Source of the DNA: a virus
Taxonomy: Duplodnaviria > Caudoviricetes
DNA length: 53,262 bases
IMG/VR virus record: IMGVR_UViG_3300048582_000146
Coordinates: 1-53,262 of that record
Strand: one strand, 5' to 3'
Each line of letters starts with the position of its first letter. The first letter of the stretch is position 1. The notes below the pieces were generated by a model. That model saw nothing but the letters and a program-made list of their open reading frames with translations. It was not told the origin of the DNA and searched no databases. This document shows, piece by piece, positions 1 to 53,262 of the stretch. The position numbers and the translations under genes were made by a program.

Positions 1-127
1 AACGATTACAACGTAATGAAATTGGCACAGGGATCAGTTTCAAACGGCACACTAAAAATAGCCGGAAGCGTGAATGGCTTAACAGCAGCTTCTGCTTCAT
101 ATTATGCAACTTTAATTTCAAGAGGTT
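1..127 (+). repeat. 127-bp terminal direct repeat, left copy (circular assembly overlap)
   Basis: Identical to 53136-53262; falls inside a gene that reads through in frame. Confidence 0.97.
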
Positions 128-153
128 GGACAATAGATGTCCCATCTCCCTAA
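1..153 (+). CDS. 3' end of the origin-spanning esterase-domain virion protein that starts at 51849
   Basis: Frame 1 reads NDYNVMKLAQG...RGWTIDVPSP* (TAA 151-153), in frame with ATG 51849. Confidence 0.85.
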   Translation, partial: NDYNVMKLAQGSVSNGTLKIAGSVNGLTAASASYYATLISRGWTIDVPSP

Positions 154-164
154 AAAATAGAACT

Positions 165-464
165 ATGAAAACACTAAAAAAAATCATCCTTTGGATTTAT
201 GCAACAAACGCGGACAGACACGTATTTTTAATAGGAACACCAGTAGCATTATTGTTTTTGAAGCTTTTGTTTCTAAGTGATTCATTCAGATACAACACCC
301 ACTTTTTATTTCATGCTTTTGTGGCCGCTATTCCTGCAGTACTTGCCGGTTATGCTTGGGAAAAGTTTCAGAAGAAACAATTCAATGCCACCATGAATGA
401 ACTAGACATTTGGATTTGTGGTTTAGGAGGACCAATAGCAGTAATTATTTTAAATTTTCTATAA
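165..464 (+). CDS. Small multi-TM membrane protein (lysis-region accessory)
   Basis: About 3 hydrophobic segments; ATG 165 follows an A-rich leader and is preferred to TTG 126. Confidence 0.7.
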   Translation: MKTLKKIILWIYATNADRHVFLIGTPVALLFLKLLFLSDSFRYNTHFLFHAFVAAIPAVLAGYAWEKFQKKQFNATMNELDIWICGLGGPIAVIILNFL

Positions 465-467
465 ACT

Positions 468-974
468 ATGCAAAAATTCTTTTCCCTCAATTTAATCGAG
501 TTTTACGAAGCTTTTAAATTTTCGGCAATAGTTGGCTTGATACCATCCTTTTTCTTTCCATATATAGATGTGTGGGTGAATGGTAATATTGATTACATAC
601 GTATCGCATTGGGTATTGTAATTGTCGATCATGCTTTAGGTTCGTTGGTACATTCAAGAATTTATAAGAATGATTGGGATTGGAAAAAGAATATTACCGG
701 CTTTGGAATTAAAATCAGTATGGTTGTGGCTTTTGGTTTTATCATGGAAGGATTGGCACACATAACCATTGCTGACGATTTTATTTATAAATACATAAAA
801 ATGACAGGTCGCATTTTGGTTTGTTTATATCCGGGAATGTCGGCTTTGCGAAATATTAAAATTATAACCTACGGTAGGTTTCCACCCGATGCCTTGATAG
901 GTAAATTGGAAAACTTTAACCGAGATTTAGATTTAGAAAAACTTAAAAAAGGAAACGATGCCGAAAGCAATTAA
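468..974 (+). CDS. Putative holin
   Basis: 3-4 TM segments, charged C-terminus, overlaps the endolysin start. Confidence 0.7.
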   Translation: MQKFFSLNLIEFYEAFKFSAIVGLIPSFFFPYIDVWVNGNIDYIRIALGIVIVDHALGSLVHSRIYKNDWDWKKNITGFGIKISMVVAFGFIMEGLAHITIADDFIYKYIKMTGRILVCLYPGMSALRNIKIITYGRFPPDALIGKLENFNRDLDLEKLKKGNDAESN

Positions 975-1542
975 CGTAAAAAACTTATGCCTGCATGTTT
1001 CTGCAGGTTATTCAAAAGTACCGGGAATAGAATTGTTTTGGAAAAACACTTTGAAATGGTCTGGCAAAGGCTATGCTGTAATTATTGATGTAGATGGCAC
1101 AAAATATTTTTTAGACAACCCGTCACAAACACACGGATACACAACTACATACAATAATGGCAAATGCTTTGGTTTTGTTACCAACGGAGTAAAAGGCTTC
1201 AATGAATCAATCATAAGCATTTGCACCATTGGTGGAATTAAGAATCTAGGCACTAAAGAAAAGCCCATTTATAAAGGCGTTGACACTCGAACCGATGCAC
1301 AAAAAAAAGCATTAGATGAAGTAATTCAATTGGCTATCACCTGGTTAAAAGCGAACGGAAAAGACATCACTAAAGATTTAGGTATTGTTGGCCACCGTGA
1401 CTATTCTAAAGACGGAAACAACAACGGAGCCATCGAATCATGGGAACGTATTAAAGAATGTCCGTGTATTGATGCGATTGAAGAATACGGCTACTTCTAT
1501 GGAAGTGCAGACCGATATGGGAAATTACCAACTCAAAAATAG
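958..1542 (+). CDS. Endolysin, N-acetylmuramoyl-L-alanine amidase (Amidase_2/T7 lysozyme-like)
   Basis: Zn-ligand motifs LHVSAG, GY, SICTIGG, VGHRD, KECP. Confidence 0.88.
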   Translation: MPKAINVKNLCLHVSAGYSKVPGIELFWKNTLKWSGKGYAVIIDVDGTKYFLDNPSQTHGYTTTYNNGKCFGFVTNGVKGFNESIISICTIGGIKNLGTKEKPIYKGVDTRTDAQKKALDEVIQLAITWLKANGKDITKDLGIVGHRDYSKDGNNNGAIESWERIKECPCIDAIEEYGYFYGSADRYGKLPTQK

Positions 1543-1622
1543 AATTGTTTCCCTTATTAATGAGGTAAACATAATGTAAAGAATTGATTGTAAAATAATT
1601 ATAACACTTAAAAAACAGCAAT

Positions 1623-2051
1623 ATGCCAAATGTAATGTACAACTCGGCTAAAAGAGATTTTCTAAAAGCCGCTATCAACTGCGAAACCGACACCATAAAA
1701 GTAATGTTGGTTGGTGCGGGTTATGTTCAAAATATCGACACGCACACAAAGCGTTCAGATATTACCAATGAAATAGTTGGAGCAGGCTACACTGCAGGCG
1801 GTGTAGTTTTAGCAAACAAATCAGTTACGATTGATTTAGCAACAAACAAAGCAATTTTCAATTGTGATGATCCGGTAATTCCAAACGCAACAATTGCAGG
1901 TGCTATTGGTGCTGTAGTTTACAAATCAAGAGGCGGAGCAGCTAGTGCTGACGAATTGATTTGCTACAATGAATTTGCAGCTCCTGCATCAAGCACAAAT
2001 GGAAATTTTGTTGTTAACATAGCCACTATTGGGGTATTACAATTAGGATAG
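1623..2051 (+). CDS. Putative virion structural protein
   Basis: DTIKVML...GAGYTAGG motif typical of small phage tail/fibre-associated proteins. Confidence 0.6.
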   Translation: MPNVMYNSAKRDFLKAAINCETDTIKVMLVGAGYVQNIDTHTKRSDITNEIVGAGYTAGGVVLANKSVTIDLATNKAIFNCDDPVIPNATIAGAIGAVVYKSRGGAASADELICYNEFAAPASSTNGNFVVNIATIGVLQLG

Positions 2052-2053
2052 TT

Positions 2054-4192
2054 ATGAAAATAGCAGTAGAACAAGTATTCAATGGTTCTTTAGACCAAGT
2101 GGCAGTGGGCGGAGCCTATGATGCTACTAAAATAAATAGGGGAAAACATAGTGGACAATATAATTTAGGTTCAGGAGCTATTGATAAATTCATTGGTCCT
2201 TGTCCTTTAGGAGTTGCCAATTTTGGTGAAAGCTCGTTGGCTATTCCTTCTCAATTTGTGCATCCTATTAAAATTACTGATGATTTGTTTTGGATTTTTG
2301 GTTCAGATGCTGCTGTAGCCGCAGCCACAAGAAGGGTTCAATTATGGACTTTTGTTCCTTCAACAAATACTTATAATTTTCAAGGTGCAATAAACTGTAC
2401 TTTTCCAACAGCAACAAACCATACTGTTAGAGGATTAAGAGCAATTTTGCATAATGAAACTACAGGTACGGTTGCTGTAAGTGGTACAGCCGTAACAGGA
2501 ACTGGAACTGCTTTCACAACAGGATTATCAGTTGGCTCTCGAATTGGTTTTGGCTCAACAGATCCAAACGCAATTGTAACTTGGTATCAAATACAAGCTA
2601 TTGGTTCTGCAACTGGAATAACGTTAACAACTTCTGCAGGAACTATTTCAGCCGGAACTCCTTACGTAATTCAAGATTTAATGGTTGTACAGGCTACAAC
2701 AAACGCTACAGTAACCAATGGAGGTTTATTTGTTACCAAAGGATTAAGATTTGAGGACTTTAATTCACCTGCGACAAACATTCCTACTGCTACAACTGTC
2801 GATAAAATTAAAGCAACCTATTGGTTAAAAGATGCTGCAACAATCACCAATGATGTTATTGGAGGGTGTGCATTAGGAGAATTAACTTCATTAACTGAGC
2901 AATTCGTTTATTGTACAGAAGGTGCTGCTACTTCATTAATTATTTATAAATACAATATCAGAGCAGCTCTTACTCCAACATCCGGAGCTTTTGTATTAAC
3001 TGGAGCTAATCTTGTAATTACCGGTGCACAAACAGTAACGGGAAATATTTCCCAATTAAATAACGGTAGAGAGGCAACTCTTAATCATGGTTCAGGTGCG
3101 GGAGTTGCTAGTATTTATGCTTTAACAACAACTAGAGTTTTAAGAATACCATTGGCAAATGTTACAGCAGGTAACACAACATTCGTCGCTGATTCAATGT
3201 CTGAAGTTCCTCCGGGAGGTGTAGTCACAAATATTTCAACAGGAGGATTTGTATCAATGGATGTTTCTCAATCTCTTGATAAATTAATATTAGTATCTGC
3301 TGTTTCTACAGGGACTATTTATATTACAGATTATTATACAGGAGGACAACAGATAGACAGAAGAAGCGGTTGTTTAACTCCTCAAGCACCTTCTTCATCA
3401 AGAGATACAGACAGTCCAATTTTCATTCATAGCGTTACAAGTAGCGTTCCTTTTATTTGGGCAGAGGATGGTTGGTTGTTCTACTTATATACTCAAGCGA
3501 TAACGCAAACTATAAACGCTATGACTGCGTATCCTTTAGCTGCCGATTTAGAATTTGAGTCCGACACTACCAATAGAATTATTTGCCCTAAAATAACGCT
3601 TGGAGCCGCTCCTTCAAAACTATACAGAGCATTGGTTAATTCATTAACAAATGTTGGTGACAACACGATGGGAGTTTCTCCAGACATGTATCTTTTAGAA
3701 GTACGCACATCAGGAATTGATGATAATTCCGGTTCTTGGACAGCAGTTCCGCAAAACGGAGACTTATCTGGGTTAGGCGTGCCAACAGACATTCAGTTTG
3801 CTTTCAGATTCAGAACTGCAGGTGTCATCATGTTGCCAAACAGAATTTTGTCATTAGCATTGCTATATGAAAGCGATGATGCTCTTCCTTCTCAGTACCG
3901 ATGGAACTATGCCGATTTCAATACAACTAACGGAACATTTGCATGGGTGCAAGCTGTTTTGTTTGGCGGAGCTTTAACCACGCACACAATTGAAATTTAC
4001 AGAGCCGATACCAATGCTTTAGTATTAACACAAGCAAGTTCAGGAACAACCAACGGAGCTTTTGAAAATTGGAATGGTAGTGCTTGGGTAGCAGGTCTTG
4101 GAGCGGACACAGTAGGCAGAAGGAGAAGATTTGTTCCTACCGGTTCACTTCCGGGAAGTATTGATTTATACGCAAAAATAATAGTAGCTTAA
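2054..4192 (+). CDS. Putative tail fibre / receptor-binding protein
   Basis: 712 aa, T/G/A/S-rich beta composition; TGTVAVSGTAVTGTGTAF fibre motif. Confidence 0.6.
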   Translation: MKIAVEQVFNGSLDQVAVGGAYDATKINRGKHSGQYNLGSGAIDKFIGPCPLGVANFGESSLAIPSQFVHPIKITDDLFWIFGSDAAVAAATRRVQLWTFVPSTNTYNFQGAINCTFPTATNHTVRGLRAILHNETTGTVAVSGTAVTGTGTAFTTGLSVGSRIGFGSTDPNAIVTWYQIQAIGSATGITLTTSAGTISAGTPYVIQDLMVVQATTNATVTNGGLFVTKGLRFEDFNSPATNIPTATTVDKIKATYWLKDAATITNDVIGGCALGELTSLTEQFVYCTEGAATSLIIYKYNIRAALTPTSGAFVLTGANLVITGAQTVTGNISQLNNGREATLNHGSGAGVASIYALTTTRVLRIPLANVTAGNTTFVADSMSEVPPGGVVTNISTGGFVSMDVSQSLDKLILVSAVSTGTIYITDYYTGGQQIDRRSGCLTPQAPSSSRDTDSPIFIHSVTSSVPFIWAEDGWLFYLYTQAITQTINAMTAYPLAADLEFESDTTNRIICPKITLGAAPSKLYRALVNSLTNVGDNTMGVSPDMYLLEVRTSGIDDNSGSWTAVPQNGDLSGLGVPTDIQFAFRFRTAGVIMLPNRILSLALLYESDDALPSQYRWNYADFNTTNGTFAWVQAVLFGGALTTHTIEIYRADTNALVLTQASSGTTNGAFENWNGSAWVAGLGADTVGRRRRFVPTGSLPGSIDLYAKIIVA

Positions 4193-4194
4193 AA

Positions 4195-5112
4195 ATGGCA
4201 AACAATTTAAACTTTGGCGGAGCAGTAGCTGTCCTTGTGAGAGACAAGGGAGTGGCAAACTCCGTCAATGGTTTTGTTGCCAAAGAACCAACGCAAGGTT
4301 CCAATAGTACTACCTTACCTACAACGGTAAAGTTTTTATTATATGACTTTGTTTCATCTGCTCAATCACCGGCAAATGTAGATGCAAACGTATCGCTAGA
4401 ACTTGCCGAAGCAACCATGGAGGCATTGCAAGCAACTGCTTCCGGTTCTGCCAATGTTTCTGCAACACTAGCCGAAGCTAGCTTTGAAGGTTTGCAAGCT
4501 AGCGTTACTGCAATTGCCAATGTTTCACTTGAAATAGCGAATGTAGATTTTGAAGCATTACAAGCAAACGCAATAGGAAACGCAAACGTAACACTTGACA
4601 TTGCCGAAGCTACATTTGAAGCTTTCCAAATGAATACAACAGTTGAGGCAGGTGTTGAAGTGTTTTTGGAGCTTGCCAACGCACCAATGGAAGCCTTGAA
4701 AATGACCGTATCCGGTGATGCAGTAACGCAAATTAATATTGCTGAGGGATCAATTCAAGCTTTGAATATTACTGCTTCCGGTGGTGTAAATGCTTTTTTA
4801 GAATTAGCAGATATGACTATTGAGGCTTTTCAAGCTACTGCTAAAGGTGATGCAAACATGCAATTAGACATAGCAGAAAGTTATTTTACATTAGGAAACA
4901 TAATCATTTTCAATGCATCGAGATTAAAAGCAGTTTACATCAACTCACTTGTTAAACAGGAAATTGCTTTAATTTCAAAAATCGATTCATCTGCAGTTTT
5001 AAATTCATCTGTTAAAGTAGAAAAAATTATTTATTCATTGGTTTCAAGAAAAAAAGAAATAGAATCAACAGTCTTAAAAGAATTACAATTAAAATCAGAG
5101 ATATATGGATGA
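4195..5112 (+). CDS. Repeat-containing putative structural protein
   Basis: About 7-8 tandem ~23-aa units (A.V.LE.AEA..EALQA.A.G). Confidence 0.6.
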   Translation: MANNLNFGGAVAVLVRDKGVANSVNGFVAKEPTQGSNSTTLPTTVKFLLYDFVSSAQSPANVDANVSLELAEATMEALQATASGSANVSATLAEASFEGLQASVTAIANVSLEIANVDFEALQANAIGNANVTLDIAEATFEAFQMNTTVEAGVEVFLELANAPMEALKMTVSGDAVTQINIAEGSIQALNITASGGVNAFLELADMTIEAFQATAKGDANMQLDIAESYFTLGNIIIFNASRLKAVYINSLVKQEIALISKIDSSAVLNSSVKVEKIIYSLVSRKKEIESTVLKELQLKSEIYG

Positions 5113-5398
5113 TAAAATTTATTTAGGGCAAGATTTCCCAATCACTCTAAAAATTAATGAAAACCTTGCTGGAGCCACCGACTTAAAATTAAATCGAGAA
5201 GATCCACAAGGAGAGGCAGCCTCACAATTAAACCTAACGATTATTAATGAAGAAGAAGGAGAAACTTTTTTCATGTCAACGGATAACGAATTTAATATGA
5301 TAGGTCCGTGGAACGTGTGGCCAACTTATACTAACGGCGATGGATTGTCAAGAATAGGCAAACCTTCACAGATTTATATTCACAAACCAGGAACTTAA
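5105..5398 (+). CDS. Small Ig-like/BppU-N-like structural protein
   Basis: Beta-strand pattern with ...FNMIGPWNVWP... typical of BppU N-terminal-like domains. Confidence 0.45.
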   Translation: MDDKIYLGQDFPITLKINENLAGATDLKLNREDPQGEAASQLNLTIINEEEGETFFMSTDNEFNMIGPWNVWPTYTNGDGLSRIGKPSQIYIHKPGT

Positions 5399-5408
5399 AA
5401 AATAAATT

Positions 5409-6092
5409 ATGAAAAAAATAAATTTCCCATTGATTTACGATTACATAAAAAGCTATGTATATCCAATTTTGATTTTGTTATTGTTAATTGGTTGCGGAAC
5501 AAAAACTAAAACAAAAACAGAATCATCCAATGAAATTGCATTAAAAGAGCAGGCTCGAAAATCTGATTCTATAAAAACCATTGATTTAATAATCAATAAA
5601 AAAGTAGAGGAAAAGGTAAAGGAATACATTGATCAATCAAAATCAAGTTCTGAATCTGTTTCAGAAGATAAAGATGTGACCACTATAACAGAAATTAGTA
5701 CTGATGCTCCGGCAACGATAACACTAACAGATGGACGTGTTTTAAATCTTCAAAATGGCAAAATTACTGAAACCAAAAGCACCGCAACGAAGAAAAATAA
5801 TACCAAAGCTATTACTGAAAAGAATATCGAAATTTCTGAACGATCGCAATCAATAATTGATGAAGTAAACATCAAAGCGATGTCACGTGAAATAGTAGAA
5901 GAAGTTCTCACCGACTTATCAAAAAAGGAAACTTCAAAAACAGGTGAACAAGTTAAAAAAGGATGGCAGCCCGGATTTTGGTTTTGGTTCTGGATAATTC
6001 TGATTTTACTTATAGCAATTGCATTGTGGCTTTTCAGGAAATATTTAGGCATTCAGTTTCCTTTTTTGCAAATGTTTAAATTCTTCAGATAA
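5409..6092 (+). CDS. Putative unimolecular spanin (lipoprotein with C-terminal TM helix)
   Basis: Lipobox LLIGC, hydrophilic middle region, C-terminal TM (WFWFWIILILLIAIALWLF). Confidence 0.7.
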   Translation: MKKINFPLIYDYIKSYVYPILILLLLIGCGTKTKTKTESSNEIALKEQARKSDSIKTIDLIINKKVEEKVKEYIDQSKSSSESVSEDKDVTTITEISTDAPATITLTDGRVLNLQNGKITETKSTATKKNNTKAITEKNIEISERSQSIIDEVNIKAMSREIVEEVLTDLSKKETSKTGEQVKKGWQPGFWFWFWIILILLIAIALWLFRKYLGIQFPFLQMFKFFR

Positions 6093-6096
6093 AACA

Positions 6097-6116
6097 AAAC
6101 CCCTTAATTGGGGTTT
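6097..6116. terminator. Bidirectional intrinsic terminator between spanin and integrase
   Basis: AAACCCC-TTAATT-GGGGTTT between convergent genes. Confidence 0.8.
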
Positions 6117-6120
6117 CTTT

Positions 6121-7269
6121 TTACAATGCCGGTGAGTTTTCCATAATGTTATTACGGTGAACTTCTTTAACTACCTTAGCATACTCAGCAGTCATTAATT
6201 TTGATGAGTGGCCATAAAGCTCACGCAAACTATCTAAATCAAGTCCGGCCAGTATTTTTCTATCAGCTCCCAAATGTTTAAGGGCATACATATTCATATC
6301 AATTCCCAGATCAGTTTTTACAATTTTTGCCCATCGTTTAGTGGCCGTGTCTCTTTTTAATTTTGTTGGAGCCGGAATAAAATCAGAATGCTTGCCTAAA
6401 TTACCACGTCCGGATGTTCTGAAGCTTCCAAACAAATAGAAGTTATCAGGAAATGTATTTAATTCCATTTTTGAATAATACTCCAGCAAATGTTTATTAA
6501 TAGGAACAATGCGTTTCTTTTTGGTTTTGGTAATGCCTGCCGGCAGAATTATCTCTGATTTATTAAGGTTTACCATCTTCAATGTAATTTTTAAAATCTC
6601 TTCAGGCCTGATGCCGGTGTGAAAAATAGTCAAGCAGAACACCCAAAAATTATAATGATTCTTTTCAAGTTGCTCCTTTATTTTTTCTACATCTTCAAAC
6701 GATGCCGGAATGTTCGCCTCGCTTGATGCGACATGCAAATTATTGATTTTATATGCCGGGTTAGCCTCAATAATATCCCATTGGATTAACTCGCTTAAAA
6801 TAGCCTTTAAATGATTCAAATGTTTATTGAATGCATTATTGGTCCATTTACGTTGTTCTTTTGCTTTTTCGATGATCAACTTTACATGAACTCTTTTAGT
6901 GTCTGAAATCTTCAAATGTTCTAATCCTAATTCTTTGACCGACTGTTTAATGAATCGAACGGTTCCGTTATAGCCTGAAAGCGTTTTTGGTGCGATATTT
7001 GGACGTTTCATTTCCATAGCGAAGTCCAATGCTTCTGTAAAAGAAAAAACCTTTTGAGCGTTAGCTATATCCGGAACTTGCGGGTTCCAACCTTCTTTAA
7101 GTTTAATGTATAGGGATTCTCTAAGGAGTTCGAATTCTTTTTCTTTCTCCTTTAAATCTGCGATGAGGTTTAGTCCGAGCTTAAAACGGTACTGTTGACC
7201 ATCATAGCGAAAATGAACATACCAATACTTTCCTTTGGTAATTTTTGGAATTGAATAATTTGCTTTCAT
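6121..7269 (-). CDS. int: Tyrosine integrase
   Basis: HTGIRPEE, KT, YALKH, LYGHSS, catalytic Y in AEYA; adjacent to attP. Confidence 0.95.
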   Translation of the reverse strand: MKANYSIPKITKGKYWYVHFRYDGQQYRFKLGLNLIADLKEKEKEFELLRESLYIKLKEGWNPQVPDIANAQKVFSFTEALDFAMEMKRPNIAPKTLSGYNGTVRFIKQSVKELGLEHLKISDTKRVHVKLIIEKAKEQRKWTNNAFNKHLNHLKAILSELIQWDIIEANPAYKINNLHVASSEANIPASFEDVEKIKEQLEKNHYNFWVFCLTIFHTGIRPEEILKITLKMVNLNKSEIILPAGITKTKKKRIVPINKHLLEYYSKMELNTFPDNFYLFGSFRTSGRGNLGKHSDFIPAPTKLKRDTATKRWAKIVKTDLGIDMNMYALKHLGADRKILAGLDLDSLRELYGHSSKLMTAEYAKVVKEVHRNNIMENSPAL

Positions 7270-7336
7270 ATTTTAATAATTAGAGATTATTAAAATGCTT
7301 GCAGGAACTTGAAGCTAATTATTTCAATACGTGTAC

Positions 7337-7510
7337 TTTTTGTGTACGAATTTTTTATAAAAATCGGGAAGCCTATATTTTACAGTACTTCCCGATTTCA
7401 GCGGAGAAAGAGGGATTCTCTTTCTATAAAAAATAAAATCGTATCAATATAATTATCAAGAACTTACAAAATTTTAAATCTGATTTATATTTTATTTTTG
7501 TGTACGAATT
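7337..7510. other. attP site: core 7401-7418 equals a tRNA-Ser 3' end on the minus strand, flanked by arm-type repeats
   Basis: Reverse complement GAATCCCTCTTTCTCCGC; inverted repeat AGAAAGA-GGGATTC-TCTTTCT (7405-7425); 16-bp direct repeat TTTTTGTGTACGAATT at 7337 and 7495. Confidence 0.85.
7361..7398 (-). terminator. Hairpin downstream of the att tRNA fragment (replacement tRNA terminator)
   Basis: 11-bp stem AAATCGGGAAG/CTTCCCGATTT followed by a T-run on the minus strand. Confidence 0.7.
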
Positions 7511-7525
7511 GTGATTTAAATTTTT

Positions 7526-7789
7526 CTATAAAACCTCAGCTAGTTTAAGGCTGTTGGCGGTATTGAAAACCTTATCATCAAACCCAAAAATCCAATTGGC
7601 ATTGACATCATATTTTGTGCAAATGGCTTGAATTTGCATTACCGTAAAATGTGTTTGACCTTTTTTTATTTTGGTAATCGTTTGTGGCTGCATATCAATT
7701 TCAAGACAAAAGTCACGGATATAGGAGATCTTATTTTGAAAAATCAAAAGCTCGATAAGTCTTATTATTCTTTTGTCGGTTGAATGCAT
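7526..7789 (-). CDS. XRE-family HTH protein
   Basis: FCLEIDMQPQTITKIKKG...VNANWIF. Confidence 0.8.
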   Translation of the reverse strand: MHSTDKRIIRLIELLIFQNKISYIRDFCLEIDMQPQTITKIKKGQTHFTVMQIQAICTKYDVNANWIFGFDDKVFNTANSLKLAEVL

Positions 7790-8206
7790 TTAATTAAGTT
7801 TAAACATGTTTATAAAAACCGAATCCTTATTACAAACCACCAAATATTGCTCTTTAATTAAAGCGTTAAACTCATTTGTATTCCTACAGTTAAAGGACAT
7901 TATAATATCATCATCAGAAATATAATAATCTTCCAAGTATTGTTTTTTAAGTCCTTCAAAATACAACTCCCTTTCCGGATTCATGTTTGATGGATTATTT
8001 TTTAAATGATAAAAAATTGAAACATTGGAATCTTTAAAAATATTTTCACCAATGGATATAAACTCATATCCTGATGGGTCGTTGACATTCCGTTTTATTT
8101 GACATTCCGCATTTTCTTTAATTAGGTCAATTTTCTTTATATCATTAGATTTTTCGCACGACATAAACAATATTGCAATCAAGATATATAATTGAAATTT
8201 TTTCAT
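7790..8206 (-). CDS. Lipoprotein in the lysogeny operon (superinfection-exclusion candidate)
   Basis: Lipobox LFMSC; co-transcribed behind cI. Confidence 0.65.
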   Translation of the reverse strand: MKKFQLYILIAILFMSCEKSNDIKKIDLIKENAECQIKRNVNDPSGYEFISIGENIFKDSNVSIFYHLKNNPSNMNPERELYFEGLKKQYLEDYYISDDDIIMSFNCRNTNEFNALIKEQYLVVCNKDSVFINMFKLN

Positions 8207-8207
8207 C

Positions 8208-8831
8208 TTACATCGTTGTTTTTGTTATTACTCCTTTTATAATAAAGAACCTCTTTAGTAGTGATAAGTGAAATTCTTTTGCTTCATACTTTGGATTTTC
8301 AGAAGCCAAAAGCCAATGATCGTCGTCTTTTCCTTTTCTTATGTATTTTAAAAAGACTTGGCCATCATTCAAAATAATCACATAAGCATATCCAAAATTT
8401 ATATAGCAGGGCTCAACTTCTTTTATTCCTATTATTTCACCACTGCAATACTTCGGATACATGCTGTCTCCGTAAACATTAATAAATTCGACACCTTTCT
8501 CCCAGTTAGGAATACTTATAGCGATTCTTCTTAGTTCATCATTTTGAAGCTCCATTTCTAAACCGGCACTTGCCGAAACATCCGGATAGTAATAACCGGT
8601 AGGATCTTCATTCACAAAATCAACAGTACTTTCTTTTAATACATAACTTTTTGTTTTGTAATTTGTAATGTAATTTTCAAGTATCTCTAAAGTTTTTTCT
8701 CTTGGGTTTTTAGAGGTTCCATTGATTATTTTGTTTATTCCAACCTCAGTTAATTCAGTGTCTTTTGCTATCTCATAGGCCGTTAATCCTAGAGATTTAA
8801 TGTCTTTTACTATTTTTATCGCTCTCATCAT
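8208..8831 (-). CDS. cI: CI-like repressor, HTH plus S24 peptidase
   Basis: N-terminal HTH, SAG cleavage site, GDSM serine, LK lysine, L.SENP.Y; start probably 8831 or 8828. Confidence 0.92.
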   Translation of the reverse strand: MMRAIKIVKDIKSLGLTAYEIAKDTELTEVGINKIINGTSKNPREKTLEILENYITNYKTKSYVLKESTVDFVNEDPTGYYYPDVSASAGLEMELQNDELRRIAISIPNWEKGVEFINVYGDSMYPKYCSGEIIGIKEVEPCYINFGYAYVIILNDGQVFLKYIRKGKDDDHWLLASENPKYEAKEFHLSLLKRFFIIKGVITKTTM

Positions 8832-8843
8832 TTCCCATATATA

Positions 8844-8862
8844 ATTTAAAATCATTTTAAAT
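8844..8862. promoter_or_regulatory. Fur-box-like palindrome (2 mismatches) in the cI leader
   Basis: ATTTAAAATCATTTTAAAT. Confidence 0.4.
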
Positions 8863-8916
8863 TACATAATTATTATGTATTATGTTTTGTAGATACATAA
8901 CAGTTATGTATATTTG
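8863..8916 (+). promoter_or_regulatory. Early lytic promoter with two CI operators
   Basis: TTTG(8886)-N19-TATATTTG(8909); palindromes TACATAATTATTATGTA (8863-8879) and ATACATAACAGTTATGTAT (8893-8911). Confidence 0.85.
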
Positions 8917-8937
8917 TCCTGTACAAAAAGCAAGAAG

Positions 8938-8945
8938 CAAAAGTA
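8938..8945 (-). promoter_or_regulatory. Putative -7 element of the leftward cI promoter
   Basis: Reverse complement TACTTTTG matches TAnnTTTG. Confidence 0.55.
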
Positions 8946-8980
8946 TACTAAAAATTTATTGAAATTACGCGATTCTGTCA

Positions 8981-8999
8981 ATTTAGAATCATTATAAAT
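8981..8999. promoter_or_regulatory. Fur-box-like palindrome (1 mismatch)
   Basis: ATTTAGAATCATTATAAAT. Confidence 0.6.
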
Positions 9000-9010
9000 A
9001 AAATTTTAGA

Positions 9011-9209
9011 GTTGTAAGTTATTTGAAATCATGAGATTAACTGATGAGTATAGTCTGAATAACGGGCAGGGCAATGCGATAGATCACTACGTGTAGTGAT
9101 TCAATAGGTGGAACTCCTTTTGCGTAACTTAAAATGTGGAACGATACGGTATACGTAAGGTTGGTCTATAGCCACAATGGGCTGAATAATACATGTTGAT
9201 AATTACAAT
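9011..9209 (+). ncRNA. Putative ~200-nt multibranched structured RNA in the early leader
   Basis: Nested helices GTTGTAA/TTACAAT, CATG/CATG, AGATTAACT/GGTTGGTCT, GTATA/TATAC; hairpins GTCTG/CGGGC, ATCACTA/TAGTGAT, AGG/CCT, TAGCC/GGCTG; many G-U pairs. Confidence 0.65.
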
Positions 9210-9220
9210 ACCAAATATTA

Positions 9221-9313
9221 AGGCTATGGGTTTAACAACCTTTCTGCGAAAGCCTGAAAGATAAAATTAAAAACGCCATTGGATTAAGTTCTATGCTTCG
9301 ATGAAACAATGGC
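9221..9313 (+). ncRNA. Two further small structured RNA modules
   Basis: AGGCT/AGCCT three-way junction (9221-9255); GCCATTG/CAATGGC stem with GATT...GAAA internal loop (9275-9313). Confidence 0.45.
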
Positions 9314-9344
9314 ACTATTGTAAAACCTTTTAACCTAACTAAAA

Positions 9345-9581
9345 ATGATAGCAATTGATAAAAACATACCAATCCCTTCACGAGTAAGAAATAGGGTTTA
9401 TCCGCTTAACAAGATGGAAGTAGGTGATAGCTTCTTTAAAGAGATTGACGAAAACAAAAGTAAGCACTACGAAAAACAAAAAATTTATATGGCGGTTTGG
9501 AGGCACTGCCAAAACCATAGTAATAAAAAATTTACAACCGCATCTGAGGAAAATGGAGTAAGAGTTTGGAGAATTCAATAA
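9345..9581 (+). CDS. Small conserved phage protein, putative DNA-binding
   Basis: IDKNIPIP...YPLNKMEVGDSF...GVRVWR. Confidence 0.75.
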   Translation: MIAIDKNIPIPSRVRNRVYPLNKMEVGDSFFKEIDENKSKHYEKQKIYMAVWRHCQNHSNKKFTTASEENGVRVWRIQ

Positions 9582-9598
9582 TTAATAAATCAATAAAA

Positions 9599-9766
9599 AT
9601 GAAAAATATATTCAAATCAATTTCAATGTTTTTAGAAAACAGCGAATTACAGAATTTAATTAATCCCGCCAATAATGACTTTTACGATCATAAGGTAGGA
9701 ACAAGTTTGCTTAGTAAGGAACAATTCATTTCTCACATGAGAAGAAAAAATATAATCTGTTTATAA
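9599..9766 (+). CDS. Hypothetical protein
   Basis: ATG after an A-rich leader, within the operon. Confidence 0.5.
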   Translation: MKNIFKSISMFLENSELQNLINPANNDFYDHKVGTSLLSKEQFISHMRRKNIICL

Positions 9767-9780
9767 AACCAATCACAATC

Positions 9781-10002
9781 ATGGCACTACAAATAAGAGA
9801 TGATATTTATCATTTAATCAGAAACGATGTAAAGCTTAGAATTAAAATGGCAGCTCATTTAGAAGTGAGTGATGCTACCATCTATTTACACGCTAAAAGA
9901 AAGGCTCCAAAGTTAAACGACTACAATTTGGTTAAAATACTAATGGATCATACCGGGAAATCAGAGGAAGAAATATTTGAAACTCAAAACTCAACCACAT
10001 GA
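9781..10002 (+). CDS. Cro-like HTH regulator
   Basis: KMAAHLEVSDATIY HTH; early operon divergent from cI. Confidence 0.7.
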   Translation: MALQIRDDIYHLIRNDVKLRIKMAAHLEVSDATIYLHAKRKAPKLNDYNLVKILMDHTGKSEEEIFETQNSTT

Positions 10003-10115
10003 ACATCTACGAGAGATTAATAATTGCTTTTGCGATTTTATTAGTTGGATTGGCAATTGTAAATGTGTGCTATTGGATTGGCAAACAAATAAACAAATTT
10101 GACGATGAAGACTAA
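9999..10115 (+). CDS. 38-aa single-TM peptide (not in ORF track)
   Basis: MNIYERLIIAFAILLVGLAIVNVCYWIGK...; ATGA overlap with the upstream gene. Confidence 0.55.
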   Translation: MNIYERLIIAFAILLVGLAIVNVCYWIGKQINKFDDED

Positions 10116-10311
10116 TCAGATCATTATATCAGAGGAAGACATAAATGTTTTGCAGGAACATTTGAAGCCGCTTAATCAGTTACTGAATAAGCTAAAAAAA
10201 GGGGCGGTTTCGGCCGCTCCTTCTATTAAAAAGCCTGAAACAAAAAAGCAGGGTATCAACAGAATGTTACAGAAAATAGAAGAAAATCAATCTAAAAAAC
10301 TCTCCAGATGA
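10105..10311 (+). CDS. Hypothetical protein
   Basis: Tightly packed ORF within the operon. Confidence 0.55.
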   Translation: MKTNQIIISEEDINVLQEHLKPLNQLLNKLKKGAVSAAPSIKKPETKKQGINRMLQKIEENQSKKLSR

Positions 10312-10415
10312 AAAAATTAACCGAAGACAATTTTTTATTCATAATCGCAATATGCTGCATTATTATGATGCTAGTGGCTTTAGGCTTATCCTTTAGCGTG
10401 GTTATGGACAAATAA
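10308..10415 (+). CDS. 35-aa single-TM peptide (not in ORF track)
   Basis: MKKLTEDNFLFIIAICCIIMMLVALGLSFSVVMDK; ATGA overlap. Confidence 0.55.
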   Translation: MKKLTEDNFLFIIAICCIIMMLVALGLSFSVVMDK

Positions 10416-10416
10416 A

Positions 10417-10439
10417 AAAACCGGCTCTACACCGGTTTT
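10417..10439 (+). terminator. Intrinsic terminator within the early operon
   Basis: AAAACCGG-N7-CCGGTTTT. Confidence 0.65.
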
Positions 10440-10484
10440 CATTTTTAAATTCTAACAGCCGAGCAAGGCATAAAACTTAAAGTG

Positions 10485-10700
10485 ATGGCAAAGATACAAA
10501 TTTTACAGAAATTAGTAAACACTAAAATTAATAACGACAAATCCAAACAAATCATTGGTAACATCGTCAGAAAAGAATTTGACCAAACCAAAGATGAGGA
10601 CAGAGCGTTCGAACTACTTACCATTGCCTTTCAATGGAAACTTCCCCAATTCAACGAAATGATTGATGACTATAAGTTTGAAGACTTTAAATGGGTTTAA
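10485..10700 (+). CDS. Hypothetical protein
   Basis: ORF within the early operon. Confidence 0.6.
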   Translation: MAKIQILQKLVNTKINNDKSKQIIGNIVRKEFDQTKDEDRAFELLTIAFQWKLPQFNEMIDDYKFEDFKWV

Positions 10701-10703
10701 CTT

Positions 10704-10802
10704 ATGAAAGCAATCATCACACTTATCATTGTCGGTATTGTTATCGGCATTATCGTAACCATCTTATTCTTCTGGTGGGCAGTCAAACAAAACAATAAAT
10801 AA
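10704..10802 (+). CDS. 32-aa single-TM peptide (not in ORF track)
   Basis: MKAIITLIIVGIVIGIIVTILFFWWAVKQNNK. Confidence 0.55.
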   Translation: MKAIITLIIVGIVIGIIVTILFFWWAVKQNNK

Positions 10803-10822
10803 ATTCTAAAAATAGAGCAAAA

Positions 10823-12841
10823 ATGAAAAATATCATTATTAAAAAAATCGGCCTTATCAACTTCAAAGGCTTACGAAATCAGGAAATAAACTTCGATAAG
10901 ACAACTAGTATCTTCGGAGACAACGGAACCGGAAAAACAACAATCTTCGACGCGTTTACTTGGTTGATGTTTGGCAAAGATTCAACCGACCGGAAAGACT
11001 TTGAGATTAAAACACTCGACAAACACAACATTGTTATTCCTCAAATCGAACATGAGGTATCTGCAATCATCTTGGTTGAAGGAGAGGAGATAAGCATCCG
11101 AAGAATTTTAAAAGAGAATTGGGTTAAAAAGCGTGGTTCTTTAGAATCTGAATTCTCCGGAAATGTAACGGACTACTATTGGAATGAGGTTCCAATGCAG
11201 CAAAAGGAATTTCAAACCAAAGTAAGTCAGATTCTTGACGAAACGGTTTTCAAGATGATTACCAATCCTCTTGCGTTCAATGCGATGAAATGGCAAGACC
11301 GAAGAAATGCTTTAATTCAAATTGCCGGTGAAATTTCAGAAATCGAATTGGCAGCCGGAAACTCGGAATATGAAAAACTTTTGGAGCAATTGACACAAGG
11401 CAAAACCCTTGAAGATTATCGCAAACAAATAGCAGCTTCCATCAAAAAAGCTAAAGAAGATTTGAAAGCGATTCCCACTAGAATTGATGAAGTATCTCGT
11501 TCAAGACCGGAAGAGCACGATTTCAAAGGTTTAAAGACAGAATTAGATTCAAAGGTAATTACCCTCGAAAAATTAGATGCTGAAATTGCAGATGCAAACA
11601 CTGCCTTCCAATCAAAATTGGACGCCGTAAGAGCCGAAAAAATCAAAGTCAACAACTTGTCTTCGGAAATAGAAACAATCGAACACAACGCACGAAAAGA
11701 AGCTACATCTAACGGCAAACCGGATACCGAAGCATTTGAGAAATCAAAACGCCTTTATGAAGAAAAGAAAGCAGAATTAAACGGTTATGAAGGTTCGCTT
11801 CGAACTTTGGTAAGCAATCGAGATTCTTTGAAAACTCAAATCACTTCGGTAAAGTCTAAAATGGACGCCAAAAGAAATGAGTGGACAGAAGTAAATGCAA
11901 AGACTTTTGTTTTTGATGATTCCAACTGTTCATGTCCTACTTGTAAAAGAAGTTATCCGGAGGGCGATATCGAGGCAACCAAATCGGATTTAAAGAAAAA
12001 CTTTGAAGAAGATAAAAAGGCTAAACTTTTACTAATCAATCAAGCCGGTGCAAGTTTAAAAGCAGAATTAGAAAGTACGGAAGCCGAACTAAAAGCACTA
12101 GAAGAAAGAATTGCCAAAGGTGAAACCTACATCACCAACGCAAAGACAGAGCTTGAAAAACTAAAATCCGATTTTGATTATCAAACTGAGCAATTAAATA
12201 AAGTTGAAACTTCTGCTACAGATATTGAAGCTTTGGTTGCATCAATATTGAAAAACAATCAGGTTTACCAAGAAAAGCTAATCATGCTTGAAGGTTTAAA
12301 ATCTTCGCTTCAGGAAGTTCCATCGGTTGATAACTCGGAGTTGGTTGAGAAAAGAAAGTCTTTAGTTGCTGAAATCGATACAATCAAAGCAAAGCTTCAA
12401 AATGAAGTGCAAATCAATTCTGTAAATCAAAGGATTGAAGATTTGAAAAAAGAAGAAAGCACTTTGGCTCAACAAATTGCCAACGTTGAAAAAACGCAGT
12501 TTGTGATTGAAAACTTCAACAAATTGAAAATCGACACTTTAGAGGAACGCATCAATGCCAAATTCAAATTCGTAAAATTCAAAATGTTTCAAACGCAAAT
12601 CAACGGCGGTGAAATTGAATGTTGTGATGCTTTGATTGACGGAGTTCCTTTTTCGGATGCAAACACGGCTTCAAAAATTAATGCCGGGTTAGACATCATC
12701 AACACGCTTTGCGAATTCTATCAAGTGACAGCTCCAATCTTTATTGATAACAGAGAAAGCATTGTGCAACTGATCAACACCGAAAGTCAGGTTGTAAACT
12801 TGATTGTGAGCGAAGTTGATAAGAAATTGAGAGTAGCGTAA
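10823..12841 (+). CDS. Rad50/SbcC-like coiled-coil ATPase
   Basis: NFKG, Walker A GDNGTGKT, zinc hook CPTC, Walker B PIFIDNRES. Confidence 0.92.
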   Translation: MKNIIIKKIGLINFKGLRNQEINFDKTTSIFGDNGTGKTTIFDAFTWLMFGKDSTDRKDFEIKTLDKHNIVIPQIEHEVSAIILVEGEEISIRRILKENWVKKRGSLESEFSGNVTDYYWNEVPMQQKEFQTKVSQILDETVFKMITNPLAFNAMKWQDRRNALIQIAGEISEIELAAGNSEYEKLLEQLTQGKTLEDYRKQIAASIKKAKEDLKAIPTRIDEVSRSRPEEHDFKGLKTELDSKVITLEKLDAEIADANTAFQSKLDAVRAEKIKVNNLSSEIETIEHNARKEATSNGKPDTEAFEKSKRLYEEKKAELNGYEGSLRTLVSNRDSLKTQITSVKSKMDAKRNEWTEVNAKTFVFDDSNCSCPTCKRSYPEGDIEATKSDLKKNFEEDKKAKLLLINQAGASLKAELESTEAELKALEERIAKGETYITNAKTELEKLKSDFDYQTEQLNKVETSATDIEALVASILKNNQVYQEKLIMLEGLKSSLQEVPSVDNSELVEKRKSLVAEIDTIKAKLQNEVQINSVNQRIEDLKKEESTLAQQIANVEKTQFVIENFNKLKIDTLEERINAKFKFVKFKMFQTQINGGEIECCDALIDGVPFSDANTASKINAGLDIINTLCEFYQVTAPIFIDNRESIVQLINTESQVVNLIVSEVDKKLRVA

Positions 12842-13017
12842 TGGATGCTGAAAAATATGTCAGCCTGTACTTTGGAGGAAAAGAACAGGCTGTTTCTTCC
12901 CTAGAAAAAGCAATCAACCTTTATAACAACGACCGACGTAAAACAAAAAAGGTTTTAAAGCGAATTGAGGAATACAAGAAGCTTTTAGAGGAAATAAAAT
13001 CATTACCAAATGAGTGA
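12841..13017 (+). CDS. Hypothetical 58-aa protein (not in ORF track)
   Basis: TAATG coupling to the ATPase gene; fills the gap. Confidence 0.6.
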   Translation: MDAEKYVSLYFGGKEQAVSSLEKAINLYNNDRRKTKKVLKRIEEYKKLLEEIKSLPNE

Positions 13018-13216
13018 TATTAAAATCCAAAGAAACTCCGATGGAAGCCTTACCCAAAACTGCAAGGAAAACATCGGGGTTAAAATTGGCTCATTTGATT
13101 GCACGGCTAATTGTCCACACAATCAAAACACCAAAAAAGAAATTCACGAACAGGCTTTCGATTTGGAAAATGTTCGATGTTCAAAAATTCAAAATCAATT
13201 AACAATAGAAATTTAA
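13010..13216 (+). CDS. Small Cys-containing protein
   Basis: KIGSFDCTANCPH motif; ends QLTIEI. Confidence 0.6.
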   Translation: MSDIKIQRNSDGSLTQNCKENIGVKIGSFDCTANCPHNQNTKKEIHEQAFDLENVRCSKIQNQLTIEI

Positions 13217-13218
13217 AA

Positions 13219-14103
13219 ATGAGCACAACAAACAACGCCCAAGTGGCACAAGTAAAAAACGACATTTCAACACAAGTATTAGCAAAGATTGATGCTTTTG
13301 AAAATTCAGGAGAATTAAAACTCCCAAAAGATTACAATGTTGAAAATGCTTTGAAATCGGCTTACATTATTCTTTCAGACCCAAAGAATAATATCCTTGC
13401 AAAATGTGATAAATCATCGGTTGCAGAGGCTCTTTTGAAAATGGTTATTTACGGTGTATCTCCAATTAAAAAACAATGCTACTTCATTCCTTACGGTGAA
13501 AAATTAGAATGTAGTATTTCCTATGCCGGAAACGTTGCAATCGCTAAGAGATACGGTAAACTAAAAAGCATTAAAGCAAATGCTGTATTTGAAGGAGATA
13601 CTTTTGAATTTGAAGTTGACCAAAAAACAGGCTTAAGAAAAATAATCAAACATATTCAAAGCCTTGAAAGTGTTGGTTCAAACAAAATAAAAGGTGCTTA
13701 TGCCGTTTTTGAATTAACCGATGGAACCATTGATGTTGAGGTAATGAGCATTACTCAAATTCAGGCAGCATGGAATCAAGGAGGTTCAAAAGGAAATTCG
13801 CCGGCACACAAAAACTTTGCCGACCAAATGGCCATTAAAACAGTAATTAACAGAGCTTGTAAATTACTAATCAGTAGTTCGGATGATTCTGTTCTGTATG
13901 ATCCTTTGGATGAAGAAAATGCAATTGACGTGACTAACGAGAACGTAAAGCATGAAATAAAAACCAAAGCCAACAAACAGCCAATTGATTTTGAAGATGC
14001 TGAGGTTGTTGATGAAGAAATTGTAAATGCAAATACTCCGGCAGAACAACCTGAAGAACAACCGGCAGAAGGTCAGCAAGAATTGACCGGTCCTAATTTC
14101 TAG
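13219..14103 (+). CDS. recT: RecT/Redbeta-family single-strand annealing protein
   Basis: GVSPIKKQCYFIPYG, SYAG, QMAIKTVINRACK, acidic tail. Confidence 0.9.
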   Translation: MSTTNNAQVAQVKNDISTQVLAKIDAFENSGELKLPKDYNVENALKSAYIILSDPKNNILAKCDKSSVAEALLKMVIYGVSPIKKQCYFIPYGEKLECSISYAGNVAIAKRYGKLKSIKANAVFEGDTFEFEVDQKTGLRKIIKHIQSLESVGSNKIKGAYAVFELTDGTIDVEVMSITQIQAAWNQGGSKGNSPAHKNFADQMAIKTVINRACKLLISSSDDSVLYDPLDEENAIDVTNENVKHEIKTKANKQPIDFEDAEVVDEEIVNANTPAEQPEEQPAEGQQELTGPNF

Positions 14104-14106
14104 GCC

Positions 14107-14847
14107 ATGAATCTTAAAATAATAGGCACGGGAAGCCGTGGCAATGCCTACCTCCTCGAAAATGAGGAGGAGGCTCTATTAATTGAATGTGGCGTTTCCA
14201 TCACCGAAATTAAAAAAGCATTGGATTTCAATCTAAACAAAGTTGTTGGTTGCATTGTAACACACAACCATTTAGACCACGCCAAATCAATGTTGGAAGT
14301 CACACGATGCGGAATAGATGTATATGCCTCCAAAGGCACTTTAAAAGACCGATTTTGCCATACTCTTGCAAGAGCCAAAGCAATAAAGCCTCGAGAGACT
14401 TTCAGAGTCGGTAATTTCAAAGTAATGCCTTTTGATGTGAAACACGATGCCATCGAGCCTCTTGGCTTTTTAATTGAGCATCCGGACTGTGGCAAAACAT
14501 TGTTTTTAACTGACACTTATTTCTGCGAGTACACCTTCAGAGGATTACACAACGTAATCATTGAAGCCAACTACTCAAAGGAAATCATCGATAGGAAATA
14601 TGGCCCGGAAAGCGGAAAGGAATTTTTGAGAAACAGAATCCTTCAATCGCACTTTTCCTTAGCCAACTGCAAAGACATGTTGTCCGCCAATGACTTGGCA
14701 CAAACAAACAACATCGTACTTATTCACTTATCCGACACCAATTCCGATGAAGCTCAATTTAAAAAAGAAGTGGAAGAATTGACCGGAAAAAATGTAACAG
14801 TTGCCAATAACGGAATGATAATCCCATTTAACAAAACACCTTTTTAG
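14107..14847 (+). CDS. MBL-fold metallo-hydrolase (exonuclease partner of RecT)
   Basis: GTGSRGNAY, THNHLDH, HD, TDT, EANY, LIHLS. Confidence 0.9.
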   Translation: MNLKIIGTGSRGNAYLLENEEEALLIECGVSITEIKKALDFNLNKVVGCIVTHNHLDHAKSMLEVTRCGIDVYASKGTLKDRFCHTLARAKAIKPRETFRVGNFKVMPFDVKHDAIEPLGFLIEHPDCGKTLFLTDTYFCEYTFRGLHNVIIEANYSKEIIDRKYGPESGKEFLRNRILQSHFSLANCKDMLSANDLAQTNNIVLIHLSDTNSDEAQFKKEVEELTGKNVTVANNGMIIPFNKTPF

Positions 14848-14849
14848 TC

Positions 14850-15152
14850 ATGGAAGATAGCAACGTTGAATGTTTAAAAAGCATTTCAGTAAAGGGAAAC
14901 AATAAGCGTATCTCGGTTGGACTGTTTTTAAACAAAAAAGAAAATAACCACTTCTTCATTGTTTCCACAATAACATTGGTAGACCGATTAAAGAGAAAAA
15001 AGATTTCGACAAATAATATTTATTCGGTTGAAACAATGGTAGTTCTTAACGAGTTGGTTACTAAGTTTTTTGAGGATAGCGAAATATCAAATAAAATCCT
15101 AAATATTGAACTATCTAAAGTTACAAAATTTAAAGGACGGTCAAATTTTTAA
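14850..15152 (+). CDS. Hypothetical protein
   Basis: ORF within the operon. Confidence 0.55.
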   Translation: MEDSNVECLKSISVKGNNKRISVGLFLNKKENNHFFIVSTITLVDRLKRKKISTNNIYSVETMVVLNELVTKFFEDSEISNKILNIELSKVTKFKGRSNF

Positions 15153-15155
15153 AAA

Positions 15156-15605
15156 ATGATCTACAACCCTGAAAATCCACTCGAGATAAAACAGGCAATT
15201 GAAAAGATAAATCACCTCATCAAAACCGGCAAACGATTTGAGTTAAAAGCAAAACACGACAGAAGAAGCATTTCTCAAAATAGCTATCTGCATTTGATTT
15301 TAACTTGGTTTGCTATTGAAACCGGTTACACCCTCGAAGAAGTAAAACAGGACATCTTTAAAAAAGTAGTCAATCCCACATTGTTTTACGAAGGCGAACA
15401 CATTGGAAAAATCGAATCTTTAAAGCTCGAGCGTTGGCGAAGTACTTCATCATTAGATACTACAGAACTAACATTAGCAATTGACCGATTCAGAGACTTC
15501 TCTTCAATTGAACTTGGCATTTATCTACCCGAACCAAGCGACTTAGCTTTAATCCAGCAAATGGAAAACGAAATCAGCAAACACTCTAATCAAAAATACC
15601 TATGA
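15156..15605 (+). CDS. NinB/Orf-like recombination protein
   Basis: RRSISQNSYLH...RSTSSLDT...GIYLPEP. Confidence 0.75.
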   Translation: MIYNPENPLEIKQAIEKINHLIKTGKRFELKAKHDRRSISQNSYLHLILTWFAIETGYTLEEVKQDIFKKVVNPTLFYEGEHIGKIESLKLERWRSTSSLDTTELTLAIDRFRDFSSIELGIYLPEPSDLALIQQMENEISKHSNQKYL

Positions 15606-15892
15606 AAAATCAAGCATTAGAATTAGACTTTGACCAACTGCATCACCAAGAAAACAACATCGATTCACAACGCCACTTTGAAGAAAACAAAGACCGTTTC
15701 TCAAATCAATGTAAAATCGTTTATGAGGCACTTTTAAGAGGCGAAAGGCTCACAACTACCAAAGCCTTGCTAAAGTATCAAATTGGCGACCTACGACGTC
15801 GTTGTAAAGATTTGAGAGATATGTGGAACGTTCCTGTTGAATCAGAATACGTTGATGGACGCTATAAAGAGTATTTTCTAAAAACTTCATAA
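15602..15892 (+). CDS. Winged-helix DNA-binding protein
   Basis: LLRGERLTT..AL..Y.IGDLRRRCKDLR. Confidence 0.7.
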   Translation: MKNQALELDFDQLHHQENNIDSQRHFEENKDRFSNQCKIVYEALLRGERLTTTKALLKYQIGDLRRRCKDLRDMWNVPVESEYVDGRYKEYFLKTS

Positions 15893-15930
15893 CAAATTAT
15901 GCTACTAAATAACAAATTATGTTATTTTTG
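15889..15930 (+). promoter_or_regulatory. Promoter with tandem operator (copy 1)
   Basis: ATAACAAATTATGCTAC and ATAACAAATTATGTTAT 20 bp apart, overlapping TATTTTTG. Confidence 0.7.
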
Positions 15931-15934
15931 TAGT

Positions 15935-16040
15935 GCTAGTTCGTTAAACATAAAATCACAAAAGAACCCCGATTATTACATTGCCTTATGTCAAACCTTG
16001 ACAAACGGACTAGCCTTTGTCTTAGTCGGGACTTTTTGTT
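15935..16040 (+). promoter_or_regulatory. Structured 5' leader of the HNH gene (pseudoknot or alternative pairing)
   Basis: GCTAGTTCGTT/AACGGACTAGC crosses ACAAAAG..CCCGATTA/TAGTCGGG..TTTTTGT. Confidence 0.6.
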
Positions 16041-16658
16041 ATGGAAAATCAAATTGAAATTTGGAAGCCAGTCAAAAACTTTGAAGGCTTTTATGAGGTT
16101 AGTAGTTTAGGAAACGTAAAAAGACTAAAATCTTATACCAGACACCGTTCAGGCTCAAAGAAAATTGTTAGAGAAAGAATTCTAAAGTTATCAAACTCAA
16201 ATGGATATTCTTTAGTAATGATTTCAAATGATAATAGCCGTACAAATAAAATGGTGCATCGGTTGGTTGCCGAATCTTTTATTAAAAATCCTAAAAACAA
16301 AAAGCATGTTAATCACATTAACGGAATCAAAAACGATAATCGTGTTGAAAACTTAGAGTGGAATACTCCTAAAGAAAACGAACAACACAAAGTTCATGTA
16401 TTGGGAAAAATAATGACCCCAACAAACTTAAAGCATGTTTTTGAGGTCAATGAACCCATAGTAATTGATAACAAAAATGTAGTTGGAGTATTGATGCAAA
16501 AGTTTTATAAAGACCTACTTGCAGGAAATGTGATTAGTGCTCAGGATAAATCTTACGGAAGCATTTACACACTAAAATACCTACTTAAAACCAAATACAA
16601 CTTGAGGATAGAATCAAGAAGAGTAGGGAAATTCAAAGAGTATTATTTAAACAATTAA
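16041..16658 (+). CDS. NUMOD4-HNH endonuclease
   Basis: EIWKPV..FEGFYEVSSLG; VHRLVAESF; VNHINGIKNDNRVENLEW. Confidence 0.92.
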   Translation: MENQIEIWKPVKNFEGFYEVSSLGNVKRLKSYTRHRSGSKKIVRERILKLSNSNGYSLVMISNDNSRTNKMVHRLVAESFIKNPKNKKHVNHINGIKNDNRVENLEWNTPKENEQHKVHVLGKIMTPTNLKHVFEVNEPIVIDNKNVVGVLMQKFYKDLLAGNVISAQDKSYGSIYTLKYLLKTKYNLRIESRRVGKFKEYYLNN

Positions 16659-16671
16659 TTTTTTTATATCT

Positions 16672-17193
16672 ATGAACATTACCATTAAAAAAGCAAGCAT
16701 TAAAAACAGCTTGTTTCTGGCGTATGAGTACGACCAATCAGTCAACGGTACCAAAAACATTATCAAAACCTCATCCGATGCACCCATTCATGATGATTTG
16801 AGAAATGCTTTTTCTGCTTTGAATCCACACTTTGCATTGATCTGCGAAGAAGTGCCCGAAAACATTGTTGAACATGCCATCGAACATCCGAATGCTATTT
16901 TAGCTGAAGACAATCCATTGAGCAAATACAAAGTTTCCGGCTTTTCTATCGGAGGAACCGGCGACGGTGAAGGCGTTACAATTTCCGGAAGCAAAAGACT
17001 TGAAAGCGGAAATGTAGTGAGCTTCAACACTCCTTTCTTAAAGTTTGAAGATGCTAATCAATATAAGTTCATGCAAGAACTTGTAATAGCAATCGACGAA
17101 CTAAAGTCGGAAGTATACGAGTACTTGGAAGGCAAGCAAGCACCAGCCAAACAAATGGCCATGTTTGAGGAAGAAGAAGCCTCAGCAATCTAA
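16672..17193 (+). CDS. Conserved phage protein
   Basis: APIHDDL...GVTISG...FNTP; ends KQMAMFEEE. Confidence 0.7.
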   Translation: MNITIKKASIKNSLFLAYEYDQSVNGTKNIIKTSSDAPIHDDLRNAFSALNPHFALICEEVPENIVEHAIEHPNAILAEDNPLSKYKVSGFSIGGTGDGEGVTISGSKRLESGNVVSFNTPFLKFEDANQYKFMQELVIAIDELKSEVYEYLEGKQAPAKQMAMFEEEEASAI

Positions 17194-17217
17194 AAAACCA
17201 ATTCTAACAAACGAGCA

Positions 17218-19035
17218 ATGCAAATAGTTGAATTTTTAAATGAATTTCACATTTCAATAAATTTTGGAAGGTGGAAAGAGAGAAACACCCAAATGATAAA
17301 AGGCATTTGTGTTGTGCAAGAGTGGAGCACCGATATTTTTACCGGGCAATACATTGATAACACAAAGTCAATAGGATATTGTTTAGCAAAACCGGAACAG
17401 ATAAATGTGCCTTACCAACATGAAAAAGATAATCAGAAAATTATCTGGAGAAAAAACATTTCTGCAGCACGTTGGAATCACACAAAAAAGGTCTGGGTTT
17501 TTCCTATTCACTGCAAAGAACAGGTGTATGAAGTTGGACAAAAATGCAAAGCTTCAATTATCAAAATTAAAGACAATCTTCCGGAGAAAGTAGATGAAAT
17601 TCCTGCTTTACCAAAACTAAAAATTAGCATTCCATTAAAAAAAGGAGCTATGAGAAGTTATCAGGAAGAAGGCGTTGCTCGTGGTTTAGAATTAAAAAGG
17701 TTTATTAATGGAGACCAACCAGGCTTGGGAAAAACACTTCAATCAATAGCTACGGTTGTTGGTGCAGAATTGCAAGGTGAAGTTACTTTTCCATGTCTGG
17801 TTGTTTGTCCATCTGCTTTAAAAATCAACTGGAAACGTGAGTTTGAAATGTGGACCGACAAAAAGGCTATGGTTTTAGATGATAAAATCAAAGATACTTA
17901 TCACCGGTTTTATGAAATGGGTTTGGCAGATGTTTTCATTGTAAACTATGAATCAATGAAAAAGTATTTTGTTAAGTCTATGCCTGATAAAAAGCATTTG
18001 AAACACTCAAGTGAGATTATCATGGATGATAGAACCAAGATGTTCAAATCGGTTATTGTAGATGAAAGTCACCGGCTAAAGGATCCTACTTCTATACAAG
18101 CTAAAATCTGTATTCAATTAACCAAATCAAAGCCATACATCATTTTACTTACCGGAACGCCGGTTGTAAACAAACCGATTGATTTATTTAGTCAGTTGGC
18201 CGTCATGTTTAAATTGGCACACTTTGGAGGTGAAAACGGATTCAAAGAAAGATACTGCGAAGGTGGCCGAGGTTCAGCAAACTTAAAAGAGCTCAATTAC
18301 TTAATGAATATGAGCTGCTACTTCATGCGAAAAAAGGAAGATGTATTAAAAGACCTTCCTCCATTGTCACGGCAAACAATCGTTTGTTCCATTACCACGC
18401 GTGAAGAATTTGATGTAGTTAAAAATGACTTTGCCAATTATTTAAAGAATACCGATTTAACTGATTCTGAAATCAAAAAGAAAGTCAGTTCTGAAACCAT
18501 CGTAAAAATTACAATGCTTCTTCAAATATCTGCTAAAGGTAAAATTGAAGCAGCTCAGGAATACATCGATGAAATTATTGGTTCAGGTCAAAAGATAGTG
18601 GTTTTCTGTAAACATAAAATCATTGTCGACATGCTAAAAAAACTATATCCAAGAGCCGTAACAGTTACCGGTAATGATGATGCATCTCAAAAGCAAAATT
18701 CTGTTGATAGCTTTCAGAATAAAGAAAGCACCAATATAATCATCTGCAACCATAAGGCCGCCGGTGTGGGTTTAACTCTAACCGCGAGTAGTGAAGTACT
18801 ATTTGTTGAACTTCCATGGACTCAGGCGGATTGTGAGCAAGCTGAGGCACGATGTCACCGTATGGGGCAACCCAGTAATGTAAGAGCAACTTATTTATTG
18901 GGTGAAGATACTTTGGACCAATGGCTTTATGATATCATTCAGGAGAAAAAAGCCATCGCAAATACCATTACAGGCACGGAAGACATTGTTCCCACAAGTA
19001 TTGTAAATAGAGTGTTTGACTTATTCAAGAAGTAA
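17218..19035 (+). CDS. SNF2-family helicase/translocase
   Basis: DQPGLGKT, DESH, LTGTP, GVGLTLTAS, QAEARCHRMGQ. Confidence 0.93.
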   Translation: MQIVEFLNEFHISINFGRWKERNTQMIKGICVVQEWSTDIFTGQYIDNTKSIGYCLAKPEQINVPYQHEKDNQKIIWRKNISAARWNHTKKVWVFPIHCKEQVYEVGQKCKASIIKIKDNLPEKVDEIPALPKLKISIPLKKGAMRSYQEEGVARGLELKRFINGDQPGLGKTLQSIATVVGAELQGEVTFPCLVVCPSALKINWKREFEMWTDKKAMVLDDKIKDTYHRFYEMGLADVFIVNYESMKKYFVKSMPDKKHLKHSSEIIMDDRTKMFKSVIVDESHRLKDPTSIQAKICIQLTKSKPYIILLTGTPVVNKPIDLFSQLAVMFKLAHFGGENGFKERYCEGGRGSANLKELNYLMNMSCYFMRKKEDVLKDLPPLSRQTIVCSITTREEFDVVKNDFANYLKNTDLTDSEIKKKVSSETIVKITMLLQISAKGKIEAAQEYIDEIIGSGQKIVVFCKHKIIVDMLKKLYPRAVTVTGNDDASQKQNSVDSFQNKESTNIIICNHKAAGVGLTLTASSEVLFVELPWTQADCEQAEARCHRMGQPSNVRATYLLGEDTLDQWLYDIIQEKKAIANTITGTEDIVPTSIVNRVFDLFKK

Positions 19036-19265
19036 TGGAACCGGTTAATTATGATTTGGCAGATGTCTTTCAAATAGCGATGTCGCCTGCTTATTATTTG
19101 CCTGACACTTATTTCATTTTTAGAAGTGAACGAGAGCAGATAGTTATTACAATCATCGGAAACACATTTATTTCAACGCACTTTCTTAATGGCGAAGAAA
19201 TCAATCACATCAAAAAATACTATCCTTTTTTGGAAATTATTAATTATAAAGTAAGAGCACGATAA
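19035..19265 (+). CDS. Hypothetical protein
   Basis: TAATG-coupled on both sides. Confidence 0.6.
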   Translation: MEPVNYDLADVFQIAMSPAYYLPDTYFIFRSEREQIVITIIGNTFISTHFLNGEEINHIKKYYPFLEIINYKVRAR

Positions 19266-20089
19266 TGGCTGAAAATAAAAAATCAATTGTTGTTTATTCA
19301 GATTGGATTGAATTATTTGAAAATTTAACTGACGATGAAGCCGGAAAACTCATTAAACATTTCTTCAGATATGTCAATGATAAGAATCCAATTGCACCCG
19401 ATCGACTAACTGAACTTTCATTTATTCCAATCAAACAATCTCTAAAAAGAGATTTACAGAAGTGGGAAAAAACACTTGAAGGCAGAAGCAGAGCGGGAAA
19501 AGCAAGTGCCGAAGCTAGAAAATTATCAAGTCAACAAATTTCAACAAATTCAACAAATGTTGAAAATCTTCAACAAAGCTCAACAAATCCAACTGATAGT
19601 GTAAGTGATAGTGTAAGTGATAGTGTAAGTGTTAGTGAGAATGTTAGTGATATTCTTTTAAAAAAAGAAACAAAAGAAAATACTCTTGTCAATTCAGTTG
19701 ATTTAAAAAATCAACCCGACCATGCAAAAATTGATTTTAACAAGCTTGTTTCTTTTTTTAATGCGAATAGAGGAGCTCTTCCGGAAGTCAAAAAACTTTC
19801 TGAAGCTCGAAAAAAAAGAATTTTCATTTTGGAAAAACAATATGGAAAAGAATCGATTCGAATTGCCATCGAAAAAACAAGAGAATCAGAATTTCTGCAA
19901 GGCAACAATTCAAACAATTGGATTGCTTCATTCGATTGGATTTTTAAACCGGCGAATTTTTTAAAAATTTTAGAAGACAATTATGCAAACAGAGAAAAAC
20001 CAAGAACTAACAATACACCAAAGTCAGACATTGAACATAAGCAAGACGCAGTCAGTGCAGTTAATGCAATGTTTGGTATCCAACAATGA
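19265..20089 (+). CDS. Replication initiator (DUF6291-like N-terminus)
   Basis: LTDDEAGKLIK N-terminus, low-complexity linker, FLQG..NWIASFDWIFKPANFLKILE C-terminus. Confidence 0.8.
   Translation: MAENKKSIVVYSDWIELFENLTDDEAGKLIKHFFRYVNDKNPIAPDRLTELSFIPIKQSLKRDLQKWEKTLEGRSRAGKASAEARKLSSQQISTNSTNVENLQQSSTNPTDSVSDSVSDSVSVSENVSDILLKKETKENTLVNSVDLKNQPDHAKIDFNKLVSFFNANRGALPEVKKLSEARKKRIFILEKQYGKESIRIAIEKTRESEFLQGNNSNNWIASFDWIFKPANFLKILEDNYANREKPRTNNTPKSDIEHKQDAVSAVNAMFGIQQ
19531..19629 (+). repeat. Iteron-like repeats, putative replication origin
   Basis: TCAACAAA x5 then TGATAGTGTAAG x3, inside the initiator gene. Confidence 0.6.
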
Positions 20090-20696
20090 AGTTGGATTAA
20101 TTGTTTTTGAAAAAAATTTAAGTCTTTCAAATGCTATTGATGGCACAAAACTAACAAAACTTGAAAAAGAAGTTGGAGAAGTAAACACCATCACCGCTAT
20201 ATGCTACTTGCTTAATCGTTTCAATTCAAATTTCAATGTTGGAAAATCGCTAACCGTTCAGCAAGCTGCTTTATTGGCTTCGGATATTGTAGAAAAATAT
20301 CCTTATGAAACCATTGAAGATATTGTTTTGATGCTCAAACAAGTTCGGCAAGGAATACTCGGAGACGGAAAGGATTATAAAGTTGACGGCCAGAATGTTT
20401 TAGCCAAATGGATGCCGGAGTATTTAGATAAAAAGTATGCTGAGGTTGAGCGAATTCATAAAATTGTTAAAAAGGCTGAAGAAACTGGAGAATCAGCAGT
20501 TGAAATTTTCTACAGAAAACGAAGAGAAGAAAAGAAAAGCCAAGAAGAATTGCAAAAGATTTATGATGAAATTGATAAAATGACGTCAGTAATGGACCGG
20601 CAAATGTTGGAGGACACTATCTCACATTGGGAGAAAGATGAAAATCTAAAAAAGCATATTGAGTATTTAAAACAAAAACGTAAAGCAATCAAATAA
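19983..20696 (+). CDS. Replication accessory protein (helicase loader/inhibitor-like); start may be 20064
   Basis: Overlaps the initiator gene, in the position of lambda P. Confidence 0.55.
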   Translation: MQTEKNQELTIHQSQTLNISKTQSVQLMQCLVSNNEVGLIVFEKNLSLSNAIDGTKLTKLEKEVGEVNTITAICYLLNRFNSNFNVGKSLTVQQAALLASDIVEKYPYETIEDIVLMLKQVRQGILGDGKDYKVDGQNVLAKWMPEYLDKKYAEVERIHKIVKKAEETGESAVEIFYRKRREEKKSQEELQKIYDEIDKMTSVMDRQMLEDTISHWEKDENLKKHIEYLKQKRKAIK

Positions 20697-20703
20697 CCAA
20701 ACC

Positions 20704-20901
20704 ATGTCACCAGAAGAAATAAAATCAAGATTAGAATCACTCAGACAAGCAATAACCGCTTTAGGATTCGAAGCAATCAATCAAAAAACGCCAATGAAGG
20801 TTGATGATATGCAAAAACTATTAAAGCCTTTCATCAACTTAGAAAATGCTTTTGATAGAGAAATAAGAAAGTTTGTCACTCAAAACAAACTCAATGGGTA
20901 A
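20704..20901 (+). CDS. Hypothetical protein
   Basis: ORF within the operon. Confidence 0.6.
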   Translation: MSPEEIKSRLESLRQAITALGFEAINQKTPMKVDDMQKLLKPFINLENAFDREIRKFVTQNKLNG

Positions 20902-21319
20902 GTTATTGATCGGAATAGATCCTGATGTAGATAAATCAGGAGTGGCCATGCTCCAAGACAACAAAATCAAACTTCAAAACTTAACCTTCTTCGAATTGTT
21001 TGATTTTTTAAAATTCTACAAAGAGCGAGAGGTAAAACCAACGGTTTATGTTGAATGTGGATATTTAAACAAATCCAATTGGCATAAGAAAGTTGGTAAA
21101 TCGGCAGCTATGAACACTAAAATCGGTGAAAGAACCGGAGCGAACTTTGAAACTGCAAAGAAGATTGTTGAAATGTGCAAATACTTAGGCTTGCCACATG
21201 TTGAAGTGAAGCCGACAGCTAAGAAAACGGATAGCGACTTCTTCCAAAAAGTTACCGGGTTAAAAATTAGAACTAACCAAGAGCAGCGAGACGCCTTGAT
21301 GTTAATCATCGGACGATAA
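20894..21319 (+). CDS. RuvC-like Holliday junction resolvase
   Basis: IGIDPDVDKSG...VYVE...RDA acidic RNase H-fold motifs. Confidence 0.72.
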   Translation: MGKLLIGIDPDVDKSGVAMLQDNKIKLQNLTFFELFDFLKFYKEREVKPTVYVECGYLNKSNWHKKVGKSAAMNTKIGERTGANFETAKKIVEMCKYLGLPHVEVKPTAKKTDSDFFQKVTGLKIRTNQEQRDALMLIIGR

Positions 21320-21349
21320 AATAAAAATTAATTCTAACAACGAGCAGAA

Positions 21350-21757
21350 ATGAAATCAACAGAAGCATTTAAAACAGCAATTCAAAATCATTTGGACCAA
21401 CTAGCAGCAAAGGATCCTTTGTTTGCTGAAACATTAAAAAAGGAAAACAAAAACATTGATGATTGTGTGACCTACATTCTCAATGAAGTTCAAAAATCAG
21501 GAGTCAACGGATTTGAAGATTCTGAGATATATGGCATGGCTGTTCACTATTACGATGAAGATGATATTAAACCAGGAAGAAGAACGACTGCAACAGTGGT
21601 TGTAAATCATGCTGTTGAGCTTTCAGAAGCCGACAAAGAAAAAGCCAAGCAGGCAGCAATTGACAAGGTTATTGAAGAGGAAAAGGAAAAAATGAGAATG
21701 AAAAAACAACCTAAAAAACAGGATAAACCAAATTTGGAAATTGATTTATTCAGTTAG
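21350..21757 (+). CDS. PcfK-like / AcrIIA9-family protein
   Basis: DPLFA...KNIDDCVTYILNEV.KSG..GF.D.EIYGMAVHYYDEDDI...VVVNH. Confidence 0.88.
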   Translation: MKSTEAFKTAIQNHLDQLAAKDPLFAETLKKENKNIDDCVTYILNEVQKSGVNGFEDSEIYGMAVHYYDEDDIKPGRRTTATVVVNHAVELSEADKEKAKQAAIDKVIEEEKEKMRMKKQPKKQDKPNLEIDLFS

Positions 21758-21759
21758 TT

Positions 21760-23103
21760 ATGAAGCCAAAAACTAGACTGCAGGTTGAGGTTTGGAATCT
21801 TACAAATAAGATTGGAGAACCGAAAGAGCATGAGCCTTTCATGATTTCCAAACATGATTTTTATTATACTACGCATTACAAGAACCTGGTATGTTTGGAA
21901 TGTAATCACATGTGGAAACCGGACGGACAGCTCTGGCATAATGAATTAGTTGGAACGAAATGTCCATCATGCCAAAAGAAGTTGAAATACATAAAAATTC
22001 AAAACGGAGTGAGTGCTTCAAGAATATTAATGTTTTCGCAAGTTCTTACAGTAGATAGATTTCAAGTATTTAGATATTTTTCATGTTGGAAACACATGAC
22101 AAAAAAGAATGTGCCTCATTATTATTTTCGAGCATTGTTTGAAGAATGGAAAGATTTTGATAAAGATAAAAGGGTTATAGTTGGTAGAACCATTTCGTAT
22201 AGTGGTGATGGATTTAGCACAACAGATTATGAAGTACGGCATGTAATGCAATCAGGCTGGAGAGCTCCAACGTATGACACTCTTGCATCAGATTTTAATT
22301 TACCAAAACCGCAATTTTTACCACGCTTTCATAAGTACGGACTAAAAGATGATTTTCATAACTGCGATTATCGTTTTCTTTTGAAGCAACTTGAATTGTC
22401 ACCAAAGATTGAAACCCTTCTTAAGACCAGACAAAAGGAGTTACTATTTACGGCGGTTCATAAACAAAGTCATCACAATAGATTTTGGCCACAAATAAAA
22501 ATTGTGATCAGACACAAGTATAAGATTAAAGATGCCGGGTTATGGTATGATTATCTTGAGCTCCTTCAATTCTTCAATAAGGATTTACACAGTCCAAAAT
22601 ACATTTGTCCGGATAATTTGAAAAAAGAGCATGACCGTTATGTGGCCAAGAAAAGAATTGTCGAGAAAAGACAAAAGCTCGAGGCACAAAAAAACAAAAT
22701 GGTCACCGATCAGAAGAACTATGAAAAAGAAAAGTCAATCTACTTTGGTTTAGCATTCGAAGAAAATCAAATCAGAATTGAAGTGATTGATACAGTTGAA
22801 AAGGTTTTGGAGTACGGCGATAAATTCAAACACTGTATTTACACCAATTCCTATTACAAGAAAAAAGATTCTTTGCTCTTAGTTGCCTTCGCTGATCAGG
22901 AACCTGTAGAAACAATTGAATTATCACTCACCAACTTTAAAGTTCTTCAATCTCGAGGGTTGCAAAACGAGGCAAGTAAATTCAATTCCCAAATCTTAGA
23001 ACTCATTTCTAAAAATGCCGGTAAAATAAAAAGCATAAAACCAGTAAAACCAAAAAAATCAAAAAGTAACAATTTAATTCAAGCGTATGAAAATCACAAT
23101 TAG
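21760..23103 (+). CDS. PcfJ-like protein
   Basis: N-terminal CxxC pairs, WYDYL..L, P.NLK.EHD, G..FKHCI, TIE, Q.RG.QN; follows pcfK. Confidence 0.88.
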   Translation: MKPKTRLQVEVWNLTNKIGEPKEHEPFMISKHDFYYTTHYKNLVCLECNHMWKPDGQLWHNELVGTKCPSCQKKLKYIKIQNGVSASRILMFSQVLTVDRFQVFRYFSCWKHMTKKNVPHYYFRALFEEWKDFDKDKRVIVGRTISYSGDGFSTTDYEVRHVMQSGWRAPTYDTLASDFNLPKPQFLPRFHKYGLKDDFHNCDYRFLLKQLELSPKIETLLKTRQKELLFTAVHKQSHHNRFWPQIKIVIRHKYKIKDAGLWYDYLELLQFFNKDLHSPKYICPDNLKKEHDRYVAKKRIVEKRQKLEAQKNKMVTDQKNYEKEKSIYFGLAFEENQIRIEVIDTVEKVLEYGDKFKHCIYTNSYYKKKDSLLLVAFADQEPVETIELSLTNFKVLQSRGLQNEASKFNSQILELISKNAGKIKSIKPVKPKKSKSNNLIQAYENHN

Positions 23104-24205
23104 CAGCTCGGCACTTTTAAAAAAATTACAAATCCTTGCAGGCGTTTTAAACTCCTCAAATTCAGGATTACCAATTTTAGATAACTTTCTCTTTGAAACA
23201 AAAGAAGATTATTTGGAGGTAACCGCATCGGATTTAGACACGACAATGAAAACCTATTTGATCGTGAGTTGTAAGGAAACCATGAAGTTTGCAGTGCCGG
23301 CACGAATTTTAATCGACATTTTAAAAACCTTGCCGGAGCAACCATTGGAATTTGATGTAAAGGAAAACAACACCATCGACATCAGTTCAACATCCGGAAA
23401 ATACAGCATCGCTTATTTTGATGCTGCAGCATTTCCAAAACAAAAGGAGATCAACAACCCATCTACAAGCGTATTGCCTGCAAAGATACTTTCAACAGCA
23501 ATCACCAAAACCATTTTTGCAACAGGAACCGATGATTTAAGACCGGTAATGACCGGAGTTTTCTTTGATCTTTCAACAACCGGACTTCGATTTGTGGCCA
23601 CCGATGCTCACAAGTTGGTTAAGTATTCCCGGACCGATTTAACAGCTTCGAAAGATTCACAATTCATCATGCCTAAAAAACCACTTAACGTTTTAAAATC
23701 GGTTTTGACAGGATTGGAAGAAGATGTTACGATTGAATACAATGAATCAAACGCTTCATTTTTGTTTGAAAGCTACATTTTACATTGCCGTTTGATTGAT
23801 GGGAAATATCCGAACTACGAAGCGGTTATTCCAAAAGACAATCCGAACCAATTAAAAATAAGCCGTCAGCAGTTTTTAAATTCTGTTAACTGTGTATCTA
23901 TCTTCTCAAACAAGCAAACCCATCAAATCCGATTGAACATCAAAGGAAATGAATTGAACATTTCGGCAGATGATCCGGATTACTCCAACAAAGCAGATGA
24001 GCGTTTGACTTGTGATTATACCGGCGAAGATATGCGGATTGGTTTTAACTCACGATTCATGACTGAAATGCTCAAGAATATGCAATCGGATGAAATTGTA
24101 TTGGAAATGTCACAACCCAACCGAGCGGGAATTTTAACGCAAGTAGATGGTTTGGAAGTTGGAGAAAGCCTTTTGATGCTGGTGATGCCTTCGGTTATAA
24201 ACTAA
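23087..24205 (+). CDS. dnaN: DNA polymerase III beta sliding clamp
   Basis: LPILDNFLF, ASDL, RPVMTGV, VATDAHKL, RLIDGKYPNYEAVIP, IGFN, MLVMP. Confidence 0.97.
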   Translation: MKITISSSALLKKLQILAGVLNSSNSGLPILDNFLFETKEDYLEVTASDLDTTMKTYLIVSCKETMKFAVPARILIDILKTLPEQPLEFDVKENNTIDISSTSGKYSIAYFDAAAFPKQKEINNPSTSVLPAKILSTAITKTIFATGTDDLRPVMTGVFFDLSTTGLRFVATDAHKLVKYSRTDLTASKDSQFIMPKKPLNVLKSVLTGLEEDVTIEYNESNASFLFESYILHCRLIDGKYPNYEAVIPKDNPNQLKISRQQFLNSVNCVSIFSNKQTHQIRLNIKGNELNISADDPDYSNKADERLTCDYTGEDMRIGFNSRFMTEMLKNMQSDEIVLEMSQPNRAGILTQVDGLEVGESLLMLVMPSVIN

Positions 24206-24206
24206 A

Positions 24207-24437
24207 ATGATTCCTCACATTGAAAACTGCTATTTCATTAGCAGAATCAACAATGTACTAATTGCAAACCTTATCGATGGAGAACAGATTCCATTGGTAA
24301 GGTTAAAGCAAAACTTTGTTGACATCATTGTTTTAGACAGGCAATCATGGGAATACATGCAACGGTATATGGAAATGTTTCCGCACTTATGGGAACTGAT
24401 TACCGAAGAAAAACAACAACAACTAACTCTTTTTTAA
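24207..24437 (+). CDS. Small protein with a C-terminal clamp-binding motif
   Basis: Ends QQQLTLF; directly follows dnaN. Confidence 0.65.
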   Translation: MIPHIENCYFISRINNVLIANLIDGEQIPLVRLKQNFVDIIVLDRQSWEYMQRYMEMFPHLWELITEEKQQQLTLF

Positions 24438-24440
24438 ATT

Positions 24441-24701
24441 ATGGATAAAAAGATACTTATGGTAGGATGTGATTATGCAACCATGCAAACAACAACTGCA
24501 ATTATAGAAAAAGTTTTAGGAGAGAGGCATGAAGTAATTATTGTAAATAACCACGAAGTTAAAAATCAACTTCGAGAACAAATTCTTAATAAACCAGAGC
24601 CAACGGTTATTAAAGCTCCGCCGGTAATGAGAGAATACATTTATTCATTCGATAAAAAAGGCAAACCATTACCAAAACCAAAATCTAAATATCACAAGTA
24701 A
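24441..24701 (+). CDS. Hypothetical protein
   Basis: ORF within the operon. Confidence 0.6.
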   Translation: MDKKILMVGCDYATMQTTTAIIEKVLGERHEVIIVNNHEVKNQLREQILNKPEPTVIKAPPVMREYIYSFDKKGKPLPKPKSKYHK

Positions 24702-24702
24702 A

Positions 24703-24942
24703 ATGGAAAAGAATTCAACCACAGATAGTCAAGCTAAATTGTTTGAGTTGCCTCATTCAAATCCATTAAATAATAACCGACTTACTTGTAATACTTGCGA
24801 ACACCGTCAAAGGCACCAATGCAATAGCAAAGTTTTTCAGTATTGCGGAGTTCGAAAAAGCAATAGAACTGATAACGGACTGCTCAAAATCAAATGTAAA
24901 ACCGAGGCGTGTTCGCTCTATAAACAAGAAAATAAATCATGA
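24703..24942 (+). CDS. Small Cys-rich (zinc-binding) protein
   Basis: CNTC...YC...KIKC...AC. Confidence 0.65.
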   Translation: MEKNSTTDSQAKLFELPHSNPLNNNRLTCNTCEHRQRHQCNSKVFQYCGVRKSNRTDNGLLKIKCKTEACSLYKQENKS

Positions 24943-25133
24943 CAGAAGAATTAAAGCAAAAGTTGATAGAAGCAGGGAGAGAAGATTTGATTAAAATACA
25001 TGAAATCAATCAGTCAGGCTATGCCGGTGTGCTGCCAAACGGAAACATAGTTGATAGAAGAGAGCATCCGGAAGCAATACCGGTACAGAAGAATTCAATG
25101 TTTAACATTCCAGAACCAAAAGATTTACCATGA
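24939..25133 (+). CDS. Conserved small phage protein
   Basis: SGYAGVLPNGNIVDRREHPEAIPVQKNS. Confidence 0.65.
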   Translation: MTEELKQKLIEAGREDLIKIHEINQSGYAGVLPNGNIVDRREHPEAIPVQKNSMFNIPEPKDLP

Positions 25134-25759
25134 AAGCACTTTCAATTAAACAACCCTATGCTCAATTAATTGTTGAAGGATTTAAAGACATCGAAAATAG
25201 AACCTTTAAAACTCATTACAGAGGCAAAATTTACATACACGCTTCAGGTAAATGGCATGATAGATTAAAAACAAATTCTCTTTTCACTAAAGGACAATGG
25301 TTAGATCTGGTAAATAAAAGTTCGCAGAGAACAAACAATCTGTACCGATACCTTGAGCAAAATGTTGCTACAATGAAACTCGAAACATACGCAATCATCG
25401 GAGAAGTCGAAATCATTGATTGCGTTTTACATCATCCTAGTGTTTGGTCTGAGAATGTAATGTCAATCGATACTGGTAAGCCAATTTGGAACTGGGTGCT
25501 TGCCAATCCTGTTCTCTATGATAAACCAATCCTAAACGTCAAAGGAAAATTATCATTTTGGGATATCGACAAAAACGAAATCATCAAAAATGCCTATGGT
25601 AGGTTTTACAATCCACAGTTACACCACTATTCAATGAGTGGTTACACCGACCCCAATCACTATTCAGAAGATGAATTGTATGAAATGCTTCAGGAAATCG
25701 AAATGGAATTTGGTGAGCATCGATGCAGACCAAAATTGTTAGCTAACATTTTAAAATAA
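25130..25759 (+). CDS. ASCH-domain protein
   Basis: ALSIKQPYA.LI..G.KDIENR...YRG.IYIHAS. Confidence 0.9.
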   Translation: MKALSIKQPYAQLIVEGFKDIENRTFKTHYRGKIYIHASGKWHDRLKTNSLFTKGQWLDLVNKSSQRTNNLYRYLEQNVATMKLETYAIIGEVEIIDCVLHHPSVWSENVMSIDTGKPIWNWVLANPVLYDKPILNVKGKLSFWDIDKNEIIKNAYGRFYNPQLHHYSMSGYTDPNHYSEDELYEMLQEIEMEFGEHRCRPKLLANILK

Positions 25760-25867
25760 ACTGGCCAAAAATCACAACTAATACATAGGCTGCAGTCATG
25801 CCTCCAGCGATTAAAAACAGAATACCTAACTCTTTTATAAATTGTTTCATATATCAAAAATACAAAA

Positions 25868-26056
25868 ATGGCCAAAATAAAACAACAAAGAAGTTTAGTT
25901 AAAGTGCCTTATTCGATAGGTAGATATAATTATAACGCTAGAAAAATAAACGGAGATTACTACGTATGGGATTGGGTTGAATTTTCAAAAGCAAAAACAA
26001 AAAGAGGTAGAGCTAATAAAGCAGCTAGAAGACAACGTAAATTAAATAATAAGTAA
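25868..26056 (+). CDS. Small basic hypothetical protein
   Basis: K/R-rich ORF. Confidence 0.5.
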   Translation: MAKIKQQRSLVKVPYSIGRYNYNARKINGDYYVWDWVEFSKAKTKRGRANKAARRQRKLNNK

Positions 26057-26068
26057 ATCACAAAAAAC

Positions 26069-26800
26069 ATGAAAACACAAATTGAATCAAGTACAGAATA
26101 TCACAAATTCGCATCCATCATAGGCAATCGCAACCTCAACATGAGCAAAATCGAAAAGATTTGCAATGATGTGGCCAATGGTTTTAATATGTTGGCTTAC
26201 TATCCGATCATTTGCTACAAAGACAATGATTTGCTAAAAATAATCGACGGCCAACATCGCTTTGAAGTTTCCAAACGAACAGAAACTCCGGTTTATTTCA
26301 TTGTTTGTGACAACATTTCCTTGAAGCAAATCGCAATACTAAATTCAAGGGGTGAAAAATGGAAGCCAACAGATTTCCTAAACTGCTACATCAAACTCGG
26401 CATCAAAGACTATGAAGACGTAAGAGCTTTAATGATTAGCCATCACATCAACATAAAGCTTGCAGTGGATCTATTGATGGATTTTAGACATCACGGTGGC
26501 CAACCATCAACCGAAGCATTTCAGGATGGAAACTTCAAAAGCAATTACCTAACAGAAACAATTGCCTTATTGGATGAGATAGGTGCTGTCTTCGGAAGAT
26601 ATAAATTTTGCTATGACCGTTATTTAGTTGGAGCATTTTTAAAACTCAAAGCAGTAGGCAAAACAGACTTCGAAGAACTGAAAACAAAAATAGAGATGGC
26701 TCCGATGATGATGGACAAACAAGTTGACATGAAAGGTTACCTCAACAATATCGAGCGTGTTTACAATTATAAAAACTCAATTCGACGAACTATTTTCTAA
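26069..26800 (+). CDS. ParB/Srx N-terminal domain protein
   Basis: GNRNLN...PII...IIDGQHRF. Confidence 0.8.
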   Translation: MKTQIESSTEYHKFASIIGNRNLNMSKIEKICNDVANGFNMLAYYPIICYKDNDLLKIIDGQHRFEVSKRTETPVYFIVCDNISLKQIAILNSRGEKWKPTDFLNCYIKLGIKDYEDVRALMISHHINIKLAVDLLMDFRHHGGQPSTEAFQDGNFKSNYLTETIALLDEIGAVFGRYKFCYDRYLVGAFLKLKAVGKTDFEELKTKIEMAPMMMDKQVDMKGYLNNIERVYNYKNSIRRTIF

Positions 26801-26815
26801 AACAACCCAAACCCT

Positions 26816-27049
26816 ATGCAAATTATCACAGTTCAAGAAATCGAAGCCACAAAAGTTTACAAAGACGCTTCTTTCCTAGCCAAACAGTTTTTAATTAAAC
26901 GAGCCAACAGAGAAATGATCAACAATGCAATAGTTGTCCATCGCAACACAGGAGAAATACCCGGCAACATTGATGGAAGAAATCTACTTCTCGTAAAAGA
27001 GTTAGTCAGACCTCATCACATTCAAAACAATCCGGAACCAAAAATTTAG
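26816..27049 (+). CDS. Hypothetical protein
   Basis: ORF within the operon. Confidence 0.55.
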   Translation: MQIITVQEIEATKVYKDASFLAKQFLIKRANREMINNAIVVHRNTGEIPGNIDGRNLLLVKELVRPHHIQNNPEPKI

Positions 27050-27053
27050 AATC

Positions 27054-27191
27054 ATGGGAATACCAATCAGAAAGGACTTCGATGAAATCAGAACTACCAA
27101 AGAAGAAAAACGAAAAAAAGCCTTAGAGGTTTTGGAGCTGGCCAAAAAGCAAGAAGCCGAAAAGCAGCTCAAAAGAAAAAACCAACAATAA
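27054..27191 (+). CDS. 45-aa charged peptide (not in ORF track)
   Basis: MGIPIRKDFDEIRTTKEEKRKKALEVLELAKKQE... Confidence 0.5.
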   Translation: MGIPIRKDFDEIRTTKEEKRKKALEVLELAKKQEAEKQLKRKNQQ

Positions 27192-27263
27192 AGCCTAAAG
27201 CTCTTGATTCTTCCAAATTGTCAACCCAATATTGCTCAACGTTTAACACTAAAAAGCAATAAC

Positions 27264-27473
27264 ATGGCAACACTTTTATTTACTCCAAGAACCACAATCG
27301 ATGCAAATGTATTTCAACATCGTTTAGATCAATCACCTTTTCATGCAGAATGGAACGTAAGAACCGGAGCATACGAATTTCAAGAAGAAGAGGAAAACAT
27401 CGACGAACTAGAAGAAATCATCACTAACTCACTCGCATTCGATATCGACGGCCGTTTTGAATTTGAAAACTAA
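27264..27473 (+). CDS. Small acidic hypothetical protein
   Basis: ATG 27264; E/D-rich. Confidence 0.6.
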   Translation: MATLLFTPRTTIDANVFQHRLDQSPFHAEWNVRTGAYEFQEEEENIDELEEIITNSLAFDIDGRFEFEN

Positions 27474-27480
27474 AAGAAAC

Positions 27481-27669
27481 ATGAAAAATTTAATTTCCAA
27501 AAAAGTAAAAATCGATAACTTCTTAACAACGGATCCATTTGAAAAGAGAGGCGAAACAGGAACTGTCGTTGGAATTACAGAAATAGACGAAGAAAACGCC
27601 GATGTATTTATTGAATTTGAAGATGGCGTTATCGGAATGTATCAACTAGGAACTTTTGAAACCCTTTAA
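27481..27669 (+). CDS. Small acidic SH3-like protein
   Basis: TDPFEKRGETGTVV...VFIEFEDG. Confidence 0.6.
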   Translation: MKNLISKKVKIDNFLTTDPFEKRGETGTVVGITEIDEENADVFIEFEDGVIGMYQLGTFETL

Positions 27670-27671
27670 TC

Positions 27672-27752
27672 ATGTTCAAGTATTGCAAACGCTGCTTCGT
27701 AATGACCCTATTTAAAAACAATAAATGTACAATCTGTAAATCAAAAAAATGA
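27672..27752 (+). CDS. 26-aa zinc-ribbon micro-protein (not in ORF track)
   Basis: MFKYCKRCFVMTLFKNNKCTICKSKK; ATGA overlap with the next gene. Confidence 0.5.
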   Translation: MFKYCKRCFVMTLFKNNKCTICKSKK

Positions 27753-28396
27753 ATACCTATTCAAAATACACCGCCAACGTATTCGTGGCAAAATGCCCGG
27801 ACCAACACGAAAAAGGAGAAACAATTCTTGTAACCACAAAATACGGCAAAGAAAACGAATGCATTGTTTTCAATCTCGTTCACCGCGACAAAGAAGGCAA
27901 CTTCTATTATTCGATTGTCAGAGCCGATGGCTTTAATATGCAAGAATATGCAAAAGCAAAAGCCGAACGTTACCAAAGCTGGGCAAATGCTCGAGAGAGA
28001 AAATCCACCGAGTATTATGAAGCTTCACAAGAAGGAAAAGACTTTCTCGCACTTGCAGAACCAATCAAAATTGGCCACCATTCAGAAAAGAGGCATCGAG
28101 CATTGATAGAGCGAAATTGGAACAGGATGGGTAAGTCAGTCGAAAACACAAAGATTGCTGAACAGCACGAAAGCAAAGCCGACTATTGGACCAGCAGAGC
28201 AAACCTGATAAATCTTTCAATGCCAGAATCAATCGAGTTCTACGAATACAAACTTGAAGAAGCCAAAATGCATCATGAAGGATTGAAAGACGGAACCATT
28301 GAAAGAAGTCATTCCTTTTCGCTTACTTATGCTAAAAAGGAAGTGAACAAATTTCAAGACCTTTTGAATGATGCTAAAAAACTGTGGGGAGAATAA
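27749..28396 (+). CDS. DUF3560-family protein
   Basis: EPIKIGHHSEKRHR signature. Confidence 0.85.
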   Translation: MNTYSKYTANVFVAKCPDQHEKGETILVTTKYGKENECIVFNLVHRDKEGNFYYSIVRADGFNMQEYAKAKAERYQSWANARERKSTEYYEASQEGKDFLALAEPIKIGHHSEKRHRALIERNWNRMGKSVENTKIAEQHESKADYWTSRANLINLSMPESIEFYEYKLEEAKMHHEGLKDGTIERSHSFSLTYAKKEVNKFQDLLNDAKKLWGE

Positions 28397-28414
28397 TCTA
28401 ATTAAAATTAAAAC

Positions 28415-28657
28415 ATGGAAAATCCAAATATTAAAACTAAAGTAGTTCATTCTGAATCAAAGGATGCTTGGAACGTCGTTGGAACAAAAATACCAGGGAA
28501 GTTTAAAATCGCCCGAATTCCTTACTTTGTAATCGGAAATGATATCATCGATACTAAAAACAAAGCAGAGGCCTTACTTCATGCTGAATTTATTTCAAGA
28601 TGTTTCAATAGCTCAGATAAGATTATATCAACTATATTCAGTACTTATGGAAATTGA
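28415..28657 (+). CDS. Hypothetical protein
   Basis: ORF within the operon. Confidence 0.6.
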   Translation: MENPNIKTKVVHSESKDAWNVVGTKIPGKFKIARIPYFVIGNDIIDTKNKAEALLHAEFISRCFNSSDKIISTIFSTYGN

Positions 28658-28868
28658 CTTCAAAACATCAAATCTTAAGGCAACTATCATCACAGTGAAC
28701 GATATTGAGGCATTAAAACGCTATAAAAAAGCATCAGAAGGCTCAATTATGTATTGGAATAAGGAAAAAGACAACAATCATCCAAGAGCTGATCTAAATA
28801 TTGAGTTCTTCACCCAAGCTCTAAATCTTTGCGATGAGAAAATTTTAAAAGCAAGTAAACAACTATAA
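28647..28868 (+). CDS. Hypothetical protein
   Basis: ATG 28647 (MEIDFK...). Confidence 0.55.
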   Translation: MEIDFKTSNLKATIITVNDIEALKRYKKASEGSIMYWNKEKDNNHPRADLNIEFFTQALNLCDEKILKASKQL

Positions 28869-28891
28869 GAACTTAACAATCAGTAATTTAT

Positions 28892-28922
28892 AAAAGGCTG
28901 CCTTTATAGGGTGGCCTTTTTT
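28892..28922 (+). terminator. Terminator ending the early operon
   Basis: AAAAGGCTGCC/GGTGGCCTTTTTT. Confidence 0.8.
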
Positions 28923-28925
28923 GTT

Positions 28926-28967
28926 ATAACATATTTTATTACTTAACAACATAATTTGTTACATTTG
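28926..28967 (+). promoter_or_regulatory. Promoter with tandem operator (copy 2)
   Basis: ATAACATATTTTATTAC and ACAACATAATTTGTTAC 20 bp apart, overlapping TACATTTG. Confidence 0.7.
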
Positions 28968-29003
28968 TTGCTAAATGTTTCCAAAGAAAAAAAATAAACT
29001 CCT

Positions 29004-29849
29004 ATGATTCAGCAATCTATCCAATCACGCATCATCAAAACCGACCTCATCAAGTGGCGTGAATTGAAATTCATTCAGCAAGAAAACTTTAAAGAATGGG
29101 TAACAAATGGTTCAGAAAAGCTAATTGAATCCATTTTAAAATATCAGTTTATTGCTCCTTTCATGGTTTGGCAGCATGATGCAGTAAATTATTGTTTAGA
29201 TGGCCGACATCGTTTTATGGATTTGGAAAAGGTGGCAGCATCCGGGAAAGAAGTGCCTGAAATGCTCCCGGCAACATTCATTGATTGTGCCAACATGAAA
29301 GAAGCCGAGCTTTTAGGACTTAAAAGTGCTTACTGGTTTGATGGAGATAGTAACGAGGTATTAGATACTTTCGATAAAACAGGTGCTGACTTCGTTTATT
29401 CTTGCCCTCCATACGCTGACCTTGAAAAATACAGCGACGACCCAAAGGATTTATCAAACATGGATTATGCAGACTTCAAAGAAGTTTACTTTTCCATCAT
29501 TAAAAAATCAGTTGCTCAACTCAAAGACGATCGTTTCGCTTGCTTTGTAGTGGGTGATGTTCGCGACAAAAAAGGATTTTACTACAACTTTGTTAGTGAC
29601 ACTATTCAAGCCTTTAAAGAGGCAGGGATGGAACTATACAATGAAATCATCTTGGTTAACGTGGTAGGAAGTTTGGCAATTCGTGTTCGTCGTCAGTTCA
29701 ACGGAGGTAGAAAGATTGGCAAAATGCATCAGAATGTATTGGTTTTCTACAAAGGCGACCCTAAAAAGATTAAAGAAAACTATCCGGAACTAAACATCGG
29801 CGAGGCTTTAGATGCTTTTGAAAATGACAATTCACTTATGAATTTATAA
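29004..29849 (+). CDS. ParB-like/DNA methyltransferase fusion, apparently internally deleted
   Basis: LDGRHR ParB motif and SCPPY catalytic motif present; no DPFxGxG SAM-binding motif. Confidence 0.75.
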   Translation: MIQQSIQSRIIKTDLIKWRELKFIQQENFKEWVTNGSEKLIESILKYQFIAPFMVWQHDAVNYCLDGRHRFMDLEKVAASGKEVPEMLPATFIDCANMKEAELLGLKSAYWFDGDSNEVLDTFDKTGADFVYSCPPYADLEKYSDDPKDLSNMDYADFKEVYFSIIKKSVAQLKDDRFACFVVGDVRDKKGFYYNFVSDTIQAFKEAGMELYNEIILVNVVGSLAIRVRRQFNGGRKIGKMHQNVLVFYKGDPKKIKENYPELNIGEALDAFENDNSLMNL

Positions 29850-29901
29850 AGATTAAAACTTTTGTTACATTTATGCCATTGTAACAAAAATTCATATCAA
29901 A

Positions 29902-30138
29902 ATGGCAGTAACTAATTATCAAATACTTATCGAAATGAGAGATACTATTATTGAATATTTAGAAACTCAGAAAAGCATTTGCGAAGATGCTTTGATTGCT
30001 TACATGCCACAACCTATTCAAGATATGGATTCAGAAATACGAATCATGAGGGAAAAGGAGGCTATCAAACTGCGTGACCGCATTACTGAATTGAAGCGTC
30101 ACATCGCGGTTATTAAAAACATGTACCATCAAAAGTAA
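29902..30138 (+). CDS. Hypothetical coiled-coil protein
   Basis: ORF; helical composition. Confidence 0.65.
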   Translation: MAVTNYQILIEMRDTIIEYLETQKSICEDALIAYMPQPIQDMDSEIRIMREKEAIKLRDRITELKRHIAVIKNMYHQK

Positions 30139-30143
30139 TACTT

Positions 30144-30605
30144 ATGGCCGGCAGTAGATCAAGTATTTTGGAAACAGAACGACGCGTGTTCACTATACAA
30201 GGGTGGATTATTACCGGCGTGCCTGACTATTTGATTCTGAAAAACATCGAGCAACAGTTTGGCGTTTGCCGTAGACAGTCAAAAAACCTACTAAAAAGAG
30301 CCTACACAATTTGGGTTCAGGACCAGGAGGCAACCATTGAACAGAAGCGAGCTTTAAAGATTGCCAAACTCAAGCAAGAGATTCGCTCAATGGGTGAGGA
30401 GTACAAATTTACTCCTAAAGGCATGGCTGTGAAGTTGGCTTATGAAAAGGAAATAAACAAGCTTGAAGGCATTTACCACGCTAAGCAAATGGTTCTCAAA
30501 GGCGATAAAGAAAACCCTGTTGTGGTTACCGACGACTTCACTCCGGAGAAGGAAGCACGACTAAACAAACTCATTGAAAAGGTTTTACAGTTCAAAAAAG
30601 AATAA
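30144..30605 (+). CDS. Putative terminase small subunit
   Basis: N-terminal HTH, helical core, KLEG...LKGDKENPV tail; upstream of terL. Confidence 0.55.
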   Translation: MAGSRSSILETERRVFTIQGWIITGVPDYLILKNIEQQFGVCRRQSKNLLKRAYTIWVQDQEATIEQKRALKIAKLKQEIRSMGEEYKFTPKGMAVKLAYEKEINKLEGIYHAKQMVLKGDKENPVVVTDDFTPEKEARLNKLIEKVLQFKKE

Positions 30606-30621
30606 TTTTTTTGTACTTTCA

Positions 30622-30663
30622 ATAACATAAACTACTATTTAATAATAAAATATGTTATTTTTG
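30622..30663 (+). promoter_or_regulatory. Promoter with tandem operator (copy 3), late operon
   Basis: ATAACATAAACTACTAT and ATAATAAAATATGTTAT 20 bp apart, overlapping TATTTTTG. Confidence 0.65.
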
Positions 30664-30688
30664 AACTATGAATTCAATCCAATATACT

Positions 30689-30721
30689 AAAAGCCTCTTA
30701 TGTGAGCGAGAGGCTTTTTTT
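30689..30721 (+). terminator. Promoter-proximal terminator
   Basis: AAAAGCCTCT/AGAGGCTTTTTTT. Confidence 0.8.
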
Positions 30722-30742
30722 AAACAGAACAACCCAGAGAAT

Positions 30743-30855
30743 TCTCCGAACGCACGAATACGTACGATTGTGTTTCTAATTGCAAGTAGATAGGAGATAG
30801 AGAAGCGAAAAACATAGCCAGAGGAGTTTCCTGATGATCGGTTTTAGATTCTGGC
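30743..30855 (+). ncRNA. Structured RNA modules upstream of the tRNA-like element
   Basis: TCTCC/GGAGA junction enclosing GAACGCA/TGTGTTT and CTA/TAG hairpins; GCCAGA/TCTGGC stem. Confidence 0.4.
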
Positions 30856-30860
30856 AAATT

Positions 30861-30974
30861 GGGGAAGTAGCTCAGAGGTTAGAGCAATTCAATAAACCTA
30901 GGCCTTCGATCGGGGTGCTTCGTATAGAAGGGGTTTATTTTCATAAGTCGTTGGTTCGAATCCAACCTTCTCCA
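30861..30974 (+). ncRNA. tRNA-like RNA with the anticodon arm replaced by a 58-nt structured insert
   Basis: Acceptor GGGGAAG/CTTCTCC, D arm GCTC-AGAGGTTA-GAGC, variable loop AAGTC, T arm GTTGG-TTCGAAT-CCAAC; no canonical anticodon stem-loop. Confidence 0.85.
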
Positions 30975-30975
30975 C

Positions 30976-31179
30976 AAAACAACTCATTCCGATAAGACGG
31001 AACATGGAACCTTTCGGGCGGTTGAATGGCTCGTCATATCATTCCGTGATACATGGATTATAGGTCTGGCATGTAGACAATTTGAGTCGTGTGGCGTTAG
31101 GATGTTTTTAGGGTTTTTCAGGTTTTCCTTTTTCGTCTTCCAAAGAACACCTTATAAAAAATCAAATGTGAGTTGTTTT
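30976..31179 (+). ncRNA. Putative ~200-nt structured RNA immediately 3' of the tRNA-like element
   Basis: 11-bp closing helix AAAACAACTCA/TGAGTTGTTTT; hairpins TTCCG/CGGAA, AACC/GGTT, TATCA/TGATA, GTCTG/TAGAC; helix ATGGCTCG/TGAGTCGT. Confidence 0.6.
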
Positions 31180-31203
31180 TTTAACCATTTAAAATCTAAT
31201 CAA

Positions 31204-31563
31204 ATGAGCTTAATCATTCAAGGAGGTAAAATTTTTGTAGAAGGAAAAGAAACAGTCGATGTAAATCTGATCGGTTATGCCCTTTTAGATTTTGCTGAAG
31301 ACATTAACTCATTGGAGCAAGTGTTTCAAATCACCCTCAATAAAGAAATGGTTAAAGAAGTTCAAACAAATTCAATTGAATCACCACCAAACCTTTTCAA
31401 CCCTAAAGACATGGTTTACTTGGTTCATGATTTTGAACAACTCCCTAGAATGGTTACAAAGATTGTGATTGATGATTTGGGCGTGATGTATGAGGTGGCC
31501 AGCGGAACAGATATTTCCGTTCACTACAACTTTGAATTAAGTAAAACCAAAACAGTTTTTTAA
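31204..31563 (+). CDS. Hypothetical protein
   Basis: ATG 31204 after an A-rich leader. Confidence 0.65.
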   Translation: MSLIIQGGKIFVEGKETVDVNLIGYALLDFAEDINSLEQVFQITLNKEMVKEVQTNSIESPPNLFNPKDMVYLVHDFEQLPRMVTKIVIDDLGVMYEVASGTDISVHYNFELSKTKTVF

Positions 31564-31565
31564 TC

Positions 31566-31808
31566 ATGAGCCTACTCGAGAAATTAAAAGACAGATACAA
31601 AAGACATCTTGACAAACGCCAAGATAAAAAAGATGTTCAGAAAATCATTGCTGATTACAACCTAAGTGACCCGCACGAACAGGTTAGACTTGTAAATGAG
31701 TTTACACTGATCTACCAAAAGAAAAGCACACTTAACCGCAAGCAACGCGATATAGTCAGAAAGAAAATACTTTTCATGGCTGAAAATAAAATCTTAGAAG
31801 TTAAGTAA
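31566..31808 (+). CDS. Hypothetical protein
   Basis: ORF within the operon. Confidence 0.6.
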   Translation: MSLLEKLKDRYKRHLDKRQDKKDVQKIIADYNLSDPHEQVRLVNEFTLIYQKKSTLNRKQRDIVRKKILFMAENKILEVK

Positions 31809-31822
31809 ATCCATCAATACCA

Positions 31823-33298
31823 TTGCTAACAGAAGCTGAAATACTAGAACTTGAAACTCTTCTGAAAGAAAGAGAAATTGATATTAAACGTAAGCGATTA
31901 AAGACTATCGGTGAAGATACGAATCCAAACTACCAGCTTCTTTTTAATGCCATCAATGAGCAAAAGTATAATGAATTAGGCGAGTTAATTTCAGGGTGGC
32001 GTGGTTGTGCATTGGAGGGTTCCTCTCGTTCCGGCAAAACGTGGTCCGGTGTTGATATAATCGTATGGCTTGCTCTTTATTATGAGCCAAACGGATGTAC
32101 AATAAACATTTACCGGCAAACCTACAACGAATTTAAAACAACGCTTTATGATGATTTCAAACGCCGGCTTGATGATTATGGATTGCCAAATCCTTTTCAT
32201 ACAGCCAAAGAAATAAAAAGCTTCAAGATAGGCAAAACAACCATTTACTTTCTTGGTGATGGAAAACATGGTGGAGGTTGTGACTATGCTTTCTTTAATG
32301 AAATGATGTTCATTGAGCAGCATGTATTTGACCAAACAGAAATGCGTTGCCGTAAGTTTTGGTGGGCAGATTACAACCCATCAGTTACCGAGCACTGGTT
32401 CTTTGATAGAGTTTTGTCACGTCCTGATGTTGGGTTTTTGAAAACAGTATACCAGGATAACAAATACATTTCCGTTCAGGAGAAAAACAAAATACTTTCC
32501 TACGAACCATGGAAGCCCGGTTCATACATCGTCAAAGAAAGTGAATTGCTTTGTTACAATAAGCAAACCGGCAAGATTGAATTAGTAAGCAAAACCAATC
32601 AACCGCCACCTCATCCATCAAATATTGAGAATGGAACTGCCGATGAGTTCATGTGGAAGGTTTACGGTCTTGGATTGCGTGGTGCCATGAAAGGAGTGAT
32701 ATTCAATCACGTTACTTGGATTGATGAGTTTCCGGACATTGCCTACATTTTTACTAATGACTTTGGATTTACAACAGATCCAAACTCTTTTAATAAATAT
32801 GCTGAAGATGAACACAACATTTGGATTGAGCCTCTATGCTATGAACCAATTGAGACATCTGAAGAACTGATTGGTGTGATGGATGCTCATTCAGTAAAAA
32901 GAAATTCAGATGATTTTAATCTTGATGGTGATTTGGTTATTTGCGACAGCTCCGATAAGTACACCGGAGAAAACAAAGGAACGGTGGAAATGGTAAGAGC
33001 TTTGAAAAAAGCACTATTCAACGCTTCAAAGGTCAGTAAAACTAAATCGGTGATGTTCTGGTTGAACTCAATGAAGTCTAAAAAGATTCACATTGTAAAA
33101 AATCATCTATACAACCAGGTTAAAAAGGAAAAAGAAAACTACAGAATGCGAGAAATAAACGGCATAGCAATCAATCAACCAATTGATTTGTTTAACCACT
33201 TCTGGGATTCTTCAAGATATGGCCACATGGCTTATAATTCGCAAAACAGAGTACACAGAACAGAACAATCACTCCCTGAATTGGGCATAAACTATTAG
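31823..33298 (+). CDS. terL: Terminase large subunit
   Basis: Walker A GSSRSGKT, FFNE, DYNP, DFGFTTDP, NHFWDSSRY; TTG start. Confidence 0.93.
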   Translation: MLTEAEILELETLLKEREIDIKRKRLKTIGEDTNPNYQLLFNAINEQKYNELGELISGWRGCALEGSSRSGKTWSGVDIIVWLALYYEPNGCTINIYRQTYNEFKTTLYDDFKRRLDDYGLPNPFHTAKEIKSFKIGKTTIYFLGDGKHGGGCDYAFFNEMMFIEQHVFDQTEMRCRKFWWADYNPSVTEHWFFDRVLSRPDVGFLKTVYQDNKYISVQEKNKILSYEPWKPGSYIVKESELLCYNKQTGKIELVSKTNQPPPHPSNIENGTADEFMWKVYGLGLRGAMKGVIFNHVTWIDEFPDIAYIFTNDFGFTTDPNSFNKYAEDEHNIWIEPLCYEPIETSEELIGVMDAHSVKRNSDDFNLDGDLVICDSSDKYTGENKGTVEMVRALKKALFNASKVSKTKSVMFWLNSMKSKKIHIVKNHLYNQVKKEKENYRMREINGIAINQPIDLFNHFWDSSRYGHMAYNSQNRVHRTEQSLPELGINY

Positions 33299-33303
33299 AA
33301 AAC

Positions 33304-34704
33304 ATGGAAGAATTAGAAGTGTTATTGGCAGGACCGGCAGACAAGGCTATTAAAGTTTTGACTTCCCAAAAAAAAGATTCTGCAATCATTCAGAACTACA
33401 TCAAAGAGTTCAAAAATCAAGACAGAACCATCCGGGCTTCTCAGGTTGGCAGCATCCAAAAGGATAAAGCAGTAGGAAAGGGGGAAAATTCAAAAACAGT
33501 TAAGGCGATTCGCTCTATTGTCAATTATCAAAAGAAAATCGTTACTACTGCATGTGCTTTTGAGGTAGGAGAGCCCGTTACATTGGTTGCTGACAAACCA
33601 AACGATTTAACTGAAGAAGTTTTACGTCTTTGGGAAGATAACCGTATGGATGATAAAATTCAAAAGGCAAAAATCATACAAAAAAGCCACACAGAATGTG
33701 CGATTCATTTCTATATTCAGGAAACAATCAATGCTGAAGAGAAAAAAGTGAACGACATCAAATCTAAATTGCTAACAAACGAATTTGGAGTAATGTCACC
33801 GTATTTTGATGAAACGGGAGACATGATTGCTTTTACTTGGGCTTTCAGCGTAAAGAATTCAGAAGAAAAAACCATAAAACACGTATGGATTTGGACTGAT
33901 AAACTTTGCTATAAGTATTCTGATGAATCAGGAACTTTTACATTCGTTGATAATTTGCCTCATGGATTCAATAAAATTCCAATCGTTTACATTTCTCAGG
34001 ATTTCCCAGAATGGAATGAAGTAGTGAGCCTTATTGACCGTTACGAAACTGCACTTTCAAAACTTGGAGCAAGTAACGACTATTCAGGTTATCCATTATT
34101 GAAGTTGTACGGAGAGGTTAAATCAATGCCTGACCGTAACGATGACGGTAAGACTTTGAACTTCCCAATGAAAGAAGTTGACGATACCGGCAAAACAATT
34201 CACGGTGATGCTGAGTTCCTGACTAATTCAAACGCACCGGAAAGCGTTAAACTAGAAATGGAGACTTTGGAAAACTTGATTTTTGCATTGTCATCGACTC
34301 CCAACTTATCATTCGACAACATGAAGGGAAGCATTGGCAATATTTCAGGTGTTGCTTTAAAGTTACTTTTCTTAGATTCAATGATCAAGGCTAAGATGAA
34401 TGAAGGCGACAATAGAACGATGATTCAAAGAATAATCAAAATATTGATTTCAGGAATTGTAACCACTACTCAAACCAAGCTAAATACTCAATCAAGAGAA
34501 ACGGTTATAAAAGTTCAGTTCAATTCTATTCTTCCGGATGATTTGAAAGAGGCTGTTGATATTGCAAGTGCTGCGGTTAATGCAGGAATTATGTCTAAAA
34601 AAACAGCTGTTGAACACTTAGGCATGACCGATGATTCTGAAGAAGAATTAAACACAATCAATTCAGAGCAAACAGTAACTGAACCAACAAACCCAGAGCT
34701 ATGA
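33304..34704 (+). CDS. Portal protein (SPP1 gp6-like)
   Basis: NYQKKIV, PHGFNKIPIV, LIDRY, NISGVALK; follows terL. Confidence 0.9.
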   Translation: MEELEVLLAGPADKAIKVLTSQKKDSAIIQNYIKEFKNQDRTIRASQVGSIQKDKAVGKGENSKTVKAIRSIVNYQKKIVTTACAFEVGEPVTLVADKPNDLTEEVLRLWEDNRMDDKIQKAKIIQKSHTECAIHFYIQETINAEEKKVNDIKSKLLTNEFGVMSPYFDETGDMIAFTWAFSVKNSEEKTIKHVWIWTDKLCYKYSDESGTFTFVDNLPHGFNKIPIVYISQDFPEWNEVVSLIDRYETALSKLGASNDYSGYPLLKLYGEVKSMPDRNDDGKTLNFPMKEVDDTGKTIHGDAEFLTNSNAPESVKLEMETLENLIFALSSTPNLSFDNMKGSIGNISGVALKLLFLDSMIKAKMNEGDNRTMIQRIIKILISGIVTTTQTKLNTQSRETVIKVQFNSILPDDLKEAVDIASAAVNAGIMSKKTAVEHLGMTDDSEEELNTINSEQTVTEPTNPEL

Positions 34705-34877
34705 AAAGTAAATTGATAAACACAGGTGTTTTAGTTGGAGGAATAATTCTCTCCATCAGTCCAATAGTTTGGATTTGGTTAGGCTGGTCCTTGTTTTGGA
34801 GGACAGCACTAACCGGACTGTTTATTCTTTTGATGATGGTCATTTTCAATTCAGCAAACCAATTAAAAATTAAGTAA
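34701..34877 (+). CDS. 58-aa two-TM membrane protein (not in ORF track)
   Basis: MKSKLINTGVLVGGIILSISPIVWIWLGWSLFWRTALTGLFILLMMVIF...; ATGA overlap with the portal gene. Confidence 0.6.
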   Translation: MKSKLINTGVLVGGIILSISPIVWIWLGWSLFWRTALTGLFILLMMVIFNSANQLKIK

Positions 34878-34889
34878 CTTATAAAATAT

Positions 34890-34919
34890 AAACCGCTCTC
34901 AAAAGGAGCGGTTTTTTTT
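34890..34919 (+). terminator. Intrinsic terminator
   Basis: AAACCGCTC/GAGCGGTTTTTTTT. Confidence 0.8.
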
Positions 34920-34933
34920 CTTTTAATGAAACT

Positions 34934-34976
34934 TATTTAGAATGATTCTAAATAGAATAAAATTTTATTACATTTG
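34934..34976 (+). promoter_or_regulatory. Capsid-operon promoter with a perfect Fur-box-like palindrome
   Basis: TATTTAGAATGATTCTAAATA covering the -33 position; TACATTTG at 34969. Confidence 0.75.
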
Positions 34977-35010
34977 TAATCATTATTATAACAACTAAAA
35001 CTTTTAAATC

Positions 35011-35682
35011 ATGGCAGTTAAACCAGAAATTATTAAGGCTAGACTTAAGGCTTTGTTTCCTAAGGCTAACTTATCACAAAAAAGGTTAGACGCTTTAGCG
35101 GCTAAACTTGCTCCAATGCCGGCAGACAATGCAGATGATGCTGCGGTTGATGCTGTGTTGAACCAAGCGAATGACTTTATGTCTTTTGAAGAAATTGCAA
35201 AAGAAGATGATCGAGTAAGAACATTAGAGGCAAAAGCTAATCCAACACCCGCTCCTGCACCAGCACCTGAACCAACGCCTGCTCCAACTCCGGCACCTGC
35301 TCCTGCAAATCCGAATGATGATACACCGGCATGGGCAAAATCGCTGATTGAATCTAATCAGAAATTAACCGCTGATTTAGAGGCCATCAAAACCGGAAAG
35401 ATAACAGAAATAAAAAAGCAGACTGCACAGACTGTTTTTGAAGCTTCCGAAATTTTAAAGGGATTGAAGCCTGAAATCAAAACAAGCTGGCTTAACAGAA
35501 TTGACGTTAATGCTGAAACTCCTATTGAGGATCAGGTGAAAAGTCTTGAAACAGAATTTACAGAAATTCGGCAGGAAATTGCTAGTTCAACTAGATATGC
35601 CGGTGCTCCACCTTCTTTTTCAGATAACAATAACGCTCCTTCTGCCGATGATGTAAAAGCTGTTGTTGACGCTTTAATCTAG
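35011..35682 (+). CDS. Capsid scaffolding protein
   Basis: Helical, Pro-Ala linker, DDTPAWAK motif; upstream of the capsid genes. Confidence 0.75.
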   Translation: MAVKPEIIKARLKALFPKANLSQKRLDALAAKLAPMPADNADDAAVDAVLNQANDFMSFEEIAKEDDRVRTLEAKANPTPAPAPAPEPTPAPTPAPAPANPNDDTPAWAKSLIESNQKLTADLEAIKTGKITEIKKQTAQTVFEASEILKGLKPEIKTSWLNRIDVNAETPIEDQVKSLETEFTEIRQEIASSTRYAGAPPSFSDNNNAPSADDVKAVVDALI

Positions 35683-35706
35683 TAATTAACCCAAAAAAAA
35701 TAAATT

Positions 35707-36105
35707 ATGTCAGGTACAACTGCAAATTTACAAGACACACCCCAAAGTGTAGATACCAGCAACGACGGAATCGTTATTGTTGCGAATCTTGAAACTATTC
35801 CGGGTGGAAAGACATTAGATGTTACAGGTTTCGCTCCTGCCGTTATTCCGGCTGGTCACCTTGTAATTGAAGAAACTTCTACAGGAGTTTTAAAACCAAT
35901 GCCTGTTTCAGGAGCTGCTTACGGCTCTTTACCAGGCAGTCACACCTATAAAGGTGTTGTTGTTGCGAGCATTTTAACTGCAAAACCTTTTGCATCAGTA
36001 TTGGTGCGTGGTTCTGTAAACGGAAATGCCTCTACGTATGCTATCGCATCAGTTCTAACGGCTGTTAAAGCAGCTTTACCATTAATCAGATTTACAAAAG
36101 ACTAA
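35707..36105 (+). CDS. Head decoration protein
   Basis: Size and position between scaffold and capsid; IPGGKTLD...IPAG. Confidence 0.7.
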   Translation: MSGTTANLQDTPQSVDTSNDGIVIVANLETIPGGKTLDVTGFAPAVIPAGHLVIEETSTGVLKPMPVSGAAYGSLPGSHTYKGVVVASILTAKPFASVLVRGSVNGNASTYAIASVLTAVKAALPLIRFTKD

Positions 36106-36111
36106 TAGAAC

Positions 36112-37377
36112 ATGGAAAAATCATTATTTGTACAGTTTGCAGCTTTCTTTAAAGCAATTGCAAAAGACATTGTAGAGCGAGTTAATGGTAAAAAAACACC
36201 TTTAACCTATCTTCACAAGGAAATGTTGACTAAAGAATTGTCAACAGATTTGAAATGGCAAACCTTAAACGTTGACGGATCAGTAGTTTCTGCTGATGTT
36301 GTATCAATGGATTCAGCTTTACCATTGAAAAAGAGAGACTCATTCGGAACTGCTTCAGGAGACATTCCTAAGCTAGGGATGAAATTTGCTTTGAACGAGA
36401 AAACAATGTCAGAAATTGACGTTCTACAAGCTAGAAATGTGGAAAGCAAAGTATTAGTAGGTAAAATTTTTGCAGACACTTCCAAAGCTATGTTTGGTAT
36501 CTATGAGAAATTAGAATTCATGTTCTTACAAGCATTGTCAACAGGTGTAACCTTAGTTGATGATGATACAAATGTTGGAACTGGTATTCGTGTGGATTTT
36601 GGATATAAAAACGCTAATAAGTTTGGAGCAGTTTTACCGTGGTCAGACACTAATGCAAAACCAATCGATGATATTAAAAGAGTTGTAAGAGAGGCTAAAG
36701 CCAAAGGAAACACTCCAACAATATTGATGATGGATGAATCCACTTTTGATTCGTTAGCTGCTAATCAACAAACACGTGAGCAATATGCATTCAGCCAAAA
36801 CTTTGTTGGGTCACAAATTCCAGTGCCTGATTTAGAGCAAGTGAACGCGATGTTGCAAAAACGTTACAAGCTAACAATTATAGTAGTTGATAGAAGTGTT
36901 GTAACAGAGCGTGACGGTGTAAGAACAGTTCAAACTCCATGGGCTGCTAACAAAATTGTTTTCTTAGAAAGCACTAAAGTTGGTAAATTGGTTTATGGTA
37001 TTTTGGCTGAGGAAACACGTCAAAACAAAGCGGTCATGTATGAGAAAGCAGATGACTTTATTTTGCTTAAAAAATGGCATTCTCCGGAACCATTTGCAGA
37101 ATACACTTCTTCTCAGGCTTTAGTATTACCGGTAATCAACAATGTAGACAGCATCTATATCTTAGATGTTCAAGAAGCTACTTTAGACGTACAAACTGAG
37201 GGAGACGCTAACTTCCTATACAAAACAGTAAGTAAAACTAAAGTTGCGGTAATAGCTGCCTTGAAATTGGCTGAGCCTAAAACCAAGCTTACAGTTGCTT
37301 CAACAGATGCTGCAATCTTAAATGCTATCAACGCATTATCAGATGAGCAAGTATTGATTTTTGAAGCTAATATTTAA
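36112..37377 (+). CDS. Major capsid protein (lambda gpE-like)
   Basis: ADVVSMDS.LPLK.R, G.IPK, QALSTG, RVDFG, W....AKPIDDI. Confidence 0.9.
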   Translation: MEKSLFVQFAAFFKAIAKDIVERVNGKKTPLTYLHKEMLTKELSTDLKWQTLNVDGSVVSADVVSMDSALPLKKRDSFGTASGDIPKLGMKFALNEKTMSEIDVLQARNVESKVLVGKIFADTSKAMFGIYEKLEFMFLQALSTGVTLVDDDTNVGTGIRVDFGYKNANKFGAVLPWSDTNAKPIDDIKRVVREAKAKGNTPTILMMDESTFDSLAANQQTREQYAFSQNFVGSQIPVPDLEQVNAMLQKRYKLTIIVVDRSVVTERDGVRTVQTPWAANKIVFLESTKVGKLVYGILAEETRQNKAVMYEKADDFILLKKWHSPEPFAEYTSSQALVLPVINNVDSIYILDVQEATLDVQTEGDANFLYKTVSKTKVAVIAALKLAEPKTKLTVASTDAAILNAINALSDEQVLIFEANI

Positions 37378-37383
37378 TCATAA

Positions 37384-37420
37384 TAACTAGCATATTCTGA
37401 GAAATCGAATATGCTAGTTA
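37384..37420. terminator. 14-bp perfect hairpin after the capsid gene
   Basis: TAACTAGCATATTC-N9-GAATATGCTAGTTA; no U-tract. Confidence 0.55.
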
Positions 37421-37432
37421 AATTTAAAGCTT

Positions 37433-38014
37433 ATGTATAGCCAAGAAAGCACAACAGTATTGATCAACAGGATAGGTTGGGGTTTGCCACAAGAAGCATC
37501 CTTTGTACTTGCGTTGACTGACGCAAACAAAATAGGAACTTCAGGAAGAAACTTCAATGCATTCCACCAACTTGTTACTGTTGAGAATGTTTTGGCTTCT
37601 ATCGAGGATTCAAGTGCAAATGCACAAGAGTTCAATGCGATTCTTTCAGAAATCAGAAAACAGGCCGTTCTTTCAGTAGTTCCAATGATACTTGACAAAC
37701 ACAAAGACTATGATCCTGCAGTTGATTATTCAAGCATCATAACAGATCAAGCAGTATTGTTTGATGATGCCATTGGATATAAAGTTGCTATTTCGGTCCT
37801 TGAATCATTTATGACTACCAAAAGAAGAAACCTTGCTGAAATTAATGCAAAGCTCGCAATTGCCAACTTAAAGTTGGAGGTAGAAGGTTACAGAAACGAA
37901 ACAGGTGCAATGGTTGCAAAGGGATTGGTTCAAAAGCTTGATTATGCGATATACAAAGCTTCAAAAAAGATTTTCCCGTTCAAGGTATTAATCGATGGAA
38001 CAAACGTTTGGTAA
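37433..38014 (+). CDS. Putative head-tail adaptor
   Basis: Position after the capsid gene. Confidence 0.55.
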   Translation: MYSQESTTVLINRIGWGLPQEASFVLALTDANKIGTSGRNFNAFHQLVTVENVLASIEDSSANAQEFNAILSEIRKQAVLSVVPMILDKHKDYDPAVDYSSIITDQAVLFDDAIGYKVAISVLESFMTTKRRNLAEINAKLAIANLKLEVEGYRNETGAMVAKGLVQKLDYAIYKASKKIFPFKVLIDGTNVW

Positions 38015-38541
38015 TGAATTACAATAACTACAAAGCCGTTGGAATAGACAAAAAGATTCTTCTTATTCAAAATGTTTTGAATGAGAAACTTGGATTTTCA
38101 AATGTTGACTTCTATGGCCGTGTACAACGTACATTACAGAAAGACGGTAAAACATTCATTCCGGAGGTGCATATATCAAACACTGAAAGAAAATGTGTTT
38201 ATTACAATGATCAGGTTGCATTGGGTGGTAATGTATTTTTCATTGATGATACATTACACAGAGCCTTAACAGGTAATCAATTTGAGGTGAAAGTGAAAGT
38301 TGTTTTCATGCTAAATCTAAACAACCTTATTTCTGGCACCAATTACAGACAAGATGCTGAGATTCAAGAAACTTGTTTAAAGTTCATCAAAAGCCTTCGC
38401 ATTATGGAAGTTACGGAGCTTGAAAAAGGTCTTTCTAATGTATTGAAAGGATTTAGTTTAGAGCCTATCAAAACAAACGACATTCAGCCTTATCACTGCT
38501 TTTCAATCAATGGCATAATCAAATATAATTTTAATTGTTAA
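38014..38541 (+). CDS. Putative neck/tail terminator protein
   Basis: Position before the major tail protein. Confidence 0.5.
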   Translation: MNYNNYKAVGIDKKILLIQNVLNEKLGFSNVDFYGRVQRTLQKDGKTFIPEVHISNTERKCVYYNDQVALGGNVFFIDDTLHRALTGNQFEVKVKVVFMLNLNNLISGTNYRQDAEIQETCLKFIKSLRIMEVTELEKGLSNVLKGFSLEPIKTNDIQPYHCFSINGIIKYNFNC

Positions 38542-38561
38542 CCTTATAAATAACATACACT

Positions 38562-39437
38562 ATGAGTTTAATCGTAGAATGCTCAAAAGCTGAGCAAAGT
38601 CAAAAAAATACCGGTGCCAAAGAGCAATGCTTGGAAGGTGTTGTTATCCGTCACGCACTTGCTCCAGACACGCAAGAGTTTGCAACGGTAACAGAAGCCA
38701 AAACATTGGCCACTTGGAAAACGCAAGTTGCAGCAAAACAAATCATTCCTCTTTATGAGATTGAAGAGTTGGCTGTTGCTGATACAGAAGATACTTTCTT
38801 CGAAGGTCGTGAGAAACGTTACAGAACAGCGACTGGTAAAAAAATCAGAACGTTCAACTGTTTCTTAGGTTTGTGCTCTCATAACGCTCTTAAATCTTAC
38901 AACGGTAAGAAAATGAGAATTTATGAGTTTACAGATGCTCAGGAAATCAAAGGAACTACTCCTGATGGAACAAAAGTTCGTGGCCAATTAGTAACAATTG
39001 AAGTTGGAAAACGCATTGATGCAATGCCGGACAAACCAGCTTACACTCCTGTTACTTTAACCTATGCTGATTTCAACGAGTTTGAAGATAGCGGTGTAAT
39101 CTTAAAACCAACTTGGTCACAAATCGAAGTACAAGGTATTTACGATGTTGAACTTACTTTGGTTTCTGCTTCTGCTACATCTTTGAAATTTACAGTTTCT
39201 GCAGGTTGTTCAGGTGATGATAAAATAGCATCTTTCGATACTGCTGATATCACATTGAAAACCGCTGCTGGAGTTGCTGTAACGCACACATTTGTTGCTG
39301 CAGATGGAAATGGAGTGTATGAACTTACAGGAACAGGTTTTGTAAATACACTTGTTATTGACTTAAACGGAATTGTTACACAAACTGAAGCTATTTACGA
39401 AAGTACTGGCGGATTGTCTGTGACCGGAATATCTTAA
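38562..39437 (+). CDS. Putative major tail tube protein
   Basis: Size and synteny; C-terminal Ig-like extension. Confidence 0.65.
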   Translation: MSLIVECSKAEQSQKNTGAKEQCLEGVVIRHALAPDTQEFATVTEAKTLATWKTQVAAKQIIPLYEIEELAVADTEDTFFEGREKRYRTATGKKIRTFNCFLGLCSHNALKSYNGKKMRIYEFTDAQEIKGTTPDGTKVRGQLVTIEVGKRIDAMPDKPAYTPVTLTYADFNEFEDSGVILKPTWSQIEVQGIYDVELTLVSASATSLKFTVSAGCSGDDKIASFDTADITLKTAAGVAVTHTFVAADGNGVYELTGTGFVNTLVIDLNGIVTQTEAIYESTGGLSVTGIS

Positions 39438-39449
39438 TAGATTTTCCAA

Positions 39450-39632
39450 ATGGCAAGGCACAAGTATAAAGGTATCACTTTTGCCGAAGGTTGGAGTGGT
39501 ACATTTGAACAGTTTAAGTCAGAGTTTGAGAATACTCATGTGTTTAAAAACTTAGAACCAAAGCAAAGATTGGCGGAAATGAAAAAGGTTTTCAATACGA
39601 TTACCAAAACAGATCCACCAAAGGAAAAGTAA
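39450..39632 (+). CDS. Small hypothetical protein
   Basis: ORF followed by a terminator. Confidence 0.6.
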   Translation: MARHKYKGITFAEGWSGTFEQFKSEFENTHVFKNLEPKQRLAEMKKVFNTITKTDPPKEK

Positions 39633-39653
39633 AAGTTTTATTTACTGTATAAG

Positions 39654-39695
39654 AGGCCGTATAAGATGATTATTCATTTTATATCGGCCTTTTTT
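39654..39695 (+). terminator. Long-stem terminator
   Basis: AGGCCG.TATAAGATGA/TCATTTTATA.CGGCCT plus T-run. Confidence 0.75.
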
Positions 39696-39708
39696 ATAAA
39701 AAACAATC

Positions 39709-40158
39709 ATGGCCACATTTCAAGACCAACTGATAAAAGCAAATAAAATCGATTCTAATATAGTATCGAAGGAGTTGTTTGATTTTATCCGGGCCATATC
39801 TAAAGAACTCGTTGAACTCAATAAGAAACAAATTAACGAAGATTCTCAGGACATCTACGGCAAAGCAATTGGTTTCTATTCCAGAGCTACCGAGTTCCTA
39901 ACATTGGGAGTAAAGAAAGCGGGTGAACCATTTACCGGAGAAGATACCGGCTCATGGCTTTCAAGGTTTTATGTTACCGTTTTGGATAATACTTTTTTCT
40001 TTGGAAGTACCGACCCTAAAACCGATGACATTTTAGATTCTCCTTATTGGCTTTCATCCGATTTATTCGGACTTACAGATGAAAATCTGCAAATGGTTAT
40101 CGATACAAAGTTCCTGCCTTTCATTAAAGAATATTATAGAAAATCACTCGATTTATGA
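39709..40158 (+). CDS. Putative tail completion/morphogenesis protein
   Basis: DTGSW...LFGLT motif; synteny. Confidence 0.55.
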   Translation: MATFQDQLIKANKIDSNIVSKELFDFIRAISKELVELNKKQINEDSQDIYGKAIGFYSRATEFLTLGVKKAGEPFTGEDTGSWLSRFYVTVLDNTFFFGSTDPKTDDILDSPYWLSSDLFGLTDENLQMVIDTKFLPFIKEYYRKSLDL

Positions 40159-40754
40159 TTTATACCTCACTTAGAATATTGCCAATGATTTTGTTTGATG
40201 AGATTCTTTCATCAGGAAATTATGCATTGCTTTCCACTGAACCAAACTTAACAGAAGAAGATCTTCTTTCGTTAAAAATTCTTTGGGAGGAATTACATGA
40301 ACAGTACCAGGAGAAGTATAACAAAACAGGAAAAAACAAATACTTCAATGTTGATCGTGAGGTTTCCTATCAGGCGAATAGGTTTACATTAATCAATTCT
40401 GCATGTGATTCATTGTTGTTTGATAAGAATGATTTATTGATAAACTTTTTAATTGAAGAAGGATATTCAATAAAAAACTCAACCTACTTAGTAGATATTG
40501 AGCGAGTAAAAAAGCAATCACAAGGCATCCTAATAAAAATCAACACTTTGGTTGATACACTTCCAAAACCAAAGCCCGGACAATCGAAAGAGGCTGAGTA
40601 TTCTATTGTAGATATTATGGCCGGCTATGTTTCTGTATTGGGTTTTGACTTTGATTTCTACACTATATCCGTTGAAAAATTTAAGTCCATTGAAAAAACG
40701 GTACATAATAAAATGAAGGCGATGGAGAATAACAAACCCACCAAAAAGAAATAA
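40155..40754 (+). CDS. Putative tail assembly chaperone
   Basis: Directly upstream of the tape measure gene. Confidence 0.5.
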   Translation: MIYTSLRILPMILFDEILSSGNYALLSTEPNLTEEDLLSLKILWEELHEQYQEKYNKTGKNKYFNVDREVSYQANRFTLINSACDSLLFDKNDLLINFLIEEGYSIKNSTYLVDIERVKKQSQGILIKINTLVDTLPKPKPGQSKEAEYSIVDIMAGYVSVLGFDFDFYTISVEKFKSIEKTVHNKMKAMENNKPTKKK

Positions 40755-40756
40755 CT

Positions 40757-43700
40757 ATGTCAACAGGTCAAATTACACGCAAAGAAATAATTGAAGATGA
40801 AGCTTTACGATGGGGCGAAGATTACGCAAAGCTCATGGAAAAAGCGATCGGAAAAAATAAAGAATTTGTTGAATCTATTTTGGCATTGAACGAGGCAAAC
40901 AAACAATTGAGAGCTTCCGGTAACCAAAAGGAATTGGCAGAAAATCAACGATTGGCAAATGTGCAAGGAGAAAAGGCTTTAGGTATTTGGAAGGAGCAGA
41001 ACCAATTAGAATTGGCTTTAATTTCTACCAAAAGAAAGAATCTTTTAGCAACGGAATCAACAAATAGAGCACTTGTAAAAGAACGCACTGCACTTGCTGA
41101 AACCAATAAGGAAATCAAAGCACAAGCACGTGAGCAACTTGGCTTGATTGGTTCTTATGAAAAGCTAAATAAGTCGCGTAACGATGCTCAAAAGCGTTTG
41201 GGTGATTTGCTTTCTGCTGAAAAGAAATCAACTGCAGAAGTAATCAAGGCTCAATTGGAATTTAATAAGCTTGATGCTCGAGTAAAGGCCGTTGATGCAT
41301 CGCTGAAAAACTATTCTAAGAACATTGGTAATTATCAAAGTGCCTTTCAAGGCTTGGGAGGAACACTACGGGATTTAACCTCTGCTTTTGGTATAGTTAC
41401 CGGTATTGCTTTGTTTGGCCAGATCGTTGGCGATATCACTTCAACCATCAGAGAATTTGACCGTCAATTAATTGCTGTTGGAAAAACAACTAACATTTCC
41501 GGTAAAGAATTGGAGCAATTTGGACGTGAAGTAGTTCAATTGGGTAGTGATTTAGATGGTGTTTCCGTTCAAGGATTATTGTCTTCTGCGGAGGTTGCCG
41601 GGCAGTTAGGAGTAAAAGGAACAGAAAACATTTTGAAGTTTTCAACAGCTATTGAGAAACTTAAATTAACTTCGGATATTATCACAGAAGAGCAAGTACA
41701 ATCATTTGCTCAATTCATCGAGGTATCTGCTGATAGCTTTGAGAATGCTGATAAATTGGCATCTGTAATCACTCAGTTAGGCAACAACTTTGCCACTACT
41801 GAAGCTCAAATTCTTTCCAATGCAACAGAGATTCAAAAAGGTATTGCGGTTTACGCAACCAGTGCTGAGGGTGTTTTAGGTCTTGGAGCTGCCACTGCAT
41901 CGTTGGGATCAGAAGCGGAAAGCTCACGAAGTGCGATTCAATCCACTTTTGCAGTAATAAATAATGCTATTGCCACCGGTAAAAATCTTCAAAACGTTTT
42001 AAAATTAACCGGGTTAACGCAAGCAGAACTATCCAAACAATTCAACAAAGATGCAACGGGTGTATTTGTGAAGTTTGTGGGTGGACTTGCCAAAGCCAAA
42101 GAAGAAGGGCAAAATCTTACTTTAGTTTTGAATGATTTAGACATCACCGAAAAAAGAGCTTTCACGGTTGTAGGTTCTTTGGCTGCTAATTATGATGTGC
42201 TTGCAAATTCTGTAGCAACGGCCACAGAAGAATACAAAGTAAATGAAGCATTAAATAGAGAAGTTGTAGCTGCTTCCGAATCAATCAATTCTATATTAAG
42301 CGACATAAACGACCAATGGGAGGCCTTTGTTTTATCAACCAATGATGCTAATGATGGTACCAAAATAATCACTAATTCTTTAAAGTTCCTTCGCGACAAT
42401 TTGCAAACCATTATTGCTAATTTCCTGAAATACGGAGCTGTTGTTTTGACTTTTGTTGGAGTAATGCGAATTGTAAATTTTACAATGGGAGCATGGACAG
42501 CATTACAAGGAGCTGCAACTGCTGCACAAATAAACTTTGCATTAGCTACCGGAATTGGAACTAAATCAATCCTTGCACAAGCTGCAGCAGTTCGAGCAGC
42601 TACAACTGCTCAAACAGGTTTAAATGTAGCAATGACCGCAACGCCTTGGGGAATTGTTTTAGCAGCTCTTGCGGCTGCCGTTATCGCTTACAAGGTTTTC
42701 AATGATGAGTTAAACGAAACGGAAATCAGAACCAATGCCATCAAGAAAGCAGTTGAAACATTAGGAGAAACAGAAGCGTATTATGCCGAACAAAGAACCA
42801 AAGGCCGTGACAATAATTTCAAGCAAATTGAAGATGAGATTGCACTTAGAAAAGCTCAAGGCGAAAACTCGGATAAGTTAGACAAAGAAGAAATTGCTAG
42901 AAAAAAAGCAGTTACAGAAGCTCAATTAAAAGTGTTTTTAGATTTAAAAGCTGTTGAAATCGAGCGGACCAAAACACAAATTGAGGAATCTAACAAACGT
43001 GTTGCTGTTGCTCAAAATGAAGTAAATTCAATTAATAAGTTTGCTTTATCAAATCCTTTTGGAGAATCAAATAAAGAGAAGGAACAGCGATTAATTCAAT
43101 TAAAAGCAGAGAATGATGCACGTCGTGCCACTTTGCAAGAACTCAATAAATTAACTGTAGAAGAATCTAAAAAATTAAACAAGGTTCTTGAGGATTTAGA
43201 CAAACAAAAGGCTTTGAAAGATGCTGAGACAGTATCAGAAACCAACGAAAAATTAAAACGTGAAGCGGAAAAAAGAAGAAAAGAATACCTTCAAAACCTT
43301 CAAGAACAGGACAACGCTGAATTTAAATTACGTGAGTTCCGTTTAAAGAATTTAGCTGAAATTGATCGCCAATATGCCGATAGTGATTTAAATCCATTCG
43401 ACCAACGCCTTGACGCCTTGCTTGAAGCAAATCAATTGGAATTATCAATTTCAAGAGAAACAGCCGAACAAAAATTAAAAGACATTTCCCGTTACACAGA
43501 TTCAGTTCGTGATTTGAGTAATGAGGAAATACGGATTTTATTGGAAGGCGGTACCATTAAAAAAGAATTGAACAACCAGGAGAAATTAGTTTTAGAACAA
43601 TTTGAAGCCGATAAAACTAAGATTGTTGTTAAAGGAAATGAAGACCGTGAAAAGTTGGTGGATAATCAGGTGAAGCTTCTTCAGAAAGGAATTACCAGCA

Positions 43701-44914
43701 ACTTGCTTACTGATGAAACAGAGCTAAACAAACAATTGACCGCTCAAAATAAACTTTACAAAGCCAATTTGCAAATCATTAAAGATTTCTATGCACAAAA
43801 AGAGGCGTTGGATGGGTTTAATCTTGCTGACTATGATGCGATGCAAAAAGAAATGCAGGACCTGACAACGGCCAACGAGCAGGAAATGTTTGAGATTAAG
43901 AAGGAATTCGCTTTGAAAGGCTTAAAGATGCAGATTTCTGCAATTGAAGCATTATTAAAGGCACAGGATGCTTTACCTGAAAATGAGCGTATCTCAGCGG
44001 AGAAAAGAGCCGAAATCGAAAATCAACTTTCTAAGGCAAAGCTTGCAATGTCAGAGGAAGAATTGAAGAAGTATGAAGAAAATGCAGATGACCGGGTTAA
44101 TATTGAAGAAGAAACTACTGCATTAATCAAGCAACTTTCACAAGATTTATACAATGCTTTAGGAAATTTTGTCAATGCAATATTTGAGGCTAAAATAGCC
44201 AACATTGATAATGAAATCGCTGCAAATGATGAGTATTATGCCAAACAAATTGAGCTGGCCGGAAATGATCAACGTCAAAAGGATTTATTGACACAAGAAT
44301 CAGAAAAGAAACGTAAAAAACTAGAAGAAGAAAAACGAAAAGAGCAACGCAAGCAAGCCATTTTTAATAAAGCCACTGCAATTGCAGAAATAGGAATCAA
44401 TACTGCTGCCGGTATCATGGCTACAATCAAAAATTTAGGATTGCCTTTTGCAACACCTTTTGTTATTGCAACGGGTTTACTCGGAGCTCTTCAAGTAGCT
44501 ACCGTTTTGGCCACTCCAATTCCTAAGTATGAAAAAGGAACTAAGAACCACAAAGGAGGTTTTGCAGAAGTAGGAGAGGTACGTCCGGAGGTAATTATCG
44601 AGCCCGGTAAAAAACCTTATGTTGTCGATAAGCCAAGTATTTTGAATCTGAAAAGAGGAACTGAAGTTGTTCCATCGATTCCGGAGTATGAGGCAATGAT
44701 GCGAGCTTCTTATATGGCATCATTAGATATGCAAGGCCAAAAATTAAGCTCGGCCACAAGTGAAATGATTTTTGATAGCAGATTCAATCAAGAAATTTTG
44801 GAAGAATTAAAGTTAAACAGAAAAGCTACTGAGCGTCAAAGAACTTCTTTTAACTTAAAAAATGAGGTTAATTTAGGTTACGAGATTTGGAGATTAAAAA
44901 ACATAAATTGGTAA
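40757..44914 (+). CDS. Tail tape measure protein
   Basis: 1385 aa; RNIGNY-like motif, FD..L..V.KT TP901-type core, coiled coils, PIPKYEKGT C-terminus. Confidence 0.93.
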   Translation: MSTGQITRKEIIEDEALRWGEDYAKLMEKAIGKNKEFVESILALNEANKQLRASGNQKELAENQRLANVQGEKALGIWKEQNQLELALISTKRKNLLATESTNRALVKERTALAETNKEIKAQAREQLGLIGSYEKLNKSRNDAQKRLGDLLSAEKKSTAEVIKAQLEFNKLDARVKAVDASLKNYSKNIGNYQSAFQGLGGTLRDLTSAFGIVTGIALFGQIVGDITSTIREFDRQLIAVGKTTNISGKELEQFGREVVQLGSDLDGVSVQGLLSSAEVAGQLGVKGTENILKFSTAIEKLKLTSDIITEEQVQSFAQFIEVSADSFENADKLASVITQLGNNFATTEAQILSNATEIQKGIAVYATSAEGVLGLGAATASLGSEAESSRSAIQSTFAVINNAIATGKNLQNVLKLTGLTQAELSKQFNKDATGVFVKFVGGLAKAKEEGQNLTLVLNDLDITEKRAFTVVGSLAANYDVLANSVATATEEYKVNEALNREVVAASESINSILSDINDQWEAFVLSTNDANDGTKIITNSLKFLRDNLQTIIANFLKYGAVVLTFVGVMRIVNFTMGAWTALQGAATAAQINFALATGIGTKSILAQAAAVRAATTAQTGLNVAMTATPWGIVLAALAAAVIAYKVFNDELNETEIRTNAIKKAVETLGETEAYYAEQRTKGRDNNFKQIEDEIALRKAQGENSDKLDKEEIARKKAVTEAQLKVFLDLKAVEIERTKTQIEESNKRVAVAQNEVNSINKFALSNPFGESNKEKEQRLIQLKAENDARRATLQELNKLTVEESKKLNKVLEDLDKQKALKDAETVSETNEKLKREAEKRRKEYLQNLQEQDNAEFKLREFRLKNLAEIDRQYADSDLNPFDQRLDALLEANQLELSISRETAEQKLKDISRYTDSVRDLSNEEIRILLEGGTIKKELNNQEKLVLEQFEADKTKIVVKGNEDREKLVDNQVKLLQKGITSNLLTDETELNKQLTAQNKLYKANLQIIKDFYAQKEALDGFNLADYDAMQKEMQDLTTANEQEMFEIKKEFALKGLKMQISAIEALLKAQDALPENERISAEKRAEIENQLSKAKLAMSEEELKKYEENADDRVNIEEETTALIKQLSQDLYNALGNFVNAIFEAKIANIDNEIAANDEYYAKQIELAGNDQRQKDLLTQESEKKRKKLEEEKRKEQRKQAIFNKATAIAEIGINTAAGIMATIKNLGLPFATPFVIATGLLGALQVATVLATPIPKYEKGTKNHKGGFAEVGEVRPEVIIEPGKKPYVVDKPSILNLKRGTEVVPSIPEYEAMMRASYMASLDMQGQKLSSATSEMIFDSRFNQEILEELKLNRKATERQRTSFNLKNEVNLGYEIWRLKNINW

Positions 44915-44917
44915 TCT

Positions 44918-47137
44918 ATGAATACAATAGACACAGGTTATAAGGAGCGAGTAAAATACATCATTTCATGTGAAGGATTGGGTTCAATGGAAATTGTGGA
45001 CCCGATAGGATGGAATGATGATCAGAAAGAATATGCACGTAATGAAAAGTACCACGGCATCATAGCGAAGTTCTCAAACAACTTGACTTTTATCGAAAAT
45101 GGTGCAGACTTCATCACAACTGCTTTTGCATTGTATGATATCAAAGCTAAGGTACGATTGGAAAAATACATCATGCATCCAAAAACAGACCTTTGGGAAC
45201 GAGAGTATTGGGGCTTCTTGGATATGTCAACCAAAGAAAGTGAAGGCAAGGAAATAAAAATAAAATTCAATTCAGGTGGATTAGAGCAAGATTTAAAAGT
45301 TAGAGAAGATGATTCTTTTGAAGTTGAGAGAGAAACTACAGCTAGCGGAACAGCACTTGAGCCATTGGTTCCAAGTGTGGTTGATATCGATGGAAGAAGA
45401 ATATTTTTAAAATCAAAATGGGATGCTGATGAAATAAACAACAGCATTACTTTAAGCGTGTTTTCAGACGACGGTAACACTCGGAATATTACAAAGCCAT
45501 TTCCTTTAATGAACATTGTTTCTTCACACGAACAGGCTCAAAGTAACTTAGTAAATGCTGAAGGTACTGAAAATATATCCACCGGCGGAATGATGATTTT
45601 CAACGTTGCCGACAGAACCAGAGTATTGAAGTTTAAAGGTGAAGGCATCAAGTTTAAACCGGTTGTAACTAGATGGGATTATGATTGGGCTTTTGCCAAA
45701 CTATGCCTCACTGTTTACGAAAATGGTGTTGATTATAATCTGAAAAACAGAATAGATTTGTTTGATTCTGATGATAACAGTCGAATTGATGGCATTCACA
45801 ACGCATTACAAACACTAAACTTTGAGCAAGAAATTACTGTCGAACAGGGTGATTCAGTTGCATTAGAATTTTATATAAAAGCTGATTTAAAAAACTTTGT
45901 AGGTGCAGGAGCTCGCTTCACAGTTAACTTTCAAGAAATAGCCGGAAAAGTATTTTTGGAAGAAGATAGCGTTTACCCGGCCACAACATCAAAGTTCATA
46001 TTGGTTCATGAATTATTGGACCGGTATTTAAAAATATGCACCAATAAATCAAACATCTTTAAGTCCAATTTTTATGGCAGAACTGATTTAGGTTATCCTT
46101 CAAATGGTTACGGAGCTTATCTTGGAGTTACGCACGGCTTTTGGATTCGTGGATTTGAAAAAGATGAAGAAGAAATTGAGAATTCAGAAAACAAATACAA
46201 GCCTTTGACAACTTCATTCAAAGACATCATCGAATCATTGATAGCGGTTCACAATGTTGGTATTGGAATAGAAACGATCGGAAATAAAGAAACTGTTAGG
46301 GTGGAGGACTTAAAGTATTTTTATCAACCAAAAGTTACTATTAAGCTTCCAAATCAGGTGCAAAAGGTAAAGAGAACTATTTTGTCAAAGAAGTATTTTT
46401 CTTCAATTGAGATTGGTTACAGTAAAGGAGGTGACTATCAAGAAGCGTTTGGACTTGATGAACCCAATGGAAAAACAACCCTTACTACAATCATGGATAC
46501 CGTGAAAGAGTTTTATACTGCTTTATCAAAAATTAGATCCGACGGTTACGGAATTGAATTCACAAGAAGAAAGCCTTACATTGAGTTTTCAACAGAAGAT
46601 ACTCCTTCAGATGAAGATTTATTCTTTTTAGATACAAAGCCCGGATTTACAAACTTTGTTTTAAGAAAATATGCGGATGATTTTGAGCAAATACCTACAG
46701 GTATCTTTTCTCCTGAAACAGCTTTTAATTTACGATTGTCTCCGATCAATAATTTGTTACGTCACGGTTGGTTCATTGGTTGCTGCTTGACTAAATATCC
46801 TTATGAATACATTCGTTACGGTTCATCAACAGCCAATAGTAAATTGAGAACTAAGCTTGTGGGAAAACCTGAGTATGCCGAAAATGACAATATTTTAAAT
46901 AGTGATTTGCAACGGCCACGTTTCTTAACTGAAGAAATTGAGTTTGAACACAATGTAGATTTTGAAATCATGCAATTGGTTGAAGGATTTACAACAGATG
47001 AAAACGGTGACAAAATACCTAATCTCTACGGATTGATTGAGTTTGTAAATGAAGATAACCAAATTGAAAGAGGTTATTTTATGAACTTGAAACCAAATAA
47101 AGAAGGCAACTGGAAATTAATTAAAGCTAATATTTAA
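44918..47137 (+). CDS. Tail tip/baseplate protein
   Basis: Follows the tape measure gene; DPIGW motif. Confidence 0.65.
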   Translation: MNTIDTGYKERVKYIISCEGLGSMEIVDPIGWNDDQKEYARNEKYHGIIAKFSNNLTFIENGADFITTAFALYDIKAKVRLEKYIMHPKTDLWEREYWGFLDMSTKESEGKEIKIKFNSGGLEQDLKVREDDSFEVERETTASGTALEPLVPSVVDIDGRRIFLKSKWDADEINNSITLSVFSDDGNTRNITKPFPLMNIVSSHEQAQSNLVNAEGTENISTGGMMIFNVADRTRVLKFKGEGIKFKPVVTRWDYDWAFAKLCLTVYENGVDYNLKNRIDLFDSDDNSRIDGIHNALQTLNFEQEITVEQGDSVALEFYIKADLKNFVGAGARFTVNFQEIAGKVFLEEDSVYPATTSKFILVHELLDRYLKICTNKSNIFKSNFYGRTDLGYPSNGYGAYLGVTHGFWIRGFEKDEEEIENSENKYKPLTTSFKDIIESLIAVHNVGIGIETIGNKETVRVEDLKYFYQPKVTIKLPNQVQKVKRTILSKKYFSSIEIGYSKGGDYQEAFGLDEPNGKTTLTTIMDTVKEFYTALSKIRSDGYGIEFTRRKPYIEFSTEDTPSDEDLFFLDTKPGFTNFVLRKYADDFEQIPTGIFSPETAFNLRLSPINNLLRHGWFIGCCLTKYPYEYIRYGSSTANSKLRTKLVGKPEYAENDNILNSDLQRPRFLTEEIEFEHNVDFEIMQLVEGFTTDENGDKIPNLYGLIEFVNEDNQIERGYFMNLKPNKEGNWKLIKANI

Positions 47138-47141
47138 AACT

Positions 47142-49142
47142 ATGTTTAGTAAAATAACAATCACATTTAACGAGGAGTTTACTGTTGGTAAAACCTTGAC
47201 TATCGATGCTTCAAACGGAGGTTTAGATACTATTATGCTATCAAATTTTGTAACTTTAAGAATAGGACTTTATCAAGTTACGAGCAACATTAGAATTTTA
47301 GAAGACGAGGACTATGTTGTAGGAGCGAGTACTGCACAAAATTTCAGAACTGCTTTTTTATTGGATTATCCGGGATTATATTCTGTTGTAAGAACAGCAA
47401 ATGTTCTAGTTATCGAGGCTTTAATTGATTCAATAATTTTCAATAGCGGAAGCTCAACCGGTGATGCTGATTTTGTGATAGAGAACTTTGCCTCTGATCC
47501 TTTCACGCTAACTTCAATCACAACTTCTACAGCATCATTAAATCCATGTGCTAATGTAAAAGTATCGATTCTTTTTTCAGAAGCTCCAACAAAGGTAACT
47601 TTACCTTTTCTCATAAATGACAATGAAGATAACCCAGTTGAGTTTGACTGGCCAAGAGGTACAACATTTAATTTAGATGCTGAATTAACACCCGAACAAA
47701 AGGTGATTCGTTCAAATGTCCGAGTACCTCCATTATTAAATTCTGAGGGTGAAATTTCAATTATTCAAACACCAAACGGAGGAACTTTATCTGCAGCTAT
47801 TTTAAATTCAACAATTTTAGTTGTTGAGTTTTCTTTAGATGGCATAAATTGGCAATCATCAAACGTGTTTTCAGGATTAGAAGCCGGAGAATATACTTTA
47901 CGCATTCGCGACCAGTTTGGATGCGTGAAACAACGTACAAACATAATTGTAACCGAGGTTGGAGAATTAAATGGCAATCAACCATTTTTCTATATCAGCA
48001 AATCAAATTCAATAAGATATGCTAATCGAATTATTTTTGGAGAATCAGCCAATTATAAGAACGATGAAAACACATTAAGCTGTGAGGCTGATGTTGAGGT
48101 TCCTTACATGGAAATACAACCCTTTCAATCAGCTGACGTGGTAACTACACAATTCAAATCGAATTATTCAGAGAATTTGGCAAATGTAGTTCTTGCCAAT
48201 GGTTCTGAGGTTTCAATTCCGGTAATTCAAAAGACCTCCAACATTGGATTAAAAGACAAACGCGATGCACGAAAATTCAATTTAGGAGGTGGAAAAATAG
48301 GAATTTATTTCACTTCAGGAAATAAGTACAATTACGACACCAATGCAGTAGAATCAACCTATGAATTGAATGGAAGATTACCGGCGTTTGCGAAGGCAGG
48401 AAATTACATTTTCTTTGATTTGAATTGGTATTTAATTAGCGGTGTTTTGTATGTAGAAGAAAAAAACGCCGATGTAATTGAAGTGATTGGTGTTTATGAA
48501 GGTTCAGATGTGGCCACTATTGTAAGTTGTGTTTACAACCTTTTCAACTACGAAGTGTATGAATTTGCCATCGATATGGTAGATTATTTGAACGAGCAAA
48601 TTAGAGTTCGAATTAATGCGAATGATACAGTTTTCCAAGATTTAGTTTTCCTTTCGGAAAGGATAGAAATAAAAGTTAGACATGAAAAGACAGTTGAGGT
48701 GTTGTATTACAACGAAGAAAACACAGATATTTTCTATCAGACAGGCATCCGCAATAAAATTAGAATGTTTTTAAACCGTAAAAATTCAATTGTAGAGGCC
48801 GAAAACGAACTGCATAAAATGGACAATAGCACCATAGTTTTAAGCGGAAAACAAATTGAGGGCGATGAGTTTGAATTTGAGCCCGTATCAAAAGAAATCA
48901 TGCGAAAGCTTTGTCAGGCATTGGCTCATAAGTTTTTGTTTATAGATGGGCAGCAATATGTTTTAGATGGCTCTCCGGATGTTGAAGGTCCGATTGAACG
49001 CTCAAACCTACACGTTGTAAAAGCCAAGCTATTAAAATCAGGCGAACCATTCAGAAACAATGGAAACGAATTTGGATTTGATACAACCAATATTGATATT
49101 CCGGGATTAATTGAAACGGAAGATGGATTTGTGAAGTACTAA
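47142..49142 (+). CDS. Tail protein with Ig-like module
   Basis: EFSLDGINWQSSNVFSGL.AGEYT..IRD..GC module. Confidence 0.65.
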   Translation: MFSKITITFNEEFTVGKTLTIDASNGGLDTIMLSNFVTLRIGLYQVTSNIRILEDEDYVVGASTAQNFRTAFLLDYPGLYSVVRTANVLVIEALIDSIIFNSGSSTGDADFVIENFASDPFTLTSITTSTASLNPCANVKVSILFSEAPTKVTLPFLINDNEDNPVEFDWPRGTTFNLDAELTPEQKVIRSNVRVPPLLNSEGEISIIQTPNGGTLSAAILNSTILVVEFSLDGINWQSSNVFSGLEAGEYTLRIRDQFGCVKQRTNIIVTEVGELNGNQPFFYISKSNSIRYANRIIFGESANYKNDENTLSCEADVEVPYMEIQPFQSADVVTTQFKSNYSENLANVVLANGSEVSIPVIQKTSNIGLKDKRDARKFNLGGGKIGIYFTSGNKYNYDTNAVESTYELNGRLPAFAKAGNYIFFDLNWYLISGVLYVEEKNADVIEVIGVYEGSDVATIVSCVYNLFNYEVYEFAIDMVDYLNEQIRVRINANDTVFQDLVFLSERIEIKVRHEKTVEVLYYNEENTDIFYQTGIRNKIRMFLNRKNSIVEAENELHKMDNSTIVLSGKQIEGDEFEFEPVSKEIMRKLCQALAHKFLFIDGQQYVLDGSPDVEGPIERSNLHVVKAKLLKSGEPFRNNGNEFGFDTTNIDIPGLIETEDGFVKY

Positions 49143-49170
49143 TTCTTATTAAGGCGAATTCGCCACAATT

Positions 49171-49198
49171 AAAAAGCCTCTAAATAGAGGCTTTTTTT
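49171..49198. terminator. Bidirectional terminator
   Basis: AAAAAGCCTCT/AGAGGCTTTTTTT. Confidence 0.8.
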
Positions 49199-49259
49199 AA
49201 ACGTACTGCGTAAGCTCGCCTTTATTTCACGTGATTAGCTGACCACGTGCGGACGTTTT

Positions 49260-49436
49260 TTATTGTATGGATACATTTTTTGTGGTTGGAATAGCAATAA
49301 TCATTTCCTTTTGAAGTTCCAATTCTCGTATTTTTTTTATAGAATCAAAGTAGTTTTCAAGAGTTATATTTTGCACCACTTCTTTTTGAGATTCAAATAC
49401 TTTTTTGGCTCTTGATAATTTTTCCTCTATTCTCAC
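49260..49436 (-). CDS. 58-aa hypothetical protein (not in ORF track)
   Basis: GTG start overlaps the TGA of the upstream minus-strand gene; MRIEEKLSRAKK...NVSIQ. Confidence 0.5.
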   Translation of the reverse strand: MRIEEKLSRAKKVFESQKEVVQNITLENYFDSIKKIRELELQKEMIIAIPTTKNVSIQ

Positions 49437-49621
49437 TTCTTCAAGTTTTTAAATTCCTCGCCATTCACATGAACGCTTCTATTGTCATAATGATGATGAT
49501 GCACGCTTTTATCTACAAAAGTATTACTGTCATTGTGTTTAGGGAATAAAGCATTTCCAATCGCTTTAAATAGCAACCAGCAACCTCCAACGCAAACAAC
49601 AAAGAGAATGAATATCAACAT
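49433..49621 (-). CDS. Small single-TM protein with His cluster (moron)
   Basis: N-terminal TM, VHHHHYDNRSVH; own -7 element TAAATTTG at 49633-49626. Confidence 0.7.
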   Translation of the reverse strand: MLIFILFVVCVGGCWLLFKAIGNALFPKHNDSNTFVDKSVHHHHYDNRSVHVNGEEFKNLKK

Positions 49622-49651
49622 GATGCAAATTTATAAAATATTACATTAGAA

Positions 49652-49693
49652 TTATTTAGAATGATTCTAAATAACAAATTATTACTACATTTG
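49652..49693 (+). promoter_or_regulatory. Receptor-binding/lysis operon promoter with a perfect Fur-box-like palindrome
   Basis: TTATTTAGAATGATTCTAAATAA; TACATTTG at 49686. Confidence 0.75.
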
Positions 49694-49715
49694 TCATAAT
49701 CAAAAAGGCAATGCA

Positions 49716-50306
49716 ATGCTACAGCAAATACTTCAATATCTCTCAGCAATAAACATAAAGCTTAATTCATGGGAAACTAATGCAAAAAAAACAGAAGAAC
49801 TTCCTGCGTTACCGGAGATAGATGCTGAAGGTTTACTGCGTGTTTCTGTTGGAGGCGAATCAAAAAAGATGCCGTTAAGCATGATTTTAAGTGCTATTCC
49901 TGATGGTGGTTCAGGAGAATCTGCTCAAAGAAATCAAAACAACATCACTTTTACAAATGTCAATGGAGACTTTTTTGGAACTGCTGCAGCTCCAAGAACA
50001 GGAGCTTTGACAATAGATACAACGGGAGCTGTTTTAGGTGGTAATGCTTGTGTTTTTTATAACAATGCAACTTTAAATGTTACTCCAACACCTGATTTGA
50101 TTGTTGGAAATTTCGCTCCCGATGAATTAAATGCAATTTTTATTTTAAGGTCTGGAGGCGGTTTTTTAATCGCTAACATTATAAATTCAGGTTCTACTCC
50201 GGGCACACCATCGGCAACGGCTCCAACAATCACAGTAACCGACCCAATATTTAACCCTAATGCACCAGCGGCAACAGCACCAACTATCACAGTAACAAAC
50301 CCATAA
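49716..50306 (+). CDS. Putative tail fibre adaptor
   Basis: AKKTEELPAL N-terminal anchor-like motif; ATAPTITVT.P x2 at the C-terminus. Confidence 0.55.
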   Translation: MLQQILQYLSAINIKLNSWETNAKKTEELPALPEIDAEGLLRVSVGGESKKMPLSMILSAIPDGGSGESAQRNQNNITFTNVNGDFFGTAAAPRTGALTIDTTGAVLGGNACVFYNNATLNVTPTPDLIVGNFAPDELNAIFILRSGGGFLIANIINSGSTPGTPSATAPTITVTDPIFNPNAPAATAPTITVTNP

Positions 50307-50317
50307 ATTAATATAAA

Positions 50318-51847
50318 ATGGCCACAGTAAAAAAAGTAACAGTAACAGCTGCTAGTGTAGTAACAAACGATACGCTTGCAGGATATAATATTTATTCAAA
50401 TATTGATGGAAAACTCAACACATCAGTAGTTGCACCCGCAACAGCAAACGCAGGAGTTGATTATTCACTGACTGATGGTGTAATTCACAACATCACTGCA
50501 AAACCAGTGGGAACTGTAAACGGCGAGTTTACAGCAGTTGCAAGTTCGGCAGTATCAGTTGACTTAACGGGTGCTGGTGCTCCTGTTGTAACCTTTGGCG
50601 AGGTTGGAACTATTAATGCGACTACTGTTGTTTTAACAGCAAACGAAAATTTGGAAGTGATAAACGTTGCAGGAGCAAACGGATTCACAATTGATAACAC
50701 AGCTGAAGGAACTGCAATTACAGTTACCAATGTTCAAGTGCAATTATCAGATCCTACAAAAATACTTTTAACAGTAACAGCAGGCTTGAAAGATTCCTCT
50801 TTCGGAATAATTTCAGTTGACTACATAGGTACAGTAATTGAAGGTACTGACGGAAATCCGTTGGCTGCAATATCTAATTTAACGTTAGTGAATAACATTC
50901 CGGCAGCAGCAATAGAATTATTTGATTTTGTCAATGCGGCTTCGGCTCCAAATGAAGTAAATTCAAACTCTGGATTTTCGGTATCTACTTTAGTTCATAC
51001 TGAAATTATAGGAAGCCCTACTGTCACGCCACAGCATGGAGCAAGATTTTTAGAAGTGAAATCTACCAATACCGGAATTGGTGGTGGTGATTTCTTGTCA
51101 TTAGCACCCAACTTACTTGCCGCTATTCCGTTGGCGGGGGACCTATATACTTTGAGTTGTAAATATTTCATTCCAACATCTAACACGGATACTGGTCAAA
51201 AAATAGTAGGCAACACGGGAACAAAAGGCACAAGCACAATGGTTGATTTTGATTTGACTTTGTCAGGGGCAAAAGGAGCTTGGCACACTGCTTCTTTGGC
51301 TAATTTACGTATAAGTGCTAAAAACGTTCCTATTTATATGGCTTTTAGAGGTGGAAATTCAGCCACAGCTAATCAGCCTGTTTATTACGATGAAATTAAA
51401 TTAACTAAAACGCATCAAGCTTCTTCATTATTCAATACCTATTCTGCAACAGAAGCCGGTGGAAAAGACAGGGTTGGCACAATTTCTTATACATGGGCTG
51501 GTGGTATTGGTGTTTTAACGGCAATAACAGATTCAAACGGACCCGGTGGAGTTCCGGGTGAAACTTATCTTGAATGGTTAGATACAGGTGCAGCTTTCAA
51601 TCAAGGTAGAACTTTAAGTTTAGGATCGGGAACTCGATTAATTAAATGTAAAATCAAAATAACTGGTGGTGGTGCTTTTAGGTTAGCTGGTGGTGTTATT
51701 CTTTTAGCTGCTGATTATGCCACTTGGCAAGATGTTGAGTTTGTAAGTACTAGTGGATTTGCATTTACAACTCGTCAGGCAGCTAATGGTTCAAAATTGT
51801 TTATATCAGATATCGAAATGGGAACTGTAATAGACACAGCTTTATAA
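50318..51847 (+). CDS. Putative adhesin/receptor-binding protein (FN3-like, SwmB-like and carbohydrate-binding-like domains)
   Basis: GYNIY FN3-like; TVVLTANENL...D.NPLA SwmB-like; G.W....YYDEIKL jelly-roll. Confidence 0.6.
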   Translation: MATVKKVTVTAASVVTNDTLAGYNIYSNIDGKLNTSVVAPATANAGVDYSLTDGVIHNITAKPVGTVNGEFTAVASSAVSVDLTGAGAPVVTFGEVGTINATTVVLTANENLEVINVAGANGFTIDNTAEGTAITVTNVQVQLSDPTKILLTVTAGLKDSSFGIISVDYIGTVIEGTDGNPLAAISNLTLVNNIPAAAIELFDFVNAASAPNEVNSNSGFSVSTLVHTEIIGSPTVTPQHGARFLEVKSTNTGIGGGDFLSLAPNLLAAIPLAGDLYTLSCKYFIPTSNTDTGQKIVGNTGTKGTSTMVDFDLTLSGAKGAWHTASLANLRISAKNVPIYMAFRGGNSATANQPVYYDEIKLTKTHQASSLFNTYSATEAGGKDRVGTISYTWAGGIGVLTAITDSNGPGGVPGETYLEWLDTGAAFNQGRTLSLGSGTRLIKCKIKITGGGAFRLAGGVILLAADYATWQDVEFVSTSGFAFTTRQAANGSKLFISDIEMGTVIDTAL

Positions 51848-51848
51848 T

Positions 51849-53262
51849 ATGCGATTATTTATATCTTCATTAGGAAACAGCAATGGCACTGTGGTTCCTC
51901 CGCCTTTAGAAGCGGAGGCAACTGCACCTACTATTGAAGTTGTTAATCCTACTGAAAATATTCTTGGATGTATGAATCCACTAGCGATAAACTACAATCC
52001 GTTTGCTACTGTTAGTGACGGAAGTTGTGTTTTTGAAGAAGCGACTATTGAAGAAAATGAAGTTACTTTCATTGCTTTAATAGGTCATTCGCAAATTTCC
52101 GGCAAAGGATTTACGAATGCTCCCGGAAGCCCTACCGGTGATTATTTGCAAGAAACAGATAAGATTATAAATAATATGCAATTTGCCAACGGAACAGCTC
52201 CGTTTCAATTATACAACCCTACAACATTAGGAGTTGATCATGGACGTGAGGCATATTTGAACGCTTATTGGAAAGATTATTTAGACGATTCAAATGGTGA
52301 GCCATTGTATGCTGCAAAAACAATAGTTGTAGGAGCAGCTCCTCATTCAAAATTTATGATTGGTGGGCGTTATTGGGAAAACAGTTGGAATAATCAAATC
52401 AGACCTAAAATTAATCAATTAGTAAGTTTAGGTAAGAGAGTTTCTATTCATTTTATTTTTGACATGTGGACAGATTTAGATATATACAGCTCGGGGGCGG
52501 GTGTATATGATATAGATCATTCTCATTGGTGTGTTGCTAGGGCGTTAGGAATTAAGGAAATTAATGCAAATATAACAAGTGGTGAAAACAATGCGAATTG
52601 GAAACTGCAAATGAATAAATCATTTAACGACTATGTTGAAGCAGATACAATTCGCAGAAGCATTTCGGACGGCGTAGATGCGGCAACTGTTGATGGAGTT
52701 CACTGGAGTGCAAATTCTTTAAAAATGCACGCATTAAATCATTTAGCAGCAATAGAATTCCAACCAAAAATGAAAATCAATTGGACGGTTCCAACGATTT
52801 CAGGTTTGACAATGGCTTTTAAGCAGACAAACAATCAAAGAGGCTTGGGTTTTTCAGTTGAATGGGATGTGCCTTGCGAATGTCGTGTGTTTACCGATAC
52901 TGAATTATTATACGAAAAAGAAATTTCAATATTCTCAATCGACATCAGATTGATGCGATACGGCTTTGTAACCTTAATTGGTGACTTAACCGGAATGACC
53001 CGATTTGTTGCTCCTTATACTGGAACTTGTGTGGAGTTTGAATTGGTTGACAAGTTTGTTAGCACTTTGAATTTTATTGATTTACGTGGTAATGCTCTGA
53101 TTGCCGGAAATCCCGCTTTCATTGTGAGTTATTCAAACGATTACAACGTAATGAAATTGGCACAGGGATCAGTTTCAAACGGCACACTAAAAATAGCCGG
53201 AAGCGTGAATGGCTTAACAGCAGCTTCTGCTTCATATTATGCAACTTTAATTTCAAGAGGTT
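51849..53262 (+). CDS. 479-aa origin-spanning protein with SGNH/SASA-like acetylesterase domain (continues at 128-153)
   Basis: Open from ATG 51849 to the window end; GCMNPLAINYNPFATVSDGSC, IALIGHSQISG, DGVHW. Confidence 0.8.
   Translation, partial: MRLFISSLGNSNGTVVPPPLEAEATAPTIEVVNPTENILGCMNPLAINYNPFATVSDGSCVFEEATIEENEVTFIALIGHSQISGKGFTNAPGSPTGDYLQETDKIINNMQFANGTAPFQLYNPTTLGVDHGREAYLNAYWKDYLDDSNGEPLYAAKTIVVGAAPHSKFMIGGRYWENSWNNQIRPKINQLVSLGKRVSIHFIFDMWTDLDIYSSGAGVYDIDHSHWCVARALGIKEINANITSGENNANWKLQMNKSFNDYVEADTIRRSISDGVDAATVDGVHWSANSLKMHALNHLAAIEFQPKMKINWTVPTISGLTMAFKQTNNQRGLGFSVEWDVPCECRVFTDTELLYEKEISIFSIDIRLMRYGFVTLIGDLTGMTRFVAPYTGTCVEFELVDKFVSTLNFIDLRGNALIAGNPAFIVSYSNDYNVMKLAQGSVSNGTLKIAGSVNGLTAASASYYATLISRG
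53136..53262 (+). repeat. 127-bp terminal direct repeat, right copy
   Basis: Identical to 1-127. Confidence 0.97.

Follow-up and report, generated by a model that had tools for sequence, protein, structure and literature searches.

Four copies of one palindrome lie in the genome of a temperate Flavobacterium phage, two beside the lysis-lysogeny switch and two at late promoters. The question they raise is which protein reads them and with what effect. In the window, which here means the whole 53,262-nt stretch of DNA that was analysed, ATTTAGAATnATTCTAAAT has exactly 4 matches at 3 or fewer mismatches; dinucleotide shuffles of the window contain a mean of 0.25, and none of 100 contains 4. A pattern search bears out the copies listed in the initial annotation, which are perfect at 34935 and 49654 and carry 1 mismatch at 8981 and 2 at 8844:

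8844 to 8862, no strand: Fur-type palindrome with 2 symmetric mismatches, itself a perfect palindrome, just 5' of the repressor start codon
8981 to 8999, no strand: Fur-type palindrome with 1 mismatch, within the leader of the early rightward transcript and 5' of the leftward promoter
34935 to 34953, no strand: perfect Fur-type palindrome covering the -33 region of the capsid-operon promoter
49654 to 49672, no strand: perfect Fur-type palindrome between divergent promoters, with a small gene for a His-rich membrane protein to the left and the distal late operon to the right

In the ORF map all four are intergenic, with the caveat that the 8844 copy overlaps the first ATG of the ORF at 8208-8855. 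The earlier view that all four stand at promoters is right for both perfect late copies. It needs amending for the other two: the 8844 copy has the switch operators on one side and the start codon of the repressor gene on the other, and the 8981 copy lies about 60 nt 3' of the rightward early promoter and about 58 nt 5' of the inferred start of the leftward promoter (-7 box at 8938-8945). Judged from sequence, the four are candidate operator sites for a Fur-type winged-helix dimer.

Identity of the box and its use in host genomes

The initial annotation equated the motif with the Fur box proposed for Riemerella anatipestifer, correctly so: Guo et al. (2017, PMC5609570) print ATTTAGAATTATTCTAAAT as the predicted box, a 19-bp inverted repeat identical to the phage motif. 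That box was predicted in silico, the abstract quotes the E. coli consensus instead, and the EMSA described there used promoter fragments, not isolated boxes (PMC5609570). The phage sites differ from the Riemerella consensus at 0, 0, 1 and 2 positions, so that two of them agree at all 18 specified positions. Sequence comparison thus supports the motif as a Flavobacteriales Fur-type box. Its 7-1-7 core, TTAGAATnATTCTAA, has what we take to be the Fur-family layout known from B. subtilis. The Bacteroidetes LexA (SOS) box was considered and rejected: the non-canonical LexA boxes given in PMC8565304 are GGA-N5-TCC or CTAA-N5-TTAG palindromes, and the phage motif, TTAG-N7-CTAA, has the opposite order and a different spacing.

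The host-genome scan suggested with the initial annotation, run on five Flavobacteriia genomes at up to 2 mismatches with a reversed-pattern control, finds near-matches adjoining genes for TonB-dependent receptors, feoB, Fe-S assembly and hemA. Matches outnumber those of the control both in three genomes that carry related prophages (12 vs 3, 7 vs 1 and 10 vs 0) and in two MAGs (21 vs 2 and 9 vs 2); the genomes scanned are those of hosts of related prophages. Neighbours are iron- or haem-linked at 14 of 29 host loci and have no evident iron link at the other 15. TonB-dependent receptors account for six loci, and the remaining linked neighbours are FeoB, Fe-S assembly, hemA (two loci), a PLP decarboxylase, a DUF4198 protein and multihaem cytochromes (two loci). 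Peroxide-stress genes were not seen among the 40 neighbours scanned. Each host encodes 2-3 Fur-family proteins, and the recognition helix of the main Fur is invariant in 36 Flavobacterium Fur sequences.

The known Riemerella-type sites belong to host iron genes, where in most cases the box lies over the -7 box or 3' of it. Host TonB-receptor promoters have two boxes, whereas each phage late promoter has a single perfect box that replaces the -33 element; most host sites are imperfect relative to the consensus, and the phage late sites are perfect. The phage also differs from known host usage in having two more boxes, which flank the lysis-lysogeny switch.

Late promoters and their operons

The following late features surround the two perfect palindromes:

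34890 to 34914, + strand: intrinsic terminator closing the packaging operon, a 10-bp stem followed by a T run, just 5' of the capsid promoter
34969 to 34976, + strand: -7 box TACATTTG of the capsid-operon promoter, without TTG at -33
35011 to 37377, + strand: first genes of the capsid operon, for a phrog_5824 protein, a phrog_38330 protein and the major head protein
49433 to 49621, - strand: gene pointing away from the distal late operon; its 62-aa product, a predicted membrane protein, has a run of four His (HHHH)
49626 to 49633, - strand: -7 box TAAATTTG of the promoter that serves 49433-49621 leftward; homologues have the identical 34-nt spacing
49686 to 49693, + strand: -7 box TACATTTG of the distal late promoter
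49716 to 53262, + strand: start of the distal late operon, which runs on over the circular junction to about 6092

As claimed, the perfect palindromes stand 15 nt (capsid) and 13 nt (distal) 5' of TACATTTG, and the capsid copy (34935-34953) occupies the -33 region. TAnnTTTG by itself is not enriched in the window (73 found vs 76.7 expected), and the reading of these elements as -7 boxes therefore rests on position and conservation; in relatives, the capsid-promoter -7 box is kept 13-16 nt 3' of the palindrome. Neither late promoter has a -33 TTG. Thus, both appear to be activator-dependent.

The major head protein (36112-37377) matches phrog_29 at 1.7e-49. Among the products of the distal operon are a holin (468-974), an endolysin (958-1542) and a protein with a weak tail-fibre match (2054-4192). 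Terminator prediction for the + strand gave no call within 49700-51000 or 1-6096; from the sigma-70 promoter scan, the terminator calls alone were used, promoter calls being uninformative for Bacteroidota. The lysis genes thus appear to be part of the distal Fur-boxed operon. The label of receptor-binding operon given earlier is right in part: the operon after 49654 encodes proteins without an assigned function and the lysis cassette as well as the weak tail-fibre match. A box at 30483 in Arctus_1, a syntenic Leeuwenhoekiella phage, has the same layout as that at 49654, and the gene following it is annotated as a tail fibre. The 62-aa HHHH protein has six homologues in the same position and no PHROG match.

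The lysis-lysogeny switch

The two imperfect palindromes flank a compact switch:

8208 to 8831, - strand: CI-like repressor with an S24 peptidase domain (phrog_4, 3.6e-18)
8864 to 8880 and 8893 to 8911, no strand: two TACATAA/TTATGTA-type palindromes, probably the repressor's own operators
8909 to 8916, + strand: -7 box TATATTTG of the rightward early promoter, with a -33 TTTG at 8886-8889, conserved in relatives
8938 to 8945, - strand: -7 box TACTTTTG of the repressor promoter, which reads leftward and faces the early promoter

The repressor start is placed at 8831 or 8828 from family matches that begin at residues 8-10 of the 215-aa ORF, and relatives carry CAAATGTA as the equivalent of the leftward -7 box. 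The TACATAA-type palindromes are distinct from the Fur-type palindrome. In five related switch regions a Fur-type palindrome lies 1-11 nt 5' of the repressor ATG, while the operators differ and a repressor homologue is evident in only one. Two of the five also share the 8981-type placement, with the pair 159 and 161 bp apart vs 137 bp here. The Fur-type switch sites of relatives thus hold their position beside non-homologous repressors, and this constancy, together with the TACATAA-type palindrome that fills the -33/-7 interval of the early promoter and the two further Fur-type copies 26 and 41 kb away, led us to reject CI/Cro operators as the identity of the Fur-type sites. The leader at 9000-9345 has no Rfam match at E values up to 1 and a fold z-score of -1.05.

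Conservation of the box among related viruses

Conservation in relatives, another check proposed at the outset, was examined at the capsid promoter by counting boxes (3 mismatches at most) in the interval from -1117 to -1185 relative to the major-head gene. Of 46 related loci, 27 retain the box, some with major-head identity as low as 46%, while its flanks drift: the commonest base has a frequency of 0.97 in the motif vs 0.58 in the left flank. Eleven related virus records, and the prophages of three host genomes as well, have a pair of late sites 10.3-18.2 kb apart, and the reversed control has no match in any of the 29 virus records. By this pattern of conservation, the phage palindromes are under selection.

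Beyond these relatives, at least 120 IMG/VR contigs contain the 19-mer without a mismatch, compared with 2 for the reversed control, so that phages of Bacteroidota in general may share the phenomenon. A Fur domain was found in none of 50 virus records with the exact box (16 of them at least 90% complete), and the phage module described below, the N-module, in just 1 of 30. A host factor would be the simplest common binder.

Fur-like proteins of sister phages and the N-module

The earlier statement that the phage has no Fur-like gene stands as far as the Pfam FUR family is concerned: PF01475 has 0 matches in six frames of the window, and the same search recovers, as a positive control, the Fur-like gene of Freya at 32.1 bits. 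The Polaribacter phages Freya and Danklef have Fur-type boxes at three late promoters and, adjoining their terminase genes and next to terS, a gene annotated in GenBank (Freya_1, Danklef_1) as a "Ferric uptake regulator family protein". Its recognition helix is that of the main host Fur, unlike those of the other host paralogues. In this protein a Fur winged helix is followed by the N-module: the ~40 residues at the C terminus of the protein share homology with the start of a small protein of the window (E 5e-9):

31204 to 31560, + strand: small protein in which the N-module stands alone, just 5' of the large terminase gene

The N-module, the first ~40 residues of this product, is thus fused to Fur-type winged helices in sister phages. 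A phmmer search of the window with Freya gp09 finds the N-module only. No published function was found for the Freya/Danklef protein, and the text available of PMC8776804 has 0 occurrences of "ferric uptake".

The 31204-31560 product matches no Pfam or PHROG family. A homologue search gives 4 close matches, none functionally named, and a representative search gives 113, mostly proteins of 60-70 aa that align to the second half; no fused form is evident among the 113. A single-sequence AlphaFold model is unusable (pLDDT 30.4). Mimicry of the Fur dimerisation domain by the N-module was considered and dropped: the two align in MAFFT, but hhalign, with a probability of 2.6%, does not support it. 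A complex prediction for host Fur with N-module residues 1-48, made for one genome, lends weak support to a pairing (partner pLDDT at least 72; runs agreeing in at least 95% of contacts). Its median score of 0.33, with a best control of 0.01, falls in the range up to 0.60, where the mark used is reached by 7 of 80 solved complexes and by both passing mismatches, compared with 58 of the 80 complexes and 2 of 110 mismatched pairs overall.

At 11 of the 46 related loci a shorter palindrome, ATTTAG-N-CTAAAT (class 2), takes the place of the Fur-type box (class 1) at the equivalent two late promoters. The late-promoter pairs comprise 11 of class 1, 5 of class 2 and none that are mixed. In host genomes, prophages apart, the class-2 palindrome occurs at control level only, and by this comparison the class-2 operator is private to phages. 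Class-2 phages retain class-1-like sites in the switch; it is the late sites that have changed. Five class-2 records encode a domain-swapped protein with the N-module ahead of a Fur-like winged helix. A strict link between this fused protein and the class-2 palindrome was rejected: the protein is present in 5 of 9 class-2 virus records (the module stands alone in three others and is absent from one), and the five, being 84-90% identical, amount to about one event. The 115-aa protein matches no Pfam family, and a profile search of PDB sequences gives nothing below E 0.3. The 12 best Foldseek matches of its AlphaFold model (pLDDT 59.6) are all Fur-family chains, at E 0.4-1.3, which is suggestive only of a Fur-family fold. 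A class-2 profile spanning both domains matches the window only in the N-module part, at positions 3-32.

Host Fur as the most likely reader of the phage operators

Because the phage encodes no Fur domain, the host's main Fur is the most likely protein to bind the phage boxes, and we hold this to be somewhat better than an even bet. The two perfect boxes would then stand in for the -33 element of both late promoters, and the two imperfect boxes would flank the face-to-face promoters of the lysis-lysogeny switch. Given these positions, late transcription, and perhaps the switch, would be set by the occupancy of metal-loaded Fur. The explanation infers both that Fur binds the boxes and what the binding does.

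If Fur does bind, we lean, at about even chances, toward co-activation, in which Fur would provide DNA binding and the 31204-31560 product the signal specific to the phage. Plain repression that is lifted when iron runs short, the simple reading in which Fur-Fe represses and iron limitation induces, would be a little below even. That reading is weakened because the late promoters, without a -33 TTG, resemble activator-dependent ones, and because the distal operon apparently includes the holin and endolysin, whose derepression by iron starvation alone would kill lysogens. Features of the phage family weaken it further: sister phages encode Fur-derived DNA-binding proteins at the usual late-activator locus, some of them use a private palindrome at both late promoters, and this phage retains the module of those proteins that does not bind DNA.

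A more specific and tentative proposal, which we consider possible but doubtful, is that flavobacterial siphophages share a modular Fur-operator late switch. A Fur-type winged-helix dimer would be seated where the -33 element is missing, and it is through the ~40-residue module that the phage would act on this dimer. The module would lie behind the Fur winged helix in Freya and Danklef and serve canonical Fur boxes; in the five class-2 records it would lie in front, with half-sites 6 bp closer and a private operator. In this phage, where it stands alone and the late boxes are perfect host Fur boxes, the module would recruit host Fur or convert it into the late activator. Virion production and lysis would need metal-loaded Fur, and the two switch boxes would tie the lysis-lysogeny choice to the same signal as the late genes.

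Other readers of the palindromes

The strongest rival to host Fur, although we think it unlikely, is an unrecognised phage-encoded DNA-binding protein, a dedicated late regulator that may fall outside the Pfam Fur family. The identity with the host box would then come from a captured Fur domain or from competition with host Fur, not from iron sensing. Freya and Danklef do encode a Fur winged helix plus N-module beside terS, five related records combine an N-module and a Fur-like winged helix with private palindromes at both late promoters, and since these class-2 phages have their own Fur-like binder, a phage-encoded binder may be the family norm. The class-2 115-aa protein escapes Pfam, so divergent binders can be missed. 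Each late-promoter pair also keeps to one palindrome class, and the perfect consensus of the late sites is typical of a dedicated regulator. Nevertheless, PF01475 finds nothing in the window, Freya gp09 and the class-2 profile find the N-module only, and diverse, unrelated box-bearing records lack a Fur domain (0/50) and almost always the N-module (1/30).

A second rival, which we rate improbable, puts another member of the host Fur family, a PerR- or Zur-like paralogue, at some sites or at all four, and above all at the switch pair, so that the signal would be peroxide or another metal and not iron. Hosts have the paralogues to do so, and the switch sites vary at the G/C position, with TTAAAAT and TTATAAT half-sites here and in relatives. 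These half-sites resemble what we take to be the B. subtilis PerR box. Because class-2 phages keep class-1-like switch sites and changed their late sites only, switch and late sites may have different readers. However, the recognition helix of the other host paralogues differs from that of the main Fur and of the phage Fur-like proteins, and the host genes adjoining the motif are iron- or haem-linked, with no peroxide-stress gene among the 40 neighbours scanned.

That the palindromes are AT-rich promoter architecture (a UP-like or cruciform element) or chance, and not protein operators, is very improbable: the sites are AT-rich within AT-rich intergenic DNA and TAnnTTTG alone is not enriched, but the shuffles, the reversed control, the conserved motif columns between drifting flanks and the identical motif at host iron genes all speak against it.

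Comparison with known systems

Borrowing of LexA by phages is known. The tectivirus GIL01 is reported to have host LexA boxes in its early and late promoters, where a small phage protein, gp7, cooperates with LexA, and its gp6, a truncated phage LexA homologue, to turn on the late promoter from a position that overlaps the -35 element (PMC6182141, PMC4551915). The likeness is that of a temperate phage with the boxes of a host global regulator in its promoters. The difference is that there the regulator is LexA and the signal DNA damage, whereas here the candidate is Fur alongside the phage's own CI-type repressor. Candidate counterparts of the truncated homologue gp6 are found in sister phages and are absent from the window. 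If the modular proposal is true, the late circuit would be a Fur-based counterpart of LexA/gp7/gp6. Freya and Danklef resemble this phage in their Fur-type palindromes at late promoters and in a syntenic tail module, but encode their own Fur winged helix.

Host metal regulators also act on phage toxin genes, Fur at stx1 and DtxR at corynephage tox. These, too, are boxes for a host iron regulator on phage DNA, but each serves a single cargo gene and not virion promoters or a switch. Precedent for a small partner that alters the hold of Fur on DNA comes from YlaN/Fpa in S. aureus (PMC11559061) and YdiV in E. coli (PMC7515728), both of them cellular and not phage proteins. The N-module proteins and Freya gp09 share the gene position of known late activators, and their function is suggested by position only. 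Those activators, RinA, ArpU and Alt, are encoded just upstream of terS in temperate siphophages; no sequence relationship between them and the N-module proteins was found.

A literature search covering few subscription journals found no report of Fur boxes at virion promoters together with the lysis-lysogeny switch, nor of phage-encoded Fur derivatives. Should late transcription be gated by host Fur, the timing of bursts and the behaviour of prophages in Flavobacteriia would be set by the supply of iron. These bacteria are among the main consumers of carbon from algal blooms, and iron often limits their growth. Each of the three protein architectures goes with a palindrome class of its own, and comparing them amounts to a natural experiment on domain order vs half-site spacing. 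Cultured systems are represented by the Polaribacter phages Freya and Danklef, the Leeuwenhoekiella phage Arctus_1 and the prophage of F. cupreum CCM 8825.

The phage and its genes

The record is complete at 53,262 bp and carries a 127-bp terminal repeat, and thus represents a circular assembly. The phage is a temperate siphovirus of Flavobacteriia, whose recognizable genes include the following.

468-974, holin
958-1542, endolysin
6121-7269, minus strand, integrase
8208-8855, minus strand, CI-like S24 repressor
31823-33298, large terminase
33304-34704, portal
36112-37377, major head protein (phrog_29, 1.7e-49)
40757-44914, tape-measure protein

Genomes and MAGs of Flavobacterium encode relatives of the major head protein, as does one Aquimarina genome; forty more come from IMG/VR loci. 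Related prophages include those of F. cupreum CCM 8825 and Flavobacterium sp. 1355. A tRNA-like gene of 114 nt (30861-30974) matches the full Rfam tRNA model at 49 bits and is not called by ARAGORN; it is probably interrupted by an intron or by some 40 inserted nucleotides. The PcfK-like and PcfJ-like genes (21350-23103) are shared with the Polaribacter phages Freya_1 and Danklef_1 at 69-70% and 36-37% identity, far closer than most other shared genes.

Fur-type palindromes at the switch and late promoters

The initial annotation had named four sites of a 19-bp palindrome (class 1), two at the lysis-lysogeny switch, one at the capsid promoter and one at the distal late promoter. A scan of the window returns exactly these four; the mean over shuffled sequences is 0.25, and none of 100 shuffles contains four.

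8844-8862, left switch palindrome
8981-8999, right switch palindrome
34935-34953, palindrome of the capsid promoter
49654-49672, palindrome of the distal late promoter

The two perfect copies, at the capsid and distal late promoters, precede TACATTTG by 15 and 13 nt, as claimed, and the Riemerella Fur box named in that annotation agrees with the one in PMC5609570, where the box is a RegPredict prediction and EMSA was performed on four promoter fragments. We read the palindromes as operators for Fur-type winged helices.

Conservation in related phages, proposed as a check, is borne out. The capsid-promoter motif, with up to 3 mismatches, is found at -1117 to -1185 from the head gene in 27 of 46 related loci, a set that includes duplicates or near-duplicates (L125/L136/L137, L130/L152, L126/L164, L127/L128, L147/L148, L150/L151 and L154/L156), and it is retained down to 46% head-protein identity. 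Across 22 distinct 104-nt segments, the mean top-base frequency is 0.97 in the 18 specified motif columns versus 0.58 in the left flank and 0.69 in the spacer. A second late site lies 10.3-18.2 kb from the first in 11 related virus records and three prophages, and the reversed motif pattern, used as a control, gives no match in any of 29 virus records.

The cultured Leeuwenhoekiella phage Arctus_1 has the same layout: one box at the start of the S24 repressor, another before the portal region, and a third 13 nt before the -7 box of an annotated tail-fibre gene, accompanied by a small divergent gene. In Freya_1 and Danklef_1, three late promoters have the box: those ahead of the portal gene, of the tail genes and of a tail protein gene. 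Synteny puts the third of the Arctus_1 boxes, and its counterpart in Freya_1 and Danklef_1, right behind a homologue of the window's gene 47142-49142.

Late promoters

A strong terminator (34890-34914) stands just ahead of the capsid promoter; therefore, the capsid operon needs a promoter of its own. The TTG at -33 is absent from both late promoters and from those of every relative, its place being taken by the right arm of the palindrome. Host Fur-box promoters that were inspected have the -33 TTG in 4 of 6 cases; in these the box overlaps the -7 box or comes after it. The distal operon extends across the junction to about 6092 and includes the holin and endolysin genes; no plus-strand terminator was called within it in the parts scanned.

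Divergent from this operon is a gene (49433-49621, minus strand) for a predicted membrane protein of 62 residues with an HHHH run. Its -7 box is only about 4 nt before the ATG, so its mRNA would be nearly leaderless. Six homologues occupy the same position in other contigs, and the protein may have to do with lysis or represent a metal-binding moron.

The lysis-lysogeny switch

The anatomy of the switch, as inferred from sequence, comprises these elements.

8864-8880, TACATAA-type palindrome, upstream of the early promoter
8893-8911, TACATAA-type palindrome, overlapping the early promoter
8886-8889 (-33 TTTG) and 8909-8916 (-7 TATATTTG), plus strand, putative rightward early promoter
8938-8945, minus strand, putative leftward -7 box, opposing the early promoter

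The TACATAA-type palindromes look like the repressor's own operators. The centres of the two Fur-type sites are 137 bp apart, and the promoter positions would place each site about 58-69 bp upstream of one predicted start and about 59-79 bp downstream of the other. Among five related switch regions, a Fur-type palindrome is consistently found 1-11 nt upstream of the repressor start codon, and two retain a second copy 159-161 bp away. The operators differ among these regions, and a homologue of the window repressor is seen in only one of the five.

The early and repressor promoters (8864-8945) apparently point towards each other, their starts separated by about 10 bp; in this they resemble those of coliphage 186, which are also face to face. 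Between the right palindrome and the first early ORF lies an ORF-free leader of about 340 nt (9000-9345), which has no Rfam match and a fold z-score of -1.05; its GGGCAGGGCAATGC block recurs at the same place in the related loci L245 and L246.

The motif in host genomes

The further proposal, that the motif would lie upstream of host TonB and iron genes, is borne out qualitatively. With up to 2 mismatches, the three genomes with related prophages contain 12, 7 and 10 matches versus 3, 1 and 0 for the reversed control, and the top-scoring matches are the prophage sites themselves. Two MAGs give 21 versus 2 and 9 versus 2. In a survey of 40 adjoining proteins at 29 loci, prophages excluded, iron- or haem-linked neighbours, multihaem cytochromes among them, are present at 14 loci; the other 15 have no evident iron link (ankyrin, GidB, desaturase, ClpB, GyrA, NqrA and EngA, for example). 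TonB-dependent receptors adjoin the motif at six of the 14 loci, two of them with double boxes; FeoB, an Fe-S assembly protein and DUF4198 are also neighbours within the 14. The motif at hemA and a divergent AraC-type gene is at orthologous sites in all three genomes, and the sites at a PLP decarboxylase are orthologous too. These neighbours form the profile of an iron regulon, a qualitative one because sites were picked by closeness to the consensus.

At the double-box receptor promoters, L217 (G033:C42) and L234 (G036:C76), the boxes are 62-67 bp apart; one precedes the -7 box by about 28 nt and the other follows it closely.

Each host has 2-3 Fur-family genes. Among 36 Flavobacterium sequences of the main Fur, identity is 86-93% and the recognition helix does not vary.

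Phage Fur-like proteins and a second palindrome

In Freya_1 and Danklef_1, the gene directly before terS is annotated as "ferric uptake regulator family protein". Pfam FUR matches residues 23-97 of this protein, gp09, the winged helix, at 32.4 bits; its recognition helix agrees with that of the main host Fur and not with those of the other host paralogues. At its C-terminus, ~40 residues share homology with the beginning of the window protein 31204-31560 (51% identity, E 5e-9). Of 30 related records, 22 encode this N-module a short way ahead of the large terminase gene. The window protein and its relatives consist of two modules of ~55 residues, each also found as a stand-alone small protein; in class-2 relatives the second has another genome position.

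Class 2 is the palindrome ATTTAG-N-CTAAAT, found at the capsid promoter in 11 of the 46 loci. It has the outer half-sites of class 1 and lacks the inner 6 bp, and occurs in two copies per phage at late-promoter spacing. In host genomes it is at control level, prophages excepted, and five class-1 records examined contain none. No record mixes the classes (11 class-1 and 5 class-2 pairs), and class-2 phages retain class-1-like sites in the switch. The Aquimarina genome G085 has a second class-2 pair (C2:658910 and C2:674578, 15.7 kb apart), which probably marks a further prophage of this type.

A 115-residue protein encoded in five class-2 records is, in our reading, the N-module with a Fur-like winged helix behind it. 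A profile made only from these five proteins matches the host Fur DNA-binding domain (E 1.4e-3 among 18,895 ORFs) and, with the order exchanged, both domains of Freya gp09 (E 1.5e-9); host Fur is also matched by BLASTP, at E 7e-4. Foldseek with a low-confidence model returns Fur-family chains as 12 of 12 best matches, at E of only 0.4-1.3, and Pfam and PDB sequence searches give no match. The fusion is missing from four class-2 records, and the five that exist are closely related; therefore, the covariation amounts to about one event. A phage with its own Fur-type helix can, these sequences suggest, use canonical or private boxes.

What binds, and to what effect

Since the window phage encodes no Fur-type winged helix, host Fur would, on balance, be the binder. 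A phage protein that escaped detection is a possible alternative, and the perfect consensus of the phage sites suits a dedicated regulator. With host Fur as the binder, we lean towards activation of the late promoters, the N-module protein acting as its partner, over plain repression, because the -33 element is missing, the boxed operon contains lysis genes, and N-module genes sit at a late-activator-like position. A fourth ground is a parallel in the tectivirus GIL01, in which, according to PMC6182141, LexA-gp7 represses the late promoter and a truncated LexA homologue, bound over the -35 element, activates it. A complex predicted between host Fur and the N-module encoded in the same genome lends weak support: the median score is 0.33 (best control 0.01), with partner pLDDT of at least 72 and runs agreeing in at least 95% of contacts. 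Of 80 solved complexes, 58 reach the mark, as do 2 of 110 mismatched pairs; at scores of 0.60 or below, it is reached by only 7 of the 80 and by both passing mismatches. According to the prediction tool itself, a pass of this sort is wrong in the majority of cases, save where the pairing was likely beforehand.

The arrangement would be a case of phage co-option of a host global regulator, a known kind. Literature searches gave no account of Fur boxes at the structural promoters of a phage, nor of Fur derivatives from phages, and "ferric uptake" does not occur in the accessible part of the Freya paper (PMC8776804).

Breadth among viral contigs

The 19-mer is present without mismatch in at least 120 IMG/VR contigs, and the reversed control in 2. 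Relatives of the window phage account for about 20 of the 126 sites listed, and the others adjoin many unrelated genes. None of 50 motif-bearing records searched, 16 of them at least 90% complete, has a Fur domain. The N-module is present in only 1 of 30 unrelated motif-bearing records; thus, the partner idea cannot be general, and host Fur binding could be. Matches of 24-35 nt to the palindrome region, at 86-96% identity, also occur in 15 records of Prevotella Lak megaphages.

Follow-up and report, generated by a model that had tools for sequence, protein, structure and literature searches.

A conserved structured RNA leader with a boxA-like box at the head of the early transcript of a temperate phage, probably of Flavobacteriia

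Temperate phages of Flavobacteriia appear to borrow a box from the rRNA operons of their hosts and to join it to an uncatalogued RNA fold and a tRNA-like stem. We describe this arrangement in a virus record of 53,262 nt, called the window throughout, by which we mean the whole stretch of DNA analysed. Positions 9031–9170 are the core of a conserved, non-coding, structured leader that heads the lytic (early) transcript of a temperate phage, probably of Flavobacteriia. We put at roughly 0.4 the probability that the element is an antitermination leader that depends on boxA and Nus factors and contains a new RNA module. To our knowledge, nearly all detailed work on processive phage antitermination concerns the lambdoid phages of enterobacteria. 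Neither a leader of this kind nor antitermination in temperate phages of Flavobacterium turned up in our literature search, with subscription journals outside its coverage, and we tentatively regard a phage antitermination leader that uses the host rRNA box and has a new RNA family inside as new. If the mechanism is true, it would offer the first way into how Bacteroidota phages control their early genes, it would show naturally how the rRNA antitermination complex acts on foreign RNA, and structural work would gain a new RNA family.

The phage, its immunity region and its early operon

The window, 53 kb long, has terminal repeats and is the complete record of a temperate phage with an integrase and a CI-like repressor; two small regulators are also among the genes of the integrase/repressor region (Table 1). 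The repressor matches Pfam Peptidase_S24 (5e-12) and HTH_3 as well as the PHROG transcriptional repressor (4e-18). Searching genomes, we found a repressor 64% identical to it encoded by one prophage in a Flavobacterium genome bin, and further relatives in Flavobacterium and other Bacteroidota genomes. Because the repressor and other relatives lie in such genomes, the phage host is probably a member of Flavobacteriia. A search of viral contigs with the CI-like protein returned no relatives, and nothing in the phage GenBank collection matched by blastn. Downstream of the leader, recombination, replication, packaging, head, tail and lysis genes follow in a long array on the plus strand. Every lytic gene, from early to lysis, is encoded on this same strand downstream of the single leader (window 9345–51847 and 1–6092), and the opposite strand carries the integrase and immunity genes only. 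A tRNA gene on the plus strand (30861–30974) matches the Rfam tRNA model from end to end at 49 bits; its anticodon region is 54 nt long against 13 nt in the model, so that about 41 nt are inserted. The acceptor stem has a G3-U70 pair and is followed by A, C, A; ARAGORN does not report the gene.

Table 1. Coordinates of features in and around the leader of the window
Feature	Position	Strand	Basis or remark
Integrase gene	6121–7269	minus	
CI-like repressor gene (HTH and S24 peptidase), divergent from leader	8208–8855	minus	
Two operator-like palindromes, overlapping promoter	8863–8879, 8893–8911		read from sequence
Putative early promoter: TTTG (8886–8889), 19-nt spacer, TATATTTG (8909–8916)	8886–8916	plus	
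Inverted repeat GATTCT-N8-AGAATC with conserved box CAATTTAGAATCA inside	8971–8990	plus	
boxA-like box AAGTTATTTGAAATCATG, abuts P1	9016–9033	plus	
Structured RNA domain (model R1)	9031–9170	plus	covariance model, pair counts
P1: AGATTAACT with GGTTGGTCT	9034–9042 with 9159–9167	plus	
Internal loop GATGA/GTAA	9043–9047 and 9155–9158	plus	
P2: GTATA with TATAC	9048–9052 with 9150–9154	plus	
P3a	9066–9068/9135–9137		GCA/TGT in window
P3b	9069–9071/9128–9130		GGG/CTT in window
P3c	9075–9078/9123–9126		TGCG/CGTA in window
P4 hairpin	9083–9100	plus	
P5 hairpin AGG-TGGAACT-CCT	9106–9118	plus	
P6 hairpin AGCC-ACAATG-GGCT	9170–9183	plus	
Putative three-helix module AGGCT...AGCCT	9221–9255	plus	
3′ stem, 7 bp (9275–9281/9307–9313), then AC (9314–9315)	9275–9315	plus	model R2
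First early ORF, 78 aa, weak DUF7303 match	9345–9581	plus	
Small conserved Cro/C1-type HTH-like protein	9781–10002	plus	Atlas leads only
Intrinsic-terminator-like hairpin and T run, within early operon	10417–10446	plus	

The leader occupies 8856–9344 and separates the repressor gene from the first early ORF. A preliminary description of this DNA had drawn attention to an ORF-free, GC-enriched stretch before the first gene, and both properties hold: the leader contains no plus-strand ORF longer than 27 aa, and its G+C is 0.37–0.41 at 9000–9199 vs 0.21–0.31 immediately upstream. Along the plus strand come the promoter, the boxA-like box, the 140-nt RNA domain, variable modules, the 3′ stem with AC, and the start codon; the whole conserved leader element spans 9016–9315. 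The palindromes that overlap the putative promoter presumably act as operators. We compared the promoter with the Bacteroidota −33/−7 consensus, and the transcript start predicted from it is near 8922. Its box TATATTTG is also present upstream in five related loci (L021, L010, L013, L018 and L019). The inverted repeat that encloses CAATTTAGAATCA lies upstream of the boxA-like box in the window, in L006 and in the L021 group, and downstream in L019.

The first early ORF has a homologue behind the leader in L032 only. The HTH-like protein is encoded in 14 of 20 related loci, mostly as the first gene, 14–30 nt after the leader. We recognised no N-like protein among the early ORFs, in agreement with the preliminary description, and in the related loci no protein encoded within 2.6 kb downstream co-varies with the presence of the domain. 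Internal terminators had also been proposed for the operon. The window has one terminator-like hairpin, at 10417–10446, but the claim does not generalise: of 20 related loci, a strict finder reported strong terminator-like sites behind the leader in just 4, vs 0 of 20 shuffled ones.

A covarying RNA domain

A covariance model of the domain (R1), built from eight sequences with the proposed structure, found 17 phage or prophage copies at E ≤ 4e-15 and two weak ones among 44 sources searched. Four of the loci (L021, L153, L164 and L165) are more than 90% alike, and the 17 copies comprise roughly ten independent lineages. The closest relative, L006, is about 79% identical over the matched leader (blastn), and distant copies were gathered via the neighbouring SbcC-like gene and with DNA patterns from conserved blocks. 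A first, looser DNA pattern (at least 120 matches) was discarded, as all 80 loci fetched with it failed the profile and were chance matches; L004 and L005, reached through the first ORF, have unrelated leaders. The domain was seen in one genetic context only. One prophage copy, L176, resides in a Flavobacterium genome, and a search of 151 genomes of the genus found the domain in 1, the genome already known. Among sequencing runs, none of RNA was listed as containing the sequence; two runs labelled RNA-Seq were set aside as transcription evidence, being contigs marked ‘probably DNA’ and uninformative on transcription.

The preliminary description had proposed a multibranched RNA of about 200 nt (9011–9209) closed by an outer helix. 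A structured RNA is indeed present, with narrower limits: the conserved core is 9031–9170, and the outer helix (arms at about 9011–9023 and 9198–9209), which is part of the window's minimum free energy (MFE) structure, has both arms missing in L006 and shows no counterpart in other homologues. Within the core, standard pairs fill 92.4% of 463 cells vs 33.6–54.4% when partners are slid by 1–3 columns; because the alignment was fitted to the model, these counts lean towards structure, and the slid controls and double changes are the fairer guide. Double changes occur in 22 of 27 pairs, and 0 of 500 shuffles match the observed value on any of five measures. The two inner helices of the description, 9034/9159 and GTATA/TATAC around the GATGA/GTAA loop (P1 and P2), show double, compensatory changes in homologues at all 14 pairs. 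In metagenome contigs of relatives, 9048 G>A occurs together with 9154 C>T, a compensatory change that keeps the P2 pair. The GATGA/GTAA loop itself is retained in about half of the copies only and is missing in the L021, L159 and L163 types; a hammerhead or K-turn reading of it was rejected, as it is a two-strand internal loop with no Rfam match. In 16 of 17 homologues P4 forms a hairpin of 6–9 bp whose stem sequence differs between copies; it is cleanly absent in L006. The hairpin AGG-TGGAACT-CCT is present as described, and in the form AGG-TGGAANN-CCT it is invariant in 19/19 aligned rows; since P5 never varies, covariation neither supports nor contradicts it. Its UGGAA loop and the unpaired junction stretches GAATAACG and CGATAC stay invariant amid covarying helices. 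A scan for further covarying column pairs, which was noisy, yielded one extra candidate at alignment columns 36/119 (window 9065 and near 9140), with G-C, A-U and U-A in about five rows each; this pair may extend P3a and, with an invariant CG...CG, make a further short helix.

G-U pairs predominate at three positions (12–15 of 18 rows). The RNA is therefore the plus strand, which the preliminary description had also read from its G-U pairs. The expected stability in excess of shuffled sequence did not appear: thermodynamic folding gave z-scores of −0.93 for 9011–9209, −0.69 for 9031–9170 and −0.64 for 9016–9320. The structure supported by covariation is not the MFE structure (−25.4 kcal/mol when enforced vs −31.6 kcal/mol unconstrained).

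Rfam 15 at gathering score matched nothing in the whole window except the tRNA at 30861. At E ≤ 10, the region 8800–9450 matched no known family, riboswitches and T-box included, and four homologue loci gave nothing relevant. The absence of an Rfam 15 match together with strong covariation supports the designation of the domain as a new RNA family, in line with the new class of non-coding RNA considered earlier.

A boxA-like box shared with host rRNA operons

All copies have AAGTTCTTTGA(C/A)AT... directly 5′ of P1. In 14 of 16 R1 copies this box differs by 0–5 mismatches from the 18-mer of the Flavobacterium rrn spacer and ends −3 to +4 nt from the domain start; by comparison, ≤5 mismatches were obtained for 24 of 2000 random windows. 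The poorest match is that of the window itself (5/18 mismatches overall, 3/11 in the core). In its relatives the box has 0–3 mismatches to the spacer 18-mer and is identical to it in some. The 18-mer of phage L021, AAGTTCATTGACATATTG, recurs letter for letter in the 16S–23S spacer of the genome that carries L176, after two tRNAs, and the same genome has a 3-mismatch version of it upstream of 16S. We found the 18-mer with ≤1 mismatch in 21 of 41 Flavobacterium genomes, some with 4–6 copies, against 1 for a reversed-pattern control; two of the genomes have a one-mismatch copy some 2 kb upstream of an exact one, as expected for leader and spacer copies. In each of the six loci checked, the 18-mer follows the spacer tRNAs and precedes the 5′ end of 23S, which is the position of boxA. 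The core of the relatives' box, GTTCTTTGACA, departs at 1 of 11 positions from GYTCTTTAANA, the gamma-proteobacterial boxA consensus (PMC5725501). The boxA:NusB:S10:NusG interface is described as conserved in Bacteroidota (PMC13753749). boxA is also able to serve repression, as at suhB (PMC5725501).

The phage holds only one such box. The marine homologues L160 and L167 show 9–10 mismatches, unlike the Flavobacterium box. The exact box variant of the window was not found in 301 genomes of the family; sites with one mismatch to it occur in 45 of these vs about 22 control hits, and ten such sites that we inspected had no R1 or R2 nearby. A proposed pairing of the box with a conserved ...CCTGTCA... 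stretch after P6 was rejected: by eye, it works in L021 and L032 and fails in the window, L006 and L154, and the stretch is absent in L023 and L176.

Two other sites came to light in host genomes. The sequence AAGTTCTTTGAAAACATG occurs in about 15 of the 301 genomes of the family (e.g. L226, L227 and L229), nearly always as a single copy, at sites not adjoining the phage RNA models, and may be a box preceding a host gene. In L198, the rrn leader of G001, a hairpin GTTTTAAGA-GAG-ATCTTAAAAC comes right after the box, in a region about 60–100 nt upstream; it shares ten letters with the phage domain, where ATCTTAAAAC is conserved (E 0.5), probably by chance.

A tRNA-like 3′ stem and exchangeable modules

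The model of the 3′ stem, R2, has 20 hits. Paired cells make up 82.3%, where slid controls give 27.8–50.5%, and double changes occur at each of the 11 pairs. This includes every one of the seven acceptor-like stem pairs, whose cells are 88% paired; the corresponding figure for the T-stem is 72%. The stem is complete (7/7 pairs) in 18 of 19 loci, and AC follows it in 18 of 19 loci and in L013, making 19 of 20 copies. A looser rule-based stem finder matched 28 of 600 random windows. By eye, 12 of 20 copies have a T-stem of 4–5 bp and a 7-nt NUCGAUA-type loop abutting the 3′ strand. The other eight, the window's included, are without a T-stem, and the window has no convincing T-arm; in six of the eight (L023, L157, L176, L018, L019 and L013) the T-stem is replaced by a covarying 3-bp hairpin with a GCAUCGAAGC-like stretch, and in the window and L006 this small hairpin is indistinct (by eye). 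In three true tRNA genes inspected (n = 3), A and then C follow the acceptor stem, as after the 3′ stem. ARAGORN reported 0 genes in the window and the 20 loci, and the Rfam tRNA and tmRNA models did not match at the 3′ stem. The start codon lies 14–30 nt after the stem in 11 loci; in the window the distance from the stem and AC is 29 nt.

Between the domain and the 3′ stem, the leader varies. Hairpins with differing stems occupy the place of P6 in L021, L032, L154, L159 and L166 (by eye). The sequence at 9221–9255 is common to the window, L006, L168, L018 and L019; it shows little covariation and its structure is putative. In the leaders of L010, L013, L018 and L019, promoter, box and 3′ stem are all retained, R1 scores no match, and other structured modules fill the interior (L010:2880–3030, L013:2280–2516, L018:2530–2826 and L019:2324–2532). 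A hairpin CGAG-TGGAATC-CTCG in L010 and a related stretch UGGAAUCC in L013, both of UGGAAUC type, recall P5. Judged from these comparisons the leader looks modular. That the same box and 3′ stem are found with differing inner modules suggests exchangeable specificity parts, as boxB and N are in lambdoid phages. Since related leaders keep the box and the 3′ stem without R1, the domain seems dispensable for the role of the box.

How the leader may act

From this layout we infer that the leader may bind Nus factors, that it may bring about antitermination, perhaps with the domain taking part, and that it may be processed. The match of the box to the host rrn spacer box argues for a Nus-factor mechanism of the nut or rrn type rather than that of put. 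Host NusB–S10, with NusG and NusA, would read the box on the nascent RNA as at rRNA operons, and RNA polymerase would become resistant to termination and to Rho. The resistant polymerase could then cross the untranslated leader of 420 nt, read past the terminator and continue along the lengthy run of lytic genes on the one strand. The adjoining domain would be the phage-specific RNA part of the site, positioned like boxB or put, and would stabilise or gate the complex; the 3′ stem would be a processing or stabilising point ahead of the first gene. Because terminators by the strict finder occur in so few of the related loci, the more general need may be protection from Rho over the long untranslated leader and the one-strand lytic array.

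The same parts can also be read as a device for making RNA. It is somewhat unlikely, in our estimation, that the leader encodes a stand-alone non-coding RNA made like a small rRNA operon and acting in trans, perhaps by decoying tRNA-directed factors or by soaking up a protein. The box would then only shield synthesis from Rho and aid the long-range P1, and enzymes of the RNase III, P or Z type would cut at the P1/P2 stem and the tRNA-like stem. The order of box, long closing helix, structured RNA and tRNA-like stem does mirror an rrn operon, and the T-stem with its NUCGAUA-type loop in 12 of 20 copies, the near-universal AC that the three real tRNA genes inspected share, and the start codon 14–30 nt past the stem in 11 loci all speak for an RNA released at this point. 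Assisted folding is plausible as well, since the consensus fold is not the MFE. However, the window's 3′ stem is without a T-arm, ARAGORN and the Rfam tRNA model are blank at the stem, and likeness to host 16S, 23S and spacer amounts to 9–12-nt chance matches (E ≥ 0.03). A version that keeps antitermination, and which we consider unlikely, would make the leader a miniature mimic of an rRNA operon, in which an exact copy of the spacer boxA recruits the antitermination and folding complex and the RNA is released to act in trans. The complex would keep hold of the 5′ P1 strand for the 125 nt that must be transcribed before the partner strand appears, and would so fold a 140-nt RNA that is prone to misfold unaided. 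Through the tRNA-like stem, host tRNA-processing enzymes would free the RNA as a stable species, and the freed RNA would target, for instance, a tRNA-directed defence or the supply of ribosomes or Nus factors while the polymerase continues through the lytic array.

Conserved unpaired junction nucleotides and an invariant 7-nt loop amid covarying helices, in a 5′ leader, would also suit a riboswitch-like or tRNA-sensing cis element that gates the lytic operon, its junction and UGGAA loop binding a ligand, a tRNA 3′ end or a host protein. Yet no terminator, anti-terminator or start-codon-masking alternative adjoins the domain, which has a single genetic context, matches no Rfam riboswitch or T-box at E ≤ 10 and is replaceable in related leaders, and we hold such a role to be quite unlikely. 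Very unlikely, to our mind, is an antiterminator RNA of the put type, which would contact RNA polymerase itself and need no factors; an analogy with put was one option in the preliminary description. An element at the head of the early transcript, no recognised N-like gene and a terminator in the window's operon would suit it. The antitermination setting proposed there is supported by the box that abuts the domain, which that description had not noted; the put mechanism is disfavoured by the rrn-type box in 14 of 16 copies, put being described as needing no boxA, and by an architecture that differs and that nothing in Rfam matches. As for DNA, the immunity region and the adjoining operator-like palindromes would fit an operator cluster, an origin, or a packaging or attachment site, and conserved sequence may also lack any function. 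Helices kept via double changes, G-U pairs that would be C-A on the other strand, and a minus-strand fold with z = +0.29 disfavour this reading, which strikes us as extremely improbable.

Comparison with known systems

The leader resembles the antitermination leader of rRNA operons, where boxA works with NusB, S10, NusG and NusA: the relatives' box equals the host 16S–23S spacer box letter for letter, and it stands just 5′ of a long-range helix enclosing a structured RNA, as boxA stands before the rRNA processing stems. Arnvig et al. are said to have compared ribosomal antitermination. Unlike an rRNA operon, the phage element lies in an immunity region under a CI-like repressor, it encloses an RNA of 140 nt that is unlike rRNA, and the window's box carries 5/18 mismatches. 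With the nut site of lambda (boxA, boxB and N) it shares a boxA-like box, a structured RNA within a few bases of it and a place at the head of an early phage operon, as well as an inner module that varies among related phages while the box stays. It differs in having a 140-nt multi-helix domain instead of a 15-nt boxB hairpin, with no short boxB-type hairpin adjoining the box, and in that no N-like protein was found and none co-varies with the module.

The put site of HK022 consists of two stem-loops of about 70 nt that are described as working without boxA or Nus factors. Like put, the element is a structured RNA at the start of an early transcript, proposed to defeat terminators in cis; unlike put, it has a box, and its single closing helix leads through an internal loop to P2 and then to a junction carrying P3–P5. 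On architecture, we consider that it is not a put homologue. The 3′ stem recalls tRNA-like minihelices (the tRNA-like domain of tmRNA, viral tRNA-like ends and mascRNA-type signals) in having a 7-bp acceptor-like stem followed by AC and, in the 12 copies read as carrying one, a stacked T-arm whose 7-nt loop is of UCGA type. In contrast to these, both of its acceptor strands are local, it has no D or anticodon arms, 8 of 20 copies, the window's among them, are without the T-stem, and tRNA finders are blank. boxA also occurs outside rRNA operons, before suhB and CRISPR (PMC13753749). As in CRISPR arrays and the suhB leader, where such a box controls Rho on poorly translated transcripts, the box studied here lies outside rRNA operons; unlike those chromosomal examples, it is borne by a phage and joined to a dedicated RNA fold.
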